A DNA stretch of 64,000 nt, from positions 9,457 to 73,456 of IMG/VR virus record IMGVR_UViG_3300042541_001664; one strand, written 5' to 3'. The stretch comes from a virus. Positions 1 to 64,000 of this stretch are shown piece by piece. The notes under the pieces were generated by a model that saw nothing but the letters and a program-made list of their open reading frames with translations, searched no databases and was not told the DNA's origin. How positions within the stretch are numbered: the stretch's first letter is position 1; each line of letters starts with the position of its first letter. Both the position numbers and the translations under genes were made by a program.

Positions 1-156
1 GGATTCTATTATTGATGCCATTGTTACAAATAACATAAAGCAACCAAGCACAATTGCCATAAATGTGCCTAGCGATTTTAATGCTTTATTTTCATTTGTA
101 TTAAATAGCAAATACACCATAAAGGATATATAGCATAATAAAAATACTACCATCAT
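1..156 (-). CDS. small membrane protein, runs off the window start
   Basis: ATG at 156 reads MMVVFLLCYISFMVYLLF...GTFMAIVLGCFMLFVTMASIIES in an open frame to base 1; two hydrophobic stretches. Confidence 0.6.
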   Translation of the reverse strand, partial: MMVVFLLCYISFMVYLLFNTNENKALKSLGTFMAIVLGCFMLFVTMASIIES

Positions 157-158
157 AG

Positions 159-359
159 TTAGAATTTGTATTTGTTAAAAACATCTTTTAATTCAAGTGG
201 TTCAACAAGTGTTTTAGGATCAACTATTTTAAATACATTTTTTCCCTCACTAACACCCAACCCATAACTTCCAAATCTGCAATATGTTATACCATCAAGC
301 ATGAAAAACTTACCATCTGGAAGTTCATTAAATTCAATAGAATTTTCTGTGTTTGTCAT
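159..359 (-). CDS. hypothetical protein
   Basis: 66 aa ORF, co-oriented and tightly packed. Confidence 0.65.
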   Translation of the reverse strand: MTNTENSIEFNELPDGKFFMLDGITYCRFGSYGLGVSEGKNVFKIVDPKTLVEPLELKDVFNKYKF

Positions 360-417
360 AGTTATTTTGTTTTGTTAAGAAAAGATAATAAACTTTGTCA
401 CATAATCCAAAATAAAA

Positions 418-1323
418 TCATTTTAAGTAAGAAAAAATATGTGCAATAACATCAACAGTCCAGGCATTGCCAATCATCTTTTTTGCTTGTGATACTGATA
501 CCAAATTTGTATACCCCTCTGGTAGTGTTTGAAGCCTCTCATATTCCAATAATGAATAATATCTAAATGGTAGTTTATCTTTAAATGCGTTTGGATGTCT
601 ACCAATTGGCAAAGGGGTTAAAACATTATCCTTATCAACTGTTGTTAAGCAATTGCTTTTATTTGTGTTTGTTGCTCTAACTTCCAGACATTGTGTGATA
701 GGAATATCTTTATTATAATCACTCCTCTTACCAGCCTCATTAAGCCTTCTACCAATGATGGTGGCCTTATTTAACCTTCTACCCCTAATTGCGGCTGGAT
801 TGGCATTAGAATCAATTTCTAGCACATCATTGAGGGTTATTCCCCTATCCTCAGGAATACCAACGCCAGGAATATTTGTCCAATATAATCTAACCCTATT
901 CTGAGCTGATACTAATGAACTATTAATTTTGATTGGGGCAACTCCTAGATATTCTGTAATAATATCCTCATATTCTTTTTTCATCACAACATTTTCCAAT
1001 AAGAAATATTTTGGTTTGCACTCATTAATCAATCTAACAAATTCAAAAAACAATTTACTTCTTGGATCGTCAAAATTAAGTTGCTTACCTGCAAATGAAA
1101 ATCCTTGGCAAGGGCTACCGCCAATTAACAAATCAATCTTTGATGCAATAAATTCAATTTTTGTCACATCACCTAATTGAACTGTGTTGGGGTAATGATG
1201 CTGTGTAACTTTTATGGCATTCTTATCTATTTCTGATGCAAAATAATTGTTGTATGGAATATTAGCCTTATTCAAGGCAATTTGCCCACAACTTATTCCA
1301 TCAAACAAACTCAATACATTCAT
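418..1323 (-). CDS. C5 DNA (cytosine-5) methyltransferase
   Basis: motif I SLFDG, catalytic GGSPCQG, ENV, QNRVR, motif X IGNAW. Confidence 0.95.
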   Translation of the reverse strand: MNVLSLFDGISCGQIALNKANIPYNNYFASEIDKNAIKVTQHHYPNTVQLGDVTKIEFIASKIDLLIGGSPCQGFSFAGKQLNFDDPRSKLFFEFVRLINECKPKYFLLENVVMKKEYEDIITEYLGVAPIKINSSLVSAQNRVRLYWTNIPGVGIPEDRGITLNDVLEIDSNANPAAIRGRRLNKATIIGRRLNEAGKRSDYNKDIPITQCLEVRATNTNKSNCLTTVDKDNVLTPLPIGRHPNAFKDKLPFRYYSLLEYERLQTLPEGYTNLVSVSQAKKMIGNAWTVDVIAHIFSYLK

Positions 1324-1379
1324 ATTTCAATATTTTTTAATATATGAGCAATAACATCAACTGCCCACGCATTACCTAT
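1320..1379 (-). pseudogene. orphan 3' end of a C5 methyltransferase gene
   Basis: reads IGNAWAVDVIAHILKNIEI* (compare LGNGWTVDVIAHIFKNIEI* of 2857..3927); its TGA overlaps the next ATG as at other array junctions. Confidence 0.85.
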
Positions 1380-1969
1380 TATGTATTTAAATTTAATGCT
1401 TGTTTAAATTTAATACAATCATTCCAATAACAACCATTACAAGTCCCTTCATATTTATCAACACCTTCAATATATGAAATAGGAAAACCTAAAGTTTTAG
1501 CATCAAATCTTATACCTGTATTAATACATCGAGTACAATCTGTTCTTTTGTTTAAATTTGCTTGACCACACAAAGGCTGAAAATCTTCTACTTTTTGAGT
1601 CTCTGTATTTAAAACATTTTCATCATCATACCTACCATTTTTATGGTCAATAACAATTCGATTGTTAGTTGTATCATTAAACCCTGTATGCACACAAGGT
1701 TTATTCGATAATTGATTTCTAATTTCTTTTTTTATAGGTCTATTGGATTTTTGAATTTCAACAAATCCATTAAACCTCCAATGTGTTATATTATTAATTA
1801 TTTTTTTTTCTAATTTTAGATGGTTCAAACCCCTATTCCTCATCCAATGATTACCATTTCTTGGATATAAATTAGCAAAATCATCAACAAGTTCATTTTT
1901 TGAAACCCATCTTGATATTCCGTATTTATCTGGTTTGAATAATAAGAGAACCAAATTTGTATTACTCAT
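1379..1969 (-). CDS. IceA1/NlaIII-like HNH restriction endonuclease
   Basis: PDKYGISRWV, IDHKNGRYDD, QKVEDFQPLC, CTRCINTGIRFDA and CNGCYW match the ICEA/NlaIII family pattern. Confidence 0.8.
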   Translation of the reverse strand: MSNTNLVLLLFKPDKYGISRWVSKNELVDDFANLYPRNGNHWMRNRGLNHLKLEKKIINNITHWRFNGFVEIQKSNRPIKKEIRNQLSNKPCVHTGFNDTTNNRIVIDHKNGRYDDENVLNTETQKVEDFQPLCGQANLNKRTDCTRCINTGIRFDAKTLGFPISYIEGVDKYEGTCNGCYWNDCIKFKQALNLNT

Positions 1970-2029
1970 AATTTTGTTTTTTAATTAAGGTAAAATTAAT
2001 GTTTTTTTTTAATTAAAGTAAATTTATTA

Positions 2030-2860
2030 CTAAATATTTTTGAAAATGTGGAAAATAACATCAACTGTCCAGCCATCACCAATACAATCATACGCCTCAT
2101 CATAAGATAGTATTTTTGTATATCCAACAGGTAGGGTTTGTAATTTTTCTATTTCAGTTTGCGATAAATATCTATACACCCCATCTCTGTATAGGTAATT
2201 TTCATTCCATTTCTTATGACCTAATGCTGTGAGGCATCCACTCTTAGGATATGGATTCACTTTAGTATATCCATTTTTTATTGATTTTTTACCGCTTTCA
2301 GAATTAAGCCATTTTACTCTACACTCATCAGCCAACACCCCGGAATAATCAAAAATATCATTTGTAGTTATTCCCTTATCTAGGGGTTGTTTAATGTCTG
2401 GGATATTTGTCCAGTAATATCTTGGTCTATTTTGTGCTGAAACTAATTTACTATTAATTGATATTGGTTTTATTCCTAAAGTTTCAGTAATAGTATTGGT
2501 GGCCTCCTTGTTACCATGAGTATTTTCAAGTAGGTAATATTTTGGTTTAACTTCATCAAGTAATCTAATATATTCCCAGAACAATCTACTTTCTGAATGT
2601 TCAAGTCCTTCTTGATTTTTATTTAGCCTTGAGATACCCTTACAAGGGCTACCACCAATAAATAAATCAATCTTTGGTAAATCACTACCTTTTAAATTTA
2701 AAATATCCCCCAATTGAATTGTGTTGGGGTAATTATCTAAAGTGCATTTTATTGCGTGAGGTTTAATTTCAGATGCATAATAATTGTCATATGATATATT
2801 TGCTCTATTTAAAGCAATTTGCCCACAACTGATTCCATCAAACAAACTTAATACATTCAT
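2030..2860 (-). CDS. C5 DNA methyltransferase
   Basis: SLFDG, GGSPCKG, LENT, QNRPR, IGDGWTVDVI. Confidence 0.93.
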   Translation of the reverse strand: MNVLSLFDGISCGQIALNRANISYDNYYASEIKPHAIKCTLDNYPNTIQLGDILNLKGSDLPKIDLFIGGSPCKGISRLNKNQEGLEHSESRLFWEYIRLLDEVKPKYYLLENTHGNKEATNTITETLGIKPISINSKLVSAQNRPRYYWTNIPDIKQPLDKGITTNDIFDYSGVLADECRVKWLNSESGKKSIKNGYTKVNPYPKSGCLTALGHKKWNENYLYRDGVYRYLSQTEIEKLQTLPVGYTKILSYDEAYDCIGDGWTVDVIFHIFKNI

Positions 2861-3927
2861 ATTTCAATATTTTTAAATATGTGAGCAATAACATCAACAG
2901 TCCAACCATTCCCCAGCATTTTATACCTTTGAGTATTTGAAACACTTTTTGTATATCCAATAGGTACAGTTTGAAGTTTCTCGAAATGGTTCGGATTTAA
3001 ATAAAACATTTCTTTACCATCAGTAATCGTTTTTCGCTGTCCTACACCTGTTAGTGTTGTAAGTGTTGGATGCTTTCCATCAATATGATAAATTCGTTTT
3101 GCCATATCAAATGAATTGTTTTTAATTTCAAATTCTGTAACCGCCTTATCATATTTACAATCTTCAATACTCAAACATTTTTTTAGTTTATCCCAATATT
3201 CAACATCAGGTATTGAAAAACTGCCATCCATTCTGAACCAATGTTCTACCATAGTTTTTGGGGCATCACAAAAATTTGCTATTTCGTTTATCGTTTTTGT
3301 TTTATGGTTTCGCAAAAATAAAGCAAGTTCTTTTTTATCAATGTAATTTTTTCTTACACTAACTTTAAAATCAGATTTGCTCATCAGTATTTTATTTTTA
3401 CGTTCATTAACAATCGGTAGTCCTAAAACATCTGCAATAACTTCATTTGAGTTTGGTAATTCATTTTGAAAAGGAATATTTGTCCAATACAATCGTTTTC
3501 TCTGCTGTGCTGAAAATAATGAACTGCAAATCTCAATAGGTTTTACACCCAACTCATTTGATATTATATCTTGCCACTCTTGTTTCATTTTAACATTCTC
3601 CAAAAGAAAATATTTTGGTTTTGTTTCCTTTAATACTCTAACATATTCCCAAAATAATTTACTCTTCCCATCAAATCCATTTCTTAAACCTGCGTTGCTG
3701 AAACTTTGACAAGGGCTACCCCCAATTAGCAAATCAATCTTTGGTAGATCATCTCCATTTATTTGGGTTACATCCCCCAATTGTATTGTTTCTGGATAAT
3801 TGTGTTGCGTAACATTTATAGCATTCTTATCAATTTCAGCAGCATAATACTTATCATAAGGAATATTTGCTCGATTTAAAGCAATCTGTCCGCAACTCAT
3901 ACCATCAAACAAACTTAATACATTCAT
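2857..3927 (-). CDS. C5 DNA methyltransferase with an HTH-like insert in the variable region
   Basis: SLFDG, GGSPCQS, ENV, QQRKR, LGNGW; insert KTINEIANFCDAPKTMVEHWFR. Confidence 0.95.
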   Translation of the reverse strand: MNVLSLFDGMSCGQIALNRANIPYDKYYAAEIDKNAINVTQHNYPETIQLGDVTQINGDDLPKIDLLIGGSPCQSFSNAGLRNGFDGKSKLFWEYVRVLKETKPKYFLLENVKMKQEWQDIISNELGVKPIEICSSLFSAQQRKRLYWTNIPFQNELPNSNEVIADVLGLPIVNERKNKILMSKSDFKVSVRKNYIDKKELALFLRNHKTKTINEIANFCDAPKTMVEHWFRMDGSFSIPDVEYWDKLKKCLSIEDCKYDKAVTEFEIKNNSFDMAKRIYHIDGKHPTLTTLTGVGQRKTITDGKEMFYLNPNHFEKLQTVPIGYTKSVSNTQRYKMLGNGWTVDVIAHIFKNIEI

Positions 3928-5114
3928 AATTCAATATTTTTTAGTATATGAGCAATAACATCAACAGTCCAACCATTCCCCAACATCTTATATCTTTGGG
4001 TATTTGATACCCCTTCTGTATAATTGTCAGGAACAGTTTGCAATCTTTCACACTCAATGGGAGTTAATTTCCTAATCTTGTATTTATCGTTTATATCATC
4101 TGTTATTAGTGCATTACCAATCCCAGTACTTCCACCACTATTTGCTGACAAACAAGGTGATTTTCCATCAGTTGAATATATTCTTTCCCCTTGTGAAAAG
4201 TTTCTTTGCAAGTTTTTCCCATTATCAAGCCATTTCTTATTTCCACCCAATGCACCAACACATTTTAATTCAGATTCTGAATGATGACTATCAATTGTAA
4301 TAACATATGGCATAAAGGAGGGGGTAATTGCAGTAAATTTACCTTCATCTGAATAAATTCTATCCTGTAATGATGGTTGTAAATCTGGAATTCCATTTCT
4401 ACCCCCCTTTGAGTTAATACATATTGGAATATCTTTAATATATTGCTGATCCCTACCACCCATTTTATAATATCCAGCATGTATTGTTCCTGACTTTTCT
4501 GGTAAACTAGTTTCTTTAATGACTTTATTATTGTGTCTATTTAATTTTTCAATAGCAATCTTTGATATGTAATATTTATCATCCACAATAGGTTCTAAAA
4601 TATCTTTTAAATATATTTTTCTATTTTCTGGTTGTTCTATACCTCCAATATTGGTCCAATACAACCTAAGTCTGTTCTGCGCTGACACCAATGAACTATT
4701 AATTCTTATTGGTTCAACACCCATATGCTCTGAAATTATATCAGAAAACTCTTTCTTCATTTTTACATTCTCAAGCAAAAATTTTACATCTGGGTTCTTT
4801 ATTCTAACTTCATTTAATATTCTAACAAACTCAAAAAACAATTTGCTTCTTGGGTCATCAAAATTAAGTTGCTTACCAGCAAAAGAGAACCCCTGACATG
4901 GACTCCCCCCAATTAACAAATCAATCTTTGGTAAAGTACTCGCATCTAATTTTGTTACATCCCCCAGTTGTTTTGTGTTTGGGTGATTTTTCTGTGTAAC
5001 TTGCATAGCGTATTTATCAATTTCACAAGCAAAATAATTATCATAATTCAGCCCCAATTTATTCAAGGCAATTTGACCACAAGACATCCCATCAAATAAA
5101 CTTAATATATTCAT
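3924..5114 (-). CDS. C5 DNA methyltransferase with a long variable region
   Basis: SLFDG, GGSPCQG, ENV, QNRLR, LTPIECERLQT, LGNGW. Confidence 0.95.
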   Translation of the reverse strand: MNILSLFDGMSCGQIALNKLGLNYDNYFACEIDKYAMQVTQKNHPNTKQLGDVTKLDASTLPKIDLLIGGSPCQGFSFAGKQLNFDDPRSKLFFEFVRILNEVRIKNPDVKFLLENVKMKKEFSDIISEHMGVEPIRINSSLVSAQNRLRLYWTNIGGIEQPENRKIYLKDILEPIVDDKYYISKIAIEKLNRHNNKVIKETSLPEKSGTIHAGYYKMGGRDQQYIKDIPICINSKGGRNGIPDLQPSLQDRIYSDEGKFTAITPSFMPYVITIDSHHSESELKCVGALGGNKKWLDNGKNLQRNFSQGERIYSTDGKSPCLSANSGGSTGIGNALITDDINDKYKIRKLTPIECERLQTVPDNYTEGVSNTQRYKMLGNGWTVDVIAHILKNIEL

Positions 5115-5926
5115 AATTTAATATTTTTTAATATATGGGCAATAACATCAACTGTCCACCCGTTCCCCAACATTTTATACCTTTGAGTGTTTGAAACACT
5201 TTTTGTATATCCAATAGGCATAGTTTGTATTCTTTCACATTCTTCTGGCGTAAGCATTCTATGGGCAGTTCTATCATCATCTAAAAAACTTTCCCTAATA
5301 CTAATTGCTGGTCTACCACTTCCTCTTATACCTTTGTAATAGGTTGCAGTTAATGTGTTAAATATATTTTTTTGTTTAAAAACTCTATCTACCCCACAAG
5401 ATGTTGGAAACCCTTCTCCCTCTATAAAATCAGAAATATTGTAATGCTTTTGTTCAGGCTGCACCACATTTGGTATATTAGTCCAATATAGTCTTCTTCG
5501 TGCTTGGGGTACAAATTTAGCACTTGAAATTTCAATTGGTTTAACATTTAACGCTTCAGTAATTATATCTTCCCACTCTTTTTTCATAATTACATTTTCC
5601 AATAAAAAATAAGTTGGATTAACCTCTTTTAATACTCTAACATAATCCCAGAATAATCCACTTTTCCCATCAAAACCTGTATTATCACCAACTCTACTAA
5701 AACTTTGACAAGGACTACCGCCAATCACCAAATCAATCTTTGGTAATGTACTAACATCTAGTTTTGTTATATCCCCTAACTGAATTGTTTTTGGATAATT
5801 ATGTTGGGCTACATCCATAGCATATTTATCAATCTCAGATGCAAAATAATTATCATATTGCACCCCTACTCTATTTAGAGCAATCTGTCCACAAGACATC
5901 CCATCAAATAAACTTAATACATTCAT
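5111..5926 (-). CDS. C5 DNA methyltransferase
   Basis: SLFDG, GGSPCQS, ENV, QARRR, LTPEECERIQT, LGNGW. Confidence 0.95.
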   Translation of the reverse strand: MNVLSLFDGMSCGQIALNRVGVQYDNYFASEIDKYAMDVAQHNYPKTIQLGDITKLDVSTLPKIDLVIGGSPCQSFSRVGDNTGFDGKSGLFWDYVRVLKEVNPTYFLLENVIMKKEWEDIITEALNVKPIEISSAKFVPQARRRLYWTNIPNVVQPEQKHYNISDFIEGEGFPTSCGVDRVFKQKNIFNTLTATYYKGIRGSGRPAISIRESFLDDDRTAHRMLTPEECERIQTMPIGYTKSVSNTQRYKMLGNGWTVDVIAHILKNIKL

Positions 5927-5934
5927 AAAAATTA

Positions 5935-6558
5935 TTAATTAATTGTTGATAATAAAACTTCTCTACACAATTCTTCTGGGATTTTGCTTCTCTCATACGA
6001 TCCTTTTCTACCTTGTGTTCCAGTCTTAGAACCCCTTGGTGCAGGTGCGTGATGACATTCTTTGTTACCATTATGACATACTGGTCTTGGAATCCATGTA
6101 TCAGAGTTTGTCCATATATCAGTTGGTTTGGCTCTTTCATCACCATATGTGCAATACCAAACAGTATGTCTTTTAAACTCTTGCATCCATGGCATTTTAC
6201 GCAACATACCCCTTGGATTCTCAATAAAGAAAACCATATTAGGATTTATCTCCAACCATTCTTTTATTAAAGAAATAAAATGCTGATTTGTAATATCACA
6301 TTTTTTTGCATATTCACTTTTTGGTTCTGTATTATTTCTATGTGTAGAAATAGCAGCTATAGTATATGTAGTACAGTCTGGTGAAGCCCAAATAACATCA
6401 GGGGTAAAAGGTATATCTTCTTTTGTTAATTTTGCAACATCAATACATAAATCAATATCTTCATATTTCTCCCAGTCAACAGAAAATACATTCATCCCCA
6501 ACTCATCCCCAACTTTGCCAATAGATCTGCTACCAGCAAATAACTCCAATACATTCAT
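5935..6558 (-). CDS. short, divergent C5 DNA methyltransferase
   Basis: LELFAG, WASPDC, FFIENP. Confidence 0.85.
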   Translation of the reverse strand: MNVLELFAGSRSIGKVGDELGMNVFSVDWEKYEDIDLCIDVAKLTKEDIPFTPDVIWASPDCTTYTIAAISTHRNNTEPKSEYAKKCDITNQHFISLIKEWLEINPNMVFFIENPRGMLRKMPWMQEFKRHTVWYCTYGDERAKPTDIWTNSDTWIPRPVCHNGNKECHHAPAPRGSKTGTQGRKGSYERSKIPEELCREVLLSTIN

Positions 6559-6620
6559 ATAAGTTTGTTTTATCTAAATATAAGTGAATATACTAAATAG
6601 TCCAAACTAATAATTTAATT

Positions 6621-6923
6621 TTAAGCGATTTTATTTGCATCAATAACGTATCCAGCCATATCAGCCTTAACCCCATTTATAACTCCCTTTGAATTTCTTA
6701 TAAATGATGCCGACCCTTTAAACGGGAAATAAGTTATGGTAAATACATCCTTCTTATCAGAGGGTGTGAAACTAATTGTTTTACCATCATAGGTAAATTT
6801 TATCTTATTACCATCAGTATATAACTTACCAGTCCTTCCATCATTGGCTTTATATTCACCAAGATATTCATCCAAAATTATTTCAGATTTTTTTTGATTG
6901 AAAAATTTAAAAACATTAAACAT
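6621..6923 (-). CDS. hypothetical beta-rich protein
   Basis: 100 aa ORF abutting its neighbour. Confidence 0.7.
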   Translation of the reverse strand: MFNVFKFFNQKKSEIILDEYLGEYKANDGRTGKLYTDGNKIKFTYDGKTISFTPSDKKDVFTITYFPFKGSASFIRNSKGVINGVKADMAGYVIDANKIA

Positions 6924-6924
6924 A

Positions 6925-7524
6925 TTATTGCATTTTACTTTTTACCATATTATAAAAGTATTTGCTAATATCATTTGGGGATGTTATGTTTTTGCTTTTA
7001 AGATCATCCCTAAATCTAATTATCATACTTTTTATTGATTGAACTGATATATTTCTATATGGTGAATTTGCCCTATAATTCTTATCAATTAAATCTTTTT
7101 TCTGTAATTCTCTTATCTTTCTCATTGCAAATTCATCAGCAACCTCTTCTGTCTGTTTCATAAACTTGGCGGCCTCATCAATGCTAACATCACCAGAATA
7201 AACGCCATACATAATTTTATCACCATATTTCTTAAACTGGAATTGATGTGCAACCTCGTGGAAAATAACAAAAACCAAAAAACTTAAATTATCCCCAATC
7301 ATATTTGAGTTTATCAAAACGCCATTATGTAATGCCAATCCTAGTGCTGGATAATTAAATTTTGCAAACTCAATTTTCTTACATCCAGATTCTTCAATAA
7401 AATCTAACATTTCCACGTATAAAGAATCAGATATATCATACTCTGCTTGTATCTTATTTAAAAAGATAGTTATACCATCAGTTTCCTCATTAATTAGTGT
7501 TTTAAAAATTTCTATTAGTTTCAT
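6925..7524 (-). CDS. putative zinc metallopeptidase-like protein with LINE leader
   Basis: FHEVAH (HExxH) plus downstream EEVADEFA; N-terminus MKLIEIFKTLINE. Confidence 0.7.
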   Translation of the reverse strand: MKLIEIFKTLINEETDGITIFLNKIQAEYDISDSLYVEMLDFIEESGCKKIEFAKFNYPALGLALHNGVLINSNMIGDNLSFLVFVIFHEVAHQFQFKKYGDKIMYGVYSGDVSIDEAAKFMKQTEEVADEFAMRKIRELQKKDLIDKNYRANSPYRNISVQSIKSMIIRFRDDLKSKNITSPNDISKYFYNMVKSKMQ

Positions 7525-7528
7525 ATCA

Positions 7529-9196
7529 TTAATCTGTTCTAAATATTATCCAGGTATCATCACAAGCATATACCTCTTCCCACTCACCAGTATAAGACGA
7601 TAAAGTTGCATACTGATCTATTTTAAACATCTCCAAGGCAAATGCATCCATATTAAAATAATTTTCCTTATCAAAATCATAATCGTTCATAAATGATATG
7701 GGATTATTTTCATATACCTCATATCTTGAATCTATTGCAGCCTGAATTAACTCTTCAGAAATTTCATCTGGGCGGGCATTTATATATTCAATTTCATTTT
7801 CCAAATAATCTATTCTATCTTCATCTGTTGCTGTTTCAAGTTCCTTTTTTATTTCTTGAATTTCTTTTTCTTGGGCAGAACTTAAAACTCTATCATCAAT
7901 ATAATCTTTAGGTGAATCATATATCATTTCTGAAAAAAAATCATATATTTCATCATTATCCATTTTAATTACCTTATCAAAATTAATACCCATTCTCTTT
8001 AATTTTGTATAATAGGGTTCTTTTAAAATATAATCAAACTGATTATTATAACTATCTGCAATTGATTCTAATGCATTTATACGTGCAGTTTCCTCATCAT
8101 AAATTGTATATGTAACATTAGTTTCTTCCAAATCATCATAAAAAGTAAACTCAGTATGACTAAAATTAATATTATATTCATCAATTAATGATTTCTTAAT
8201 ATCATTATATTCATTTATTTTTTCACCAAATTCACTATCAGATAATTCACTAGAATTTACTATTGAATTTATTAGTTTGGCAAAATATAAACTTTCTTGC
8301 CTTGATGCTATATCTACCCCACTCTTACCTGAAAGGAATTTAAATGCTGCTAATCTTCTGCAATCCTCCCTAGACGCACCTTTTATACTTTCACCCTGAA
8401 TGCGGGCTTCATTTTGCTCAATTTCCTCATCACTAATAATTAAATCAATTCTTTTTCTAATTGTATCAGCATATTTTTTAAAATCTAAATCAGTTAATCT
8501 AAAATCTTCACCTGATTGATATTCAGATCCAAACGATTTTATAAAATAATCACCATCTTGATTTTTTAATTCAAGCAATTTAACAATATACTTATGGTAA
8601 ATTGATTCAACTTTTTTGTTGAACCTTCCCTTCAATTGATAAACAACCCCAGACTTAATGGCTGCTGTGGCAACTGATTTATTTGTAACTTTACCAGAAG
8701 TTTTTAATTCATTAACTCTTAAAGAATATATAACCCCCTTGCCTGACCTACCACAATGTCCCATTCTTTCAGCCTCTTCTGTGCAGGGATTTTGGTTTAA
8801 TCTAACCCAATAGTATCCTATACCATCATTATCTCTAAAATCTAATATAACTTTGTTTTTTTCATCATATTCAAAATCATATTCTTTAGCCTTTAAACTT
8901 TTATGCCAAGTTTCTTGCATTTCAACTAATGTATCAAAATCAACATTTCTTATTGTTTGGATATTACCATTTAATCCAACTCTAATCCAATCAATAATTC
9001 CTGTTATTTTTTCTATTTTTGATTTAATCCTTTTATCCTTTATTTTCTTTGCAATCCACATAGATAATTTGCCAGCCGTAGCATAAAGCAGTTCAGCATC
9101 AGATTGGGTTAACTTTGTTATTTTAACCAGATTATCAATTGTAGCTTTATTTTCAGTTAGAATACCAAATTGACTCTCTGTTATAATTATTTTCAT
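7529..9196 (-). CDS. large phage protein with a PcfJ-like domain and ILTE leader
   Basis: EAERMGHCG...IYSLR...YQLKGRFN; N-terminus MKIIITESQFGILTE. Confidence 0.65.
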   Translation of the reverse strand: MKIIITESQFGILTENKATIDNLVKITKLTQSDAELLYATAGKLSMWIAKKIKDKRIKSKIEKITGIIDWIRVGLNGNIQTIRNVDFDTLVEMQETWHKSLKAKEYDFEYDEKNKVILDFRDNDGIGYYWVRLNQNPCTEEAERMGHCGRSGKGVIYSLRVNELKTSGKVTNKSVATAAIKSGVVYQLKGRFNKKVESIYHKYIVKLLELKNQDGDYFIKSFGSEYQSGEDFRLTDLDFKKYADTIRKRIDLIISDEEIEQNEARIQGESIKGASREDCRRLAAFKFLSGKSGVDIASRQESLYFAKLINSIVNSSELSDSEFGEKINEYNDIKKSLIDEYNINFSHTEFTFYDDLEETNVTYTIYDEETARINALESIADSYNNQFDYILKEPYYTKLKRMGINFDKVIKMDNDEIYDFFSEMIYDSPKDYIDDRVLSSAQEKEIQEIKKELETATDEDRIDYLENEIEYINARPDEISEELIQAAIDSRYEVYENNPISFMNDYDFDKENYFNMDAFALEMFKIDQYATLSSYTGEWEEVYACDDTWIIFRTD

Positions 9197-9249
9197 AATT
9201 TATGTATTTATTACTATAAATATAATATATTTTAAAAACAAAAGAAAAT

Positions 9250-9663
9250 ATGAAATTAATTGTTAGTAAACAACAATTAGATATCTTGTTAAAATCAATA
9301 AATGATTTAGATAGTTTAAAAAAACTAAAAAACTGGTTTAAAAAAACTAATACATTTATACAAGATAATTGGGAGAAATTACAAGACTCCACAAAGTTAG
9401 AAAAAGAAGAAACAATAATTGCATTTTCTATCTTAAAAAAACATATTTTAAACCAAGGTGTGACATCCAAAGAATTGGCCTTTTTAAAGAACCAATCCTT
9501 GGATCTTGTAAAGATATTTTTCCTAATATGCACTAGGTTTGTCCCCCTACCTTTACCAATACTACCGACATTAATCTGGATTTCCAAGAAAACAAAATTT
9601 AACTTTTTTCCAAACTCTCATTTAAAAAATGGCGATGAAACAAAAAACCCCAACCTTAATTAG
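9250..9663 (+). CDS. hypothetical protein
   Basis: 137 aa; leader-like MKLIVSKQQLDILLK; hydrophobic Pro-rich segment. Confidence 0.7.
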   Translation: MKLIVSKQQLDILLKSINDLDSLKKLKNWFKKTNTFIQDNWEKLQDSTKLEKEETIIAFSILKKHILNQGVTSKELAFLKNQSLDLVKIFFLICTRFVPLPLPILPTLIWISKKTKFNFFPNSHLKNGDETKNPNLN

Positions 9664-9671
9664 GTTAGGGT
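9646..9671. terminator. hairpin between convergent genes
   Basis: ccc(c)aacct-taatt-aggttaggg. Confidence 0.5.
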
Positions 9672-9693
9672 CAATATAAAAGATTATAAGATG

Positions 9694-9963
9694 CTACAAA
9701 TTTTCTATTTCTTTTAAATATTCAGTTACTTCATCTTTACTTAAACTTGAAAGAACATCATTTGTGATTGGTGTGTCTGTTGTTATTGTACCATTTTGCA
9801 AAACTGCTAATTCGTAATAGGCATCATCCATATCCTCATCTTCATCAACTTCTGTTATAACAGAAGCACCATAACCATTATCAAATTCAATTTGTGCCCT
9901 CATTTTTGGTCTTCCTCTAAAAGAAGGTACTTCTTCAAAATTTAAATCATTAAAAGTAATCAT
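9694..9963 (-). CDS. hypothetical phage protein
   Basis: start moved to MITFNDLNF (9963) because the longer ORF overlaps tRNA-Pro; motif FDNGYGASVI...YELAVL. Confidence 0.8.
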   Translation of the reverse strand: MITFNDLNFEEVPSFRGRPKMRAQIEFDNGYGASVITEVDEDEDMDDAYYELAVLQNGTITTDTPITNDVLSSLSKDEVTEYLKEIENL

Positions 9964-9992
9964 AATAAAATTTTTTAAATTGTTAATTATTG

Positions 9993-10066
9993 TTAGGATG
10001 ATAGGATTTGAACCTACAACATCTTGCTCCCAAAGCAAGTACTCTACCGGGTTGAGCTACATCCTA
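9993..10066 (-). tRNA. tRNA-Pro (TGG)
   Basis: acceptor TAGGATG/CATCCTA, anticodon arm CTTGC-TTTGGGA-GCAAG, T-loop GTTCAAATC; no encoded CCA. Confidence 0.93.
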
Positions 10067-10072
10067 ATTTAG

Positions 10073-10145
10073 TTGCGGAGAGTAGATTCGAACTACTGTC
10101 TCTGGGTTATGAGCCCAGTATACTAACCAATTATACGACCCCGCC
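10073..10145 (-). tRNA. tRNA-Met (CAT), initiator (fMet) type
   Basis: anticodon arm CTGGG-CTCATAA-CCCAG with three G-C pairs, unpaired G1:A72, T-loop GTTCGAATC. Confidence 0.9.
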
Positions 10146-10153
10146 ATTTTTTT

Positions 10154-10312
10154 CTATGAGTAATAAAAATTAATATACTCTGGATTTTCTAAATCCATTC
10201 TCCTTAATTTTTTATAATTATATCTTTTAAAGAATTTCTTAACACTTGTTGACATTTTTGCCTTTTTTAAAGAACATTGTTCACAAGTACATGCTTTTAA
10301 TGGATCCTTCAT
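10154..10312 (-). CDS. small basic Cys-containing protein
   Basis: MKDPLKACTCEQC; lies downstream of a host-type promoter. Confidence 0.6.
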   Translation of the reverse strand: MKDPLKACTCEQCSLKKAKMSTSVKKFFKRYNYKKLRRMDLENPEYINFYYS

Positions 10313-10336
10313 TTTGTTATTGTTTTTATTACTACA

Positions 10337-10368
10337 CAAAGATAGAGTTTATTTTTTATAAAGTCAAA
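10337..10368 (-). promoter_or_regulatory. Bacteroidota-type sigma-A promoter
   Basis: TTTG-N20-TATCTTTG on the minus strand, upstream of the small ORF and the tRNAs. Confidence 0.7.
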
Positions 10369-10376
10369 TCTTCACA

Positions 10377-10652
10377 TTAAATATCTGATAAAATATTTTT
10401 TAACGCTTCAATTGTGGATTTATTACCAGCTTTTACATTCCACTGGGTTGTATTTTCATAATCAGTATAACTATAATCATTATAAATCTTAGCAATCCCA
10501 TCATCAAATTGTATTTTCCACATAATATTTGTACCCTCAGTAAAAGTGGGCATCCCAAAGGTGTTTTCAATTATATGATAAGGTATATTAACCAAACTTT
10601 TTTCTTTTAGTCCAGTTATATTTATATCCTTTCCGACTGTAAAATTACTCAT
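10377..10652 (-). CDS. hypothetical protein
   Basis: 91 aa ORF in a co-oriented run. Confidence 0.7.
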   Translation of the reverse strand: MSNFTVGKDINITGLKEKSLVNIPYHIIENTFGMPTFTEGTNIMWKIQFDDGIAKIYNDYSYTDYENTTQWNVKAGNKSTIEALKNILSDI

Positions 10653-10664
10653 AATTAATTTTGT

Positions 10665-11039
10665 TTAGTTATATCCAAAGAGTTCGTCTAATTCATTTTT
10701 AGTTAACGAAATAAAACTTTTTTTATTTTTAAATTTAACAAAAATTAAAATTTCATCTTCTTTAATATTAGATATTTTAACGTAGTACTTACCAAAATTA
10801 TTTTTGTAAGACTTATTAGTTAATAAAACATTTTTAAAATCAGAATAAATACGATGTAATTCTTCATTATTTGCATTAAATTCTATTACACCCAAATCCC
10901 TTGGGTTTTTAGTTTTTTCATTATCAAAAACTAAAAAATACTCATATTTATCTCTAACCAATAAGTCGCATTTAAATTGTGAAAACAATATAATAGGACT
11001 AATAGTTAAAACTACAATTAATAGTATTTTACTTCTCAT
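10665..11039 (-). CDS. putative secreted protein
   Basis: start MRSKILLIVVLTISPIILFSQ resembles a Sec signal peptide. Confidence 0.65.
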   Translation of the reverse strand: MRSKILLIVVLTISPIILFSQFKCDLLVRDKYEYFLVFDNEKTKNPRDLGVIEFNANNEELHRIYSDFKNVLLTNKSYKNNFGKYYVKISNIKEDEILIFVKFKNKKSFISLTKNELDELFGYN

Positions 11040-11646
11040 TATTGATGATATCATAGTAGTAAGAATTTGTGTTTTCAGAAACCCATCTATCAGAAACGGA
11101 TTCAACAGATGGTATATGTGTATCTACTTTTATATCTTTTAAAGGCATTGGAAATTCACTAGTTACCCAATTTGAATCTTTCCAGATAATCCTATTGTTA
11201 GGCATTGCCAACAAATAACCCTCGTCAGAAAACAAAATATGGGCACATTTATAGTCAGATGGTTCTTCTGATGAAGCATTATTAAACCAATCAACAGTAA
11301 ACATATAATTCCCCCAAGTTTTGGTTTTGTCTCTTAAAATGATTTCACATTTTAAGCCTTCCAGATATTCAAATTTCATTACCTCGCAATTTTCAGAAAA
11401 ACAATCCCATAATTGCTTAAAATGAAAAGGAACATCATTTTTTGGCTCAAACATAAAAACCTCTGATAATGGCACTCTACTTCTTAACATCCCATAATCA
11501 GTCATAACGTGGAATGTTATTATTTTGTTTTGAACAGATTGCAATCCGAAAACAAATACCGAGTCAAATGTATTAAAATCAGTTTCCTCTTTTGTAAACC
11601 AACTTCTTCTAACAAACGCTTTAAATTCTGGAATATTATGATTCAT
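11029..11646 (-). CDS. phage protein of unknown function
   Basis: 205 aa; QLWDCFS, YMFTVDW and MPNNRIIW resemble a family in T4-like aquatic phages. Confidence 0.75.
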   Translation of the reverse strand: MNHNIPEFKAFVRRSWFTKEETDFNTFDSVFVFGLQSVQNKIITFHVMTDYGMLRSRVPLSEVFMFEPKNDVPFHFKQLWDCFSENCEVMKFEYLEGLKCEIILRDKTKTWGNYMFTVDWFNNASSEEPSDYKCAHILFSDEGYLLAMPNNRIIWKDSNWVTSEFPMPLKDIKVDTHIPSVESVSDRWVSENTNSYYYDIINNEK

Positions 11647-11658
11647 ATATTTCTATTA

Positions 11659-12210
11659 TTAATCAAATCCTTCGTCATATTCATCATTTATTATTTCACC
11701 TTTTATAAATCCAGGCTTAATCATTTCTATTATTTCATCATCAGATTTGGAGGCTAAAACTGTTGAGTTTATATGTAAATAACCCCCAACCTCTAATCCT
11801 TTTGGTAGAGAATGTAAACTAGATCCATCTAAATGTAAATCGCCACCAACTTTTAATCCTTTTGGTAATGAAAAAATATATTGACAACTTGCTAAAATTA
11901 AATCACCCCCAACTTCTAACCCTTCTGGTAATGACCTTATATCTGACTCCTCTAATACTAAGTGACTATTAACTATTAAACCTTTTGGGAGTGTTTCTAT
12001 TTCTGAATATGATAAATCCAATTCACCATCAACTCTTAATCCTTCTGGTAATGATTTTATTTCTGATTGTGTTAAATACAAATCACCTTTAATATGTAAA
12101 TCATCTTCTGTTAATGGTATATTATTTTCCCATTTCCACAAAAACGGTGTTTTTATTTTTTCATTCTTTTCAAGAAAAGAAAATATATTCTTTAATGTTT
12201 CTTTTTCCAT
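11659..12210 (-). CDS. LRR-like solenoid protein, paralog 1 (5 repeats)
   Basis: MEKETLK N-cap, SLPxGLxVGGxLxL repeats, MIKPGFIKG C-cap. Confidence 0.9.
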   Translation of the reverse strand: MEKETLKNIFSFLEKNEKIKTPFLWKWENNIPLTEDDLHIKGDLYLTQSEIKSLPEGLRVDGELDLSYSEIETLPKGLIVNSHLVLEESDIRSLPEGLEVGGDLILASCQYIFSLPKGLKVGGDLHLDGSSLHSLPKGLEVGGYLHINSTVLASKSDDEIIEMIKPGFIKGEIINDEYDEGFD

Positions 12211-12228
12211 TATTTATTCAAAATAATT

Positions 12229-12816
12229 TTACCACGCTCTACAACTCCAATATCTTGCTTTGGTTTTTGGTCCAGGATTATCACAATTGTGTCTTGCTCT
12301 AAAATTTTTTCTTCTTTCTGGGTTTGATTTTTTAATTCTCATCACTTTACCTTTTGCAGATGTTCCACCAAATCCAAAATTAACTTTTATTACATTACCT
12401 TTTTCATTTTTAACAAAAACTTTAAATTTTTTCACATCCCCCTGCATAGGTTTATTTAAAGTGACTGTTCTTCCTTTGTATTTTGCTTCATTTAGATTTT
12501 CAGACTCATCTTCAATTGGAGCATCCAGATAAACCATTTTACCCTCATACAAGCCAATTCTGCCAATATCAGATAAAACTATTTGTTCATCTTCTTCATT
12601 TAATTGGATTAAATTATGCATCCATAAATCTCTAACTTCATTTATCAAATCAAAATATTTTTCAGAATAAACCTTAAAAACATTATTTGATAGAGTAAAA
12701 CCATTTTCAATATGGTATTGTAATTCTTCAGATATTTTTGTATCTTCTAATAGAACTAATGTTTTATTTAGTTCTTTAATTAAATTTTCTTTAATTATTT
12801 TAGTTAAATTAGACAT
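12229..12816 (-). CDS. phage protein with basic C-terminal domain
   Basis: KVNFG...RRKNFRARHNCD...ARYWSC, seen in large viruses; LNE site before the domain. Confidence 0.8.
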   Translation of the reverse strand: MSNLTKIIKENLIKELNKTLVLLEDTKISEELQYHIENGFTLSNNVFKVYSEKYFDLINEVRDLWMHNLIQLNEEDEQIVLSDIGRIGLYEGKMVYLDAPIEDESENLNEAKYKGRTVTLNKPMQGDVKKFKVFVKNEKGNVIKVNFGFGGTSAKGKVMRIKKSNPERRKNFRARHNCDNPGPKTKARYWSCRAW

Positions 12817-12904
12817 AATTATTATATTTTTATTATAAATATATCCATATTATAATAATTATAGTTATAACTAATATAGTTATTAATAATATTAATCATA
12901 AAAA

Positions 12905-13531
12905 ATGGAACTGTCAACTGTCAAAGAAAAATTATTAGGAGTAATCCCAAATCAAGTTATTAATGAATTAGATATTATATTTGATAAATATGAAATTAAC
13001 ACAATTTTACGAATTTCCCACTTTTTGGCACAATGTGCCCATGAATCTGGAAATTTTTCTGTAAAACAAGAAAATTTAAACTACTCAGCCAAAAGATTGC
13101 AAGAAGTATTTGGGAAATATTTTACAACACACGCAAAAGCATTGTTATATGAAAGAAAACCAGTGAAAATTGCAAGTCTGGTATATGGCAATAGAATGGG
13201 AAATGGTGATGAACAAAGCATTGAAGGATACAAATATCGAGGTAGGGGTTACATACAATTAACAGGAAAGAATAATTATTTATTGTTTGACAAATCATTA
13301 AATGAAACTGGTTTGGAGGTTGATATCATTGGTAATCCTGATTTGGTTGCTACAACATATCCATTGATTTCTGCTGCTTGGTTTTTTAACAAAAATAATT
13401 TGAATGAGATTGCTGATCTCGGAGGGACAAAAGAGATAATTACAAGAGTTACAAAGAAAGTAAATGGCGGAACGCACGGACTAGAATCAAGAATTTCTTA
13501 TTTCAATAAATTTTTTAAAAAAATAAATTAA
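12905..13531 (+). CDS. glycoside hydrolase family 19 endolysin
   Basis: FLAQCAHESG, YRGRGYIQLTG, TKKVNGG. Confidence 0.93.
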   Translation: MELSTVKEKLLGVIPNQVINELDIIFDKYEINTILRISHFLAQCAHESGNFSVKQENLNYSAKRLQEVFGKYFTTHAKALLYERKPVKIASLVYGNRMGNGDEQSIEGYKYRGRGYIQLTGKNNYLLFDKSLNETGLEVDIIGNPDLVATTYPLISAAWFFNKNNLNEIADLGGTKEIITRVTKKVNGGTHGLESRISYFNKFFKKIN

Positions 13532-13533
13532 AA

Positions 13534-15339
13534 ATGAAAAAATTAAATTTAATATTGATATTTTCAATATTATCATTTGTATTATTCTCTCAAAAGAATA
13601 AACCAATATCTATTTTCTTTGAAACAAATTCAAAGGAGTTAAGGTCAACATCGCACAACTATGCGACCCCCCTCATATTAAACAAAAATAATATTAGGGA
13701 AATTATAAATAATAATTTGGATTCCCTAACAATAGAATTACCAACACCAGAAGGTATTAAAATCCTTCAATTAACCAGAATGGAAATATATGTGGATAAC
13801 CCAAAGATATATTCTGAATGTAACACCATATACGAGCCACAATCACTTATTTATTCTGGGAAGGTTCAAGGTAATGATAGTGCATTTGCGTCTGTTGTAA
13901 TCAACGACAATAGTTTCCAGACCTATATTATGGGTGATGGTGAGGGTTGGATTTTTGGCCCAGTAGAGAAGGGATTTCACGGTGTTTGGCATGAATTGGA
14001 TGTGAAGCAGACAAAAGAGTTCAAATGTGTTTTACCAAATGAGGAGGAGTTTTTTAAAGAAACTCCAATGTTTGAATATAACCAAGAAAAATCAAATAAA
14101 ATCAAAATTATAACAATGTATTTTGAGGCTGATTATGATATGATTGAAAAACTTGGTTCAGGAAAAGAAGTTATTAAATTTATTGAAAACATATTTGCAC
14201 AAACTCATTTAATTTATTTAAAGGAGGGAGTTAATATTAAAATTGCAAGGTTTAAATTATGGGATAGACCAAGTGGTTATAATTATGAAGGAATTAATAT
14301 GTTATATTCTTTTGCCAATCAGTTTAAATCAGAGGATCAATTACCTGAAACATTTGGGCAGTTGGTATCGTTAAGAGATGGATTGGGTGTTGCCTTTCTT
14401 AGTTCACTTTGTGATATTGCAAAATGGAGAACAAGTTATGCTGGTCTGGATATGGAAACAGGTATATTCCCAAATTATTCTTGGAATACAACAGTAATGA
14501 CCCATGAGATTGGGCATTTACTTGGTTCACCCCACACACACGCTTGTTGGTGGAACGGAAATGGAACAGCATTGGATGGTTGTTGGTTTGTTGAACAAAC
14601 AGGCCCAGTAAAATGTCCAGAGTTGGGTGTTACGCCCCAAACAAAGGGGACAATAATGTCATATTGTCATTTGAATCAAAATGTAGGTATAAATTATAAG
14701 TGGGGATTTGGTGAACAACCAGGGAATAAGATAAGGAGAAACATAGCAGAAGCTATTTGTTTACCACTTGTAAGTATTCCTAATGATTGTAGCAAAGAAG
14801 ATTCAACATATTCAAAAATAAAAATAGAAATAGATAGAAATGGTTTTTTTGAAGATTTTTATTACAACATAAAACAAGATGGGGTTACAATTGTTGATTA
14901 TAATAAAAACATAAAAAGATTATCAAATGATACAATAATATGTTTGAAAAAAGATTCTTGTTTTACGCTAACTCTGATACATAATGCAAAAGCACCTTTC
15001 AAAAATAAAATTAATTTTAGAATATTGAATGGCTTTGATACTTTATTTCAAGTAAATAATGTGTATATTATAAATGATACGATAAAAATATGCCCAAAAA
15101 TTGAAGCTGAAAAGTATATTAGTAGAATTATTAATAATAACTATTGGGTTAACAATTATGATCCTGAATTATTACCATCTGATAGATGGGTTTTATATAA
15201 TTTTTTGGGTCAAAAAGTATTAGAGGGGGTTGGAAAGTTCAATTTAAATACCGAGGAAAGAAATATTGAAACTGGGCTATATGTTTTAACAAAAAACAAT
15301 GTATTTCACAATAAATATTTTATAAAAAAAATAAATTAA
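13534..15339 (+). CDS. secreted reprolysin/M12B-like zinc metalloprotease with T9SS-type C-terminal domain
   Basis: signal peptide, HEIGHLLGSPH, Met-turn TIMSYC, C-terminal YNFLGQKV...TGLYVL. Confidence 0.85.
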   Translation: MKKLNLILIFSILSFVLFSQKNKPISIFFETNSKELRSTSHNYATPLILNKNNIREIINNNLDSLTIELPTPEGIKILQLTRMEIYVDNPKIYSECNTIYEPQSLIYSGKVQGNDSAFASVVINDNSFQTYIMGDGEGWIFGPVEKGFHGVWHELDVKQTKEFKCVLPNEEEFFKETPMFEYNQEKSNKIKIITMYFEADYDMIEKLGSGKEVIKFIENIFAQTHLIYLKEGVNIKIARFKLWDRPSGYNYEGINMLYSFANQFKSEDQLPETFGQLVSLRDGLGVAFLSSLCDIAKWRTSYAGLDMETGIFPNYSWNTTVMTHEIGHLLGSPHTHACWWNGNGTALDGCWFVEQTGPVKCPELGVTPQTKGTIMSYCHLNQNVGINYKWGFGEQPGNKIRRNIAEAICLPLVSIPNDCSKEDSTYSKIKIEIDRNGFFEDFYYNIKQDGVTIVDYNKNIKRLSNDTIICLKKDSCFTLTLIHNAKAPFKNKINFRILNGFDTLFQVNNVYIINDTIKICPKIEAEKYISRIINNNYWVNNYDPELLPSDRWVLYNFLGQKVLEGVGKFNLNTEERNIETGLYVLTKNNVFHNKYFIKKIN

Positions 15340-15430
15340 ATTGACTTTTTATAGAAAATAAGATATTTATGTATTATTTTAAATAACACTCCTCCATCTT
15401 TGGAGTTTATATATCCAATTTTCCTAAAAA

Positions 15431-15465
15431 GACCTAGCAATAAATTTGTTGGGTCTATTTTTTTT
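15431..15465 (+). terminator. intrinsic terminator
   Basis: gacctagcaa-taaa-tttgttgggtc followed by a T-run. Confidence 0.6.
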
Positions 15466-15475
15466 CGTATATTTG
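15445..15475 (+). promoter_or_regulatory. Bacteroidota-type sigma-A promoter
   Basis: TTTG-N19-TATATTTG. Confidence 0.7.
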
Positions 15476-15501
15476 CAAACTAAACAAATAAAATAACACA
15501 A

Positions 15502-15873
15502 ATGAATAAATTAATTAATTTTATTAAATGCCTCTGGAAATTCGGACCAACATTTTGGAATTACCCATATTGGGACTATACTTTTATGTTAAAAAGTATG
15601 AAAAATTCAACAGAATTAATGCTGGATTCGTATATTAAAAACAAAATAGATAATGAGGATACAAAAAATCTAAAAAGAATTATTTACTTGTTAGATAATG
15701 CAATAAATGATGTGTATTATTTAAGTAATTCGAGTGATTTTGCTAATTCTGACGCATATGCTCGTAATATTAAGGAAATGATTAAAAAAGAGGAAAGAGA
15801 TTGGGAGGAATTATTTGAAAGATTAAAAGGAAATTCAAAAGGAATAGAAGGAATAAAATCTTGGTGGGTATAA
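15502..15873 (+). CDS. hypothetical phage protein
   Basis: 123 aa; WNYPYWDY near the N-terminus, GIKSWW at the C-terminus. Confidence 0.75.
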   Translation: MNKLINFIKCLWKFGPTFWNYPYWDYTFMLKSMKNSTELMLDSYIKNKIDNEDTKNLKRIIYLLDNAINDVYYLSNSSDFANSDAYARNIKEMIKKEERDWEELFERLKGNSKGIEGIKSWWV

Positions 15874-15884
15874 AAACAAAAACA

Positions 15885-16550
15885 ATGAAAATAACATTTA
15901 TTTCAGACACTCATAATAAGCACAAAGAATTAACAGATAACAATTTGTTAATTGGTGGTGATGTCATTATTCATAGTGGTGATATTTCAGGTCGGGGTTA
16001 TGAGAATGAGGTAACTAGTTTTTTGGATTGGTTTCAAGATTTGGACTACACTCATAAGATATTTATTGCTGGTAATCATGATTTCTGGTTTGAGAAAGCC
16101 TTTGATATTGATAAAAAATATAAAGACAAAGGTGTTGTTTATTTATTTGACCATTTTGTTAATATAGATGGTTTGAATATCTACGGATCACCTTGGCAAC
16201 CAGCATTCTTTAACTGGGCATTTAATTTACACACAAGTAAGGACTTAAAATATTATTGGGATAAAATACCTGATAATCTGGATGTCCTTATCACACATGG
16301 TCCACCAAAGTACACATTAGATGTGTTACCTACTGGAGTCAATGTTGGATGTGAGGAATTAGCAAAGCGCATTGGGATTGTTAAACCAAAAATACATTGC
16401 TTTGGCCATATCCATTCTGGTTATGGAGAAAAATATGTTGATGGTGTCCAATATTTCAATGCCGCTGTCTTGGGGGAGAATTATAAGTTAACAAATAATC
16501 CAATTAATATAGAATATAATATAGAATCAAAGGAAATTGTCTTTATTTAA
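15885..16550 (+). CDS. calcineurin-like metallophosphoesterase
   Basis: SDTH, HSGD, AGNHD, THGPP, GHIH. Confidence 0.93.
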   Translation: MKITFISDTHNKHKELTDNNLLIGGDVIIHSGDISGRGYENEVTSFLDWFQDLDYTHKIFIAGNHDFWFEKAFDIDKKYKDKGVVYLFDHFVNIDGLNIYGSPWQPAFFNWAFNLHTSKDLKYYWDKIPDNLDVLITHGPPKYTLDVLPTGVNVGCEELAKRIGIVKPKIHCFGHIHSGYGEKYVDGVQYFNAAVLGENYKLTNNPINIEYNIESKEIVFI

Positions 16551-16570
16551 AATGTAAACATTTATTATAA

Positions 16571-16601
16571 AAAAGTTTGGGGTAAAAAACCCCAAACTTT
16601 T
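16571..16601 (+). terminator. intrinsic terminator
   Basis: aaaagtttgggg/ccccaaactttt inverted repeat. Confidence 0.75.
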
Positions 16602-16645
16602 CTTATTTAGGATATTTAGCATATTTATAATAAAAGAAAATAGAT

Positions 16646-16942
16646 ATGGATGAAAATACAATAGCAACAGTATTTGTTACAGCAATAACTGTCTTGGGGT
16701 CAGCAAGTGCCTGGAGATTCTATGAAAAAAGGGCTGAAAGACGTAGAGAAGAAGATAATTTTATCAGAGAAGATTGTAGGGATAGAATTGCTAAACTAGA
16801 AGTCTTATTATTAAAAAGTTCAGAAGAAAAAGACCAGATGAGGGAAACCATTTTGAAATTGGTTGAGCAAGTTTCAGCATTAACAGTAAAAGTTCAATTT
16901 TTGGAGGAAGAAAATAAGATGTTAAAGTTAAACAACCATTAA
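16646..16942 (+). CDS. single-TM coiled-coil protein, possibly lysis-related
   Basis: N-terminal hydrophobic helix followed by a heptad-rich tail. Confidence 0.7.
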   Translation: MDENTIATVFVTAITVLGSASAWRFYEKRAERRREEDNFIREDCRDRIAKLEVLLLKSSEEKDQMRETILKLVEQVSALTVKVQFLEEENKMLKLNNH

Positions 16943-16949
16943 CAAAACT

Positions 16950-17429
16950 ATGGAAAAACAAACACTAAAAAATATACTTAATTTTCTTGAAGATAATGAA
17001 GAAAAAAAACATAAATACAAAAATACATTTATTTGGAAAGATGTGTTTAATGAGTCATTAACAAAAGAAGATTTAGTTTTTAAAGGTGATTTGTATTTAG
17101 AGAATTTAGATATATCAGGATTACCAGAAGGATTACAAGTTGATGGAGATTTGAATTTATACTCTTCCCCCATACAAGAATTACCAAAGGGCTTGAAAAT
17201 TGGGGGAGATTTGGATTTATATGGTTCAGATATAGATAAATTACCAGAAGGGTTAAAAGTTGGGCGTGATTTGAACATACAATATTCATTTATTTCATCA
17301 TTACCAAAAGGTTTAAAAGTATATGGTGATTTGAATATTGATTCTTCAAAATTATCAAGATTTTCTGATGAAGAATTATCTAAAATGATTATACCTGGAT
17401 TTATATTAGGAAAAATACATAGACAGTAA
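16950..17429 (+). CDS. LRR-like solenoid protein, paralog 2 (4 repeats)
   Basis: MEKQTLK N-cap, LPxGLxVG repeats, MIIPGFILG C-cap. Confidence 0.9.
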   Translation: MEKQTLKNILNFLEDNEEKKHKYKNTFIWKDVFNESLTKEDLVFKGDLYLENLDISGLPEGLQVDGDLNLYSSPIQELPKGLKIGGDLDLYGSDIDKLPEGLKVGRDLNIQYSFISSLPKGLKVYGDLNIDSSKLSRFSDEELSKMIIPGFILGKIHRQ

Positions 17430-17466
17430 AAATTTAAATATTTTTCATTATCTTTACAAAAAAAAG

Positions 17467-17664
17467 ATGAAAAAAGAAACCCCAACCAACACGCCAAAGA
17501 AATACACCAGAGTGTTTACTGATGAAAATTCAACAACCACTTGGTTTTATGATGAAGCCATAACAACGAAAGGACCTGTTGAGGTAGTAATAAAGTACAA
17601 TAGAGTTTACGAAGCCAATTTAAATAAGGAAATAAGTAAAACGGTTAAAAAGGCAAGGACTTAG
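17467..17664 (+). CDS. hypothetical protein
   Basis: 65 aa; TATCTTTA promoter-like element upstream. Confidence 0.6.
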   Translation: MKKETPTNTPKKYTRVFTDENSTTTWFYDEAITTKGPVEVVIKYNRVYEANLNKEISKTVKKART

Positions 17665-18158
17665 TTCTTGCCTTTTATAACACCCAAGCAATGCTTAATG
17701 TATTCTCTCCCCCTTGGTGAAACGCTTTCATCATTATAGACTTTTTCTAAATCTTTAACTAGTTCTTCACCGTGCTTATTTTCTTTATATAATTCAATTA
17801 TTTTATCCATAGCAGAAACACATTGATTACTTGTTTCATCAAAGTAATTGTATGGTTTATATTGATTTATCATCTTAGATACTTTAAAGCATAAGTCTTC
17901 ACCCCTATCGTTTAGGTTTGGTCTTGTTCTCATTGTTTTCAAAGTTTCAATCATATCTGTTAGTGAATTAATCCCAGATTTTCTAATTTTAATTCCTTCG
18001 ATATAATCTTCTTGTTCGTCTTCACCAACAATTTCTTCCAGACTCTTAACATTATTTTTGTGGCAGAATTTTCTATCTTCTTCTTTTGATTTCTCATTAA
18101 GATATAGATTTTTTATTCTAATCTTGTCTTCATTACTTATGCTAAATTTTATACTCAT
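17661..18158 (-). CDS. hypothetical protein with YLNE leader
   Basis: start MSIKFSISNEDKIRIKNLYLNE; ATATTTAT upstream. Confidence 0.7.
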   Translation of the reverse strand: MSIKFSISNEDKIRIKNLYLNEKSKEEDRKFCHKNNVKSLEEIVGEDEQEDYIEGIKIRKSGINSLTDMIETLKTMRTRPNLNDRGEDLCFKVSKMINQYKPYNYFDETSNQCVSAMDKIIELYKENKHGEELVKDLEKVYNDESVSPRGREYIKHCLGVIKGKN

Positions 18159-18243
18159 GTTGTTATTTTTTATTATTACTATAAATATATATTTATTCAA
18201 AAAAAATAAATAAAAAACTATTTATCTAAAAAAATATACTAAT

Positions 18244-19293
18244 ATGAATTTAAATTTCAGTTCAACAGATGTGGCATTAGCTAAAAAAATCAATTTTGAT
18301 TTGATTGCTAAACACTTCAAAGCATTAGAAGAGGGTAATGACATTATTCTGGATTTGCCCCCAACCCAAATACAGGCTTTATCAAAAGCGACTGCATTAA
18401 ATAATCAACCAAGTTGGGGTTGGAATTTCCTACAAAGCCAGATTCTCGATGAAAAATTGAAATCTGGTAGTAATTTTAAAAGAAAAATTCTTTATTGTGT
18501 TGTTGATACTATGGCTTATCCGACACATACTGCATTAACGTCAGATAATCAATTTGTTGATAAGAAGTTTTGTAAAGACTTTACAACTGATAGTACCCAA
18601 GATGATGGACACGGACACGGACACCATGTTGCAGGTATTATATTAGGTAAACATCCGCAATATAAACTTGGTGTTGGCTATGTTAATGGTGTTAATCACG
18701 GGGATTTAATTATGGCACAAAAAGGATTAGGTTCTAATGGCGGTGGATCAACACAAAGTTTAATTAATGCTATAAATCACGGATTAAATGTTTGGAAAGA
18801 TAATTTTAAAGATTATTTATTGGTGTTTAATTTCTCTTGGGGTGCAACCACTGAAAATAATGCAATAACTAAAGCTATAAATGAAGCAATAAATAATGGA
18901 GCATTTGTTAATGCTGCTGCTGGTAATAATGGAACTGGTTTATTATCATTTCCGGGGGGCTTGCAGAATGTCATTTCTTGGGGTGCACACGATAGTAGGG
19001 GTAACAAGGCATCTTTCTCGCAATATGGCAACACGCTGGTCGGTATTGCCCCTGGTGTACAAATTTGGTCATGTTTTAAAGATAATAATTCTTATGTTAG
19101 TTGGGATGGTACATCAATGGCAACACCGCACGGAACAGCAGCAGTTGGATTATTATTAAAATACAATCCAGATATTAAGAATCAGAATGATTTAAAAGAA
19201 TACTTGGTAAACAATCTAACTGATGGTGGTAAACCTGGTAGAGATGATTGGTATGGTTATGGGTATCCAAAATTCGATAAATTATTTAAGTAA
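18244..19293 (+). CDS. subtilisin-family (S8) serine protease
   Basis: triad VVDT, HGHHVAG, GTSMATPH; oxyanion AAAGN. Confidence 0.95.
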   Translation: MNLNFSSTDVALAKKINFDLIAKHFKALEEGNDIILDLPPTQIQALSKATALNNQPSWGWNFLQSQILDEKLKSGSNFKRKILYCVVDTMAYPTHTALTSDNQFVDKKFCKDFTTDSTQDDGHGHGHHVAGIILGKHPQYKLGVGYVNGVNHGDLIMAQKGLGSNGGGSTQSLINAINHGLNVWKDNFKDYLLVFNFSWGATTENNAITKAINEAINNGAFVNAAAGNNGTGLLSFPGGLQNVISWGAHDSRGNKASFSQYGNTLVGIAPGVQIWSCFKDNNSYVSWDGTSMATPHGTAAVGLLLKYNPDIKNQNDLKEYLVNNLTDGGKPGRDDWYGYGYPKFDKLFK

Positions 19294-19309
19294 TAAGTTT
19301 TGGTTGGGG

Positions 19310-19843
19310 TTATTTGGATTTTATAAACTCTTTAAAAGTTATCCAGCCCCAATCAAAATATTTTTCATTCACATATTGTGGTTGGTACATAAAAGGACAA
19401 TCCTTTCCAGAAATATCAAAATGTCTGTAAACATCATCAGCGGTTAATTTATGCTTTTCAAATAAATGATGTAATAAATTTTTTACATTATTTATGGTTT
19501 TTCCCCAATCATTGTCTATATTTACACACATTTCAATGCCAATGAAATAATCATTTGGACTTCCACCTTGGGGAACTAATGCTTTTCTAACTGGTAGATT
19601 GCTTTTTCTTTCTCTATCACCAACATGATAAGCAACTTCATTATCTGGTATTAAGTAAATTGTTTCTTTATCATCAACAACATAATGAGTACAACCTATT
19701 TTCCAATTATTTTTAAAATAATTCAAATGAGAGGCAGCCCCAGCACCACTTCTAGTATTAGCAGTCCAATGAACTATAATACCCTTTAATTTCTTTAATG
19801 GTTTTTTTGGGCGTTCTGGGATAAAATTTTCAGTAATTTTCAT
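19310..19843 (-). CDS. N-acetylmuramoyl-L-alanine amidase (Amidase_2)
   Basis: VHWTA, THYVVD, IGIEMC, RHFDISGKDCP; start MKITENF. Confidence 0.9.
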   Translation of the reverse strand: MKITENFIPERPKKPLKKLKGIIVHWTANTRSGAGAASHLNYFKNNWKIGCTHYVVDDKETIYLIPDNEVAYHVGDRERKSNLPVRKALVPQGGSPNDYFIGIEMCVNIDNDWGKTINNVKNLLHHLFEKHKLTADDVYRHFDISGKDCPFMYQPQYVNEKYFDWGWITFKEFIKSK

Positions 19844-19938
19844 TTTATATATATTTATTATAAATATTATGAAATAAAAAATTTTGATTAATAAATTTTT
19901 TTCACTAATATTGATATTTATAATTAAAAAACAAAATA

Positions 19939-20685
19939 ATGGCAAAAACAATAAGATTAACGGAGAATGATTTACAATTAATCATTAGAAGAATTATTTC
20001 TGAACAAAATCAAGCAACTATTGCTCAATATAAACAAATATTTGTTGATTCAGGTAAGATTAGCGAAGAAGTTTATGACGAGATTGTGTCAGCTGCTGGC
20101 GGTAAAGGTGCTTATATTAAATGGTTATCTGCAAGAGTTGCTGAAAAGAAAGTTCTTGAAGAAGATATCTACAAATATGAGGACTATTTCAAATCATTTG
20201 ATGATGCAAAAAAATCAAATGCAGGTAAAGCGTTTTTCTCTATATTAGATATCAATCAGATTAAATCTAGTCGTGATATTAGAGAATTTGAAAAAGCAGC
20301 AATTGCTTTCAAAGAGAAAGGTATTGAATTTGGTATGGATGATGAGCTTGGTAGTAGTGAGAATTTAGTTTCAAAAAATGATTTATTGAAATTAGATGCT
20401 GCTGGAATTAAGTTACTAGGCCTTGTTGATGGGTATCAAATATTTAAAATATCTGACATTTCAAAAGAAACGCATAAGGTATATTGTGATATTTTATTTA
20501 AAGCTCAAAAAGGTGCTGAAATTAAATTCTGTACTTTTGGACATGGGCATTATAGCAGATATTTAAAAGACTACCCCGGGTCAGCATATTATTTCATATT
20601 TAATTTGGGTGATCCTATGGCACCTTATCAATTCCATTATGAGTCAAATCAATTTATGGATAGAAGAGACCAACAAATATTTTAA
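19939..20685 (+). CDS. phage protein with IISEQ leader
   Basis: MAKTIRLTENDLQLIIRRIISEQ; C-terminal FCT...YQFHYESNQFMD domain shared with 22738..24660. Confidence 0.8.
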   Translation: MAKTIRLTENDLQLIIRRIISEQNQATIAQYKQIFVDSGKISEEVYDEIVSAAGGKGAYIKWLSARVAEKKVLEEDIYKYEDYFKSFDDAKKSNAGKAFFSILDINQIKSSRDIREFEKAAIAFKEKGIEFGMDDELGSSENLVSKNDLLKLDAAGIKLLGLVDGYQIFKISDISKETHKVYCDILFKAQKGAEIKFCTFGHGHYSRYLKDYPGSAYYFIFNLGDPMAPYQFHYESNQFMDRRDQQIF

Positions 20686-20723
20686 GGTATTTAAAAATAA
20701 CTTAATTAAAAAAAAGGAAATCA

Positions 20724-20996
20724 TTAATCAATGGTTTCCTTTTTTAATTTATACCCCTCCATACTAATCCATTTCCCAATGATACTCCCAACAATATATA
20801 CGGGGACTACAGCATAGTTATGGTTAAATAGGTTATCCAATGAATAATATGCTGTACACAATGATGTCAAGTTAATCCAAACAGAATTAATCAATAGTCG
20901 GTTTAACTTATTTTCATAGGTGTATTTTATTTCCAATGTTTTAAAAATATTAAAAACAATTTGAAATATAAAAATTAAAATATATTCAAAAATCAT
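20724..20996 (-). CDS. small multi-TM membrane protein
   Basis: three hydrophobic segments; YIVGSIIG. Confidence 0.7.
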   Translation of the reverse strand: MIFEYILIFIFQIVFNIFKTLEIKYTYENKLNRLLINSVWINLTSLCTAYYSLDNLFNHNYAVVPVYIVGSIIGKWISMEGYKLKKETID

Positions 20997-21772
20997 TACT
21001 TTGTTATACGAAGTCCAGCGCCAATCGAAAAGTCTGGGTTTATTGGGTCTATATCAAACTTAATAACAATTTTCTTAAAGTCAAATAACCCCCCAAATTT
21101 AATTCCAACAAAACTCTTACCAAATTTTGGAAATGAATATGATTTGCTGCCATTTAAAACTGCCAAGTCATCAATAAACTGATAATTAACAACTCTACTA
21201 CCAAAACCAACTGAAATAAACGGTGAAATAAAGCCTATACGTTGGCCATATCCAGCATAAATCCTATAACCCTTCTCTATATCCTTTAATCGCTCATCAT
21301 TCCACTGGATGGCATTCTGTATGTTAATATTGGAATAAAATTCACTATTATCTAGGTTTGGTCTAAACATAACATCCGCAATAAAGAATTTATCTTCACC
21401 AATTGTGGTAAATAACCCATAAAGTCTTGTTGATTTGGATAAACCAATAGTTCCATTGAATGGTTTAAGTGGAGCATATGGTAATCCTGTATATGTTGGG
21501 GAATATTGGTGATATCTCCTAGTATCTCTACCAATATATCTGGTAATTTGGTTTGGATTATAATATGGGTTGACATTATAAAATCCGTTATCCATAAATC
21601 TTGGATTTTCTTGAATTATAACAACATTTGGTGTTTTAGGTGCAAATTTTTCATTCCTAATGCTTTGTTTTTCCCTCAATTCTTCACTTTTTGACATTTC
21701 TGTCTTTTGTTTGGAATTATCTTGCCCAATAACCATTATTGGAAATAATAATAAGAGTATTAAATTTTTCAT
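20996..21772 (-). CDS. secreted, possibly outer-membrane beta-barrel protein
   Basis: signal peptide MKNLILLLLFPIMVIGQ; alternating beta pattern ending FSIGAGLRI. Confidence 0.65.
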   Translation of the reverse strand: MKNLILLLLFPIMVIGQDNSKQKTEMSKSEELREKQSIRNEKFAPKTPNVVIIQENPRFMDNGFYNVNPYYNPNQITRYIGRDTRRYHQYSPTYTGLPYAPLKPFNGTIGLSKSTRLYGLFTTIGEDKFFIADVMFRPNLDNSEFYSNINIQNAIQWNDERLKDIEKGYRIYAGYGQRIGFISPFISVGFGSRVVNYQFIDDLAVLNGSKSYSFPKFGKSFVGIKFGGLFDFKKIVIKFDIDPINPDFSIGAGLRITK

Positions 21773-21866
21773 ATGTAGTTTTATTATAAATATGAGTAAT
21801 TAAAGCAATAAAATAAATTAATTTTAACAATATTAATATTTGTAATATATTTATTTTATAAAAAAG

Positions 21867-22574
21867 ATGAAAATAAGTGATTATTTAACAATTGTTATCC
21901 CATGTAAAAATGAAAAGAATGTAATAATAGACTGTTTAACTTATTTGGATAAACAAACTGATATTTTAGGAACAAATGTTTATATTTGTGACTCATCTAA
22001 TGATAGAATTACAAAAAGTTTGATAAAATTAAATGAATTTAATAATTTGAATATCGAAATGCTGTCTGGGGGGTTACCTGCGAAGGCTAGAAACATAGGT
22101 TTTAAACGTTCAAATACAATTTATACATTATTTCTGGATGCTGATGTTTTTTTGAAAGATAAAAATTTATTATTAAATTGTGTGAATGATTCATTAGATA
22201 ATTACTTAGATTTGCTTACCGTTAAATTTAAAACATTAAATGGTAAATATGATTTTGTTTATATTATGCTTGATTTTTTAAGGAAAATGGTTTCAAGGAT
22301 ATCCCCATTTTGTCTAGGCGGATTTATGTTTTTTAGAACATTAAAATTACGTGAATTGGGTGGATTTAATAATGAATGTGTTTTTGCTGAAGATTATGAG
22401 TTAAGCAAAAGAGTTGAACCAAAGAAATTTAAAGTTAGTAAGCAATACGCTTATACATTAAATAGAAGATTTGAATCCAAAGGTATTTATTATATGGGTA
22501 AAATGCTTTTTAAGTCTTTTATAAATAGGAATAATCCAGAATTCTTTAAACAATCGCATAAATATTGGGATTAA
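21867..22574 (+). CDS. glycosyltransferase family 2
   Basis: IVIPCKNE, ARNIG, FLDAD, GGFNN..FAED. Confidence 0.92.
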   Translation: MKISDYLTIVIPCKNEKNVIIDCLTYLDKQTDILGTNVYICDSSNDRITKSLIKLNEFNNLNIEMLSGGLPAKARNIGFKRSNTIYTLFLDADVFLKDKNLLLNCVNDSLDNYLDLLTVKFKTLNGKYDFVYIMLDFLRKMVSRISPFCLGGFMFFRTLKLRELGGFNNECVFAEDYELSKRVEPKKFKVSKQYAYTLNRRFESKGIYYMGKMLFKSFINRNNPEFFKQSHKYWD

Positions 22575-22575
22575 T

Positions 22576-22731
22576 ATGAAATTAATTAATGTTGCAAAAA
22601 GTTTAATCTTGGAGGCATCTGCAAAGGATGTTTTGGTTAATAAGTTAAAATTAAGTGATGAAGCTGCTGATTTCTTTGTTGAAAATTTTTATGAACTATG
22701 TTCAGAATATAATATACCAATTGAAAAATAA
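22576..22731 (+). CDS. 51-aa leader-bearing ORF, possibly a deletion remnant
   Basis: MKLINVAKSLILEASAKDVLVNKLKLSDEAADFF...PIEK*; below the ORF-track cutoff. Confidence 0.55.
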   Translation: MKLINVAKSLILEASAKDVLVNKLKLSDEAADFFVENFYELCSEYNIPIEK

Positions 22732-22737
22732 AAAAAT

Positions 22738-24660
22738 ATGAAACTATTAAACTCTTTAAAATCCATAATTTCTGAAGCAAAGTCTTTGGAAGAAATTTAT
22801 AACCAGTATTATAGTGATATACCTTTGCAAATATTTACTAGAATTATAAAGGCAGATCCCAAAACGGTTGTTAAAAATGATAAAATAGTAAAAGTTGGTA
22901 AATATGCCAAAATATTACTAAACATTTATAAAATTGGTAATATGCCAAATCTTGAAAATTTGGTTGAAGCCACCAGATACTTAAAAATAGTTTATGATAA
23001 AAATTTGAGTATTGATATTAAGAATATCAAGCAAATATCAGATTTATATGATATTGTAAAAAAGTATATTGTATCTATTGAAACACCCATAAGGGAAATT
23101 TTAAAAGAATTGCCAAAAGATTCATATAAACTTCTGCATAATGGAGAAAATTGGGTTGTTTTTAGACCTTTAACAGAGAAGGCAGCAGCCTGGCTTGGTG
23201 TTGGTTCATCTTGGTGTACAACTTGGGGTAAATATAGTTTAGACCCAGCATACAAGAGTAGAGCCAACTTATTTACAACATACAATTATGCACCAATATA
23301 TATTATGATTGATAAGAGTGATGAAAAACACAAATACCAATTTCAATTTAAAAAGGATGAATTTAGAGATGTTAGAGATGGAATGATAAATGTGAAAAAG
23401 TTTTTTAATGACCATCAAGAATTGAGGGAATTTTATTTTCCTTTATTATTAAATAAAGAAGGTGTTTTTACTGAAGAAGAACAATTTGAAAGATTAAATA
23501 CCCTTCCAGATATGTTTTCAGGTAAAATACAATCCATTAGAATTGAAAGATTGATTGAATCTGGTATAACTAATAAAATTGCTTTGGCATTTGCCAATAA
23601 TGATACTTATAGCCAATTAACAGAAGATGATGAAGAGGAAGGAATAATACCACTTATTAGTGATAGAAATTTTTATGATATATCATATGATGGGTCAAAC
23701 ATTGATTTTGAAATTATAGGATCTTTCAAAAAAATTGGAAATTATTCTTCAATTGAGAATTTAAAAAATCATATTGATTACCTAGAAGGATTAAAAAGAA
23801 ATACTAATTTATCTGAGGAGATATATGAAGAAAGATATGATTTTGGTGATGTTGTAAAAGACTATGTGGATGATTATTTTGAAAAAAATAGTTCGGATAT
23901 AAAGTATAGGAATTACAATTTCCCAACATTAGATAGATTTAAACAATATTTTTTAAATATTATAAGTAATAGAAAGTCAAGTTATTTTGATAAAATATTT
24001 GATAAATGGTCAGATAAAACATATGATGCAACCATATCAAGTTATAATGGTGCTATAGAAAATGATTTAGATTCTATAAAAAAATATGCATTTATAAGCG
24101 AATCAGGATATTATTCACGTACACAAGTTTTGAGTGTGAATTCTTATGAGTTTATCCAATATGTTAATAGACAAAGAATCGACCAAATAACTGATATCTG
24201 CCAACTTTTTGAAGATTATATTGATTATGCTGATATTGTAACTGATGAATGGTATGTTGAGTTTGATAGAGTATATCCCTCATCTGAAGATATGTATCCA
24301 GTTATTGCAGATGTATTAGAAAATGTCATTATAGAAGAATTTGGATCTGTGGATGACCCAAATCCAGAAAGTCTAAAAATTAGAATGAAATTAGTGGAAA
24401 TAATTGAAAAATATTTTAAGGAAAATAAGGGATATGATTGGAAATATAGGGAATATCCCAATATTTTTGATGGAACACTTGTAAAGATATATTTAAACCC
24501 ACAAATTGATTTTGATGATTCAACTGTTAAAATAATCTTGATTGATAAGAAAACAAAAAATGAATATACTGGAAATATGCCTATTGATGAATTATATAAT
24601 ACTATGTTTAATTACAAACTAGATTTATTTTTGGATAATACTGATGCCAAGGAAGTCTAA
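22738..24660 (+). CDS. large phage protein with IISE leader
   Basis: MKLLNSLKSIISEAK; WVVFRPLTEKAAAWLG..SWCT...KYQFQF domain. Confidence 0.8.
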   Translation: MKLLNSLKSIISEAKSLEEIYNQYYSDIPLQIFTRIIKADPKTVVKNDKIVKVGKYAKILLNIYKIGNMPNLENLVEATRYLKIVYDKNLSIDIKNIKQISDLYDIVKKYIVSIETPIREILKELPKDSYKLLHNGENWVVFRPLTEKAAAWLGVGSSWCTTWGKYSLDPAYKSRANLFTTYNYAPIYIMIDKSDEKHKYQFQFKKDEFRDVRDGMINVKKFFNDHQELREFYFPLLLNKEGVFTEEEQFERLNTLPDMFSGKIQSIRIERLIESGITNKIALAFANNDTYSQLTEDDEEEGIIPLISDRNFYDISYDGSNIDFEIIGSFKKIGNYSSIENLKNHIDYLEGLKRNTNLSEEIYEERYDFGDVVKDYVDDYFEKNSSDIKYRNYNFPTLDRFKQYFLNIISNRKSSYFDKIFDKWSDKTYDATISSYNGAIENDLDSIKKYAFISESGYYSRTQVLSVNSYEFIQYVNRQRIDQITDICQLFEDYIDYADIVTDEWYVEFDRVYPSSEDMYPVIADVLENVIIEEFGSVDDPNPESLKIRMKLVEIIEKYFKENKGYDWKYREYPNIFDGTLVKIYLNPQIDFDDSTVKIILIDKKTKNEYTGNMPIDELYNTMFNYKLDLFLDNTDAKEV

Positions 24661-24663
24661 ATG

Positions 24664-24699
24664 AAAAACCCCCAGACAAATTATGCTTGGGGGTTTTTT
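24664..24699. terminator. bidirectional intrinsic terminator
   Basis: aaaaaccccca/tgggggtttttt between convergent genes. Confidence 0.75.
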
Positions 24700-24700
24700 A

Positions 24701-25564
24701 TTAAAGTAATCTACTTATTTTTTCTGCTAATTCGCTAATAAGATATTTTGAACTATTTTGAAAATATCTAAAATGGTCAAAACGCAAGTAATTTTCATTA
24801 AATTCATCTTTTGGTAAAACCATATCTTTTTTAAAGTCAAATCTTGTAATACCTTCTGGGTTTTTATATCCCTTTGTAAAATCTTTATTGAGGGTGCTTA
24901 TGGTCTCTAATTCATCATCCTTTGGATTATATGCGTGAAATGGTCTACCTTTAACTTTAGTCATAAATTGGGCTTCATCTCCAAAGTTATAATGTGAAAA
25001 TGTATCTGTGTCATCTAATCCAGGATATGATGTATTATTTGTTCCATATAAATATTTACTTCCACTATCCTTTTCAAAAATCATTACAGCATCTTGGCAA
25101 AATAGTTTTCCTAATTTTATAATGTTATCAATAAACTTGGGGTCTTCATTAAGATTTACAACAAACAAAGAATCTTCTTTTTTTTCTTTAGGTTCTGCTC
25201 TTACAATAACTTCTCCTGATTCTGCATCCAATTCTTTTTGTTTATCACTAATATAATTTTCAATATAATTACCTTTAACATTTGTTATGGCATACTTGTT
25301 ATTTAACAAAAAGGCTTTAAGTGCCTTATTTCTTCCTTTGTTGTCAGATATATTTATTTTTGTTAAATCTTCTGTATCATATAAACAATTAACTAATTCA
25401 TCCCTAAATGCTGTTATGATTGCACAATCATACTTTTTAGTAAGACTTAATACCCTACTCATAGATGATTCAGTTAGGATTTCTGGAACTTTTGGTTTGT
25501 TATTTAAATGTGAATAGTCAGTTTCATTCAATAACTTATTAAATTTGTCTATTAAATCTCTCAT
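24701..25564 (-). CDS. T4-like phage protein (DUF3293-like)
   Basis: ESSMSRV, IITAFR, RNKALK, EDSLFV, LGKLFCQDAV. Confidence 0.7.
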   Translation of the reverse strand: MRDLIDKFNKLLNETDYSHLNNKPKVPEILTESSMSRVLSLTKKYDCAIITAFRDELVNCLYDTEDLTKINISDNKGRNKALKAFLLNNKYAITNVKGNYIENYISDKQKELDAESGEVIVRAEPKEKKEDSLFVVNLNEDPKFIDNIIKLGKLFCQDAVMIFEKDSGSKYLYGTNNTSYPGLDDTDTFSHYNFGDEAQFMTKVKGRPFHAYNPKDDELETISTLNKDFTKGYKNPEGITRFDFKKDMVLPKDEFNENYLRFDHFRYFQNSSKYLISELAEKISRLL

Positions 25565-25645
25565 TTGTTTTTCTAAATAAATATTACCAATGCTAAAATA
25601 TATGAAAAAGCCTGCTAATAAGCAAACTTTTCCACATAAAAATGG

Positions 25646-25858
25646 TTATTTTTCAATAAACATATTTGTTTGGTTTACTGGAAACCTAGCGACTGGATAA
25701 GTCTTTTCGTCTTCATCTTTTTGTTTAACTTCATAATATCCATCATAAATTTTAACTGTTGGTACAGAATTAAATTTACAAATGAGGGTACCTTCAGATT
25801 TTTGACCTTCAAAAACTCTAACAGTTTTTTCTGTTGTGTTAAATAGTAATGTTTGCAT
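25646..25858 (-). CDS. hypothetical protein
   Basis: 70 aa ORF with an A-rich leader. Confidence 0.7.
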   Translation of the reverse strand: MQTLLFNTTEKTVRVFEGQKSEGTLICKFNSVPTVKIYDGYYEVKQKDEDEKTYPVARFPVNQTNMFIEK

Positions 25859-25931
25859 TGTTTTGTTTTTAAATTTTATAAGACATATTGTCTATTGGTT
25901 AAGTATATCATAATTTACAATTAAATCAATA

Positions 25932-26585
25932 TCATCCTACAACATTTACCAATTCTTCTGTGTGGTGGTCAAATCCCATATCTGACGCAATTGGTTGTTT
26001 ATTTAGAATAGAAAGAACCTCTTTAAAATTATATGGCCTAAACTCTGGGTGTCCATCCATCCCCACGTCCATTCTTTTGCCTTTTCCGAGCCTTTTATTG
26101 GTTGGAAGGTGGCAGTGTCCGTGTAAGTGTATAACCCCCTTGTTTAAGCCATTCCAGGATGCTATGGGGTAGTGGCAAAGGACAAATTTATTATTATCAA
26201 ACTCAAGTTCAACATAGGAGTTAACGCTCATAAATAATCTCTGGATGTTATCTTTGTTTTTCTCAATGTGGTCATCGTGATTTCCAAGAACAAGGTGGAT
26301 ATTCTTGCAAACTAGTCGATTGTGAAATTCTGCTATGCTATCAAACCCACCAAATGACCAGTCGCCCAAGCATATTAATATGTCATCTTGATTTACAATT
26401 GCATTTATGTTGTTAACAATAGCGGCATTCATTTTCTCAATTGATTCAAAATCCCTTGTGTTCTCTGTTGGGACTTGACCATCTTTGGTTCTCCAATTGG
26501 TTGTTCCCCTACATATGTTATTGTGGTTATAGTGGGGATCACTAAAAATCCAAATTTGCCTTTCTTTTTTAATTTTTAACTTCAT
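25932..26585 (-). CDS. calcineurin-like metallophosphoesterase
   Basis: SDPH, LGD, GNHD, CHYP, HLHGHCH, DVGMD; start MKLKIKK. Confidence 0.92.
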   Translation of the reverse strand: MKLKIKKERQIWIFSDPHYNHNNICRGTTNWRTKDGQVPTENTRDFESIEKMNAAIVNNINAIVNQDDILICLGDWSFGGFDSIAEFHNRLVCKNIHLVLGNHDDHIEKNKDNIQRLFMSVNSYVELEFDNNKFVLCHYPIASWNGLNKGVIHLHGHCHLPTNKRLGKGKRMDVGMDGHPEFRPYNFKEVLSILNKQPIASDMGFDHHTEELVNVVG

Positions 26586-26607
26586 TTTGTTTTGTTTTGG
26601 TGTGATG

Positions 26608-26615
26608 CAAAGATA
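26608..26615 (-). promoter_or_regulatory. Bacteroidota -7 element
   Basis: TATCTTTG 22 nt upstream of the ATG. Confidence 0.6.
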
Positions 26616-26657
26616 CAAAAAAAATGGAAATAATGATATATTTATATAAAAAAAATT

Positions 26658-27113
26658 ATGAAAACAATAAGATTAACAGAATCTGATTTAAATAAAATAA
26701 TAAGAAGAATTATATATGAACAAGATGACCAGACATTCGACCAAATGTTAGATACTATAGAAAAATCAATAACAATAAAACCAAATAGTATTAATAGATT
26801 TTCTAAATCAATAAATTGGGGGTATAATAATACAAATGTAACATACCCCTGGCGTTACAGTATTTCTTTTACTTTTGAAGGTGCAAATAATTTTATTACA
26901 ATAGAATTAGCTGTTTCACCATCGACAACAACTATATCTAAAGAACTTAGAGCCATTTTAAATACTTACCCAGATATTTCAAAAGAAATATTAGGTGGGG
27001 GAGACCGATTTATGTTAACTTATAATTTTAATATGGACAAATTAAATACCGTTATTGAATTCAGTAAAAAAATATTACAAGTTTGTAGTAAATTTACAAC
27101 TGGTAGAATTTAA
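26658..27113 (+). CDS. phage protein with IIYEQ leader
   Basis: MKTIRLTESDLNKIIRRIIYEQ, nearly the same leader as 19939. Confidence 0.8.
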   Translation: MKTIRLTESDLNKIIRRIIYEQDDQTFDQMLDTIEKSITIKPNSINRFSKSINWGYNNTNVTYPWRYSISFTFEGANNFITIELAVSPSTTTISKELRAILNTYPDISKEILGGGDRFMLTYNFNMDKLNTVIEFSKKILQVCSKFTTGRI

Positions 27114-27574
27114 TTAAACCAATAAGGAATTTCTCTATTTTTCCAAGTGGCAAAACCTTTTTTTTCGCCAATATAGTAGTTTCTATATGATTGAACAAAA
27201 TCATCAACTTTATATTGGTCTGGCATAGCCAAAGCTGGTGGGGTAAACCCAATATCTGGAATATTTGGCAAATTATTCAAACACCATTGAATCACATCAG
27301 TTGATTTGTGGTGTTTGTTGTATCTATATGTATATTCTTTTGATAATTCAAGCCCAAGTTCACACAAATATAAATAATTTGTTAAAGATGTTCTGCACCA
27401 GATAGAACATGGATGATTTTTATGTGCCAACTTATATGGTGGTTCACCATCTCCACATAAATGGTTCGCTGAACATAGCAATTGTGCGGTTTCTAATATC
27501 ATCTTAACAACATGTTTATCACAATGATATTGAGCGTTTATTTGGGGATTTTCATCCAATAAGAATATGTTCAT
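27110..27574 (-). CDS. pyrimidine-dimer DNA glycosylase / endonuclease V-like protein
   Basis: MNIFLLD...HCDKHVVKMILETAQLL, HKNHPC..W, AMPD..K, SYRNYY. Confidence 0.85.
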   Translation of the reverse strand: MNIFLLDENPQINAQYHCDKHVVKMILETAQLLCSANHLCGDGEPPYKLAHKNHPCSIWCRTSLTNYLYLCELGLELSKEYTYRYNKHHKSTDVIQWCLNNLPNIPDIGFTPPALAMPDQYKVDDFVQSYRNYYIGEKKGFATWKNREIPYWFN

Positions 27575-27585
27575 GTTTTTTTTTG

Positions 27586-27593
27586 CAAATATA
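27586..27593 (-). promoter_or_regulatory. Bacteroidota -7 element
   Basis: TATATTTG upstream of 27574. Confidence 0.55.
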
Positions 27594-27638
27594 CAAAAAT
27601 TTTGAATAGTTGGTAATATTTATAATAAAATTAAAACT

Positions 27639-28148
27639 ATGAATTCTTATTTTTTTAAAATAACAGATGAAGAGAAAACAAATATTCTAAGCAAACACAG
27701 AGAATTATATGATGGCTATGTTTCTATGCAAAAAAAACAAAGCCCACAACAAATAAGTGTGTATAATGACATTAGCGATAACAAAGGTTTTACCTTAAAA
27801 AATAGCGATATTATAAGGGAAAGCAAAGATAATATGTGCGAGCAATGTGGCAGCAAAATGAACGAAAAGGAATGTCCTGAATGTGGTGCTATGAACGAAA
27901 ATTGGGATACAGAGGATTTAAATTTAGATAATTCTATGGATTTTATTGAAAGTGAAGAGTATCTATATGAACTAAATATTGAGGAGAATAAAAAATACTC
28001 CCCAATAATGGAATCTTTTATTAGAATTGCTAGTGAAATGAATTTAATTTATGAAACCCCAAAAGTTAATAAAACAATCAAATCTAATCGTTTAAATGAA
28101 GAATTAGATAATATTAAAAGTTTTATGACTAAAATTAATGCTTATTAA
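27639..28148 (+). CDS. zinc-ribbon protein with leader
   Basis: CEQCG...CPECG; N-terminal ITDEEKTNILSKH; C-terminal LNEELDNIKS. Confidence 0.75.
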   Translation: MNSYFFKITDEEKTNILSKHRELYDGYVSMQKKQSPQQISVYNDISDNKGFTLKNSDIIRESKDNMCEQCGSKMNEKECPECGAMNENWDTEDLNLDNSMDFIESEEYLYELNIEENKKYSPIMESFIRIASEMNLIYETPKVNKTIKSNRLNEELDNIKSFMTKINAY

Positions 28149-28159
28149 AAACCATTATA

Positions 28160-28459
28160 ATGGAGATTAAAGAACTTATTACATTTTTTGTTGATAAAGA
28201 GGTAAATATTTTAGATGTGACTTTTAGATTAATAGACGATTTGGATGATACAATTAGACAATGCCAAATTGATTATGATTTAGCCGAAGAATATGGTTAT
28301 TCATTAACAAATTCTTATTTATATTTTCCAGATAATGAAAATGATTTAGATATGGAAGAATTTGATGAGAATGAGGTGGATAAAAATGAACTTATAAATT
28401 TTTTAACAGAATACTTCACTATAAACCCAGATCAATTACCAAAAACGCAAAACTATTAA
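28160..28459 (+). CDS. acidic hypothetical protein
   Basis: 99 aa ORF in an operon. Confidence 0.75.
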   Translation: MEIKELITFFVDKEVNILDVTFRLIDDLDDTIRQCQIDYDLAEEYGYSLTNSYLYFPDNENDLDMEEFDENEVDKNELINFLTEYFTINPDQLPKTQNY

Positions 28460-28461
28460 AT

Positions 28462-28710
28462 ATGAAATCTAAAAAACAATTTGGCGAACAAGAAGACGCA
28501 GCAGCCGCTTCTACTAATAGTACGCCAGCAACTGGTGGTGGAACACCAGCAAGTAAATGGGACTCAGGTGTTGTCAGAGGAAAAGCAAACCCCGTTGATA
28601 GCAAATCAAAATGGGATTCAGGCGCAGCCAGAGGTAAAGCAAACCCTATTGATAGCAAATCAAAATGGGAATCAGGTTTAACTAGGGGAAAAGCAAATCC
28701 TTTAAATTAA
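28462..28710 (+). CDS. small protein with three 18-aa repeats
   Basis: SKW(D/E)SGxxRGKANP x3. Confidence 0.75.
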   Translation: MKSKKQFGEQEDAAAASTNSTPATGGGTPASKWDSGVVRGKANPVDSKSKWDSGAARGKANPIDSKSKWESGLTRGKANPLN

Positions 28711-28715
28711 AAATT

Positions 28716-30026
28716 ATGGAAAATATAGATAAAAAAATAGATGTTTTGTTAAGGCAAAAATTATTGATGGGGTATAATCCATCTGATAATTTAAATGAAA
28801 ATATTTCTATAGTAAAAGATTCAATCAATAAGAAAGAAAAATTAGATGAAGTTATTCTACCAGCAGGAGCAGCAGCATTAGCAGCTGGTGGTGGTGGTGC
28901 GACTGCGGCTGCATTAGGGGGGGCATCTCTTCTATTACCTGGTTTAGCCATAGCAGGTGGTATTGTTTTGGCAGGTTGGGGAATTTGGAATTTTGTTGAT
29001 GGTTCTGGTAGGAATGTTGTTAGAAACAAAATTGAAGATTTTTTTAATTTTTGCAAAAGAAATCGCAATCCTTTAAATGTTGATCGCACTAAAACCAATA
29101 ATATAGCAAAAGAACTTTGGACTGCATTTGAAAGAAAAGGATTTTTGGGTACAGGAATTGGTACTGATGAAGAAGGAGTTTATAATGCACTTAAAAAACT
29201 TTCAAGTATAGGAGAGTTTTGCTCTGTAATTGATGAATATTATAGAGATTATGCTCAAGGCGGTTCATCTTTATGGCGAGAAATAAAAGATGAAATGTGG
29301 AGAACTGCTGAACTAGGAAAAGTAGAAGCAATTTTAGCTAAACTTTATAGTCAAGCACAACAAGATTTGGGTCAAAGGACGTCATGTCTTGTTAAATTAA
29401 TTAAGAGAAGATTTAATACTACTACTTTACCAACGGGAGGTACTCTACTTATAGCCGCAACAAGTAATAAAGATATTGATGCGCATGGTGGTATAGTATT
29501 AAAAGGTTTATTTCCAGATGCTACCGGGATTAACTGGGAAACAAAAGATGGACAAATAAAAGGTGTAACTACATGTGCCCAAAACGGATGTGTTATATTT
29601 CAAGGTTCAAATGGGTGTAAATACCTTATTGACCAATGTAACCCTAGTGGTAAAGGATGTATAGGTGCTGCTGCAACTGGAGGTGGTGGCGCTGGAGGTG
29701 GTGCTGCTGTTGTTGGAGGTAGATTTTGCCCTAATGGGTATAACCCACCAACTGATGGCCTTTACAAAAAATGTACATCTGGTGACCTAGTTAAAAAAGT
29801 ACAAGAATGTTTGGGTGTGAATGTTGATGGTAAATTTGGACCTAGAACATTAAGAGCGCTTAGAATTAAAAAAGGTGTTGAGAGTTTTAAGGAAGAAAAT
29901 ATACCATCAATATGTGCTGCATCACTAGATAACCCAGTACAAGCAAATCAACAAACACAACCCCAAGCAAATGATTATGGATATCAAGCTTTAGAAGTTG
30001 TGCCATTAAATAAGCCAAACTTTTAA
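28716..30026 (+). CDS. membrane-anchored protein with an annexin-like repeat and a peptidoglycan-binding domain
   Basis: Gly/Ala-rich TM, GIGTDEEGVYNAL, VKKVQECLGVNVDGKFGPRT. Confidence 0.7.
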   Translation: MENIDKKIDVLLRQKLLMGYNPSDNLNENISIVKDSINKKEKLDEVILPAGAAALAAGGGGATAAALGGASLLLPGLAIAGGIVLAGWGIWNFVDGSGRNVVRNKIEDFFNFCKRNRNPLNVDRTKTNNIAKELWTAFERKGFLGTGIGTDEEGVYNALKKLSSIGEFCSVIDEYYRDYAQGGSSLWREIKDEMWRTAELGKVEAILAKLYSQAQQDLGQRTSCLVKLIKRRFNTTTLPTGGTLLIAATSNKDIDAHGGIVLKGLFPDATGINWETKDGQIKGVTTCAQNGCVIFQGSNGCKYLIDQCNPSGKGCIGAAATGGGGAGGGAAVVGGRFCPNGYNPPTDGLYKKCTSGDLVKKVQECLGVNVDGKFGPRTLRALRIKKGVESFKEENIPSICAASLDNPVQANQQTQPQANDYGYQALEVVPLNKPNF

Positions 30027-30049
30027 CAATAAATTTTAAATAAATTAAA

Positions 30050-31141
30050 ATGAAAAGAACACATTTAAATAATATATCTGAAAAAGAAAAAAATGATATA
30101 AGACATTTGTATAATATATTAATATCAGAACAACCAGCAAGTGCACCACAAACAGCATCGTCTAATGATTTTATTGATTTTAATGATTATGTTAATTTAG
30201 CAAGAGATATTGTTAACTTAAAACTTTGTTCTTTTGATACTGATTTTGAAAACATATATCCAGCAAGAACTAAGGAAAATAAAATTGTAATTGTTGCCAC
30301 AGCCAAAGTTGATAGGGTTAAAGGTGCTAATATTTTCTATTATAAAAAAGGGGAAACTATTGAATTTAATGTTGGAAGCCCTGTAGAGGGGGGAATTTAT
30401 TTTACTAATAAAACTAGTAATTTAAAATTTTATTTTAATTGTCCAGAATTGGGTAAAGAAGTTACAAGAGTTAGTACGAAAGTTGAAGATTTATTAGGTC
30501 AAAAAGGATTTTTTAAATCAAATAGTGTACAATTGCAAAATTATACAAATCAGTTAAATGACCCAAGGTATTTTGAAGAAAAATCTATACAAGAATTAGC
30601 AATTGAGTATAAAAATTCAATGGGATTTAATCCATTATATTATATGGGGCCAAAGTTTTTCTACAAAAAATTACAAAATACAACTGAAAGTAATAATTTA
30701 ACATCAGAACAGCAACAAGTTCAAAAGACTTTTGCGGAAAAATATGGTGCAGTTGTTGAACATGTAGTTTCTGATGCAGAGAAAGTTAATTATACTAAAA
30801 TAAATTTAAAAGACTACAATAATACATTTAAAGATGATTATTTTATGTTAGTACCTAACCAAAGAATACAAGATGTTCAAAGAGATTTTAAACAAGGAAA
30901 TACTTTATTATCAGTAGATAAAGAATCTGTATTTGGCTGTACTAGGTTATTGAAAACGTACAAAGAATTATTCTATAAATACAAAAATAATGAATACACC
31001 ACAGATTCGGCACTTTCAAATATCAAGCCGAAATTAGAATATTGCTACCGTAAATTTAGAACAACAAAACTTGGTGGAGAATTATTCCCATTTACAAATA
31101 GTAATGATAAAAATTTAGGCCCATTCTTATTAAAAATTTAA
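30050..31141 (+). CDS. phage protein with LISEQ leader
   Basis: ISEKEKNDIRHLYNILISEQ. Confidence 0.8.
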   Translation: MKRTHLNNISEKEKNDIRHLYNILISEQPASAPQTASSNDFIDFNDYVNLARDIVNLKLCSFDTDFENIYPARTKENKIVIVATAKVDRVKGANIFYYKKGETIEFNVGSPVEGGIYFTNKTSNLKFYFNCPELGKEVTRVSTKVEDLLGQKGFFKSNSVQLQNYTNQLNDPRYFEEKSIQELAIEYKNSMGFNPLYYMGPKFFYKKLQNTTESNNLTSEQQQVQKTFAEKYGAVVEHVVSDAEKVNYTKINLKDYNNTFKDDYFMLVPNQRIQDVQRDFKQGNTLLSVDKESVFGCTRLLKTYKELFYKYKNNEYTTDSALSNIKPKLEYCYRKFRTTKLGGELFPFTNSNDKNLGPFLLKI

Positions 31142-31144
31142 AAA

Positions 31145-31771
31145 ATGCAACTGAAACAAATTATTAAAGAAACTTTAATTATAAACGACTTAAAAAGAAC
31201 TATTGAAAAGGAATCTAATTATGTTCCATTTCAAAAATTACCTTATAATCAGAAGTTAAGAATTTCATTTATGTATATTAGTGAAATTAATAAAATGGCG
31301 AGTAATAACATTTTGTCAGAACAAATTGATTTAAATACTATTGCGAATTTTGTTACCAATAATAAAGCAGCATCAACAGTTGGATCAGGACTTGGACAAA
31401 CCGCAATTGAATGGATGGTTAAAAAAATAGCAGGTAGATTAGGTATTACAGAAGGTTGGCTTTTGGATACAATTGTAAATTATTTTCTGGACAATCCAAT
31501 GGATGTTGTTAAATCATTTAAAGATTGTAATTTAATGACAAAGAAAATAATCGAGGCATTGACAGAAACATTAATGAAGAAAGTTATAGATGAAAAAATT
31601 ATGAAATCTTTAGGTGTGGGTAGTTTAATTAGTGGCTCTATTAGAAATTCACTAATGGAATTAATGCAGAATGCTGAATGGGAGAGGTTACTAATGGCTA
31701 AATTTACGCCAATAGTTTGTAAATATAAAGATGATATGCTTGGTAGTGCTTGGAGTAAATTTTTTAAATAA
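31145..31771 (+). CDS. hypothetical helical protein with leader
   Basis: MQLKQIIKE...ILSEQ. Confidence 0.8.
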   Translation: MQLKQIIKETLIINDLKRTIEKESNYVPFQKLPYNQKLRISFMYISEINKMASNNILSEQIDLNTIANFVTNNKAASTVGSGLGQTAIEWMVKKIAGRLGITEGWLLDTIVNYFLDNPMDVVKSFKDCNLMTKKIIEALTETLMKKVIDEKIMKSLGVGSLISGSIRNSLMELMQNAEWERLLMAKFTPIVCKYKDDMLGSAWSKFFK

Positions 31772-31845
31772 TATGGATTCTACGGATAGCATCCGTTAAT
31801 CATAAATTGGATTTTAAAAAAAAGAGGAGGTATTCAAAATTTAGG

Positions 31846-31879
31846 AGAAGGTTGGGATTTACCCAACCTTTTCTTTTTT
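31846..31879. terminator. intrinsic terminator
   Basis: aaggttggg/cccaacctt plus T-run, between convergent genes. Confidence 0.7.
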
Positions 31880-32536
31880 TTACACCTTTTTTGTTTTGAC
31901 AATATCGTCAATTATGCCGTAAGCTAATGATTCATTAGCATCTAGCCATAAATCTCTACTAGCGTCATTTTTCACCTCTTCTGCTGTTTTGTTACAATAA
32001 TTTCCCAATAATTCAAAAAGAATATCGTTTGTTTTTAACCATTCTTTCATAGTTATTTCGGCATCTTGAATATTACCATAAGCACCCCCAGAACTTTGGT
32101 GGAGCATAGTTTTAGAGAATCGTAACATAGACCTCTTACCTTTTGTTCCTGCGCCAAGTATAATTGACCCCATTGATGCAGCCATTCCTGTGTTCACTGT
32201 ACGCACATCACAAGCAATATAGTCCATAACATCAACAATTGACAAACCAGCCTTCACAGACCCCCCAGGGCTATCTACGTGCAATGTAACGTCTGATTTT
32301 TCGACAGAATCAAGGAACATTAATTGCGCTTGAATTATGGTTGCCATTCTATCTTCTACTGGTCCAGCAATCCATATTAATCTATCCCTCATTAATCTTG
32401 AGAATATATCAATTTGAGTTGCCCTCATTTCTCTTTCTTCAAGAATATAGGGGGTCATAGAGTTCTCAAAATAATCCAAATTAGATGATGGTTTACCTAA
32501 ATGGTTAACATAATAGGATTTAAATTCGTTTCTCAT
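31880..32536 (-). CDS. clpP: ATP-dependent Clp protease proteolytic subunit
   Basis: DIFSRLMRDR, DSPGGSV, GMAASMGS, MLHQ, RDLWL, YGIID. Confidence 0.96.
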   Translation of the reverse strand: MRNEFKSYYVNHLGKPSSNLDYFENSMTPYILEEREMRATQIDIFSRLMRDRLIWIAGPVEDRMATIIQAQLMFLDSVEKSDVTLHVDSPGGSVKAGLSIVDVMDYIACDVRTVNTGMAASMGSIILGAGTKGKRSMLRFSKTMLHQSSGGAYGNIQDAEITMKEWLKTNDILFELLGNYCNKTAEEVKNDASRDLWLDANESLAYGIIDDIVKTKKV

Positions 32537-32571
32537 ATTTGTATTTTTTTTTAATTATAGGTATTTTCTTT

Positions 32572-33060
32572 TTAAGAAACAAATGATGACTTATAATCTT
32601 CCCATATTTTTGCAATAGATGATTCACTGATAAAAAGTGTTGGTGTTTTTGGTTGGAATCTCAGGGGCATTCTGGCTTCATCTGGCGTTTTATCCCCCTT
32701 CTTTAAATTACAAGGCAGACAGCAAGTTATAAGGTTATTCCAAGTATTTTTACCCCCTCTTGACTTTGGGATTATATGGTCAATGGTTAATTCTTTTTTT
32801 GATCCGCAATATGCGCATTCATTATTATCTCTTTTATATAATCTTTGCCTATTCACTCTTAAATTCTTCGTTTTATGTGAAATATAATTAAAAAGTCTAA
32901 TGATTAATGGCTTTGTATAATTTACTGTTTCACTTCTAATTATATTAACATCATTTTTTATAATTTCTGCCCTACCTTTGATAACCAGAACTATGGCTCG
33001 TTTAAGGGTGGTAATATTCAAGGGGGTATAATCTGAATTAAGCACTAATATTGTTTCCAT
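32572..33060 (-). CDS. HNH endonuclease (McrA-like)
   Basis: LVLNSDY, RDNNECAYCG, TIDHIIPKSRGG, CCLPCN. Confidence 0.92.
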   Translation of the reverse strand: METILVLNSDYTPLNITTLKRAIVLVIKGRAEIIKNDVNIIRSETVNYTKPLIIRLFNYISHKTKNLRVNRQRLYKRDNNECAYCGSKKELTIDHIIPKSRGGKNTWNNLITCCLPCNLKKGDKTPDEARMPLRFQPKTPTLFISESSIAKIWEDYKSSFVS

Positions 33061-33090
33061 TTAAGTTTTATAGAAATATAATAAAATAAA

Positions 33091-33119
33091 AAAAGGGTTG
33101 CAAGTATTTTTTGCAACCC
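33091..33119 (-). terminator. intrinsic terminator
   Basis: gggttgcaa/ttgcaaccc with an A-run on the left. Confidence 0.6.
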
Positions 33120-33328
33120 AATTCCATATTAGTTTATGACTCGGGGTCTGTTTTCCAATTTCAAAATCCAATTTTTCCTAAAAAGACACAATAAGTTTGA
33201 TATTTTCATATTAATTTAGTTGTACTAATAAATATAATTAAGTAATATAATTGGGTTAATATTTGGAAGTTAAAAAAATAAATTTTTACATTTTTATCTT
33301 TTATGTATATTTATTATTAAAATTTAAT

Positions 33329-34360
33329 ATGAAAAAATTAATGCAAATTGATGAAAACAAATTGATTGGGATTATAAAGAGTATGTTAGCGGAACAATCT
33401 GTTGATCCTATTCGTGCAACTATAAATAACACTCGTCCTAATATTAATACTTTTGATATCCCAACTCAAAAAGTACAAGGAATTGATCGTATGGGGGACG
33501 ATGATATTGATTACTTGGCACAACAACAAGCAGCACAACAACAAGCAGCACAAAAGCAAGCAGCACAACCACAGCGAAAAACTAAGGCGTGTGCTGGTTA
33601 TACGGAAAAAGCAACAGGTCCTTATAAATTATGTGATAGCGGTAAAGCCATTATAGCATTACAAACAAAATTAGGATTTAAAGGTAACGCTATAGATGGT
33701 AAACTTGGTGTATTAACTATGAGGGCGGCTCAAAAGCAAGGCCTTGTACAAAACAATACAATTCTTGATACTAAAATAAATGATTTTAAAAGTAATGTGG
33801 TAACTACAAATACCAAGCAGAGTAATAGTAGTTCTGGGTATATAACAATAAATAAAAAGTATTTGGGTTTACCAGGTGCAATATTTCAAGCATATAAAAA
33901 GGCAGAGTGGATTAATTTAACAAATCCAGATGGTAGAACTACAGTTACAACTAATTGTTCTAATTTAAAGACTAATATGTATTATAAATATATTCCTACA
34001 GAACAAAAAGGTTGGGTAACCCCAACAACTACAAAGAATTTAAGTGGATTACTTAATTATTATTTTTGTCAAACAAAAACAAATGCAATAAATGTCACTA
34101 ACGAAGTTATAACTGAACTATCTAAAGAACGTTCAAAATATTTTTTTGGTTCAACTTTCACTGCTATTAAAAAAAGGGATGGTGGTATTCATATAAAAAA
34201 TGAAAAAGGTGGAGTAAACCTTGCTACAACTTGTGGTGAACTAAATACTAATATATTTAGAAGGAATTATAGAATGCCAAATTCTCAAGTTGGCACTACT
34301 ATTGAATTACCTAAATTAAGCGAAAAAATTAAACCATTATTTTGTAGTACAAATAAATAA
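33329..34360 (+). CDS. leader-bearing protein with a peptidoglycan-binding domain
   Basis: MKKLMQIDENKLIGIIKSMLAEQ; QQQAA repeats; AIIALQTKLG...DGKLGVLT. Confidence 0.75.
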   Translation: MKKLMQIDENKLIGIIKSMLAEQSVDPIRATINNTRPNINTFDIPTQKVQGIDRMGDDDIDYLAQQQAAQQQAAQKQAAQPQRKTKACAGYTEKATGPYKLCDSGKAIIALQTKLGFKGNAIDGKLGVLTMRAAQKQGLVQNNTILDTKINDFKSNVVTTNTKQSNSSSGYITINKKYLGLPGAIFQAYKKAEWINLTNPDGRTTVTTNCSNLKTNMYYKYIPTEQKGWVTPTTTKNLSGLLNYYFCQTKTNAINVTNEVITELSKERSKYFFGSTFTAIKKRDGGIHIKNEKGGVNLATTCGELNTNIFRRNYRMPNSQVGTTIELPKLSEKIKPLFCSTNK

Positions 34361-34408
34361 TTTAATTTGACATTACACAATAATACATTATTTTTATTTT
34401 AAAACAAT

Positions 34409-34729
34409 ATGGAACTTACAAAAGAACAACTAGTTGAAAAAATAAATGCTGGTGAAAAAATGTTGGTAGATTTTTACTCTACAACATGTGGACCATGCAG
34501 AATGCTAAAGCCAATGTATGAAAAGTTGGCAAGTGAATTAAAAGAGCAAAATTCTGATGTTTCATTATATACATTTAATGTTCAGAATGATGTAAATTAT
34601 GCAGTAAATGAAGCTGGAGTTAGGGGTGTACCAACAATTAAAAGTTATGCTTCATCTATTGTCAAAGAAACAATTGTAGGCTTACCAAGTTTAACTGAAT
34701 TAAATGCGTTGGTTTTAGATTTAAAATGA
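34409..34729 (+). CDS. thioredoxin
   Basis: LVDFYSTTCGPC, VRGVPT. Confidence 0.92.
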   Translation: MELTKEQLVEKINAGEKMLVDFYSTTCGPCRMLKPMYEKLASELKEQNSDVSLYTFNVQNDVNYAVNEAGVRGVPTIKSYASSIVKETIVGLPSLTELNALVLDLK

Positions 34730-34761
34730 TTTCATTTATATTTATAAATAAAATATAAAAT

Positions 34762-35622
34762 ATGTTATATATAAATGAAAATGAAAAAAAACATATAAAA
34801 TCATTGTATTATACTAAAGATGTAAATGAACAAGTTGAACTTTTAAATCCTATGAAAGCACCTACCTTAATAAAAGGTAGTCTGTTTGATACATATAATA
34901 AAGTTATAACTAGGTATTCTGGCGAAGAGAAAATTCACAATATATTAGATGATACTGAACTTGCTGCTGCATTTGCAACAGCAGGTGTTGGCGATGCATA
35001 TATTGGAACTTTACATTCACTTTATTGGTTTTATGAAGGTTTTATGGATCAACTACAAGAATCGAGAATTAAAAAATTTATTCTTGGTATTGTTGAATTA
35101 GTTTTAGCTATTCCTGGTTTAAGTGAACTTAAATTTTTGGATAGGTGGAAAGATTTTATAAAAAAAAGTCCAATCACTCAGACAATAGAAAAATTATCTA
35201 AATCTATGTCACCTTTTTGGTCAAAAATAAGAACATATTTTTTACAAGCCATAGCTAGTTTAAGAAAACTTGATGATTTTTTAGTTAAACAACAATTTGA
35301 GTTTTTGTCTAGGGTCTGTAAAAAAATAATTAAATCAATTAATAATATAAAATTATGGTTTGATGATATGATTATATATTTCCAAAAATTAAGTGGGTCA
35401 TTTTCAAAAAACATAAAATCAACTATTAAAACATATTCTAATCAAACTAAAGACAATAATGTTGTAGATATTATAGATAAAACTATAGAGTATGGTACAC
35501 CCATTAAAGGAGTTGCGAAAAATACAAATAATATGCAGATGTCAACACAAGATACAACAAATCCCATATACTATAAGCCAAAAGTCAATCCAAATCAACC
35601 TAATGTAAAATATACAAACTAA
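34762..35622 (+). CDS. phage protein with VNEQ leader, possible membrane segment
   Basis: MLYINENEKKHIKSLY...VNEQ. Confidence 0.75.
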   Translation: MLYINENEKKHIKSLYYTKDVNEQVELLNPMKAPTLIKGSLFDTYNKVITRYSGEEKIHNILDDTELAAAFATAGVGDAYIGTLHSLYWFYEGFMDQLQESRIKKFILGIVELVLAIPGLSELKFLDRWKDFIKKSPITQTIEKLSKSMSPFWSKIRTYFLQAIASLRKLDDFLVKQQFEFLSRVCKKIIKSINNIKLWFDDMIIYFQKLSGSFSKNIKSTIKTYSNQTKDNNVVDIIDKTIEYGTPIKGVAKNTNNMQMSTQDTTNPIYYKPKVNPNQPNVKYTN

Positions 35623-35623
35623 G

Positions 35624-35654
35624 TTTGATTGTGTTACTAAATTTATTATATTTG
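35624..35654 (+). promoter_or_regulatory. Bacteroidota-type sigma-A promoter
   Basis: TTTG-N19-TATATTTG upstream of thyX. Confidence 0.7.
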
Positions 35655-35680
35655 TTATTAAACTAATCAAAACAAATTAT

Positions 35681-36394
35681 ATGACAGACAACAAAGCAAT
35701 ATTAATAGGTCATTATGGTGGTGACAAGACGCATTGTTTAGCCGCTTGGAGTTCAACATTCCTTGAATTAAATCTGGAAATGCCAAAGCAAATAGAAGAT
35801 AGGGTTGATGTAATTATCAATTACATTTTAGCAAATTCAAAAAGAATCAGAAACATTGAGCAGTTATTGGAATTTTTGGCATCAGAAGGACACACATCGC
35901 CTTTTAGATTTAGTACCTTACACTTTGTCACAACAACAGAAATAGCCACACACATTCAATTTTTGAAGCATTCAGTGGCATTGGGTGCGGAGAACGCAGA
36001 ATCCGCTAGATACAAAGAATTAAAAGAAGATAAATTCTACTTGCCAAATGATTGGCTTGAATATGGCGAAAAAGGTGAATTTTGGCATAACGAATTAAAA
36101 GCACAAAGTGAGAAATTAAATAAAATGTATCACAATTGCTTAAATGATTTAATACAGGCTGGAATGCCAAAAGCAAGAGCAAAAGAATCCGCAAGATTTT
36201 TTAAGATGTATAATTCACAATTGAATAGCAATAAGATAATGTCTTTTGATGGATTTATGCAAATATACAAGAAAAGAAATTTGTTATCGCCCTCCCAAAA
36301 AGAAATTGGTGATGTTCTGGAACAAATGTTAAATGAGATAAAATCAATACCAGATAATCCGTTTAAGGATTCGTTAAAAGCATTTGGCGTATAA
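35681..36394 (+). CDS. thyX: flavin-dependent thymidylate synthase
   Basis: GHTSPF, QFLKH...NAESARY, KESARF; RHR motif diverged to KHS. Confidence 0.82.
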   Translation: MTDNKAILIGHYGGDKTHCLAAWSSTFLELNLEMPKQIEDRVDVIINYILANSKRIRNIEQLLEFLASEGHTSPFRFSTLHFVTTTEIATHIQFLKHSVALGAENAESARYKELKEDKFYLPNDWLEYGEKGEFWHNELKAQSEKLNKMYHNCLNDLIQAGMPKARAKESARFFKMYNSQLNSNKIMSFDGFMQIYKKRNLLSPSQKEIGDVLEQMLNEIKSIPDNPFKDSLKAFGV

Positions 36395-36396
36395 TA

Positions 36397-36430
36397 AAAA
36401 GGGCTTGTAAAATAAATTACAAGCCCTTTT
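36397..36430. terminator. bidirectional intrinsic terminator
   Basis: aaaagggcttgtaa/ttacaagccctttt. Confidence 0.8.
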
Positions 36431-36445
36431 CTATTTAGGTTTTTT

Positions 36446-36670
36446 TTATTTACCTTTTTTTGCGACAACTGGAGTTTCTGCTGGTGTAGCGACTGGGGCT
36501 ACAACTGTTGGTACTTTGGAAAAGAAAGACCATACTGAACCAATTATTGTTGCTAATGCACCTACTACTTCAGTAACGAAAGTTTCATCAACAATTCCTT
36601 TTGTAATTAAGAAACCGCCAACAAAAGTAAGTACGTGTCTAACAATACCTAAAATTTGTTCTTTATTCAT
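36446..36670 (-). CDS. putative holin (2 TM)
   Basis: MNKEQILGIVRHVLTFVGGFLITKG...IIGSVWS; the upstream part of the long ORF is antisense to 36747. Confidence 0.7.
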   Translation of the reverse strand: MNKEQILGIVRHVLTFVGGFLITKGIVDETFVTEVVGALATIIGSVWSFFSKVPTVVAPVATPAETPVVAKKGK

Positions 36671-36746
36671 TTCAATTTTTTTAAAAAAATGTTTATATAT
36701 TGCAATAATGCTATATTTATAAATATATATAAAAGTATAAAAATTT

Positions 36747-38408
36747 ATGGAGAGAGTGAATATGTTTGATTTTTTTTTATTAAACGAGGGTGAAAGTACT
36801 AGGAAATTTAAATTTATTACAGCAAATGAATTTGATTTCTTATATAATTGTATTGACGGTAAAGGTAAGTATAACACTTGGATTGGAAATACAAATAGAA
36901 ATAAATTAATTAATAATATTCTTAAATATTTAAATGTTAAAACAACTTTTGTTGATGATCTTGAAGGGTATACACAATGTACTAAAGCTAGAGAAAAAAT
37001 TAAGGATTTAGGACTTGAAGCTGGCAAGAAAGCATATAATATAAAAAATTATATAACTAATATTCAGGGGGATTATGAGGTTCAAATGGCTTGTAGCACT
37101 ATACCTGAATTTATGAATAAAAATATTCAATTAATATTTGATAACATTACTCTTAAAATTGGAGAATTAGAAAAAAATAATAATTTTAATGATTTTATTT
37201 CTCTACATATAGATATATTTATTGATTTTTTTACAACTAGAAATACAGGAGAAGATAAAAAAGAACCTAGAACTGCACTTTATAAACAATTAATTGATTT
37301 ATATTCTAATAAATCATTCCAAAAAGTTAGAATTCAAGGAGGGGAAGATGAAGAGGAAATTGTGAGAAAATTATTTTTAATGGACTTAGAAAAGTCACAA
37401 CCTAATTATATTTATAATATATATAATAGTACATTAAATAAAGATGAAGAAATTGAAAATCCTGCTTATGCATATGAGTGTAAAAATTTTTCCCAACCGA
37501 TAAATAAATTATTATGCGCTTTAACTAAAAAAAGAGATAGTTCTTTAGCTTTTGATTTTGAAAAACAATTTGAACATACAACACAATTTATACCATATAA
37601 AGGTAATATTTCTTTTAATTTTAGAACACCCGAAAGTATGGGAATTGCTGTTAAAAAAGCTCGTGCCAATACTAAAGATGCAAATGAACAATTGGATAAT
37701 GTGGTTAAAGAAGTGTATTTAAAATTATTTAATATAATTTTTAATGACAAAGATGTTTTAGAGTTAATAGCATGTTTAGAACCTTATTCAAATGATATGG
37801 AGAATCCAGAGGCTTGTAGGGTACGTATGAACGCATTTGAAACTATACAAAAAAAACTTATAGAGACACAAATAGTAGTGCTACTAGATGAAGATAACAT
37901 TAAAAAAACAAAAGGAGATGTATTAGCAACTAGAGAAATTAGAACTTGTGATGATAAACATATTATGATAACAGCCAACTCCAAAATTGAAATCAAATTT
38001 TTTGATGAAGATACTATTAAACAAAAAAATAATACTTTACATATTACAAGAATATTAGAACCTAATAGTGAATATCTTATAAATAACATAGACACTAATA
38101 TTGAAAAAAAATCAGCACAATTTAAAAATTTATTTAAATTGATTTTAAATAGTGTTATTCAAGTAGTAAAAATTCAAGTTGAAAAATCAGCAGAAAAAAT
38201 TGAGTTCATATCTAAAGAAACTGCTGGTATTATAATTGCTGGACCAAAATATGTCCCTAATGAAGATAATTGGAATTTTAGTGTATATGAGGGTTCCGAA
38301 TATCAAAGAGGTGATGGAGTGGGAATTAAACTACAATTACCAGTAAACTTTAAGGCTTATGATATGGTTTTTGATTACGAAACTAGAGGTTATTGTCTAA
38401 AAGTATAA
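36747..38408 (+). CDS. large hypothetical protein
   Basis: 553 aa; FFLLNE leader; ATATTTAT upstream. Confidence 0.8.
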   Translation: MERVNMFDFFLLNEGESTRKFKFITANEFDFLYNCIDGKGKYNTWIGNTNRNKLINNILKYLNVKTTFVDDLEGYTQCTKAREKIKDLGLEAGKKAYNIKNYITNIQGDYEVQMACSTIPEFMNKNIQLIFDNITLKIGELEKNNNFNDFISLHIDIFIDFFTTRNTGEDKKEPRTALYKQLIDLYSNKSFQKVRIQGGEDEEEIVRKLFLMDLEKSQPNYIYNIYNSTLNKDEEIENPAYAYECKNFSQPINKLLCALTKKRDSSLAFDFEKQFEHTTQFIPYKGNISFNFRTPESMGIAVKKARANTKDANEQLDNVVKEVYLKLFNIIFNDKDVLELIACLEPYSNDMENPEACRVRMNAFETIQKKLIETQIVVLLDEDNIKKTKGDVLATREIRTCDDKHIMITANSKIEIKFFDEDTIKQKNNTLHITRILEPNSEYLINNIDTNIEKKSAQFKNLFKLILNSVIQVVKIQVEKSAEKIEFISKETAGIIIAGPKYVPNEDNWNFSVYEGSEYQRGDGVGIKLQLPVNFKAYDMVFDYETRGYCLKV

Positions 38409-38410
38409 AA

Positions 38411-38647
38411 CTACTCTTTAGTATTTTTATTAGTAATATACGTTGCAAATTTTTCACTAGCAATAAAACCAAGTCCAGCTATTGCCAACCAGACTAGTCC
38501 TTCAAATATATAATCTGTTATTGTATAATTTGAAAATAAATCAACAATTGACGCAAAAATTATTGTTAGCGATGCCGAAATACCAATAGAACGTTTGCTT
38601 GATATCTCCCCACTGGAACTTAGTAATGATTTTAAAAATTTTTTCAT
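38411..38647 (-). CDS. small 2-TM membrane protein
   Basis: GEISSKR followed by two hydrophobic helices and GLGFIASEKF. Confidence 0.75.
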   Translation of the reverse strand: MKKFLKSLLSSSGEISSKRSIGISASLTIIFASIVDLFSNYTITDYIFEGLVWLAIAGLGFIASEKFATYITNKNTKE

Positions 38648-39360
38648 TTTAATAAAATTTTTATACGATTTATCTCATTATTTAAGTTTTCATTATATTG
38701 AATTTTACCATCGCTAGATAATCCAGTACTATTAACAGAAATACTTCCATCGCTAGATAGTCCAGTACTATTAACAGAAATACTTCCATCGCTAGATAGT
38801 CCAGTATCACGAACAGAAATACTTCCATCGCTAGACAATCCAGTATCCTTAACAGAAATACCCCCACTTTTACTTGGAGCAGTATTGGTACCTTGGGTTG
38901 CATTTTTTATATCTGCTTGATTAAATTCTACTGATGTTTTATTTATATGACTTAATGGGTTAACAGTTGAACCATTTTTCTTCATAGCAAAGTGTAGATG
39001 CGCACCCCTTGAACTTCCTTTATTTGGATCATCTGCACCGCCACCACTATAACCTAATAGTGTTCCGCTTTTAACTGTTTGATTATTTGATACTGAAAAT
39101 GACTTTAAATGGCAAAATATAGCCTCAAACCCATCACCGTGATTAATTTTTACAATTCCACCACATCTAGGCTCATCAGGTCTTACTTTTACAACAATCC
39201 CATCGGCTATTGCATATACTGGTGTGCCAGATGGTACTGCAAAATCAACACCATCGTGTTTATATGACCCACGATTTTCACCCCATTTTGAACTTACTCT
39301 TGTGTTATTAAAACCTTTTATTGGTGGGGAGAATCTTTTTGCTTCATTTAAAAATTTCAT
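38644..39360 (-). CDS. M23 family peptidase (peptidoglycan endopeptidase)
   Basis: HDGVD, YAIADG, HLK, GAHLHF. Confidence 0.93.
   Translation of the reverse strand: MKFLNEAKRFSPPIKGFNNTRVSSKWGENRGSYKHDGVDFAVPSGTPVYAIADGIVVKVRPDEPRCGGIVKINHGDGFEAIFCHLKSFSVSNNQTVKSGTLLGYSGGGADDPNKGSSRGAHLHFAMKKNGSTVNPLSHINKTSVEFNQADIKNATQGTNTAPSKSGGISVKDTGLSSDGSISVRDTGLSSDGSISVNSTGLSSDGSISVNSTGLSSDGKIQYNENLNNEINRIKILLK
38707..38860. repeat. 39-bp tandem repeat (about 4 copies) in the M23 gene
   Basis: encodes (TGLSSDGSISVxx)n. Confidence 0.9.
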
Positions 39361-39397
39361 AATAGTATTTAATATATAAATATACTAAATAGTGTTA

Positions 39398-39997
39398 TTA
39401 AACAATATTCTTAGGTTTAAATATTTCACAAAATTTAGGAGCATATTGCTTATATTCGTTATATTTTATATAAATGCTTTTGTCTTCATTTAAAAATATA
39501 TGTTTATTTTCATCTATTATTTTTTTAACGAAAAAAACATAATTACTATCCTCGGCATATAATCTACCTAAATAATTGAAATATTCATCTCTTGTTTTTT
39601 TCTTTTTCTTGAAAATGAAATCTTGGAATAATTTATAATCTTCAACACTATTAGTCCAGCAATTATATACAGAATATCCTTTATTGGAATACAAAGCAAC
39701 GGTTGGTCTTCTTTCTGGTAATCTCATACCAAATAAATTATTGTTTTCCAAATAAATTGTGCTTGACATATATCCACTTTCTAGCATAGCTTGGGCAAAT
39801 ACGATATCTGGATATTCAATATCTTGGGATAAGATTTCAAAATATACAAGTTTCTTTTTAGAAATTTCATCAGAAAATAAACTTATTAGTTTAATCTTTT
39901 CTGAATCAATTTCATTTTTTATGAAATTTGTTGTTAATAATACAATAGTATTATCAAGAATTGAAATTAGAATTAAGGAAATTATTATTTTGTTCAT
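39398..39997 (-). CDS. glucosaminidase (GH73) domain protein
   Basis: AQAMLESG, NNLFGM, SVEDY, YAEDSNY. Confidence 0.85.
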   Translation of the reverse strand: MNKIIISLILISILDNTIVLLTTNFIKNEIDSEKIKLISLFSDEISKKKLVYFEILSQDIEYPDIVFAQAMLESGYMSSTIYLENNNLFGMRLPERRPTVALYSNKGYSVYNCWTNSVEDYKLFQDFIFKKKKKTRDEYFNYLGRLYAEDSNYVFFVKKIIDENKHIFLNEDKSIYIKYNEYKQYAPKFCEIFKPKNIV

Positions 39998-40061
39998 AAT
40001 TATTGTTTAAAAAAAAATAAACTAAGATTCAGTTGTCTAATTCTTAGTTTATTTTGTTTAG

Positions 40062-40480
40062 TGGAGACGCAGGGAATTGAACCCTGGTCTTGCTCGTAAT
40101 TTAGTAAAAAGACTACATGCTTATTCCATAGATTCTGTATGGACACATAAGACAGTTCATATTTTTCCATTTGACCTGACAACTGTGGGGGGTTCACTTC
40201 CGCTATTTGCATAGACTTACAGGTAGCACCCCAAACCAAAACCTTTGACACAATAAGTAGTATCACACTATGAGGCTTCTGTTCCTGGGTTATATGCCCA
40301 CCGACCCGGGGTTGTTATGACTACTAAGCCGCAACAACAGCATCTTCACGTACTAGACCTAAAGTTGCTAAAGTTTCTAAAGTGTTGCCAGTTAAAGGCT
40401 TGAACCAGTTTTTAATGAGGTTAATTCAGCCCCAACATGCCTTCTTACCCAATCCACGCCAATCGATCCCTTTCGTCCCC
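40062..40480 (-). ncRNA. ssrA: tmRNA
   Basis: 5' GGGGACG pairs with 3' CGTCTCC-A, giving G3:U70; T-arm CAGGG-TTCAATT-CCCTG; tag frame 40389-40327 GNTLETLATLGLVREDAVVAA then TAG TAG. Confidence 0.93.
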
Positions 40481-40515
40481 TTGTCTTATAAATATCATCA
40501 TTTCTGTTGATGACA

Positions 40516-40547
40516 CAAATATAGATCCCTTTTTTTGATTTTCCAAA
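40516..40547 (-). promoter_or_regulatory. Bacteroidota-type promoter of the tmRNA
   Basis: TTTG-N20-TATATTTG. Confidence 0.7.
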
Positions 40548-40640
40548 TGGTTTTTTCATTTTCTTTTAAAAGAATTTGATTTGCTGTTTTGTGGATGGAA
40601 TAATAATATTTAGTTATATTTATATATTAAAATATGAATT

Positions 40641-41231
40641 ATGGAAAAAGAAACATTAAAAAAGATATTCAATTTTCTTGAAAAGAATGATAACAGAAAT
40701 GTACCATTTATTTGGAAATTATTAAATAATGAACCATTCACAGAAGAAGAATTAAATATTAAAGGTGATTTAAATTTATCAGAAACACCCATAGAGTCAT
40801 TACCTAATGGTTTGGTAGTTAGTGGTGATTTAATTTTATCCGAATGTGAAAGTTTACGTTCTCTACCAAAAGGATTGAAAGTTGGAGGTAGTTTGGATTT
40901 ATCATATTCATTACATTTAGACTCATTACCTAATGGTTTAGTAGTTGGTGGTGATTTAATTTTATCTGGTTGTGAAAGTTTAGATTCCCTACCAGAAGGA
41001 TTGAAAGTTGGTGGTGAATTGCATTTAGATAATAGTGATGTTTATGAATTACCAAAAGGATTAGAGATTGGTGGGGATTTAATTGTTACTAATTCAGCAT
41101 TAGAGGAATATAGTGATAAAAAGTTAAGAAAAATGATTCAACCTGGGTTTATAAAAGGTAAGATATTTTATAATAATGAGGATGCTGATAGTGATGATGA
41201 TGATTATGATGAAGAAGATGATGATGATTGA
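40641..41231 (+). CDS. LRR-like solenoid protein, paralog 3 (5 repeats, acidic tail)
   Basis: same caps and repeats; ends DDDDYDEEDDDD. Confidence 0.9.
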   Translation: MEKETLKKIFNFLEKNDNRNVPFIWKLLNNEPFTEEELNIKGDLNLSETPIESLPNGLVVSGDLILSECESLRSLPKGLKVGGSLDLSYSLHLDSLPNGLVVGGDLILSGCESLDSLPEGLKVGGELHLDNSDVYELPKGLEIGGDLIVTNSALEEYSDKKLRKMIQPGFIKGKIFYNNEDADSDDDDYDEEDDDD

Positions 41232-41248
41232 TTTAAATTAAATATATA

Positions 41249-41782
41249 ATGAAAAAAGAAACACTAAAAAAGATATTTAAATTCCTTGAAGAAAATGGTG
41301 AGCATAATGCACCACTTATGTGGAAATTACAAAACAATATACCAATAACAGAAGATGATTTGATTGTTAATGGTGATTTGAATTTAACAAAAACAGATAT
41401 TGAATCATTACCAGATGGATTGAAAGTTGAGAATAATTTAAGTTTATATGGTTGTAAAAATATACAATCATTACCAGAAGGATTAGAAGTTGGGGGGCAT
41501 TTGGATTTGGGATATTCAAATATAACATCATTACCAAAAGGGTTGAAAGTTGGTGGGAGTTTATCTTTATTTGATTGTGCAAATATAACTTCACTACCAG
41601 AAGGCTTGAAGGTTGGGCGTAATTTAGATTTAGGTTTTACAAAAATAATCTCATTACCAAGAGGGTTAAAAGTTGAGGGCTTTATAGATTTGAATGGTAC
41701 AAAATTAACAGAATACACAGATGATGAATTAAGAAAAATGATTAAACCTGGATATATAAAAGGAAGAATAATTAAAGTTTAG
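41249..41782 (+). CDS. LRR-like solenoid protein, paralog 4 (5 repeats)
   Basis: same caps and repeats. Confidence 0.9.
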   Translation: MKKETLKKIFKFLEENGEHNAPLMWKLQNNIPITEDDLIVNGDLNLTKTDIESLPDGLKVENNLSLYGCKNIQSLPEGLEVGGHLDLGYSNITSLPKGLKVGGSLSLFDCANITSLPEGLKVGRNLDLGFTKIISLPRGLKVEGFIDLNGTKLTEYTDDELRKMIKPGYIKGRIIKV

Positions 41783-41785
41783 TTA

Positions 41786-42136
41786 ATGGAAAAAGAAACA
41801 CTAAAAAAAATACTTGATTTTCTTAAACAGAATGAGAATAGAAATATTCCAATTGCTTGGAAATTAATAAATAATGAACCATTAACAGAAAAGGAATTAA
41901 CTATTGATCGTGATTTGGATTTAAAAGGTTCAACTATTAAATCCTTACCAGAATATTTAAATATTAAAGATGATTTGGATTTATCTCACACAAAAATAAC
42001 CTCATTACCAAAAGGATTAAAAGTTGGTGAAAATTTATATATTAAAAACAGCCCATTAACTAAATATTCAGATTATGAAATAATAAAAATGATTGCGCCT
42101 GGATATATTCAAGGTAAAATAGATAGAAGTTGGTAA
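41786..42136 (+). CDS. LRR-like solenoid protein, paralog 5 (2 repeats)
   Basis: same caps and repeats. Confidence 0.9.
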   Translation: MEKETLKKILDFLKQNENRNIPIAWKLINNEPLTEKELTIDRDLDLKGSTIKSLPEYLNIKDDLDLSHTKITSLPKGLKVGENLYIKNSPLTKYSDYEIIKMIAPGYIQGKIDRSW

Positions 42137-42139
42137 ATT

Positions 42140-42634
42140 ATGGAAAAAGAAACACTAAAAAAGATATTCAATTTTCTTGAAGAAAATGAAAGACATCAAA
42201 CTCCATTTTTGTGGAAATGGGTAAATAATATACCATTAACAGAAAAAGATTTAAATATTGAAGGTGAATTGGATTTAACAAACACAGATATTAAATCATT
42301 ACCAGATGGATTGAAAGTTTCTGGGGATTTGAATTTAACTGAAACAGATATGGAATCATTACCAGAAAGATTGGAAGTTGCTGGTAATTTATATTTGGAT
42401 CACAGTTTTATAAAATCATTACCAAAGGACTTGAAGGTTGGTGGGGATTTGAGTATTGAAGCCACTTACATAAAATCATTACCAAGAGGCTTACAAGTTG
42501 GTGGTGATTTATATTTGAATGATAGTTATTTGTATAAGACCACATCCCTTAATGAATTAAGGGATATTGTAAAAAAAATGGTTGAACCTGGTTTTATTAA
42601 AGGTAATGTAATTTTTGATGACTATGATGATTGA
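42140..42634 (+). CDS. LRR-like solenoid protein, paralog 6 (4 repeats)
   Basis: same caps and repeats. Confidence 0.9.
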   Translation: MEKETLKKIFNFLEENERHQTPFLWKWVNNIPLTEKDLNIEGELDLTNTDIKSLPDGLKVSGDLNLTETDMESLPERLEVAGNLYLDHSFIKSLPKDLKVGGDLSIEATYIKSLPRGLQVGGDLYLNDSYLYKTTSLNELRDIVKKMVEPGFIKGNVIFDDYDD

Positions 42635-42651
42635 TTTAAATTAAATATATA

Positions 42652-43131
42652 ATGGAAAAAGAAACACTAAAAAAGATATTTGATTTTCTTGAAGAAAATG
42701 ATAATAAAAGAAAACCACTTATGTGGAAATTAAAAAACAATATACCAATAACAGAAAAAGATGATTTGATTGTTAAAGGTAGTTTGGATTTATCTAGTTC
42801 AAACATAACCTCACTACCAAAAGGTTTGGAAGTTAAAGGTGGTTTAAGTTTATATGAATCAGAAATAATCTCCTTACCAGAAGGCTTGAAGGTTGGGGGT
42901 GATTTAGATTTAAGAAATTCATATATAGAAAGTTTACCAGAAGGATTGGAAGTTGGGGATGAATTGGATTTAGCATATACATACATAACCTCACTACCAA
43001 AAGGCTTGAAAGTTGGGAGTATTTTGATTATAATTGAGAGTGAATTATTAAAATATTCAGATAAAGAAATAAGAAAAATGATTGAACCTGGGTATATTAA
43101 AGGGAAAATAATTAGAGAATATTATAGATAA
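42652..43131 (+). CDS. LRR-like solenoid protein, paralog 7 (4 repeats)
   Basis: same caps and repeats. Confidence 0.9.
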   Translation: MEKETLKKIFDFLEENDNKRKPLMWKLKNNIPITEKDDLIVKGSLDLSSSNITSLPKGLEVKGGLSLYESEIISLPEGLKVGGDLDLRNSYIESLPEGLEVGDELDLAYTYITSLPKGLKVGSILIIIESELLKYSDKEIRKMIEPGYIKGKIIREYYR

Positions 43132-43155
43132 TTTACTATATTTACATAAAAAAAC

Positions 43156-43953
43156 ATGGACAAAGAACTTTTAAAAGAAATATTATCAATCCCCTCGTAT
43201 TCAGGCAAAGAAACAAAACTGGTTAATTTTATTACTAGTTATTTAAATATTAACGATATCAAATTCACAATAGATGAAATGAAAAACATTTATTGTGTAA
43301 AAGGTGAAGCGGAGTATTATCCTTGTGTCGTAGCACACACAGATACTGTCCATAACAACACTTTTATAGATGTTAGGACTGAACTTAAACCAAACTCCAA
43401 AAGAGTCTTAAAAGAGGCGTATAAGGGTTATGATGTAAAAGGAAACCCAACAGGAATTGGTGGTGATGATAAGGCTGGAGTATTTGCTTGTCTTACTTTA
43501 TTAAAGGAATTACCAGTAATAAAAGCGGCCTTTTTTGTTTCAGAAGAAATTGGTTGCGTGGGATCATTAAACGCTGATGCAAATTTTTTCCTAGATGTGG
43601 GTTATGCAATTCAATTTGATGCCCCCTTTGATTGGATGGTAAGTGAAATATCTTCTGGGGTTAGATTATTTGACAGAGATACTGATTTCTTCACAAAGAT
43701 AGATAAGGTATTAACTGAAAACACAAATCCCCAATATCAATCACATCCATATACTGATATATTTGCCTTAAAGAAATTATTTGATTTTAGTTGTGTTAAT
43801 ATATCAATAGGATATTATGATTATCACACAAAGGATGAATATGTTGTTTTAGAAGATGTGGAGAAAGGAATTAAAATGGGCAGAGAAATGATAGAAAGTT
43901 TAGGATACGAGAAATATTACAAAAAATATAAACCATTAAGAATATTAGGATAA
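43156..43953 (+). CDS. M20/M28 family metallopeptidase
   Basis: SYSGKE, AHTDTV, GGDDKAG, SEEIG, YHT. Confidence 0.88.
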   Translation: MDKELLKEILSIPSYSGKETKLVNFITSYLNINDIKFTIDEMKNIYCVKGEAEYYPCVVAHTDTVHNNTFIDVRTELKPNSKRVLKEAYKGYDVKGNPTGIGGDDKAGVFACLTLLKELPVIKAAFFVSEEIGCVGSLNADANFFLDVGYAIQFDAPFDWMVSEISSGVRLFDRDTDFFTKIDKVLTENTNPQYQSHPYTDIFALKKLFDFSCVNISIGYYDYHTKDEYVVLEDVEKGIKMGREMIESLGYEKYYKKYKPLRILG

Positions 43954-43957
43954 AAAG

Positions 43958-43985
43958 AAAATGGGGGTCAATGACCCCCATTTTT
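43958..43985. terminator. bidirectional intrinsic terminator
   Basis: aaaatgggggtca/tgacccccatttt. Confidence 0.8.
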
Positions 43986-43987
43986 GT

Positions 43988-45988
43988 TTAGTTTATAATA
44001 ACATTTTCATCTGCGACAGTTAAAGCGTATTTTGTATTTTCTTTAACTATATTGTTTAATACTTCATCTGATATTAAATCTTCAATTTTATCTTGTATCG
44101 CTCTTTTAATTGGTCTAGCACCGTAAGTTTCATCGAATCCAACTTTTCTAATTAAATCAATTACTTTATCATCATAAGTGAATTCATAATTCGCATCACT
44201 CAATCTTTTCATTAATTTATTTAATTCTAATTTTGTTATTTCTTTAACATTATCATCTGTTAAAGTATTGAACACGATTGTTTCATCAATACGATTTAAG
44301 AACTCTGGCGTAAAGAATTTTTTCAATTCTTTTAATAACATTTCTTTTTTAGCTTCTTCATTTCCGTATTTTGAATTACTAAAACTAATACCAGTTCCAA
44401 AATCTTGGAATTTTTTAATCCCCAAGTTTGAGGTTAATACGATGATTGTATTTTTAAAATTGACTGTTTTACCTAGGCTATCAGTTAGATGACCATCATC
44501 TAATATTTGCAATAGTAAATTAAATACATCTTTGTGAGCCTTTTCAATCTCGTCAAATAAAATGATTGAATAGGGGTTATTTTTAACTTTTTCAGTTAAC
44601 TGACCACCTTCTTCGTGTGAAACATATCCTGGGGGTGAACCAATTAGTCTTGATATGGTGTGCTTTTCTTGGTATTCACTCATATCAATTCTTATAATTG
44701 ATTTTTCATCACCAAATAATTGTTTTGCTAATTGTTTGGCTAACATAGATTTACCTACACCAGTTGAGCCTAAAAATATAAAGCTACCGATTGGTTTATT
44801 TGGATCCTTAATGTTTAATTTGTTTCTCTTTATTGATTTAACAATTGAATTTACTGCCAAATCTTGACCAATTACATTTTCTTTAAGTTTTTTATCCAAA
44901 TCTATTAATACTTTCTTGTCGTCAACAGATAGATGAGATATTGGTATATTTGAGATTAATGAAATTGTTTCATACACATCATCTAACTCGACAATTTTCT
45001 TGTTTTCTAATGTATCTTTCTCAAATTTTTTATTTTCCGCTTCTAGTTTATTAAATAACTTTAATTCCTTATCTCTTATCTCGGCAGCCAATTCATATTG
45101 TTGGTTAATAACTACTTTCGTTTTCTCCGCTTTTAGTTCATTTATTTTTTCCTTCAATTTTTTAATTGATTCTGGAATTTTAATGTCAATCTGTAATTTT
45201 GCACCAACTTCATCAATAATATCAAAAGCCTTGTCTGGGAAAGCACGATCGGTAATATACCTATCAGCAAGTTTCACACAAGCACTAATAATTTCTTTAC
45301 CATACGAAACTTTATGATGGGACTCGTATTTGTCAATTGAATTATTAACAATTTGAATGGTTTCATCCACATTAGGTTGGGTTAATTTTATCTTTTGGAA
45401 TCTTCTGGCTAATGCCCCATCTTTCTCAAAAGATTTTTTATATTCATCAGTAGTTGTTGCACCAATACATTGTATTTCACCAGATGCTAATGCTGGCTTA
45501 AATATATTAGCCCCATCCATAGCACCAGAGGAATTTCCAGACCCAATTAATGTATGTATTTCATCAATAAAAATAATAACATTTGGATTTTCGTTCAATT
45601 CTTGAATTATAACTTTTAATCTTTCTTCAAATTGTCCCCTATATTTTGTTCCAGCAACAACCGATGTTAAATCTAAATTAACAATTCTTTTATTTAATAA
45701 ATTTTGAGGACCTTCACCTCTTGAAATCATTAGGGCTACACCCTCAACCAAGTTGGTTTTACCACAACCTGGGTCACCAACAATAATCGGATTATTTTTC
45801 TTTCGCCTTGATAGGATTTGAGCTAATCTCTTAACTTCTTTATCCCTACCAATAGACATATCTAACTTATTCATCTCTGCTAATTTAGATAAATCCCTAC
45901 TAAAATTATCTAAGACAGGTGTTTTAGACCCTGAGTTAGATTTCTTACCTTTCATTGCTTTTTCATCATCAAAGAAATCAACATTCAT
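43988..45988 (-). CDS. clpC: ClpC-type AAA+ ATPase lacking the N-terminal domain
   Basis: two NBDs (GDPGCGKT / IDEIH; GSTGVGKS / FDEIEK), UVR-like M domain QQYELAAEIRDKE, IGF-like loop GISF, GARP. Confidence 0.9.
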   Translation of the reverse strand: MNVDFFDDEKAMKGKKSNSGSKTPVLDNFSRDLSKLAEMNKLDMSIGRDKEVKRLAQILSRRKKNNPIIVGDPGCGKTNLVEGVALMISRGEGPQNLLNKRIVNLDLTSVVAGTKYRGQFEERLKVIIQELNENPNVIIFIDEIHTLIGSGNSSGAMDGANIFKPALASGEIQCIGATTTDEYKKSFEKDGALARRFQKIKLTQPNVDETIQIVNNSIDKYESHHKVSYGKEIISACVKLADRYITDRAFPDKAFDIIDEVGAKLQIDIKIPESIKKLKEKINELKAEKTKVVINQQYELAAEIRDKELKLFNKLEAENKKFEKDTLENKKIVELDDVYETISLISNIPISHLSVDDKKVLIDLDKKLKENVIGQDLAVNSIVKSIKRNKLNIKDPNKPIGSFIFLGSTGVGKSMLAKQLAKQLFGDEKSIIRIDMSEYQEKHTISRLIGSPPGYVSHEEGGQLTEKVKNNPYSIILFDEIEKAHKDVFNLLLQILDDGHLTDSLGKTVNFKNTIIVLTSNLGIKKFQDFGTGISFSNSKYGNEEAKKEMLLKELKKFFTPEFLNRIDETIVFNTLTDDNVKEITKLELNKLMKRLSDANYEFTYDDKVIDLIRKVGFDETYGARPIKRAIQDKIEDLISDEVLNNIVKENTKYALTVADENVIIN

Positions 45989-46041
45989 AGCTTTTATTTT
46001 TTTATAAATATCATACAATTTTCGGACTAATCAAATATTTT

Positions 46042-46133
46042 TGACAAATTGTCATAAATATAATAAAGAATATGACAAATAGTCATACTATATGACAAAA
46101 TGTCATATAAAAATAAATTGGCATTTAATTTGA
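46042..46133. promoter_or_regulatory. three TGACA-N3-(T/A)GTCA palindromes plus a sigma-54-like element
   Basis: 46042-46054, 46073-46085, 46093-46105; TGGCAT-N5-TTGA at 46119-46133. Confidence 0.7.
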
Positions 46134-46174
46134 CTTTATGAAAAAAAAAATAAACATTTATAAAAATTAAAATT

Positions 46175-46588
46175 ATGAAAGACAGAGATTATTTAGCAGA
46201 GTTATTATTTGGATTATCAAATCCATTTGCCCCATCAAGTTCGTTTGGGTTTACATCAGATTCCACTTATGGACCTTATGGGGTTAAACATAATACCTAT
46301 GATAGCGAATATGATATTGAATTAACTAAGGATGGCGCATACATATCCTTTGAAGTCCCCGGATTTACCAAAGATAACTTAGAAATATCTATAGAAGATA
46401 GAGTTATTATAATTAAAGGTGAAAGAATTATCAACAAGAAAGGTGTTGTTAAAAATATACTTCACAATTATAAAGTTGATAGTAACTTTAATGAATCAAA
46501 TATTGAAGCTACGGTATCAAATGGTATTTTAACATTATTTTTACCAAATTATATCGCTAAATCTAAAAAAACAATAACAATTAACTAA
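46175..46588 (+). CDS. Hsp20 / alpha-crystallin small heat-shock protein
   Basis: EVPGFTKDNLEI, IKGER, IEATVSNGILTL. Confidence 0.92.
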   Translation: MKDRDYLAELLFGLSNPFAPSSSFGFTSDSTYGPYGVKHNTYDSEYDIELTKDGAYISFEVPGFTKDNLEISIEDRVIIIKGERIINKKGVVKNILHNYKVDSNFNESNIEATVSNGILTLFLPNYIAKSKKTITIN

Positions 46589-47020
46589 ATGACAAAAGTA
46601 AAAATTGACACAGCAAAAGGAGTTATGATTGCTGAATTGTATGACAACGAAACTCCAATTACAGTTGATAATTTCAAAAAATTAATCAGCGAAGGCTTTT
46701 ATAATGGATTAAATTTCCATAGGGTTATTCCCAACTTTATGATGCAAGCAGGTTGTCCAAATGGAGTTGGAACTGGTGGCCCAGGATATACCATTAAATG
46801 TGAGGTTAATGCTGATAAGCAACACCACGATAGGGGGGTATTGAGTATGGCTCATGCTGGTAGGGATACTGGGGGATCACAATTCTTCATATGTTATAAT
46901 AGGCAAGGTGTTGCTCATTTGGATGGAAATCATACATGCTTTGGTAAAGTTGTTGATGGGTTGGATGTAATTGATTCAATTAGCCAAGGTGATTTAATAA
47001 ATAGTATTTCAATAATTTAA
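46589..47020 (+). CDS. cyclophilin-type peptidyl-prolyl isomerase
   Basis: FHRVIPNFMMQAG, SMAHAGRDTGGSQFFI, HLDGNHTCFGKV. Confidence 0.96.
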   Translation: MTKVKIDTAKGVMIAELYDNETPITVDNFKKLISEGFYNGLNFHRVIPNFMMQAGCPNGVGTGGPGYTIKCEVNADKQHHDRGVLSMAHAGRDTGGSQFFICYNRQGVAHLDGNHTCFGKVVDGLDVIDSISQGDLINSISII

Positions 47021-47024
47021 AAAT

Positions 47025-47489
47025 ATGAAAAATTTTATATTATTTTTGGGTTTAATATCCATTTTTTCTTGTGAAAAAGAAGTTGTGCAAACAAAAGATG
47101 TTGTGAATGCAAAACAAATAAATGCTGTTATTTTAACAATTGATTCTATAACAAAATATTCTAGCATAAATGAAGATTGGTTTTCAATTGCCTCAAATAA
47201 ATCTTATAATGTTTCAACTAAATTTTTTAATAATGATTCATTGGGTAATATCACCAACTTAACAAATATGATAATTGATAGTAATTATAGTGTTGAATAT
47301 AAATTATATCCATCAACCAAAAGTAATATAACTATTCTGGATAAGAATAAAACTGGGAATAATTTGGGATTACTTTTCAATATAAAGACAACAACACCTG
47401 AATTTGGTTTTATGGATGTTAAAGTTTATAACAATAACTGTGAATCTATTTTCAAATATCAATATTCATTTATTGTAGCAACACCTTAA
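47025..47489 (+). CDS. putative lipoprotein
   Basis: MKNFILFLGLISIFS-C lipobox. Confidence 0.75.
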   Translation: MKNFILFLGLISIFSCEKEVVQTKDVVNAKQINAVILTIDSITKYSSINEDWFSIASNKSYNVSTKFFNNDSLGNITNLTNMIIDSNYSVEYKLYPSTKSNITILDKNKTGNNLGLLFNIKTTTPEFGFMDVKVYNNNCESIFKYQYSFIVATP

Positions 47490-47516
47490 TATTATTTAAG
47501 TGTATTTTTCCATTAC

Positions 47517-47549
47517 ACCCCCATTCTTAATTAGTCTGGGGGTTTTTTT
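47517..47549 (+). terminator. intrinsic terminator, copy of 52603..52634
   Basis: acccccattcttaattagtctgggggttttttt. Confidence 0.75.
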
Positions 47550-47582
47550 ATTTTGTTATATTTATATATAAAATATCAAATC

Positions 47583-47825
47583 ATGGGAATCACAAAAGAA
47601 ATTATAAGTGGGACTAAAATTATTAACGAAATTAAATCTAGTAACATTAAGAAAAGCGAATATGACTTAAATACGAAAAAGTTATTGATTACATTCAATA
47701 ATGATATTATGTATGAGTATGACGATGTTCCACATAAATTATATACTCAATTTAGATTATCAGAATCTCAGGGTAAATTCTTTAGCACAAATATTGCTAA
47801 AAATTTTAAATATGTTAAAAAATGA
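47583..47825 (+). CDS. KTSC domain protein
   Basis: SSNIKKSEYD...LLITFNN..YEY..VP...SESQGKFF. Confidence 0.88.
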   Translation: MGITKEIISGTKIINEIKSSNIKKSEYDLNTKKLLITFNNDIMYEYDDVPHKLYTQFRLSESQGKFFSTNIAKNFKYVKK

Positions 47826-48565
47826 AAGATAATATAATTCAAAGTTTTGTAGTTAAAGACACCTTGAACCCCAAGGTTTGGGAATCACCAAATGATATAA
47901 AGAAAGCAAAAATTAAATCTGAAATTAAAAAGGGTTTATTAGATATTGCAAAAGAATTTATTGAATTTCTGGATGAGGAAGTCTTTATTGAGGACATAAT
48001 TCTTACTGGTTCATTATCAAATTATAATTGGTCGGAATATTCAGATTTTGATTTACATATTATTATTGATTTGGAACAATTTGATGACGAAGGAGAAGTA
48101 TATTTAAAATTATTTTCAGCAAAGAAATTAATATTTAATGATAAACACAATTTAACCATAAAAGGCTATGATGTTGAGGTTTATCCCCAAGATTCAAAAG
48201 AGAAACACACAGCAGAAGGGCAATATTCATTAATGAATAGTGAGTGGTTGGTTGTCCCCAAGAAAGAGAAACCCCCAATCAACAAGCCAAAATTAAAATT
48301 AAAAATTGACCATTGGGTTGAAGTTGTTAAAAAGACATTAATGACAGCTGATAAAGCATCATTAAAAGTTGCCAAAGAGAAAATGACCAAATTAAGTGAT
48401 AAATTAAGAAAATTCAGAAAACGAGGTTTGGAAACTGGGGGCGAATTTTCAAATGAAAATTTGGTATATAAATATTTAAGAAGGTCTGGGTTATTGGATA
48501 AAATATTTAATTATCAATATAAGAAGAGAACCAAAGAATTATCTATTGAGAATGAAATTTATTAA
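47822..48565 (+). CDS. Pol-beta superfamily nucleotidyltransferase
   Basis: TGSLSNYNWSEYSDFDLH (GS...DxD), YDVEVY. Confidence 0.8.
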   Translation: MKDNIIQSFVVKDTLNPKVWESPNDIKKAKIKSEIKKGLLDIAKEFIEFLDEEVFIEDIILTGSLSNYNWSEYSDFDLHIIIDLEQFDDEGEVYLKLFSAKKLIFNDKHNLTIKGYDVEVYPQDSKEKHTAEGQYSLMNSEWLVVPKKEKPPINKPKLKLKIDHWVEVVKKTLMTADKASLKVAKEKMTKLSDKLRKFRKRGLETGGEFSNENLVYKYLRRSGLLDKIFNYQYKKRTKELSIENEIY

Positions 48566-48629
48566 ATTTTATTTTTGCTATACTAATAATTAATATATTT
48601 GATATATTTATATATAAAAATAAAATAAA

Positions 48630-48824
48630 ATGGCTATACTAAGTGCTAATACTTTTTATGAATATACCAAAGGTATGTTGGGGTTTTTTAACGGGCAACC
48701 TTTAACTGGAACAACACAAGTTCCCCATCCAGAAACAACTATTCGCAATTTAACTGGGGGTACTGATACAGTTATTGAATTATCTGCCGTAAAATTAGGT
48801 GGAATTAATGGATTAAATAATTAA
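48630..48824 (+). CDS. small putative virion protein
   Basis: 64 aa; ATATTTAT upstream. Confidence 0.65.
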   Translation: MAILSANTFYEYTKGMLGFFNGQPLTGTTQVPHPETTIRNLTGGTDTVIELSAVKLGGINGLNN

Positions 48825-48835
48825 AAAAAAATAAA

Positions 48836-50080
48836 ATGAGTAAATTAAAACCAATTGGAAGTGAAAAGCTACAAGGTAGCCAAAAACTAAATAGAATGTT
48901 GGAAATTGCAATGTACAAAGAAGTGAATAAAAGTACATTAAATGAAAACTTCACAAATGAGTATAATATAAGTTTACCAGATGGTTATCAATATTCTATT
49001 GTAAAAGAAAAATCAGGTTATATAATAAAAAAAGGTTTAAATGAATCAACTTTAGATTACATAGAACCAATGAAGAATAGAACTTATTATAGATCATATT
49101 CACAAGCGTTTAAAAAATTAAATTTAATTACAAAAGAATTAAATGAATTATACGATAATCCAAATGGAGTGTCGTTATTTGGCGAACAGAAAAAATACAC
49201 TTTAAAAACACCAACACCCCCACCACCTCCAGCGCCAGTTGATGAGCCAGCACCAGCACCACCACCAGTTCCACAACCTGAATTACCACCATCACCTCTT
49301 GATGGGGGCGGAGCACCACCTATGGATGATAGTGGTATGCCACCATCTGATGATATGGGAGACATGCCACCTATGGATGATATGGGTGATATGCCTATGG
49401 ATGACGAAATGGGTGATGATATGATGGATAAAGGTGATAAAGGTGAAGAAAAGGTTACATTTAAAACAATCCAGAAATTAACAGGTAGATTAACACAAAA
49501 AGTTAGGGCATTAGAAAATGAAGATGGATTAACATCTGAAGAAATAAAATATGTTGTAAACATGGTATTATCTTCTTTGAATTTAGATATATTAGAAGAA
49601 GATGATAAAGATGATATTATAGCAAAAATTGATGGTTCTGATGAAGAAGGTGGTGAAGAATCTATGGGAGATGAAGGTATGCCACCTATGGATGATATGG
49701 ATGGTATGGGCGAACCACCTATGGATGATACTGGTATGCCACCTGCTGACGATATGGGTGAACCTATGCCAGAAATGACTGAGGATTATGATAACGAAGG
49801 TTACCAATATGGAGGTAGATTTAATGAATCAAAAATTGATAGAATCATTTCAAATTATTTTGAAAAATCCCCTAATGAACCTAAAACAGATAAAAGATTA
49901 ATAGAAAACTTTAAAAAAGTTAGGAATTTATCAAAAAGTATGTTACAATTAGAAACATCGAAATCTTTTTTGAAAAAAAATAAAAATTATAATGTTATTG
50001 GTATAACAAATTTAGATAATATTATTTTAGAAAGTAAAAATAACAAAGTAAAGATTGATAAGAGAGGAAATATTATATGA
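48836..50080 (+). CDS. hypothetical protein with Pro/Asp/Met low-complexity linkers
   Basis: PPPPPAP and (DDMGxMPP)n tracts; several LNE sites. Confidence 0.85.
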   Translation: MSKLKPIGSEKLQGSQKLNRMLEIAMYKEVNKSTLNENFTNEYNISLPDGYQYSIVKEKSGYIIKKGLNESTLDYIEPMKNRTYYRSYSQAFKKLNLITKELNELYDNPNGVSLFGEQKKYTLKTPTPPPPPAPVDEPAPAPPPVPQPELPPSPLDGGGAPPMDDSGMPPSDDMGDMPPMDDMGDMPMDDEMGDDMMDKGDKGEEKVTFKTIQKLTGRLTQKVRALENEDGLTSEEIKYVVNMVLSSLNLDILEEDDKDDIIAKIDGSDEEGGEESMGDEGMPPMDDMDGMGEPPMDDTGMPPADDMGEPMPEMTEDYDNEGYQYGGRFNESKIDRIISNYFEKSPNEPKTDKRLIENFKKVRNLSKSMLQLETSKSFLKKNKNYNVIGITNLDNIILESKNNKVKIDKRGNII

Positions 50081-50469
50081 ACAATTTAATTTTCATAAAC
50101 GCATTAGGTACAAATTATAGAGGTGATAATATATATGAGTTTATATTTTCATCATCGAAATCTGCTTGGGGGGAGGATTGGGAATCTAAACCAGCAAACG
50201 GTAACCCCAGACCACCAGATTTAGAGTATGTTAGTAAAGTAGGAACATTAAATGCAAAATCATATATATTTGAACTAGTACAAAACTCGGATTATTTTTC
50301 AATGAATGATTCTGTTGAAGGTATAATAGCATTAGGCTGGGAAATGGATGAGGATATTAAAAATCGTCTTATTTTTAGATTTGGGGAAACCGAAGAAAAT
50401 ATAAAAAATAAACTTTATTCAAGGGATTTAATCTTAGAATTTGAAAAAATTAGTGTTTATGAGAATTAA
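50077..50469 (+). CDS. hypothetical protein
   Basis: 130 aa, translationally coupled. Confidence 0.8.
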   Translation: MNNLIFINALGTNYRGDNIYEFIFSSSKSAWGEDWESKPANGNPRPPDLEYVSKVGTLNAKSYIFELVQNSDYFSMNDSVEGIIALGWEMDEDIKNRLIFRFGETEENIKNKLYSRDLILEFEKISVYEN

Positions 50470-51238
50470 TAAAAAAATACTACAATTAGTACAAGAAGGT
50501 TTTCAATTGAAAACTTTACAAAAAATGAGTGAAAGTAATGTGAATTATTTATACACTAAACTAATGAATGAGCAAACTTCCACAATTAAAGGGACAATTG
50601 CTACTAAAAATGAACCAAAAGCAATTCAGTTAGCAACTAAGGGTTATAATGTTAGGCTTGAGAAAAAGGAAATGGGTGAGGCAAAGAAAAAACCTCAATC
50701 AAAAAATCCTTTTGCAATTTGTACAGCACAATTAAAAAAAGAATTTGGAACATCTGAAAGAAGTGAATGGACAAAACCACAACTTAAAAAATATGAAAGA
50801 TGTGTTATGGATGTTAAGAAAGGAATAAAAGAAGGTGTAAATCCCGTAGATGTTTTTATTGAAAATGAAATGGATAGAATGATTGAATCCTACACTCAAC
50901 CGAAAATAACAAAAAGCGAATTATTATTGCATTTAAGAGAACAAGATGCCCCAACTATTAAACCAGTTGTAAAACCAGCAAAACCAACTACAAAACCAAC
51001 AAGGAGAGATAATCCATTTATTAACCCAAACCCAAAAGTTAATCCAGATCCAAAAGCCAATACTGAAACAAAACCAATTGTAAAACCAGCAAAACCAACA
51101 ACAAAACCAACAAGGAGAGATAATCCATTTATTAACCCAAACCCAAAAGTTAATCCAGACCCAAAAGCAGTCTCACCTGAAAAAGCAAAAAACGCTATTA
51201 TAGATAATATTATGCAATTACTAAATTTTGAAAACTAA
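50459..51238 (+). CDS. hypothetical protein with a duplicated 37-aa Pro/Lys repeat
   Basis: KPxVKPAKPTTKPTRRDNPFINPNPKVNPDPKA x2 (111-bp period, about 50961-51169). Confidence 0.8.
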   Translation: MRINKKILQLVQEGFQLKTLQKMSESNVNYLYTKLMNEQTSTIKGTIATKNEPKAIQLATKGYNVRLEKKEMGEAKKKPQSKNPFAICTAQLKKEFGTSERSEWTKPQLKKYERCVMDVKKGIKEGVNPVDVFIENEMDRMIESYTQPKITKSELLLHLREQDAPTIKPVVKPAKPTTKPTRRDNPFINPNPKVNPDPKANTETKPIVKPAKPTTKPTRRDNPFINPNPKVNPDPKAVSPEKAKNAIIDNIMQLLNFEN

Positions 51239-52581
51239 TGAAGGATATTAACAAATTAATAAAAAGAAAACTAAAGGAGCAATTAGATTATAGTGGTTCT
51301 GAAAGAATGGATCCAAAACTTGAAAAGAAGTTGGCTGACCCCGAAAGTATGTTTGCTAAGAACCCAGCATTAAAGAGGGGTTCTTTAGATGTTCAAAAAT
51401 TATATAGCAGTTCATTTAATGAATTGGTTGAAAAGGTCAGGAATATGACTGGCAAAGATGACTTGACTCCTAATGAATTGGCTAGTGTAATATCAAGCAC
51501 TATGATGAGAAACGTTCAAGCAATACAGCAGATTGAGAGTTCGAGTAGTGATGAATTAGTAGAAATAGCAATTGAAGAAACATTAAATGAGATGGAAGTT
51601 TCCGATGAAACATTTACTATTAACGCAACATTAGGTATGCCAGGTAGTGATGTGGTGGGAAAAATGAAAAAAGCTAAAGAGAAAATAGAAGATGAATTAA
51701 CTTTTGAGGAACAAGAGGTATTAGATGATGAAGTTTTTAAAAGAGATATTATCAATGCTTTAATCGGTGGGGTAGCAAAAAAAGTACAGTACATTTATGA
51801 AAAACCAGAAGTTAAAGCAAGATTGGATGAAATTAATCCAAGATTATTTCAATTATATAAATCAACATTACCATTAATTGACCTTCATTTTTATTATTTA
51901 AATGAAGATTATATGGATATGGCTAGTGGTGGCGGTGGCGTTGCTGGTGCTGTTGAAGTTGAGGATGAAGAAGATGAAGAAACAAATGAATTAAAAACTG
52001 TTATTAATGCGGCTGGATTTATATTTCCAGTTCTATGTCATGAAATAGGTAAGGGTATTCAAGAAGCATTAGCAAGACAAGGTTATCCATCTGACACTAA
52101 TATGGCTAATATGACATTAGGTCAAGCAGACACATTAAAAGCCGAAACAGAGGGTTTAAGAATTGGACCAGCTATATTAAAGAAGATAAGAGATATTTTA
52201 CCAATGGAGGTATTGGATAAATCAGATGTTGGATTAATCAATTTCTTTTTTGTTGAATTATATAAGATACCTGCAAAAGATTTTCTTAGTTTAATGAAAT
52301 ATGTAATATCAGATAACCCCCAAGATAAGCAATATGCTGAGAGGGAGTTTGAAGAGTTAGTTCAATTAGCAAGACAAGGCAAACAAAGATATATTGATTA
52401 TTTAATGAGCCAATATGATGAAGATGAGGAAGAGTTTGATGATGGTGGATTAGGAGACCAAGATGGTGAAGATGATTCATATTCTGGTGGAAAACAAGGT
52501 GGATTTGACCCAAATGATTATGTAAATGTTAATTTAAAAGATTTATTAAAAGATTTACGAGATGCAAATATGTTGAATTAA
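51238..52581 (+). CDS. hypothetical protein upstream of terminase
   Basis: 447 aa; LKEQ leader; HEIGKG; acidic tail. Confidence 0.85.
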   Translation: MKDINKLIKRKLKEQLDYSGSERMDPKLEKKLADPESMFAKNPALKRGSLDVQKLYSSSFNELVEKVRNMTGKDDLTPNELASVISSTMMRNVQAIQQIESSSSDELVEIAIEETLNEMEVSDETFTINATLGMPGSDVVGKMKKAKEKIEDELTFEEQEVLDDEVFKRDIINALIGGVAKKVQYIYEKPEVKARLDEINPRLFQLYKSTLPLIDLHFYYLNEDYMDMASGGGGVAGAVEVEDEEDEETNELKTVINAAGFIFPVLCHEIGKGIQEALARQGYPSDTNMANMTLGQADTLKAETEGLRIGPAILKKIRDILPMEVLDKSDVGLINFFFVELYKIPAKDFLSLMKYVISDNPQDKQYAEREFEELVQLARQGKQRYIDYLMSQYDEDEEEFDDGGLGDQDGEDDSYSGGKQGGFDPNDYVNVNLKDLLKDLRDANMLN

Positions 52582-52602
52582 ATTTTATTTTTCATAGAAT
52601 TA

Positions 52603-52634
52603 ACCCCCATTCTTAATTAGTTTGGGGGTTTTTT
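52603..52634 (+). terminator. intrinsic terminator, copy of 47517..47549
   Basis: acccccattcttaattagtttgggggtttttt. Confidence 0.75.
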
Positions 52635-52665
52635 ATTTTATGTGTATTTATATATAAAAGTAAAT

Positions 52666-54429
52666 ATGACAAGAGACCAAGTTTTAATAGAATCTAGTAA
52701 GTGTATAAAGAGTACGCCATATTGTTTAAAGACATATTTGCAAACATATGACAATACTTCAAAAAAATATGTACCATTAGATTTATTCCCCGACCAAATT
52801 AAGTTAGTTGAAGATTTTGATAATCATAATGAAAATATTGCATTAAAGTATCGACAAGCGGGTGTTTCTACTGTTACGGCAGCATGGGCATCAAAAAGAC
52901 TAGCATTTGCAAATAAAAATAAGCCAGAGAAAATACTAATTATTGCCAATAAATTAGATACTGCTGTTGAGATGGCAAATAAAGTTCGTCATTTTATTGA
53001 ACAATGGCCAAAATGGATTGGTATTGGATTTTCAGTTGAAAAAAACTCTGCCAGACATTTTAAATTAAATAATGATTGTGAGGTTAAGGCGGTGGCAACA
53101 TCAAAGGATGCATTAAGGGGTTATACCCCAACCATTTTGATATTTGATGAGGCCGCATACATTGAGGCTGACCCAGACTTTTGGGCAGCGAGTATGGCAT
53201 CTCTTTCAACAGGGGGTAAGGTAATAGTTATATCAACTCCAAATGGTTATGATGCAATATATTATGAGATATATGACCAAGCATTAAGAAATATCAATGA
53301 CTTCAAGATTACTGAAATGGTTTGGTATAGGGATCCTAGATACACAAAGGATTTGTATATGGTTAAAACGAAGGATATGATTCATTATTTATTAAATAAA
53401 GAAGAATATACATCAGACAATATTATAAACTTATCAACAGATAATCCGTATGAACGTGACCACGATAAAGTTACCTCATATATTGAAGAGGGGTATAAGC
53501 CATGTTCTTCTTGGTATGAAGGTATGGTTAAAAAATTAAAGTATGATAAGAGAAAGGTATCACAAGAGATAGAGAGTAATTTCTTGGGTTCTGGTGATAA
53601 CGTATTTGATTCAAATTTGTTAATGGACATTAACAAAAATATGTTAATGAATCCCATATCAAAATTAATGGGAAATAGCTTATGGTTGTTTAAAGAACCA
53701 GAAAATGGACATAGATATGTTGCTGGGGTCGATGTTTCAAGGGGTGATTCTGAGGATTTTTCTACAATACAAATTATTGATTTTGATACGCAAGAGCAAG
53801 TTTTAGAATATGTAGGTAAGATACCCCCAGACATATTAGCCGAAGTCGCATTTAAATGGTGTACAATGTATAGAGCATTTGTTGTTGTGGATTTAACTGG
53901 GGGTATGGGCGTTGCCACAGCAAGGAAATTACAAGAATTAAATTATCCTAGTTTGTATTATGATAATGTTGATTCAAGCAATAGGTGGAAATATGACCCC
54001 AAGATGAATGAAAGAATACCGGGTATAAATTTCAATAGCAAAAGAGTTCAGATAATTGCATCTTTTGAAGAATGTTTAAGGCATAACTTTAAAATTTATT
54101 CAAATAGACTATACAATGAGATGAATACCTTTATATATATAAATGGAAGACCAGATCACCAGAAGGGGCATCATGATGATTGTATTATGGCAATAGCTAT
54201 GGCAACTTATGTGGCTGAAAAATCTTTCCAATCGCTTGAAAAAGTTGTAAACCACACAAAAGCTATGATTAACTCTTGGTCAACTCACAGTAATACATAT
54301 AACGACCAATCTCTGTATTTCAACCCATTAGTACCAGCAGGTAATAGATATAATGCGAATATAAATAATAATCCAACACTAAATGACTACCAAAAATACG
54401 ATTGGTTATTTGGTGCACCAAAAAGATAA
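52666..54429 (+). CDS. terL: terminase large subunit (T4 gp17-like)
   Basis: KYRQAGVST, IFDEAA, ISTPNG, nuclease GVDVSRG and HDDCIMA. Confidence 0.95.
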   Translation: MTRDQVLIESSKCIKSTPYCLKTYLQTYDNTSKKYVPLDLFPDQIKLVEDFDNHNENIALKYRQAGVSTVTAAWASKRLAFANKNKPEKILIIANKLDTAVEMANKVRHFIEQWPKWIGIGFSVEKNSARHFKLNNDCEVKAVATSKDALRGYTPTILIFDEAAYIEADPDFWAASMASLSTGGKVIVISTPNGYDAIYYEIYDQALRNINDFKITEMVWYRDPRYTKDLYMVKTKDMIHYLLNKEEYTSDNIINLSTDNPYERDHDKVTSYIEEGYKPCSSWYEGMVKKLKYDKRKVSQEIESNFLGSGDNVFDSNLLMDINKNMLMNPISKLMGNSLWLFKEPENGHRYVAGVDVSRGDSEDFSTIQIIDFDTQEQVLEYVGKIPPDILAEVAFKWCTMYRAFVVVDLTGGMGVATARKLQELNYPSLYYDNVDSSNRWKYDPKMNERIPGINFNSKRVQIIASFEECLRHNFKIYSNRLYNEMNTFIYINGRPDHQKGHHDDCIMAIAMATYVAEKSFQSLEKVVNHTKAMINSWSTHSNTYNDQSLYFNPLVPAGNRYNANINNNPTLNDYQKYDWLFGAPKR

Positions 54430-54438
54430 TAAAATTTT

Positions 54439-56313
54439 ATGGAAAATAATAATATTAATAGTAATGAAAATAAAACTGTTTGGCAAAGGTTGTCACACAC
54501 ATTTGGACCAAACTCATTATTAAATCAAGATGTTCCAACGTATAAATTTGATAAAAAAGAATTATTAAGGACACAGAATAAAGTTGAATTTGAAAGAGAA
54601 AAGTTACAAGCGCAGCAATCTTTTTATTTGGCAAATCAATGGGGTAAAATTGATAATCATTTATATACACAAGCGGTTTATTATGAACCAACTAGGTTAG
54701 CATCTGTCTATGATTTCGAAAGTATGGAGTATACCCCAGAAATCGGTGCAGCATTGGATATCTATTCAGAAGAATCAACAACGACAGATGAAAATGGTTT
54801 TATGTTACAAATATATTCTGAATCAAAAAGAATAAAATCGGTATTAACAGATTTATTTAATAACGCTTTAGATATCAACACAAACTTACCTATGTGGACA
54901 AGAAACGCTTGCAAATATGGGGATAATTTTGTTTATTTAAAACTGGATCCAGAAAAAGGTATTGTTGGTTGCAATCAATTGCCAAATATTGAAATTGAAA
55001 GATTAGAACCTGGTGGTTCAGATAAAACACCAGCATACGGTGATTTATCAGATAGGAATAAAACATTAATGTTTAAATGGAAAAATAAAAGTATGGAATT
55101 CCAACCTTGGGAAATTGCACACTTTAGAATACTGGGGGATGATAGAAAACTACCTTATGGTACATCTCTATTGGAAAAAGCAAGACGTACTTGGAAACAA
55201 CTTTTATTAGCTGAGGATGCTATGTTAATATATAGAACATCAAGAGCACCAGAACGTAGAGTATTTAAGGTTTTTGTCGGTAATATGGATGACAACGATG
55301 TTGAAGCGTATGTACAACGTGTTGCAAACAAATTCAAAAGGGAACAAATTGTTGATAACAAAACTGGTAATGTCGATATGCGTTTTAATCAAATGGCAGT
55401 TGACCAAGACTATTTTGTACCTGTAAGGGATCCAAATCAAGTAAGTCCAATTGACACATTACCTGGAGCAACAAATCTTTCTGAAATAGCAGATATTGAG
55501 TATATTCAGAAAAAATTGGTAACGGCATTAAGAATACCAAAAACATTTTTAGGATTTGAAGAAGCGTTTGGTGATGGTAAAGGTTTATCTGTTCAAGATA
55601 TTAGATTTGCTAGAACGATAAATAGAATACAAAAATGTATGATTGCAGAAATGAATAAAATTGCAATAATACATTTATTCTTATTGGGTTTTGAAGACGA
55701 AATATCTAATTTTACATTAGGATTAACTAATCCATCCACACAATCAGATTTATTAAAAATTGATATATGGAAAGAAAAGATTATGCTTTATAGAGATGCA
55801 GTTGCAGACCCAGGTAGTGGTATTGCCCCAGTTTCAGCTACATGGGCTAAAAAGCATATTTTTGGTTGGTCTGATGAAGAGATAAGATTGGATTTACAGC
55901 AACAAAGAATTGAAAAAGCAGCAGGTGAAGAATTGAAACAAACGCAATTAGTAATAAAGAAAACTGGTTTATTTGATAATATTGATAAACTATATGGTGA
56001 AGTTTCTGGTGCAACAACTGGGCAAGCAACAACCACTGAACCACCAATGGGTGGTGATATGGGGGGCGATATGGGCGGATTAGATATGGGTGGATTAGAT
56101 ATGGGCGGTGAAGCTCCTCTCCCACCACCAGCGGAAGCCCCACCAGCGGGTGAGACCGAAGGTGCACCAGGTTTAGCCCCAGAATCGAGAATACGAAATT
56201 TGAATATTTTGGTTGAAAACAATTATATTAATGGTCCAGAATATATGAAATTAACAAAAGGCCAAAATTCTTTAAACGAAATTGAGCAACAACTAAAAAA
56301 GTTATTAAACTAA
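54439..56313 (+). CDS. portal protein (T4 gp20-like)
   Basis: EDAMLIYRTSRAPERRVF, QDYFVP, IDTLPG, ALRIPK, DIRFAR. Confidence 0.95.
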   Translation: MENNNINSNENKTVWQRLSHTFGPNSLLNQDVPTYKFDKKELLRTQNKVEFEREKLQAQQSFYLANQWGKIDNHLYTQAVYYEPTRLASVYDFESMEYTPEIGAALDIYSEESTTTDENGFMLQIYSESKRIKSVLTDLFNNALDINTNLPMWTRNACKYGDNFVYLKLDPEKGIVGCNQLPNIEIERLEPGGSDKTPAYGDLSDRNKTLMFKWKNKSMEFQPWEIAHFRILGDDRKLPYGTSLLEKARRTWKQLLLAEDAMLIYRTSRAPERRVFKVFVGNMDDNDVEAYVQRVANKFKREQIVDNKTGNVDMRFNQMAVDQDYFVPVRDPNQVSPIDTLPGATNLSEIADIEYIQKKLVTALRIPKTFLGFEEAFGDGKGLSVQDIRFARTINRIQKCMIAEMNKIAIIHLFLLGFEDEISNFTLGLTNPSTQSDLLKIDIWKEKIMLYRDAVADPGSGIAPVSATWAKKHIFGWSDEEIRLDLQQQRIEKAAGEELKQTQLVIKKTGLFDNIDKLYGEVSGATTGQATTTEPPMGGDMGGDMGGLDMGGLDMGGEAPLPPPAEAPPAGETEGAPGLAPESRIRNLNILVENNYINGPEYMKLTKGQNSLNEIEQQLKKLLN

Positions 56314-56337
56314 TAATATTTATATAAAAAAATAATT

Positions 56338-57039
56338 ATGAAATTCGGTGAAGTTAAAACAATTGTAGAAAATAATTTAATTGATTCTGTTAAGGATAAA
56401 AGTATTTTTAAAGAAAATATAAAAAACTTTAAAAAGCATTTCTTAAAAGACCCAAACTTATCTAAGTTATACTTAATATATGATGATTTATTAAAGCCTA
56501 GGGGGTTAAATGAAGAAGAGGCTAATAAGTATTTAACCGAGGGAATTAATTGGGCAAAATCTTTACTTAAAACCACTAACATACCAATAGTTAAGAATAA
56601 AATAAATGAAAACAATTATCAAATTATTGATTCATTAGTATATGAGTCAGCAAGAACAATTGATGAATCTTTGGATTTTAAAAATAAAATATTAACCATA
56701 CTTCAAACAAAGCCTTCGGATAATACAAAAATCATTAAGTTACCAATCAGCACAATGGTTAAAATATCAAATGAAAAAATTAGCGAATATCTGGGTAGAT
56801 TTGATGAATCTTCGAGAAAAGAATTAATTTCATTATTGTCAGAAAACAAAGATGATTTGAAGAATAAATTTAAAGACTTGAAAGAAAGTACTATAATAAA
56901 ATTAAATTCATTAAAAGAGTCTGAAAATGATTTAGAAGTGAAAAATAAAATAGATAAAACAATTACAAAAGTCACATTAGAAAGTTTTGATATTTTAAAT
57001 TATCATACATTAAATAAACTAAATGAATCACTTAATTAA
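56338..57039 (+). CDS. head-module hypothetical protein
   Basis: 233 aa between portal and protease; ATATTTAT upstream. Confidence 0.8.
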   Translation: MKFGEVKTIVENNLIDSVKDKSIFKENIKNFKKHFLKDPNLSKLYLIYDDLLKPRGLNEEEANKYLTEGINWAKSLLKTTNIPIVKNKINENNYQIIDSLVYESARTIDESLDFKNKILTILQTKPSDNTKIIKLPISTMVKISNEKISEYLGRFDESSRKELISLLSENKDDLKNKFKDLKESTIIKLNSLKESENDLEVKNKIDKTITKVTLESFDILNYHTLNKLNESLN

Positions 57040-57098
57040 AACAATTATTTGACGTAACCATTATTTTTCGTTATACTTTTGACATAATAACTAAGTAA

Positions 57099-57539
57099 AT
57101 GAAAAATGGGAAGAAGGTAAAACTAAAAATTTATAACAATTTAAAAATATTCTATGGTACAATTGATTACAAAGAACTGAAATCTATTTACATCACTATA
57201 CAGGCTTGGGCTGAACCAAAAATTTATAGTGAAAATTGGAAGAGAATTGTATTATCACAAAGTAGAGAAATAAAACATACTATCTACGATAATATAACCA
57301 ATAATATTTTTTATGAAAATATTATTGTAGATTTGGATGTTAGATACAGCGGTATCGAGATTGAAAAAAAATCATTTATGAATCTTGAAATCACACTATT
57401 AACCAAACCAAATATTGATTTTAAGGCTCAATCTACCAAAGATTCAGTTAAGAAAATAATCAGACAAGTTTGTATGAATAATTTAAATAGGAATAAATAT
57501 TTTGATTTTTATTTAACAAAAAGAGATTTAATTGTTTAA
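57099..57539 (+). CDS. hypothetical protein
   Basis: 146 aa ORF. Confidence 0.8.
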   Translation: MKNGKKVKLKIYNNLKIFYGTIDYKELKSIYITIQAWAEPKIYSENWKRIVLSQSREIKHTIYDNITNNIFYENIIVDLDVRYSGIEIEKKSFMNLEITLLTKPNIDFKAQSTKDSVKKIIRQVCMNNLNRNKYFDFYLTKRDLIV

Positions 57540-57576
57540 ATTAATATATTTTAATATTTATTATTAAAATAATATT

Positions 57577-58278
57577 ATGAATACTCTGAGAATATTAGAA
57601 GCAAATGAAATTGGTCACGGGATATTAATAGAATCCGATGCTGGGTGGATTAACCCCAAAGACCAATTAAATGTTAATTTAATACAAGAAAACAAAAAGT
57701 TAGATTATAAGAACCCTTTTGAATTTTATGCTGTATTGCAAAAGCACGATGTACCAAATAGAAATGGTAGAACATATCCCGAAAAAATATTAAGAAGGGA
57801 GGCTGAAAGATACAAGCAAATTATTGAAAAGGGTTTATCTACATCCGAATTAAATCACCCCGAATCATCCTTAATTGACTTAGATAGAGTTGCCCACTTA
57901 ATAACAGAAATTTGGTGGGATGACAATATATTAATGGGTAAATTATTGCTATTAACCTCTCCTGGCTTTCACCAGAGCGGTGTTGTATCAACCAAGGGTG
58001 ATGTTGCCGCAAATCTAATGAGGCAAGGAGTAAGCCTAGGAATCAGTTCTAGGGGGGTTGGATCACTTAAAAAAGTTGGGGAGAAAAATGAGGTTCAAGA
58101 TGACTTCGAATTGATTTGTTTTGATTTGGTTTCATCGCCATCAACGCCTGGGGCATACTTGTTCTCAAATAAGGAAGATAGGCATAAGTATGATGAAAAA
58201 CTAGAAGAAGAAAAGAAAATTGACCCCTCAACTAATATATTAAAATTAATGAATAAACTTGATAGTTATTTAAAATAA
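57577..58278 (+). CDS. prohead core protein protease (T4 gp21-like)
   Basis: NRNGRTYP, ELNHP, GISSRGVGSL, FDLVSSPSTPGA. Confidence 0.95.
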   Translation: MNTLRILEANEIGHGILIESDAGWINPKDQLNVNLIQENKKLDYKNPFEFYAVLQKHDVPNRNGRTYPEKILRREAERYKQIIEKGLSTSELNHPESSLIDLDRVAHLITEIWWDDNILMGKLLLLTSPGFHQSGVVSTKGDVAANLMRQGVSLGISSRGVGSLKKVGEKNEVQDDFELICFDLVSSPSTPGAYLFSNKEDRHKYDEKLEEEKKIDPSTNILKLMNKLDSYLK

Positions 58279-58279
58279 A

Positions 58280-58987
58280 ATGGAACCCAACACATTAAAA
58301 AACATATTTAATTTTCTTGAAAAGAATGATAACAGAAATGTACCATTTATATGGAAAATGAAAAATAATATGCCATTAACAGAAGAAGATTTGAATGTTA
58401 AAGGTGATTTGCATTTATCAAATAGAAACATAACCTCACTACCAAAAGGCTTGAAAGTTTATGGGAATATGAGTTTAGGGTATAGTAAAGTAAGAAAATT
58501 ACCAGAAGGATTAGAAGTTGGCGGCACGCTAAATGTTTCTGATAGTATGATAAGAACATTACCAAAAGGATTAAAAGTTAATGATAATCTGATTATGTCT
58601 TTTACAAGTATAGGAATACTACCAAAAGGATTGGAAGTTGGTGGAGTTATCTATGCAATAAATAGTCATATATTTAATATAGGTGAAATACCAAAAGGTG
58701 TAATAACACAAGGAATTGTAACTACCTCCGAATTAATAGTTAATTCAAATTTAACAATAACTGATGATTTGGATTTATCATTTACAAACATAACCTCACT
58801 ACCAAAAGGATTAAAAGTTAATGGCAATCTGTTTTTAGGGGATTCAAGTATAAAATCATTACCAGAAGGATTACAAGTTGGTGGTAATTTAAATATTAGA
58901 AATACACGATTAGCAAAACGTTCAGATGAATATTTACTAAAAATGATTGGTCCAACTGGCAATATAAAAGGTTCAATAAATAGATAA
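58280..58987 (+). CDS. LRR-like solenoid protein, paralog 8 (about 7 repeats, one degenerate)
   Basis: same caps and repeats. Confidence 0.9.
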   Translation: MEPNTLKNIFNFLEKNDNRNVPFIWKMKNNMPLTEEDLNVKGDLHLSNRNITSLPKGLKVYGNMSLGYSKVRKLPEGLEVGGTLNVSDSMIRTLPKGLKVNDNLIMSFTSIGILPKGLEVGGVIYAINSHIFNIGEIPKGVITQGIVTTSELIVNSNLTITDDLDLSFTNITSLPKGLKVNGNLFLGDSSIKSLPEGLQVGGNLNIRNTRLAKRSDEYLLKMIGPTGNIKGSINR

Positions 58988-58989
58988 TA

Positions 58990-59391
58990 ATGGAAATAGC
59001 AACATTAAAAAACATATTTAATTTCCTTGAAGTAAATGAAAAAAAATTATCCATAAAATGGAAAATGATGAATAAAATCCCCTTTACTAAAGAACAATTA
59101 TATGTCAAAGGTGATTTGGATTTACAAGGGGAAGACATAGAACAATTGCCAGCAGGGTTATATGTTAAACGTAATTTATTGTTAAATGCCACACCAATAA
59201 AAAAATTACCAAAAGGTTTAAGAGTTGGTGGTGATTTGCAGTTACAAGATTGTGAAAATTTAAAATCACTACCAAAAGATTTAAAAGTTCGGGGTAATAT
59301 ATGGCTTGGTGGTACACCATTAGGAAGAATGTCAGATGAGAAAATATTAAACATGGTAAAACCAGATGGCTATATAGGTAACATATATTAA
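58990..59391 (+). CDS. LRR-like solenoid protein, paralog 9 (3 repeats)
   Basis: same caps and repeats. Confidence 0.9.
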   Translation: MEIATLKNIFNFLEVNEKKLSIKWKMMNKIPFTKEQLYVKGDLDLQGEDIEQLPAGLYVKRNLLLNATPIKKLPKGLRVGGDLQLQDCENLKSLPKDLKVRGNIWLGGTPLGRMSDEKILNMVKPDGYIGNIY

Positions 59392-59392
59392 A

Positions 59393-59983
59393 ATGAAAGA
59401 AGAAACATTAGGAAAGATATTTGAATTTATCAAACAAAAGGGCGAACAAAATTTACCATTATTTTGGAAATTGAAAAATGATATACCATTAACAGAAGAA
59501 GATTTGACTTTTAAAGGTGATTTAAATTTAGAAAATTCAAAAATAACCTCCTTACCATATGGATTAAAAGTTGAAGGTGATTTGATGTTAACCTTTTCAG
59601 AAATAACCTCATTACCAGATGATTTACAAGTTGGTGGTCATTTAAACATAATTGGTTGTGATGCCATAAACTCATTACCAAAAGGATTAAAAGTTGGTGA
59701 CAGCATTCAATTATCACCAAAACGAATAGTTTCCATTGGGGAAGGATTGTTTGTTGGTGGAGATTTAAATTTATTTAATAGCCAAATAAAATCATTACCC
59801 CAAGGAGTTAAAATTGGGGGAGAGTTAATATTATCCTTTACAAAAATAGAAACATTACCAAAAGGTTTGATAGTTAAAGGTGGTTTGGATATTGCTGGAA
59901 CACCATTAGAAAAGTATTCAAATGATGAATTAAGAAAAATGGTTAAACCTGGAGTTATAAAAGGGTCAATAATTAGAGATTAG
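59393..59983 (+). CDS. LRR-like solenoid protein, paralog 10 (6 repeats)
   Basis: same caps and repeats. Confidence 0.9.
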   Translation: MKEETLGKIFEFIKQKGEQNLPLFWKLKNDIPLTEEDLTFKGDLNLENSKITSLPYGLKVEGDLMLTFSEITSLPDDLQVGGHLNIIGCDAINSLPKGLKVGDSIQLSPKRIVSIGEGLFVGGDLNLFNSQIKSLPQGVKIGGELILSFTKIETLPKGLIVKGGLDIAGTPLEKYSNDELRKMVKPGVIKGSIIRD

Positions 59984-59985
59984 AA

Positions 59986-61149
59986 ATGAAAATAGAAACA
60001 TTAAAAAGAATATTTGATTTTCTTGAAAATAAAGAAACCAAAAAACATAAAGCCAAAGCAACTTTAAAGTGGAAGTTGTTTTTTAATGAACCATTAACAA
60101 AAGATGATTTGATTGTTAATGGGGATTTAAATTTGGCAAATTCAAAAATAACATCTTTGCCAGAAGGATTGGAAATTAAGGGTACTTTGGATTTAAGAAA
60201 TTGCACAAGTTTAACATCCTTACCACAAGGATTGGAAATTAAGGGTTCTTTGGATTTAAAAAATTGCACAAGTTTAACATCATTACCACAAGGATTGAAA
60301 GTTGGTAGTGATTTAAATTTATCTAATTGCACAAGTTTAACATCATTACCACAAGGATTGAAAGTTAAGGGGGATTTAGATTTATATGGTTGTAAAAACT
60401 TAAAATACTTACCAATAGGATTGATAGTTGTTGGTGATATAAATTTACAATACTCAACAATAACAACCTTACCAGAAGGATTACAAGTTGGTGGTGATTT
60501 GAATTTATATAATTGCAAAAGTTTAAAATACCTACCAAAAGTATTAAAAGTTGGTGGTTTTTTAAATTTAAACAATTGCACAAGTTTAACATCACTACCA
60601 GAAGGATTAGAAGTTGGGGGTACATTATATTTAAAGAATTGTTCCAAATTAAAATCATTACCAACAGGATTGAAAATTGGAGAGGCTTTGGAATTGAATG
60701 ATACAAATATAACTACTCTCCCAAAAGATTTGAAATTTGTTCCTAATTTGGGTTTATCAGGTTCTAAAATAATGTCATTACCAGATAATTTACATGTTAG
60801 GGGTAGGTTAGATTTGGCTTTTTGTGAAAATTTAACTTCATTACCAACTGGATTAAAAGTTGATGGTGATTTAATATTAACCTTTGCAAAAATAACCTCA
60901 TTACCAGATAATTTACAAGTTGGCAAATATTTGGATTTGGGTAATACAAAAATAACTTCACTACCTAAAGGGCTAAAAGTTGGTAGTAGATTGAATATAA
61001 GTGGTACACAAATAACCTCATTACCAAAAGGACTAAAAGTTGGAGAAAATTTACTTATAATGAACACAAATTTAAAAAAATATACTGATGAAGAATTAAG
61101 AGAAATGGTTAAGCCTGGATTTATAAAAGGTGAAATATATAGAGGATAA
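59986..61149 (+). CDS. LRR-like solenoid protein, paralog 11 (15 repeats)
   Basis: same caps; mixed 21-aa and 22-aa (NCTSLTSLP) repeats. Confidence 0.9.
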   Translation: MKIETLKRIFDFLENKETKKHKAKATLKWKLFFNEPLTKDDLIVNGDLNLANSKITSLPEGLEIKGTLDLRNCTSLTSLPQGLEIKGSLDLKNCTSLTSLPQGLKVGSDLNLSNCTSLTSLPQGLKVKGDLDLYGCKNLKYLPIGLIVVGDINLQYSTITTLPEGLQVGGDLNLYNCKSLKYLPKVLKVGGFLNLNNCTSLTSLPEGLEVGGTLYLKNCSKLKSLPTGLKIGEALELNDTNITTLPKDLKFVPNLGLSGSKIMSLPDNLHVRGRLDLAFCENLTSLPTGLKVDGDLILTFAKITSLPDNLQVGKYLDLGNTKITSLPKGLKVGSRLNISGTQITSLPKGLKVGENLLIMNTNLKKYTDEELREMVKPGFIKGEIYRG

Positions 61150-61224
61150 AAAAATTTAATTATTTTTCATTATTTTTACAAAAAAAATAACTATATTTAT
61201 ACAAACAAATAAAAAACAATACCT

Positions 61225-61434
61225 ATGGATGAAAAATTCTTTGTTGCCAGATTAACTTTTTCTCTACCTGATGAGAATACTGGTAAAATGAAAAAAGTAA
61301 GAGAAGAGAAATTAGTTAAAGGTTATTCTGTTACAGATGTTGAAGCAAAAGTTACTGAAAAGTATCAAAATTTCACACAAGAATGGAGAATAACTGCTGT
61401 GTCAGAATCAAAAATTGATGAAGTTTTCCAATAA
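61225..61434 (+). CDS. DUF4494-like small protein
   Basis: GKMKKVREEKLVKGYSVTDVEAKV...ESKIDEV. Confidence 0.7.
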   Translation: MDEKFFVARLTFSLPDENTGKMKKVREEKLVKGYSVTDVEAKVTEKYQNFTQEWRITAVSESKIDEVFQ

Positions 61435-61454
61435 AAACTAATTGTTTTTCTCTT

Positions 61455-61489
61455 AAACCCCTAGCATAAATAATGTTAGGGGTTTTTTT
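61455..61489 (+). terminator. intrinsic terminator
   Basis: aaacccctagca/tgttaggggttttttt. Confidence 0.75.
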
Positions 61490-61535
61490 ATTTTAAAAAA
61501 AATATTGATAATCAGTAACTTTTTTGTTTTTTGAT

Positions 61536-61543
61536 ATATTTAT
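61536..61543 (+). promoter_or_regulatory. putative phage late promoter motif ATATTTAT (one of about 20)
   Basis: 21 nt upstream of the scaffold ATG; recurs before many genes. Confidence 0.6.
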
Positions 61544-61564
61544 TATAAAAATAAATAAAAAACT

Positions 61565-63274
61565 ATGCAACCTGAAAAAAATTTAGTAGAAGAAGCACTA
61601 ATTCAAATGAAACAAATTGAAGATGTACTTTCAGAAAGCGCAAAAGGAATACTTTCTTCAACAATGAAGGAAGAAATCAACGAACTAGTTAAGGAATCAT
61701 TAAATGAGCAAGAAGACGAAGATGAAATGGATATAGATATGGATTCTGAAGATGATATGGAAATGGACTCTGAAGATGATATGGAAATGGACATGGATGA
61801 TGAAGATGACATGGAAATGGGCATGGAAGATGAGGATGATATGGAAATGGATGATGATGTCATTGACATGAGGGGAGCTTCACAAAGTGAACTTTTAAAA
61901 GTATTTAAAGCTATGGATGGTGATGATGGTATTATCATATCTAAAAATGGTGAGGATATTTCATTAACAGATGAAGATTCTGATTCTGAATATTTAATAA
62001 AATTAGGAGAACAAATAGAAAATTTTGGTTCTGGTATGGATGATGATATGGAATTTGATGCTCAAGAATATGGTATGAGATATTTTAATGACGACGATGA
62101 AGAAGGTGATTTTGAACCTTTTGATGACGAAAACGAAGATGTTGATATGGACTATGCTATGAGCAAAAGACTTGGTTTGAAATATTTTAATGACAACGAA
62201 GATGAAGAGGATGATGATATGGAATTAGATGAAGATGACCATATGGAGGGTGATTATGTTGAAGAAGATTATGATATGGAACTAGACGAAGATGATACTC
62301 AATCAACAATTGATAAAATCTTCGAAAATAAAGATGAAATTATATACGAAATTGAAATGGATGAACAAGAAGAGTTTGATATGGAAGATGAAATGGATGT
62401 AGATATGGAAGATGAAATGGATGTGGATATGGAAGATGATATGGAAATGGGTATGGAAGATGAAGAAGATTTTGATTGTTCTAATTTTAGCACTGCTAGT
62501 TATTTAGAAAAAAATCCAAAAGCAACAATTTCTGATGTATATTCTTATTTACAAGAAATGGGTTGTTTAGGTGGTGGAAATGACACAATTGGTGAGAATT
62601 ATAACTATTTAGGTGAAGGTAAAAAAGGTCCTAAGTTTAAGTACAAAATGCCAACAAAAGGTTTTGACGAAAAAAAGAAAGAAGGTCCTAAAAAAGTTGG
62701 GACAGGAAAACCAAAATTCCAGTACGATACAAATGCCGAAAATACTAACGGTAAAATGAAAACAGTTACTGGTAAAAGAAAGGAAACCAAAGAGGCATCA
62801 AGAACTTACGCTATGGGCAGTAAAGAAGGAAGAGGCCTTAGAAAAGGCGTAACACCAAATAGAAATTTACATTTAGAGGCTTTAGAAAATCAAGTTATTG
62901 ATTTAAAACAAAAAAATAATGATTATAAAAAATCATTAAACATTTTTAGAGAAAAATTAACTGAAGTAGCCGTATTTAATGCAAATCTGGCATATGCCAC
63001 TAGATTATTTACTGAACATTCAACAACTAAAAAAGAGAAAATAAATATTTTGAGACGCTTTGATGATGTTCAATCATTACAAGAATCAAAAAATTTATAT
63101 TCCTCAATTAAAAATGAATTATCTAAAGGTGTTGAGCCGACAATTAATGAATCTGTAAATAGAAAAATAACAAATGTTGCATCTACAGGTTCATCTGCTA
63201 ACTTAATTGAATCTAAAACTTATGAAAATCCACAATTTTTGAGGATGAAAGATTTAATTTCAAAATTAGGTTAA
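61565..63274 (+). CDS. prohead core / scaffold protein (T4 gp22-like), very acidic
   Basis: immediately before the MCP; (EDDMEM)n tracts; C-terminal coiled coil NANLAYATRLF...RMKDLI. Confidence 0.8.
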   Translation: MQPEKNLVEEALIQMKQIEDVLSESAKGILSSTMKEEINELVKESLNEQEDEDEMDIDMDSEDDMEMDSEDDMEMDMDDEDDMEMGMEDEDDMEMDDDVIDMRGASQSELLKVFKAMDGDDGIIISKNGEDISLTDEDSDSEYLIKLGEQIENFGSGMDDDMEFDAQEYGMRYFNDDDEEGDFEPFDDENEDVDMDYAMSKRLGLKYFNDNEDEEDDDMELDEDDHMEGDYVEEDYDMELDEDDTQSTIDKIFENKDEIIYEIEMDEQEEFDMEDEMDVDMEDEMDVDMEDDMEMGMEDEEDFDCSNFSTASYLEKNPKATISDVYSYLQEMGCLGGGNDTIGENYNYLGEGKKGPKFKYKMPTKGFDEKKKEGPKKVGTGKPKFQYDTNAENTNGKMKTVTGKRKETKEASRTYAMGSKEGRGLRKGVTPNRNLHLEALENQVIDLKQKNNDYKKSLNIFREKLTEVAVFNANLAYATRLFTEHSTTKKEKINILRRFDDVQSLQESKNLYSSIKNELSKGVEPTINESVNRKITNVASTGSSANLIESKTYENPQFLRMKDLISKLG

Positions 63275-63302
63275 TAAATAAAAATAAAAAAAATAATACA
63301 AA

Positions 63303-64000
63303 ATGGGAGCATTATTAGATTCTGGTCTTGTTGGTAATATTGGGTTAAAACACCTAAAAGTTATCAAAGAGGACACAATTAGCAAATGGAATAAATTAGG
63401 ATTTTTAGAAGGTCTTAAAGGTCATTTGAAAGAAAATGTAGCGCAATTATATGAAAATCAAGCGTCACATTTAATAAACGAAGCTGCGTCAACATCTGAC
63501 ACAGGTGCATTTGAAACTGTTGTGTTTCCAATAGTTAGGAGAGTATTCTCAAAATTATTAGCAAACGAAATTGTTTCAGTTCAAGCGATGAATTTACCAA
63601 TTGGTAAATTATTCTTCTTTGTACCTTTAATTCAGGAAGCAAATAGTGGCGCACACTATTCACCTTATGGTGCACCAGGTGCAGCAGATAATCAAACACC
63701 AACTACTGGTTATGATGGTACTGGTAAAAATCTATATGATAGATTTTATGAAGGTAATGAGCCAGGTTTGAACCCAGAAGGTCTTTATGATTATTCAAAA
63801 GGTCAATTTAGTGCAGTTACAGCTACTTCTGTTACTGTTATTTGGAGTGGTGCTAATTTAGCAGTTAGTGGATATAGCGCTGGTGAATATAGAAAAGTTT
63901 TATTAGCTTTGTCTGGTTTTACAAGTGATGGTGCGGGTAAATTAATTGGGCCTGATGGTCATCCAATGGACAACGAAAGTTTCTTGTCAAGTTTAAGTAT
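63303..64000 (+). CDS. major capsid protein (T4 gp23-like), runs off the window end
   Basis: MGALLDSG...KWNKLGFLEGL...LYENQASHLINE...FPIVRRVFSKLLANEIVSVQAMNLPIGKLFF. Confidence 0.93.
   Translation, partial: MGALLDSGLVGNIGLKHLKVIKEDTISKWNKLGFLEGLKGHLKENVAQLYENQASHLINEAASTSDTGAFETVVFPIVRRVFSKLLANEIVSVQAMNLPIGKLFFFVPLIQEANSGAHYSPYGAPGAADNQTPTTGYDGTGKNLYDRFYEGNEPGLNPEGLYDYSKGQFSAVTATSVTVIWSGANLAVSGYSAGEYRKVLLALSGFTSDGAGKLIGPDGHPMDNESFLSSLS

Follow-up and report, generated by a model that had tools for sequence, protein, structure and literature searches.

A tandem array of C5 methyltransferase genes, probably an anti-restriction island rebuilt by recombination, in a large T4-type lake phage

Temperate Bacillus phages encode multispecific C5 methyltransferases, namely M.SPRI, M.Phi3TI, M.Rho11sI and that of SPbeta, and Trautner et al are said to have dealt with these enzymes in 1996. 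Phages also carry orphan methyltransferases, including genes labelled DNMT3A by KEGG (excerpt of PMC11309003), and the chlorovirus enzyme M.CviAIV reportedly clusters with Dnmt3 (excerpt of PMC3227630). PeSL-mediated modular shuffling has been described in the hyperplastic regions of T4-type phages (Arbiol et al, 2010; excerpt of PMC2839356). Our literature search turned up no account of coupled arrays in which each member has one type of target-recognition region (TRD).

We analysed a 64,000-nucleotide stretch of viral DNA (hereafter the window; positions 9,457 to 73,456 of IMG/VR record IMGVR_UViG_3300042541_001664), which contains T4-type terminase, portal and prohead protease genes. The contig is estimated to be 23% complete, and its portal protein has 74% identity to the portal of a complete 322-kb phage. 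On the minus strand, positions 418-6558 harbor five PF00145 C5 methyltransferases, M1 to M5 (E 8e-34 to 7e-48; Table 1), which score 118-164 bits with PF00145 (cut-off 22) and 106-158 bits with TIGR00675 (cut-off 100.65). The earlier note had described this span as an array of six methyltransferases; the six genes are there, but an endonuclease gene within the span (ICEA) had been overlooked. The 4-nt ATGA overlaps that it had reported are present at three junctions, 5111-5114 (M5/M4), 3924-3927 (M4/M3) and 2857-2860 (M3/M2), and given the common strand and these overlaps the genes are probably co-transcribed, with coupled translation. Overall, this large T4-type lake phage probably carries the array as an accessory anti-restriction island, which would provide methylation of several specificities and be rebuilt by recombination.

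Table 1. Features of the array, with positions in the window
Feature	Position	Strand	Description	Match or remark	TRD
M1	418-1323	-	C5 methyltransferase, 301 aa	PF00145 E 6e-41	about 547-846 (100 aa)
Relic	1320-1376	-	19-codon methyltransferase C-terminus, GNAWAVDVIAHILKNIEI*	out of frame with ICEA	
14-nt direct repeat, right copy	1350-1363	-	CAGTTGATGTTATT	inside relic	
ICEA	1379-1969	-	IceA/NlaIII-family HNH endonuclease, 196 aa	PF05315 E 4e-38; between M2 and M1	
Tandem repeat	1969-2024		28-nt AT-rich unit, present twice	directly upstream of ICEA, within the insert	
M2	2030-2860	-	C5 methyltransferase, 276 aa	PF00145 E 8e-34	about 2156-2377 (74 aa)
14-nt direct repeat, left copy	2054-2067	-	CAGTTGATGTTATT	motif X (..VDVI)	
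M3	2857-3927	-	C5 methyltransferase, 356 aa	PF00145 E 2e-44	about 2989-3453 (155 aa)
M4	3924-5114	-	C5 methyltransferase, 396 aa	PF00145 E 7e-48	about 4056-4622 (189 aa)
M5	5111-5926	-	C5 methyltransferase, 271 aa	PF00145 E 8e-46	about 5243-5449 (69 aa)
M6	5935-6558	-	predicted C5-methyltransferase-fold protein of a separate family, 207 aa	heads the array in the window	

M1 to M5 have common cores (N-core 55-72% identity, C-core 56-85%) in which the columns GGSPC, LLEN, Q..R.R.YWTN, Q-T-P..YT and G..WTVDVI are invariant. The invariant alignment positions are F7 D8 G9, G68-C72 (GGSPC), L108-N111, Q141, R143 and R145, followed by Q265, T266, P268, Y271, T272, G285 and W288-I293. These columns we take to be motifs I, IV (PC), VI (ENV), VIII (Q.R.R), IX and X; the catalytic motifs then stand in canonical order, with the variable region between VIII and IX. 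Several readings of the earlier note are borne out here: all five ORFs start with MN(V/I)LSLFDG(M/I)SCGQIALN and end with G(N/D)(G/A)WTVDVI.HI, the catalytic PC is kept in each as part of the invariant GGSPC, and the proteins span 271-396 aa. The same holds at the DNA level, where 2917-2964 and 5171-5218 differ by 1 mismatch in 48 nt, and where the junction 1281-1361 does resemble 2818-2898, the latter because a methyltransferase C-terminus survives as a relic at 1320-1376. The best solved relatives of M1, M2, M3 and M5 are the DNMT3A/3B catalytic domains (E 1e-22 to 1e-26), with M5 aligning over its full length to the DNMT3A domain in the PDB (residues 2-269 versus 8-278, E 1.4e-22); for M4, M.HhaI comes first and DNMT3B next.

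Each of the five proteins consists of a single variable block between one N-core and one C-core, and a multispecific single-polypeptide type was accordingly rejected for M1 to M5. As the earlier note had proposed, these blocks are unrelated and of variable length: the TRDs measure 69-189 aa and give no mutual blastp match at E<=1e-3. Nor do the five TRDs match any solved or named enzyme, which counts against the explanation that we favor. The family is represented by at least 577 pattern matches in IMG/VR and is abundant in viromes. The 94 full-length members compared fall into 23 TRD clusters, and in every multi-gene locus (11/11) all members belong to different clusters. The TRD type of M1, T1, is found in 12 of the 94 members, and the N-cores of its carriers do not form one clade (AU p 0.0012), i.e. 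the cores that carry a single TRD type are non-monophyletic. Within the array of the window, no swap restricted to a TRD was seen.

The earlier note had also placed a sixth, shorter methyltransferase type at the head of the array, an assignment that the structure prediction upholds for M6. This protein has no sequence match in Pfam, NCBIfam or the PDB, the PF00145 and TIGR00675 profiles included, and hhalign against M1-M5 gives just 61% probability over residues 1-82; it matches phrog_757, annotated 'DNA methyltransferase' (E 3e-27). Its AF2 model (pLDDT 92.8, pTM 0.90) retrieves DNMT3B, M.HaeIII, DNMT3A, DNMT2 and M.HhaI with Foldseek (E 8e-8 to 1e-6, probability 1.00), with TM(query) of 0.5-0.6 to solved C5 methyltransferases. 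As modeled, M6 is a C5-methyltransferase fold. Motif IV reads SPDC in M6, and residue 61 is D in 7/36 and P in 23/36 family members. The M6 family comprises 2288 representatives at E<=1e-3.

In ICEA, the PF05315 match covers residues 3-190 of 196, and DHKNGRYD, DFQ, N..KR and the Cys pairs are invariant across 6 viral homologs, the HNH and Zn-binding residues being intact. The GC content of the gene is 0.269 versus 0.31-0.34 for the methyltransferase genes. It is part of a 704-nt insert bounded by the 14-nt repeat CAGTTGATGTTATT, of which L151, a relative of the window, holds one copy. The final 7 codons of M2 in the window (FHIFKNI*) are unlike those of the L151 allele, which ends ...VDVIAHILKNIEI*. 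The TGA of the relic overlaps the ATG of M1, and the relic has Ala at a position that is Thr in 91/94 family C-cores. Exact copies of the 18-nt core of the 28-nt unit occur in the window only at the two places of the tandem repeat. In contigs of other runs, M1, relic and ICEA are covered with 0 differences.

We then compared the array with its relatives, all of them metagenome assemblies. The window has the order M6-M5-M4-M3-M2-ICEA-relic-M1. L151 (97.8% nucleotide identity) has ...M4-M3-M2-M1, with M2 coupled directly to M1 and no ICEA; L155 (87-91%) has the upstream flank of the window, then M6-M4-M3-..., without M5; and G001 (84%) has M5-M4-M3-X-M1-M6 between flanks unrelated to those of the window, lacking ICEA as well, with a different gene X filling the M2 slot and M6 at the opposite end. 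The content of the array among relatives, which the earlier note had wanted compared, thus takes four arrangements and is not invariant. Orthologs are 86% identical for M5 (G001); 84, 94 and 97% for M4 (G001, L155 and L151, the last over the C-terminal part); 99, 85 and 90% for M3 (L151, L155 and G001); and 98% for M2 (L151). Across relatives, the family gene counts are 0 (G004), 1 (G002), 3+1 (G003) and 5, in keeping with an accessory array. Outside the array, what G000 and G001 have in common is limited to a single GIY-YIG-like ORF and 3 weak matches.

The breakpoints lie at start codons and at the 14-nt motif-X repeat, in support of the recombination at conserved ends that the earlier note had put forward: start codons mark the limits of the M5 indel, and M6 relocates as a single gene. 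Between L151 and the window, mismatches are concentrated at the junctions: M3 and M2 have 0-2 per 100 nt in their interiors, the M4/M3 junction has 8 per 100 nt, and one patch of M1 reaches 17 and 21 per 50 nt. In this patch, a motif IV-VI segment, the window is 90% like M4 and L151 81-90% like M5/M3. In G001, the paralogs M1' and M4' have a 75-nt identical run though they are 79% alike overall; the longest such run between paralogs of the window is 31 nt. These alignments show conversion of catalytic-core patches between paralogs. PeSL cassettes between array genes were rejected, with three junctions devoid of intergenic DNA and a promoter-like count below that of shuffles (37 versus a mean of 49.3; terminator-like sites, 6 versus 2.7). 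For an integron-like cassette array, no integrase or recombinase was found among the 71 Pfam-scanned ORFs of the window, and the three coding overlaps without spacer also speak against it.

Synonymous sites between paralogs are near saturation, which argues against any broad homogenisation, and on the core tree the window and G001 orthologs pair, not the paralogs, so that M2/X is the one slot whose type has changed after they diverged. The paralogs appear to be old lineages, not recent duplicates. Identical codons at identical residues are barely above chance (M1/M4 N-core, 62/116 versus 60.8 expected), the best case being the M3/M5 C-core with 25/33 versus 16.7 expected (p 0.003 before correction for 20 tests). 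Much of the DNA likeness of the ends is as expected from conserved residues and AT-rich codon use. The near-chance codon identity in most pairs and the grouping of orthologs would both fit an old, essentially static cluster whose ends are conserved by the catalytic fold alone, recombination having no special part, and the paralog joints in public contigs, with sides of just 21-31 nt, are too short to use. Such a cluster is nevertheless improbable, as it leaves aside the four arrangements among 84-98% identical relatives, the insert bounded by a 14-nt repeat, the converted patch in M1 and the long identical run in G001. Less probable by far is an assembly artefact in which members from co-occurring phages were stitched at their conserved ends. 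Every conserved junction does break public unitigs, and the same habitats are rich in family members; yet independent contigs bridge the same junctions (M4-M3-M2-M1 in L151, M6-M4-M3 in L155, M5-M4-M3 in G001), X2 unitigs overlap across M6/M5 and M5/M4 with 0 differences, and 31 nt is the most that window paralogs have in common as an identical run.

The presence of an intact endonuclease embedded between M2 and M1 raises the possibility, which we hold to be distinctly the weaker one, that the island is chiefly a restriction-modification system carried by the phage, ICEA degrading host or competing phage DNA at CATG with M2 or M1 as cognate m5C methylase and the others secondary. G001 lacks both M2 and ICEA, its CATG observed/expected ratio (O/E) is 0.48 versus 0.27 in the contig, and a C5 methylase is the sole partner of ICEA at 3/50 bacterial loci; in addition, a predicted Ureaplasma C5 methylase protects CATG from NlaIII (excerpt of PMC6191088). 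However, an N6 methylase is the usual partner, found next to ICEA at 38/50 bacterial loci, with an N6/N4 methylase adjoining at 3/4 loci scanned in viral contigs; none (PF01555 or PF02086) is present on the 73-kb contig, i.e. 23% of the genome. Furthermore, L151 keeps M2 and M1 without ICEA at 98% identity; the M2 TRD type, elsewhere seen only in the 634-kb phage LR745206 (80% identical) among the loci examined, occurs there without an ICEA homolog; the M1 type is often met in ICEA-free contigs; and 13 other loci have arrays of 2-3 family genes with no endonuclease. A hypermodification pathway like that of TET-encoding phages (5mC to 5hmC to glycosylated bases), in which the methylases would supply the initial 5mC, is very unlikely. 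Coupling of phage C5 methylases to TET and glycosyltransferases has precedent (excerpt of PMC8256090), and a family 2 glycosyltransferase lies at 21867-22574, but Pfam reveals no dioxygenase among the 71 ORFs scanned in the window and the pathway needs no five different TRDs. A TET/JBP search was silent on the contig and equally silent on control genomes.

Judging from the gene content, the most likely function is held to be multi-specificity anti-restriction methylation, in a kit rebuilt by recombination, because the genes have the same ends, unrelated TRDs and different sets in close relatives. Five monospecific DNMT3-like C5 methylases, with a common catalytic scaffold and a different TRD each, and the smaller M6 of another family attached to them, would each methylate a different short motif on the phage DNA and jointly protect it against several type II restriction enzymes of hosts. 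Each TRD is bordered by about 600 nt of conserved coding DNA, made up of the C-core of one gene and then the N-core of the next, and comparison with the relatives shows that, through homologous recombination in these blocks, whole genes are added, removed, relocated and patch-converted. The same route has brought ICEA into the motif-X block of M2; the enzyme, 35% identical to a Neisseria lactamica homolog, probably cleaves unmethylated DNA of host or rivals at CATG, and one array methylase would protect the phage from it. With regard to the depletion or C-to-T bias of target motifs raised by the earlier note, several sites are strongly depleted in the contig (O/E of GATC 0.27, AGCT 0.36, GGCC 0.48 and CpG 0.38, besides CATG), and C-to-T products are not in excess (TATG 0.98, GATT 1.03, AGTT 1.09). 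Depleted sites without such an excess indicate that the phage still relies on site avoidance, and the C-to-T check lends no support; both points count against the favored explanation.

Compared with known systems, M5 resembles animal DNMT3A in its LSLFDG motif I, short TRD and full-length alignment, whereas the regulatory domains of DNMT3A/3B are absent from the phage proteins, the kinship being one of sequence match. ICEA is like the endonucleases of the NlaIII and IceA1-HpyI systems, a PF05315 protein with intact HNH residues, although these systems usually have an N6-adenine methylase partner and here the neighbours are C5 methylases and the gene is in a phage. As in PeSL shuffling, short repeats between accessory genes of a T4-type phage are associated with gene insertion, deletion and replacement; the PeSLs, as presented in the excerpt of Arbiol et al (2010), are non-coding promoter-plus-terminator cassettes, whereas the repeats here are coding ends of genes. 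With phage orphan methyltransferases the array shares enzyme class and presumed role, but those in the excerpt of PMC11309003 are described as single genes and these form a coupled array. Like the Bacillus-phage enzymes, the array sets one C5 scaffold with several interchangeable TRDs against several restriction enzymes, a function predicted here; the Bacillus phages carry tandem TRDs in one polypeptide, whereas the lake phage has one TRD per complete core, in separate coupled genes.

The window spans bases 9457-73456 of a 73,456-base IMG/VR virus contig (estimated completeness ~23%; window GC ~29%). A Pfam scan found a T4-type terminase, a gp20-type portal and a prohead protease in it. The portal shares 74% identity with its counterpart in a complete 322-kb phage, 69% with that in a 296-kb one and 56% with that in a 362-kb one. 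These T4-type genes and the size of the portal relatives (296-362 kb) place the source of the window among the jumbo T4-type phages. Public runs with near-identical DNA number 18, all labelled lake water metagenome. The earlier note had described an array of methyltransferases, whose genes are all present (M1-M6, see the table), but it overlooked an IceA/NlaIII-family HNH endonuclease gene (ICEA) within the span, which matches PF05315 (E 4e-38) with conserved residues intact and lies next to a relic, the leftover C-terminus of a methyltransferase.

Features of the methyltransferase array, in coding order
Feature	Position	Strand	Remark
M6	6558-5935	minus	small sixth methyltransferase
M5	5926-5111	minus	C5 methyltransferase
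M4	5114-3924	minus	C5 methyltransferase
M3	3927-2857	minus	C5 methyltransferase
M2	2860-2030	minus	C5 methyltransferase
Spacer, 60 nt	between M2 and ICEA		two copies of a 28-nt unit
ICEA-family gene	1969-1379	minus	HNH endonuclease family
Relic	1376-1320	minus	19 codons
M1	1323-418	minus	C5 methyltransferase
14-nt repeat CAGTTGATGTTATT	2054-2067 and 1350-1363		motif-X (..VDVI) coding block

Several other features of the phage deserve mention. ClpP, a ClpB-like double AAA ATPase, Hsp20 and a cyclophilin-type prolyl isomerase are encoded at 31880-32536 and 43988-47020. An ORF at 24701-25564 (minus strand) weakly matches the S-adenosylmethionine lyase family PF23780 (E 4e-6, under the cut-off), which would, if true, be odd company for six SAM-dependent methylases. 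Upstream of the window, the same contig carries a second tandem paralog array (L009:3343-6985, minus strand) of eight consecutive small ORFs of 113-196 aa, several of which abut or overlap; six of the eight N-termini read M(K/E)KETLKNIF, the remaining two MKNKTLKNIF and MEKETLKNIM, and leucine-rich-repeat-like SLPEGLKV units follow in varying number. In the 296-kb relative, the portal match falls in two stretches within a single 1034-aa open frame (G003:C1:162879-165962), the pattern expected of an intein or in-frame insert.

All of M1-M5 match PF00145 (E 8e-34 to 7e-48) as well as TIGR00675, in line with the five shared-end C5 paralogs proposed earlier. M2-M5 are 51-57% identical to M1 with every catalytic motif invariant, and identities among the five reach 55-72% in the N-cores and 56-85% in the C-cores, the conserved parts that flank the target-recognition region (TRD). 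The middle regions, claimed to be unrelated and of varying length, measure 69-189 aa and yield no mutual blastp hits; ATGA overlaps were found at three array junctions, and both reported DNA-level similarities, of 2917-2964 to 5171-5218 and of 1281-1361 to 2818-2898, are correct. Among solved structures, M1, M2, M3 and M5 come closest to the catalytic domains of DNMT3A/3B, with M5 aligned over its whole length; M4 matches M.HhaI best and DNMT3B next. Only the catalytic cores align with solved enzymes and none of the five TRDs does, which ruled out reading specificity from solved structures.

The family is very common in IMG/VR, with at least 577 pattern matches, 565 of them confirmed, from which 80 other loci were kept for analysis. 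A single family gene is present in 66 of these loci, two in 7, three in 6 and five in 1, although some of the "two" counts come from genes truncated where a contig stops, and two arrays entered the sample twice, one as L018/L019 and one as L022/L023. Clustering the TRDs of the 94 full-length members gave 23 clusters, and within each of the 11 multi-gene loci (11/11) no cluster occurs more than once; arrays therefore gather unlike TRDs. The clusters were defined before the core tree was built, and three of them (T1, T2, T12) were picked for testing after it. Carriers of T1 do not form a single clade on the N-core tree (AU p 0.0012, a test chosen once the tree had been seen), and one T1 protein has 82% core identity with a T10 protein, versus 74% with the T1 protein that carries the nearest TRD. 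For T12, the AU test did not reject a clade (p 0.13). Cluster T2 proved to be a single-linkage artefact, the M2 TRD sharing just 32% over 60 aa with those of L019 and L030, and its AU test (p 0.010) was thus discarded.

The sixth, shorter methylase of the earlier note finds no sequence match in Pfam, NCBIfam or the PDB, but its predicted model (pLDDT 92.8) does resemble C5 methyltransferases, with structural matches to DNMT3B, M.HaeIII, DNMT2 and M.HhaI. Its motif IV reads SPDC, as in 7/36 family members and in the ortholog of G001, a 78,883-base relative contig. The M6 family is large (2288 representatives at E<=1e-3; also phrog_757). Some of its representatives (P0121, P0128, P0143, P0198) reach 422-535 aa and align in two separate segments, which suggests large inserts, such as inteins or endonucleases, inside them.

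We then compared array content among relatives, as the earlier note had proposed, and found that it differs. In G001 the order is M5'-M4'-M3'-X'-M1'-M6', with orthologs at 79-90% protein identity and about 84% DNA identity; M6 sits at the opposite end of the array, X' in the M2 slot is a 418-aa family member with another TRD, and M2 and ICEA are both absent. None of the 20 ORFs flanking this array (0/20) has a homolog on the window's contig, and the sole matches between the two contigs outside the array are a GIY-YIG-like ORF plus three weak hits. That ORF (L009:1115-1885, plus strand), with a run of KISEA.KGK repeats and 57% identity to G001, is the sole well-conserved gene common to both contigs outside the methylase array. 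In L155 (87-91% identity), the window's upstream flank and M6 are followed directly by M4, and as the post-M6 gene is of M4 type from its first codons, M5 is missing as a precise unit. L151, a 2.7-kb metagenome contig 97.8% identical to the window over 2172 nt, has M2 and M1 directly ATGA-coupled without ICEA. More distantly, PF00145 genes number none in the complete 322-kb phage, one in the 362-kb phage and three in tandem plus one elsewhere in the 296-kb relative. A search of relatives for an empty site defined none, as the 555-aa flank ORF has just a 41% partial homolog in the 322-kb phage and the other flank has no homolog.

Relative to L151, the window has 704 additional bases between copies of the 14-nt direct repeat, comprising a new 7-codon M2 tail, the spacer, ICEA and the initial part of the relic. 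The remainder of the relic is the former M2 tail, which retains its overlap with the M1 ATG. An assembly error is not the cause, since contigs from other runs span both sides without a single difference, M1-relic-ICEA over 1-2010 and the ICEA-M2 junction over 1680-2083. Insertion or deletion between the two repeats would each explain the sequences, and either fits. M2 also occurs without ICEA in a 634-kb phage (LR745206), and a donor carrying the ...VDVIFHIF tail was found in none of 230 loci. The repeat upstream of ICEA was considered as a recurring promoter and rejected, its 18-nt core giving 6 hits (<=3 mismatches) versus 5.65 expected.

How the paralogs came together can be weighed from their divergence. 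Identical codons at identical residues are near chance in most paralog pairs, and on the core tree window and G001 orthologs pair up, which argues that the paralogs are old lineages assembled in the array rather than recent in-place duplicates. Mismatches between L151 and the window are uneven: M3 and M2 have 0-2 per 100 nt, the stretch across the M4/M3 junction has 8 per 100 nt, and a single patch of M1 reaches 17 and 21 per 50 nt (totals 47/2172 vs 62/554, Fisher p 1e-17). This patch is the motif IV-VI segment; the window version resembles M4 (90% identity), and the L151 version resembles M5/M3 (81-90%) and matches window M1 at just 54%. M1' and M4' of G001 share a 75-nt identical run versus 79% overall. 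Conversion between paralogs is patchy, and no exchange of a TRD alone was seen within the array. A chimeric origin of M2 from gene X of G001 was rejected, as 60-nt windows over its 5' end are 80, 65 and 55% identical to X' versus 90 and 82% to M3. Ten paralog-to-paralog joints in public contigs (sides 21-31 nt, one contig per run, one joint in two runs) were set aside as too short-sided to count, since joints of this kind come from repeats or other organisms; regions that the public runs leave uncovered, M6 in X8 and X18 among them, were set aside as well.

The usual neighbours of ICEA are N6/N4-type methylases, which adjoin it in 3/4 viral loci scanned by Pfam (7 were found, 3 near-identical ones being left out of the scan). 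In bacteria an N6 methylase adjoins in 38/50 loci, with a C5 methylase alone in 3, both types in 1 and no methylase in view in 6 (3 loci lay outside the scan). No N6/N4 methylase was found on the window's contig, itself only ~23% complete by estimate. A predicted Ureaplasma C5 methylase, read by its authors as an m6A enzyme, guards CATG against both its own enzyme and NlaIII (PMC6191088); by this precedent it is plausible that an array methylase could serve ICEA as an m5C partner. The M1-M5 TRDs show no similarity to C5 methylases beside bacterial ICEA genes. An ORF of ~371-391 aa without Pfam match repeatedly adjoins bacterial ICEA homologs (L105, L108, L109, L110, L114, L116, L119, L120, L121, L124, L150) and may be a third component of ICEA systems.

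Given the function of the family and the rule of one TRD type per member, the most likely role of the array would be to guard the phage genome against several type II restriction enzymes. Across the window's whole contig, observed/expected ratios are low for CpG (0.38), GATC (0.27), CATG (0.27), AGCT (0.36) and GGCC (0.48), and CGCG is found 0 times versus 24 expected. The C-to-T signature suggested earlier did not materialize, C-to-T products showing no excess on the contig, so the depletion speaks for selection against sites and not for deamination. The sequence suggests that the GATC, CATG, AGCT, GGCC and CpG sites are not those methylated. Word usage in G001 is of another kind: over the whole contig (L090-L093), both strands, CTAG occurs 0 times versus 463 expected and CCAG/CTGG 2 versus 250, with the neighbouring words TTAG and TCAG in excess (1.26 and 1.25); the CTAG depletion is not mirrored on the window's contig (0.92). 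A TET search of the latter gave no match, with controls equally silent. Two papers describe abundant phage "DNMT3A" genes (PMC11309003) and phage C5 methylases that supply TET pathways (PMC8256090).

We tentatively propose, while holding it rather doubtful, that the conserved ends reflect both catalytic need and a recombination scaffold that trades methylase genes and captures cargo, building a population-level specificity library and a new partnership between an m5C methylase and an NlaIII-family endonuclease. Under this scheme, jumbo lake phages would swap whole methylase genes through the conserved ends, which would do in coding sequence what PeSLs do in T4-type phages, and foreign cargo such as a restriction endonuclease would be taken in, for instance when an excised circle integrates at the 14-nt motif-X block. 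Phages are known to counter restriction with methyltransferases; to our knowledge, how a phage assembles and updates its set of specificities is much less documented. The locus provides a concrete case with mapped breakpoints, in which one catalytic scaffold carries 23 TRD clusters (94 members), coupled arrays vary between phages of 84-98% identity, and a restriction endonuclease can possibly be captured at the same junctions. If the enzymes are active, the locus would offer a set of small DNMT3-like methylases of new specificity and a natural system for studying specificity turnover in an abundant lake phage group.

Full-text literature searches turned up no description of coupled phage arrays in which monospecific C5 methylases are combined in varying sets. 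The multispecific C5 enzymes of Bacillus phages combine one scaffold with many TRDs, placed in tandem within a single protein. The array follows the same one-scaffold, many-TRD logic, but distributes the TRDs over separate complete genes. It also resembles the PeSL shuffling of T4-type phages (PMC2839356), in that both show turnover at repeated junctions, with the difference that the repeats of the array are the coding ends of the genes themselves.

What the first reader, a model, noticed from the sequence alone, without database searches (positions are those of the whole stretch)
40641..61149. Phage repertoire of 11 variable LRR-like solenoids with constant caps (VLR-like design)
Seen: 11 paralogs at four loci (11659-12210, 16950-17429, five at 40641-43131, four at 58280-61149). 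Each has a conserved N-cap (MEKETLKKIFxFLE...WK..N.PLTEEDL.IKGDL.L) and C-cap (L.KYSD.ELRKMI.PG.IKG.I). Between the caps lie 2 to 15 repeats (5,4,5,5,2,4,4,~7,3,6,15) of 21-22 aa. The SLP.GL.VGG part is nearly fixed, while the residues around xLxLxx vary. There are no signal peptides, and three copies have acidic tails. Established: in LRR solenoids the xLxL beta-strand forms the binding face, and constant caps with variable modules is the design of lamprey VLRs. Inference: this is a recombination-diversified library of cytoplasmic binders, for example anti-defence or host-takeover inhibitors. The best candidate for an undescribed system here.
Basis: partly seen in the sequence, partly recalled or inferred. 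Interest (0 to 1): 0.88.

Follow-up and report, generated by a model that had tools for sequence, protein, structure and literature searches.

The report
Phage family of capped LRR binders
An uncultured giant T4-like lake phage spends about a tenth of its DNA on dozens of small leucine-rich-repeat proteins that share end caps but differ on one face, probably an inherited set of protein binders whose targets are unknown.

Summary
All 11 genes are intact paralogs, and 8 more lie just upstream of the window, giving 19 in a 73-kb phage fragment (13.6% of it). Related records carry 26-39 copies. The repeats are 20-21 aa, not 21-22.

A model (pLDDT 91) and profile searches show an LRR beta-solenoid. 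The nearest solved structure is Vibrio FlrP. The capped family was found only in viral sequence and has no described function.

Variation is highest at the outward positions of the xLxL strand (10, 12, 14). Their dN/dS is 0.97 (0.76-1.22) against 0.16 for the framework, so positive selection is not shown.

Recombination is real but local: one twin pair with identical caps and a diverged core, an orphan C-cap remnant, and gene gain or loss between close relatives.

There is no VLR-like programmed assembly. Every copy is complete, no reverse transcriptase is present, and orthologs in a close relative differ by 0-8 nt.

The arrays sit behind a late-type TATTTATA motif or inside the head operon, so the proteins are probably made late. 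Capsid loading and injection, as for T4 internal proteins, is possible but untested.

The scan found this family before on other DNA.

The parts
11659..12210 (-). LRR paralog B1: 183 aa, 5 repeats, acidic tail, pI 4.55
   Evidence: AF2 model pLDDT 91.2
16950..17429 (+). LRR paralog C1: 159 aa, 4 repeats
40641..41231 (+). LRR paralog D1: 196 aa, 5 repeats, 16-residue D/E-rich tail, pI 4.21
   Evidence: 0 of 591 nt differ from relative G005
41249..41782 (+). LRR paralog D2: 177 aa, 5 repeats
41786..42136 (+). LRR paralog D3: 116 aa, 2 repeats
42140..42634 (+). LRR paralog D4: 164 aa, 4 repeats, short acidic tail
42652..43131 (+). LRR paralog D5: 159 aa, 4 repeats
58280..58987 (+). LRR paralog E1: 235 aa, 6 canonical + about 2 degenerate repeats, pI 9.44. 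It starts 2 nt after the prohead protease stop
58990..59391 (+). LRR paralog E2: 133 aa, 3 repeats, pI 9.28
59393..59983 (+). LRR paralog E3: 196 aa, 5 canonical + 1 degenerate repeat
59986..61149 (+). LRR paralog E4: 387 aa, 15 repeats, pI 9.09. Absent from the same array in relative G004
   Evidence: PF23952 LRR_EndoS 29.4 bits
40617..40624 (+). TATTTATA promoter-like motif 16 nt before the D1 start codon
56317..56324 (+). TATTTATA motif heading the run of genes 56338, 57099, prohead protease and E1-E4
12834..12841 (-). TATTTATA motif before gene 12229-12816, which is followed by B1
16622..16629 (+). TATTTATA motif before gene 16646-16942, which is followed by C1
57577..58278 (+). Context: T4-type prohead core protease (Peptidase_S77) directly upstream of the E array
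   Evidence: PF03420, E 4.7e-23; the same neighbourhood in relatives

Best explanation
These genes are an inherited multigene family of small, signal-peptide-less LRR beta-solenoid proteins, specific to a lineage of uncultured giant T4-like freshwater phages.

Each protein has three parts:
- an N-cap of two helices plus a first strand unit, about 52 aa;
- 2-15 repeats of 20-21 aa;

The caps close the ends of the solenoid. The repeats stack with two short strands per turn. The outward residues of the L-x-L strand and of the following segment (positions 10, 12, 14, 15, 17) differ from repeat to repeat and from paralog to paralog. They form the probable ligand face, so each paralog would bind a different protein.

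The repertoire changes in three ways: gene duplication and loss inside tandem arrays, gain or loss of whole repeats, and occasional recombination anchored in the conserved caps. It does not change by any programmed or somatic process.

The arrays lie behind the same TATTTATA motif as terminase, head and endolysin genes, or inside the head operon. I therefore infer that the proteins are made late, together with the virion.

My committed reading is that they are binders of variable host proteins, with defence or other host factors as the most plausible class. They would act either in the producing cell late in infection or in the next cell after delivery with the DNA.

Shown: the fold, the anatomy, the distribution, the pattern of variability, the recombination footprints and the genomic context. 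Inferred: late expression, binding function, and the nature of the targets.
For: Fold:
- The A1 profile hits LRR structures. The best is 8z5u chain 0 (FlrP) at E 1.1e-34, followed by designed LRRs, SspH1, LGR4 and VLRs.
- The AF2 model of B1 has mean pLDDT 91.2, helices 3-16 and 23-28, paired short strands every 20 residues, and C-terminal helices 151-154 and 157-164.
- Foldseek puts 8z5u_0 on top in the PDB (TM 0.56). In BFVD the top hit is 'Leucine-rich repeat [uncultured Caudovirales phage]' (TM 0.70).

Variability: entropy is 0-0.9 bits at L1, P2, L5, V7, L11, L13 and I18, against 3.0-3.3 bits at positions 10, 12, 14, 15 and 17. The modelled strands fall on repeat positions 6-7 and 11-12.

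Selection: over 53 independent close pairs drawn from 217 distinct genes, dN/dS is 0.16 for the framework, 0.97 for positions 10/12/14 and 0.62 for 15/17/19.

Family size and range:
- N-cap copies per record are 19, 39, 31, 33 and 26.
- The N-cap profile finds 399 clusters at 50% identity with E <= 1e-3 among 1.84 billion representatives. Nearly all hits start at residue 1 of proteins of 46-258 aa.
- Atlas clusters are 85-100% viral and unnamed.
- No capped member was found in 185,579 species genomes.
- Gene lengths fall into steps of about 20 aa: 113-116, 132-139, 153-161, 174-184, 192-198, 215-221 and so on.

Turnover and recombination:
- Twin genes A6 and A7 share 29 of 29 N-terminal codons and 33 of 34 identical-residue C-terminal codons, but only 26 of 37 in the core.
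- A start-less C-cap remnant lies between A1 and A2.
- Relative G005 has a sixth gene in the D array and an extra gene at the B1 locus.
- The array after the protease holds 4, 3 and 3 different genes in G000, G004 and G001.

Late context:
- The gene order is terminase, portal, protease, E array, DUF4494, scaffold-like gene, MCP.
- TATTTATA lies in sense orientation 11-25 nt before 22 of 102 ORFs, against 6 for the reverse orientation. These ORFs include terminase, head genes, an endolysin and D1.
Against: No binding partner, expression data or virion proteomics exist for any member.

dN/dS at the variable face is not above 1, so relaxed constraint explains the variability as well as diversifying selection does. 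That estimate is crude (Nei-Gojobori, ungapped same-length pairs) and is confounded by recombination. The N-terminal helix also gives 0.97.

The promoter reading rests on a motif and its neighbours only. The 8-gene A array has no such motif within 60 nt of its first gene.

I could not obtain model coordinates. The claim that the variable residues lie on one face rests on the strand register and the alternation pattern, not on measured solvent exposure.

Between two close relatives the D-array genes are as conserved as, or more conserved than, their neighbours: 98.4-100% against 74-97%. There is therefore no sign of fast evolution on that time scale.
Confidence: 0.55

Rival explanations
1. Capsid-loaded ejection proteins. 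The N-terminal amphipathic helix ending in F-L-E would act like the T4 capsid targeting sequence and be cut by the prohead protease. The LRR rods would be packed with the DNA and injected into the next host, where they would block defence proteins, as T4 IPI* does.
For: One array sits directly after the Peptidase_S77 prohead protease and before the scaffold-like gene and MCP. This holds in 3 of 3 records examined.

14 of 19 copies have F-L-E at residues 12-14. The MCP N-terminus carries F-L-E at 34-36 and L-I-N-E at 57-60, just before the Gp23 domain starts at residue 69.

E1, E2 and E4 are basic, with pI 9.1-9.4.

The T4 head review describes T-even internal proteins as a diverse set of defence proteins that share only a capsid targeting sequence (PMC3012670, passages read).

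Many unrelated proteins of this phage carry amphipathic N-terminal leaders ending in (L/I)xE. One metagenomic LRR protein, P0266, carries such a leader in place of the family's own N-terminus.
Against: The same helix-plus-WK motif occurs internally, after another domain, in P0027 (residues 218-261 of 530) and P0271 (144-188 of 332). It is also modelled with pLDDT 81-85. Both fit a structural cap rather than a leader.

5 of 19 copies have K instead of E at position 14.

14 of 19 copies are acidic (pI 6.75 or below, 12 of them 5.6 or below) and some have poly-acidic tails. In contrast, the T4 internal proteins contact DNA through lysines (PMC3012670).

There is no proteomic evidence.
Confidence: 0.25
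2. A VLR-like or otherwise programmed diversity generator. Functional genes would be assembled or mutated during the phage life cycle from repeat cassettes or by a diversity-generating retroelement.
For: The design is constant caps with a variable number of modules. A few exact runs are shared between paralogs: 10 runs of 30 nt or more, the longest 89, 41 and 40 nt.
Against: All 19 copies are complete ORFs with both caps. The only capless piece is one 18-codon C-cap remnant.

Shared runs lie mostly in the caps, and the longest inside the repeats is 32 nt.

RVT_1 was found in 0 of 5 records, including one that is 90% complete.

D1 and D5 are identical, and D2 and D3 differ by 1 nt, between two records whose flanks are only 74-78% identical.

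The caps lack the cysteine-rich LRRNT/LRRCT motifs of VLRs (the VLR features are recalled, not from a call).
Confidence: 0.03
3. A structural or assembly role. The LRR proteins would be accessory head-scaffold, decoration or chaperone components, and their variety would have no ligand-specific meaning.
For: One array lies in the head operon and the context is late-type. The caps are conserved and could dock to a common partner.
Against: Copy number and content of the head-operon array differ between close relatives, and E4 is absent from G004. This is unusual for structural parts. Most arrays lie outside the structural module. Charge ranges from pI 4.2 to 9.4.
Confidence: 0.1
4. A non-adaptive expansion. 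A repeat-rich gene would have multiplied by unequal crossing-over in a large, permissive genome and now drifts under weak constraint.
For: Overall dN/dS is 0.55 and is about 1 at the variable positions. There are tandem arrays with overlapping stop and start codons, one remnant and one truncated copy.
Against: All 19 copies keep intact frames and both caps. The framework dN/dS is 0.16. The family persists at 26-39 copies in records whose proteases are only 88% identical. It takes 13.6% of the contig.
Confidence: 0.07

Closest known systems
Vibrio FlrP (PDB 8z5u/8z5w/8z60), an LRR protein bound to the rod of the polar flagellar motor
   Same: It has the same repeat type (LPxGLxVxGxLxL..., about 20-21 aa) and a beta-solenoid fold. 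It is the best sequence hit (E 1.1e-34) and the best fold hit (TM 0.56).
   Different: FlrP has a Sec signal peptide and sits in the periplasm on the flagellar rod (bioRxiv 10.64898/2025.12.04.692373, passages read). The phage proteins have no signal peptide. The match covers only the repeats, profile positions 37-149. The phage N-cap and C-cap are absent, and FlrP is a single gene rather than a multigene family.
T-even phage internal proteins (IPI, IPII, IPIII) with a capsid targeting sequence
   Same: They are diverse small phage proteins that share only a conserved N-terminal element, are made with the head, and act as anti-defence factors in the next host (PMC3012670, passages read). Here one array lies in a T4-type head operon next to an S77 protease.
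   Different: The fold is unrelated. The phage N-terminal helix looks like a structural LRR cap. Packaging and cleavage are untested here.
Lamprey and hagfish variable lymphocyte receptors
   Same: The architecture is an LRR solenoid with constant caps, a variable number of modules and variable residues on the beta-strand face. VLR chains appear among the profile hits at E 2.5e-6 and weaker.
   Different: VLRs are assembled somatically from cassettes, are secreted or membrane-anchored, and have cysteine-rich caps (recalled, not from a call). Here every copy is a complete inherited gene without a signal peptide.
Repeat-protein multigene families of giant eukaryotic viruses (FNIP/FGxxFN LRR, ankyrin and similar)
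   Same: They are large paralogous families of repeat proteins in big viral genomes, with unknown ligands. For PMC9525666 and PMC5753266 I saw only the search listings and the starts of the abstracts. Giant-virus LRR proteins appear as weak fold hits.
   Different: The repeat class, caps and hosts all differ. I found no report of an expansion of this size in a bacteriophage.
PcfJ-like or DUF6745 proteins with C-terminal repeats of the same type
   Same: The repeats are the same. In P0027 and P0271 the N-cap motif is the same too, and P0027 ends with a similar C-cap.
   Different: They carry an extra N-terminal domain of 140-280 aa and are 330-660 aa long. PF14284 was found in 0 of 5 of the phage records studied here.

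Membership tests
Leucine-rich repeat superfamily | Tandem 20-30-aa repeats with an LxxLxLxx(N/C)xL-type core | tested here: met
   65 internal repeats of 20-21 aa have L11-x-L13-x-x-(S/T/C)16-x-(I/L)18. The usual Asn is replaced by S/T/C. In the Pfam scan of 10 of the 11 window genes, only E4 passes a gathering score (PF23952); the LRR_1/3/4/8 models stay below theirs.
Leucine-rich repeat superfamily | Solenoid fold with a parallel beta-sheet, similar to solved LRR structures | tested here: met
   AF2 pLDDT is 91.2 with periodic short strands. Foldseek hits in the PDB are LRR proteins only. 77 PDB sequences match the profile at E <= 1, and the 60 listed are all LRR proteins.
FlrP-like flagellar rod spacer | Sec signal peptide and periplasmic location | tested here: not met
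   The N-termini are hydrophilic helices (MEKETLK...) with no hydrophobic stretch.
FlrP-like flagellar rod spacer | Homology over the whole protein including its ends | tested here: not met
   The alignment covers profile positions 37-149 only, that is the repeats.
Lamprey-type VLR system | An incomplete germline gene plus flanking capless LRR cassettes used for assembly | tested here: not met
   19 of 19 copies are complete with both caps. The only fragment is one C-cap remnant.
Lamprey-type VLR system | Secreted or anchored protein with cysteine-rich LRRNT and LRRCT caps | tested here: not met
   Each protein has 0-3 Cys (8 in E4), and these lie in repeat position 16, not in the caps. There is no signal peptide.
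Diversity-generating retroelement target | A reverse transcriptase with a template/variable repeat pair | tested here: not met
   RVT_1 was found in 0 of 5 records, while the control genomes were positive. Template repeats were not searched for separately.
T4-type internal (ejection) proteins | N-terminal targeting sequence ending in a (L/I)xE protease site | tested here: inconclusive
   F-L-E is at residues 12-14 in 14 of 19 copies and K replaces E in 5. The same helix is internal in fusion proteins.
T4-type internal (ejection) proteins | Presence in the mature virion and cleavage by the prohead protease | not testable with these tools
   No cultured relative exists: the phage collection gives only a repeat-level hit to Edwardsiella phage Edno5. 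No proteomics are available.

The most novel reading that the evidence does not exclude
A giant phage carries a heritable, recombining library of some 40 or more rod-shaped LRR inhibitors. They would be made with the head, loaded into the capsid and injected with the DNA, so that each infection starts with a pre-formed cocktail of binders against many alternative host defence proteins. This would be a far larger, antibody-like counterpart of the T4 internal proteins.
Probability: 0.22. Interest if true: 0.85.

Novelty: new variant of a known kind. Interest (0 to 1): 0.62.

Why it matters
Tailed phages rarely devote a tenth of their genome to one paralogous family. A phage-only family of small, stable LRR solenoids with a defined variable face would be a natural set of protein binders shaped by phage-host conflict.

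If the targets are host defence or takeover factors, each paralog points to a host protein that matters during infection. The fixed scaffold with interchangeable 20-aa modules could also serve as a binder framework.

If the proteins are packed and injected, the idea of internal proteins as anti-defence cargo would extend from a handful of proteins in T4 to a large library.

If the proteins prove to be ordinary structural accessories, the finding is only a curiosity of genome expansion.

Tried and rejected
General homogenisation of the caps by gene conversion. At identical residues, codon identity exceeds the codon-usage expectation by the same factor in the leader (1.21), the rest of the N-cap (1.22), the first repeat (1.26), the last repeat (1.21) and the C-cap (1.20). 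I reject this as a general process. Only single cases stand: A6/A7 and a 41-nt run shared by D1 and E1.

Module shuffling between paralogs inside this contig. Only 10 exact runs of 30 nt or more exist among 171 gene pairs, and the longest run inside the repeats is 32 nt. This is not convincing.

Homodimer or end-to-end stacking of B1. Complex prediction with 2 copies gave 'no answer' (score 0.00). This is no evidence either way.

Host assignment. The ClpC-like ATPase finds relatives at 42-49% identity in many phyla, and portal relatives are at most 38% identical.

Isolated phages. tblastn of B1 against 50,697 phage records hit 2 records of one phage (Edwardsiella phage Edno5), in the repeats only.

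PHROGs gave nothing significant for 3 of the 4 family members scanned; E4 gave hits only to families of unknown function and one weak stretch-less match (E 3.6e-4, no domain passing the limit) to a CsrA-like regulator family.

Literature. Searches found no paper on this phage family. The 'PcfJ' search returned only C. elegans plasmid names. Supplements of papers were not opened.

Population and RNA evidence. 19 lake-water metagenome runs hold at least half of the sampled words, and 5 RNA runs hold 6-13%.

I had no access to model coordinates, so I computed no solvent exposure.

Full report
WHAT IS THERE. The window is bases 9457-73456 of a 73,456-bp IMG/VR virus record that CheckV rates 23% complete. 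It has 27-32% G+C. It carries a T4-type head module in this order: large terminase (PF03237), portal (PF07230), prohead core protease (PF03420), a very acidic scaffold-like gene, and a Gp23-type major capsid protein.

Eight further intact paralogs lie at contig 3343-6985, just upstream of the window. A profile of the N-cap alone finds exactly 19 copies in the record. Together they take 9,954 of 73,456 nt, or 13.6%. Within the arrays the genes are tightly coupled, with gaps of -4 to +17 nt and one gap of 52 nt.

ANATOMY. Each protein has an N-terminal part of 52-63 aa, then 2-15 LP-anchored repeats, then a tail of 40-60 aa. Among the repeat spacings, 44 are 20 aa and 21 are 21 aa.

The framework positions are L1, P2, G4, L5, V7, L11, L13, S/T/C16, I/L18 and S20, with entropy of 0-1.6 bits. 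Positions 10, 12, 14, 15 and 17 reach 3.0-3.3 bits and position 19 reaches 2.8.

An AlphaFold2 model of the 183-aa copy, built on a 48-row alignment, has mean pLDDT 91.2. It shows helices 3-16 and 23-28, two short strands per repeat, and a C-cap with helices 151-154 and 157-164 followed by two more short strands. Mapped onto the repeat register, the strands fall on positions 6-7 and 11-12. By the usual in-out alternation of a strand, positions 10, 12 and 14 point outward from the L11/L13 strand. This is an inference, because no coordinates were available to me.

KINSHIP.
- Pfam: in the scan of 10 of the 11 window genes, only the 387-aa copy passes a gathering score.
- PDB by sequence: a profile of the 11 copies hits LRR structures only. 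The best is chain 0 of 8z5u at E 1.1e-34.
- Identity of that chain: it is FlrP, a 21.5-kDa periplasmic LRR protein with a Sec signal peptide that binds the rod of the Vibrio polar flagellar motor (bioRxiv 10.64898/2025.12.04.692373, passages read). The match covers the repeats only.
- PDB and BFVD by fold: Foldseek agrees (8z5u_0, TM 0.56). In BFVD the best match is a protein named only 'Leucine-rich repeat' from an uncultured tailed phage (TM 0.70).
- Metagenome proteins: the word-index search scored 8,000 candidates, of which 3,547 passed E <= 1e-3. They are either short capped proteins of 154-241 aa or longer proteins of 350-660 aa. In the longer ones, repeats of the same type follow another domain, such as PcfJ-like or DUF6745.
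- N-cap alone: searched against 1.84 billion cluster representatives, the N-cap finds 399 clusters at E <= 1e-3 and 122 at E <= 1e-10. Nearly all are at residue 1 of proteins of 46-258 aa.
- Range: Atlas clusters near the protein are 85-100% viral and unnamed. A pattern scan of 185,579 bacterial and archaeal species genomes found no capped member. The capped family therefore appears to be phage-only and uncharacterised.
- Literature: searches found no paper on it.

HOW MANY, AND HOW STABLE. Related IMG/VR records carry 39 copies (270 kb, 90% complete), 31, 33 and 26 copies. Across 217 distinct genes collected from viral loci, lengths fall into steps of about 20 aa. Whole repeats are thus gained and lost.

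A close relative (G005, 38 kb) shows how the set changes.
- D1 and D5 are identical in nucleotides. D2 and D3 differ by 1 nt, C1 by 2 and D4 by 8.
- G005 has a sixth gene between D3 and D4. It is 176 aa and 70% identical to D4.
- G005 also has an extra gene at the B1 locus, 153 aa long, that ends before a C-cap.
- The tmRNA-to-D5 block is 98.4-100% identical between the two records, while the genes on either side are 74% and 78% identical.

The array after the prohead protease is conserved in place but not in content:
- G000 has four genes, of 235, 133, 196 and 387 aa.
- G004, whose protease is 98% identical, has three, of 253, 133 and 196 aa.
- G001, whose protease is 88% identical, has three other genes, of 221, 166 (from an internal start) and 154 aa.

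The set varies.

RECOMBINATION AND SELECTION. The twin genes at contig 5722-6138 and 6135-6548 share 29 of 29 N-terminal codons and 33 of 34 identical-residue C-terminal codons. In the core only 37 of 70 residues are identical, and only 26 of those 37 use the same codon. Point mutation under selection cannot produce this pattern, so it is a mosaic.

A start-less C-cap remnant of 18 codons lies between two genes of the first array. D1 and E1, which lie 17 kb apart, share a 41-nt exact run in the N-cap.

As a general rule, however, the caps are not homogenised. The excess of identical codons over the codon-usage expectation is 1.20-1.26 in caps and repeats alike.

Over 53 independent close pairs (80-99.5% identical, same length), Nei-Gojobori dN/dS is 0.55 overall. 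It is 0.16 (bootstrap 0.11-0.21) for the framework, 0.97 (0.76-1.22) for positions 10/12/14, and 0.62 for 15/17/19. The variable face thus evolves about six times more freely than the framework, but positive selection is not demonstrated.

No reverse transcriptase is present in any of 5 records. Nothing supports programmed diversification.

WHEN AND WHERE THEY ARE MADE.

The octamer occurs 37 times in the window against 21 expected, and no shuffle of 100 reached 37. In the whole contig it lies in sense orientation 11-25 nt before the start codon of 22 of 102 ORFs. The reverse orientation does so for 6.

The 22 ORFs include:
- the large terminase;
- the first gene of the run that leads through the protease into the E array;
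- the gene heading the DUF4494, scaffold-like and MCP run;
- an endolysin;
- a ClpC-like ATPase;
- D1;
- the genes immediately upstream of B1 and of C1.

Several of these sites follow terminator-like GGGGTTTTTT runs. The 8-gene array outside the window has no such motif before its first gene. I infer that most arrays are late genes. This is an inference from context, not a measurement.

THE CAPSID-LOADING IDEA. Several observations make a T4-internal-protein-like role attractive.
- The first 14 residues form an amphipathic helix ending in F-L-E in 14 of 19 copies.
- One array adjoins the S77 protease.
- The MCP propeptide carries F-L-E and L-I-N-E.
- Three of the four head-operon copies are basic.
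- According to the T4 head review, the T-even internal proteins share only a targeting sequence (PMC3012670, passages read).

Other observations argue against it.
- The same helix and WK motif occur in the middle of longer fusion proteins (P0027, P0271).
- The helix is modelled at pLDDT 81-85, which fits a structural cap.
- 5 of 19 copies lack the glutamate.
- 14 of 19 copies are acidic (pI 6.75 or below, 12 of them 5.6 or below).

I keep this as the main rival and as the most novel reading, at about one chance in four.

VERDICT. The fold and the design reading are right. The VLR analogy is a resemblance of architecture only.

The most likely account is an inherited, slowly recombining multigene family of LRR binders made late in infection by a lineage of giant T4-like lake phages. 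Runs holding the sequence are lake-water metagenomes. The ligands are unknown.

The same family was noted earlier by this scan on other genomes, including one follow-up report that reached a similar reading.

LIMITS.
- The complex prediction gave no answer.
- Paper supplements were closed and not consulted.

Noticed in passing
window 40059-40480 (-): The phage encodes a tmRNA (Rfam RF00023, 82.1 bits, full length; ARAGORN also calls it). It lies directly upstream of the D array. The block from tmRNA to D5 is 98.4-100% identical to relative G005, while the flanks are 74-78% identical.
   Followed up: partly
window, 37 sites, e.g. 40617, 47559, 48605, 52645, 56317, 61194: TATTTATA is an orientation-specific promoter-like motif 11-25 nt before 22 of 102 ORFs of the contig. 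These include terminase, head genes and an endolysin. It is probably this lineage's late promoter.
   Followed up: partly
window 19939, 26658, 22738, 6925, 7529, 24701, 33329, 36747, 51238; L031 177-1016, 1937-2497, 2556-3239: Many unrelated proteins start with amphipathic leaders ending in (L/I)xE, often followed by Q (for example MKTIRLTE...IIxEQ). A metagenomic LRR protein (P0266) carries such a leader. They may be capsid-targeting or protease-processed leaders.
   Followed up: partly
window 418-6558 (-): Six consecutive ORFs begin MN(V/I)L(S/E)LF(D/A)G, which looks like an array of C5 DNA methyltransferases. An unrelated ORF sits at 1379-1969. I did not scan them against family libraries.
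   Followed up: no
window 43156-45988: An M42/M20-type peptidase and a ClpC-like double AAA+ ATPase with a UVR motif lie right after the D array. The ATPase is only 78% identical to the G005 copy, while the peptidase is 97% identical.
   Followed up: partly
window 12905-13531, 19310-19843, 38644-39360, 39398-39997, 13534-15339: There are several cell-wall enzymes: GH19-like (below the Pfam cut-off), an amidase-type endolysin, an M23 peptidase and a glucosaminidase. There is also an M12 metalloprotease with an N-terminal hydrophobic leader.
   Followed up: no
L031 3694-3745 (contig, - strand): A start-less 18-codon remnant of a family C-cap lies between two intact LRR genes.
   Followed up: yes
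G005 (L094) 37402-37863: An extra LRR gene at the B1 locus of the close relative has B1's N-cap, a different repeat core resembling metagenome protein P0032, and stops before the C-cap. It may be a pseudogene.
   Followed up: partly
loci L104-L148: The first 20 residues of metagenome protein P0271 recur at 85-90% identity at the start of genes on dozens of unrelated viral contigs. This is another portable N-terminal leader.
   Followed up: no
window 9992-10145 (-): tRNA-Pro(TGG) and tRNA-Met(CAT) genes lie side by side.
   Followed up: no
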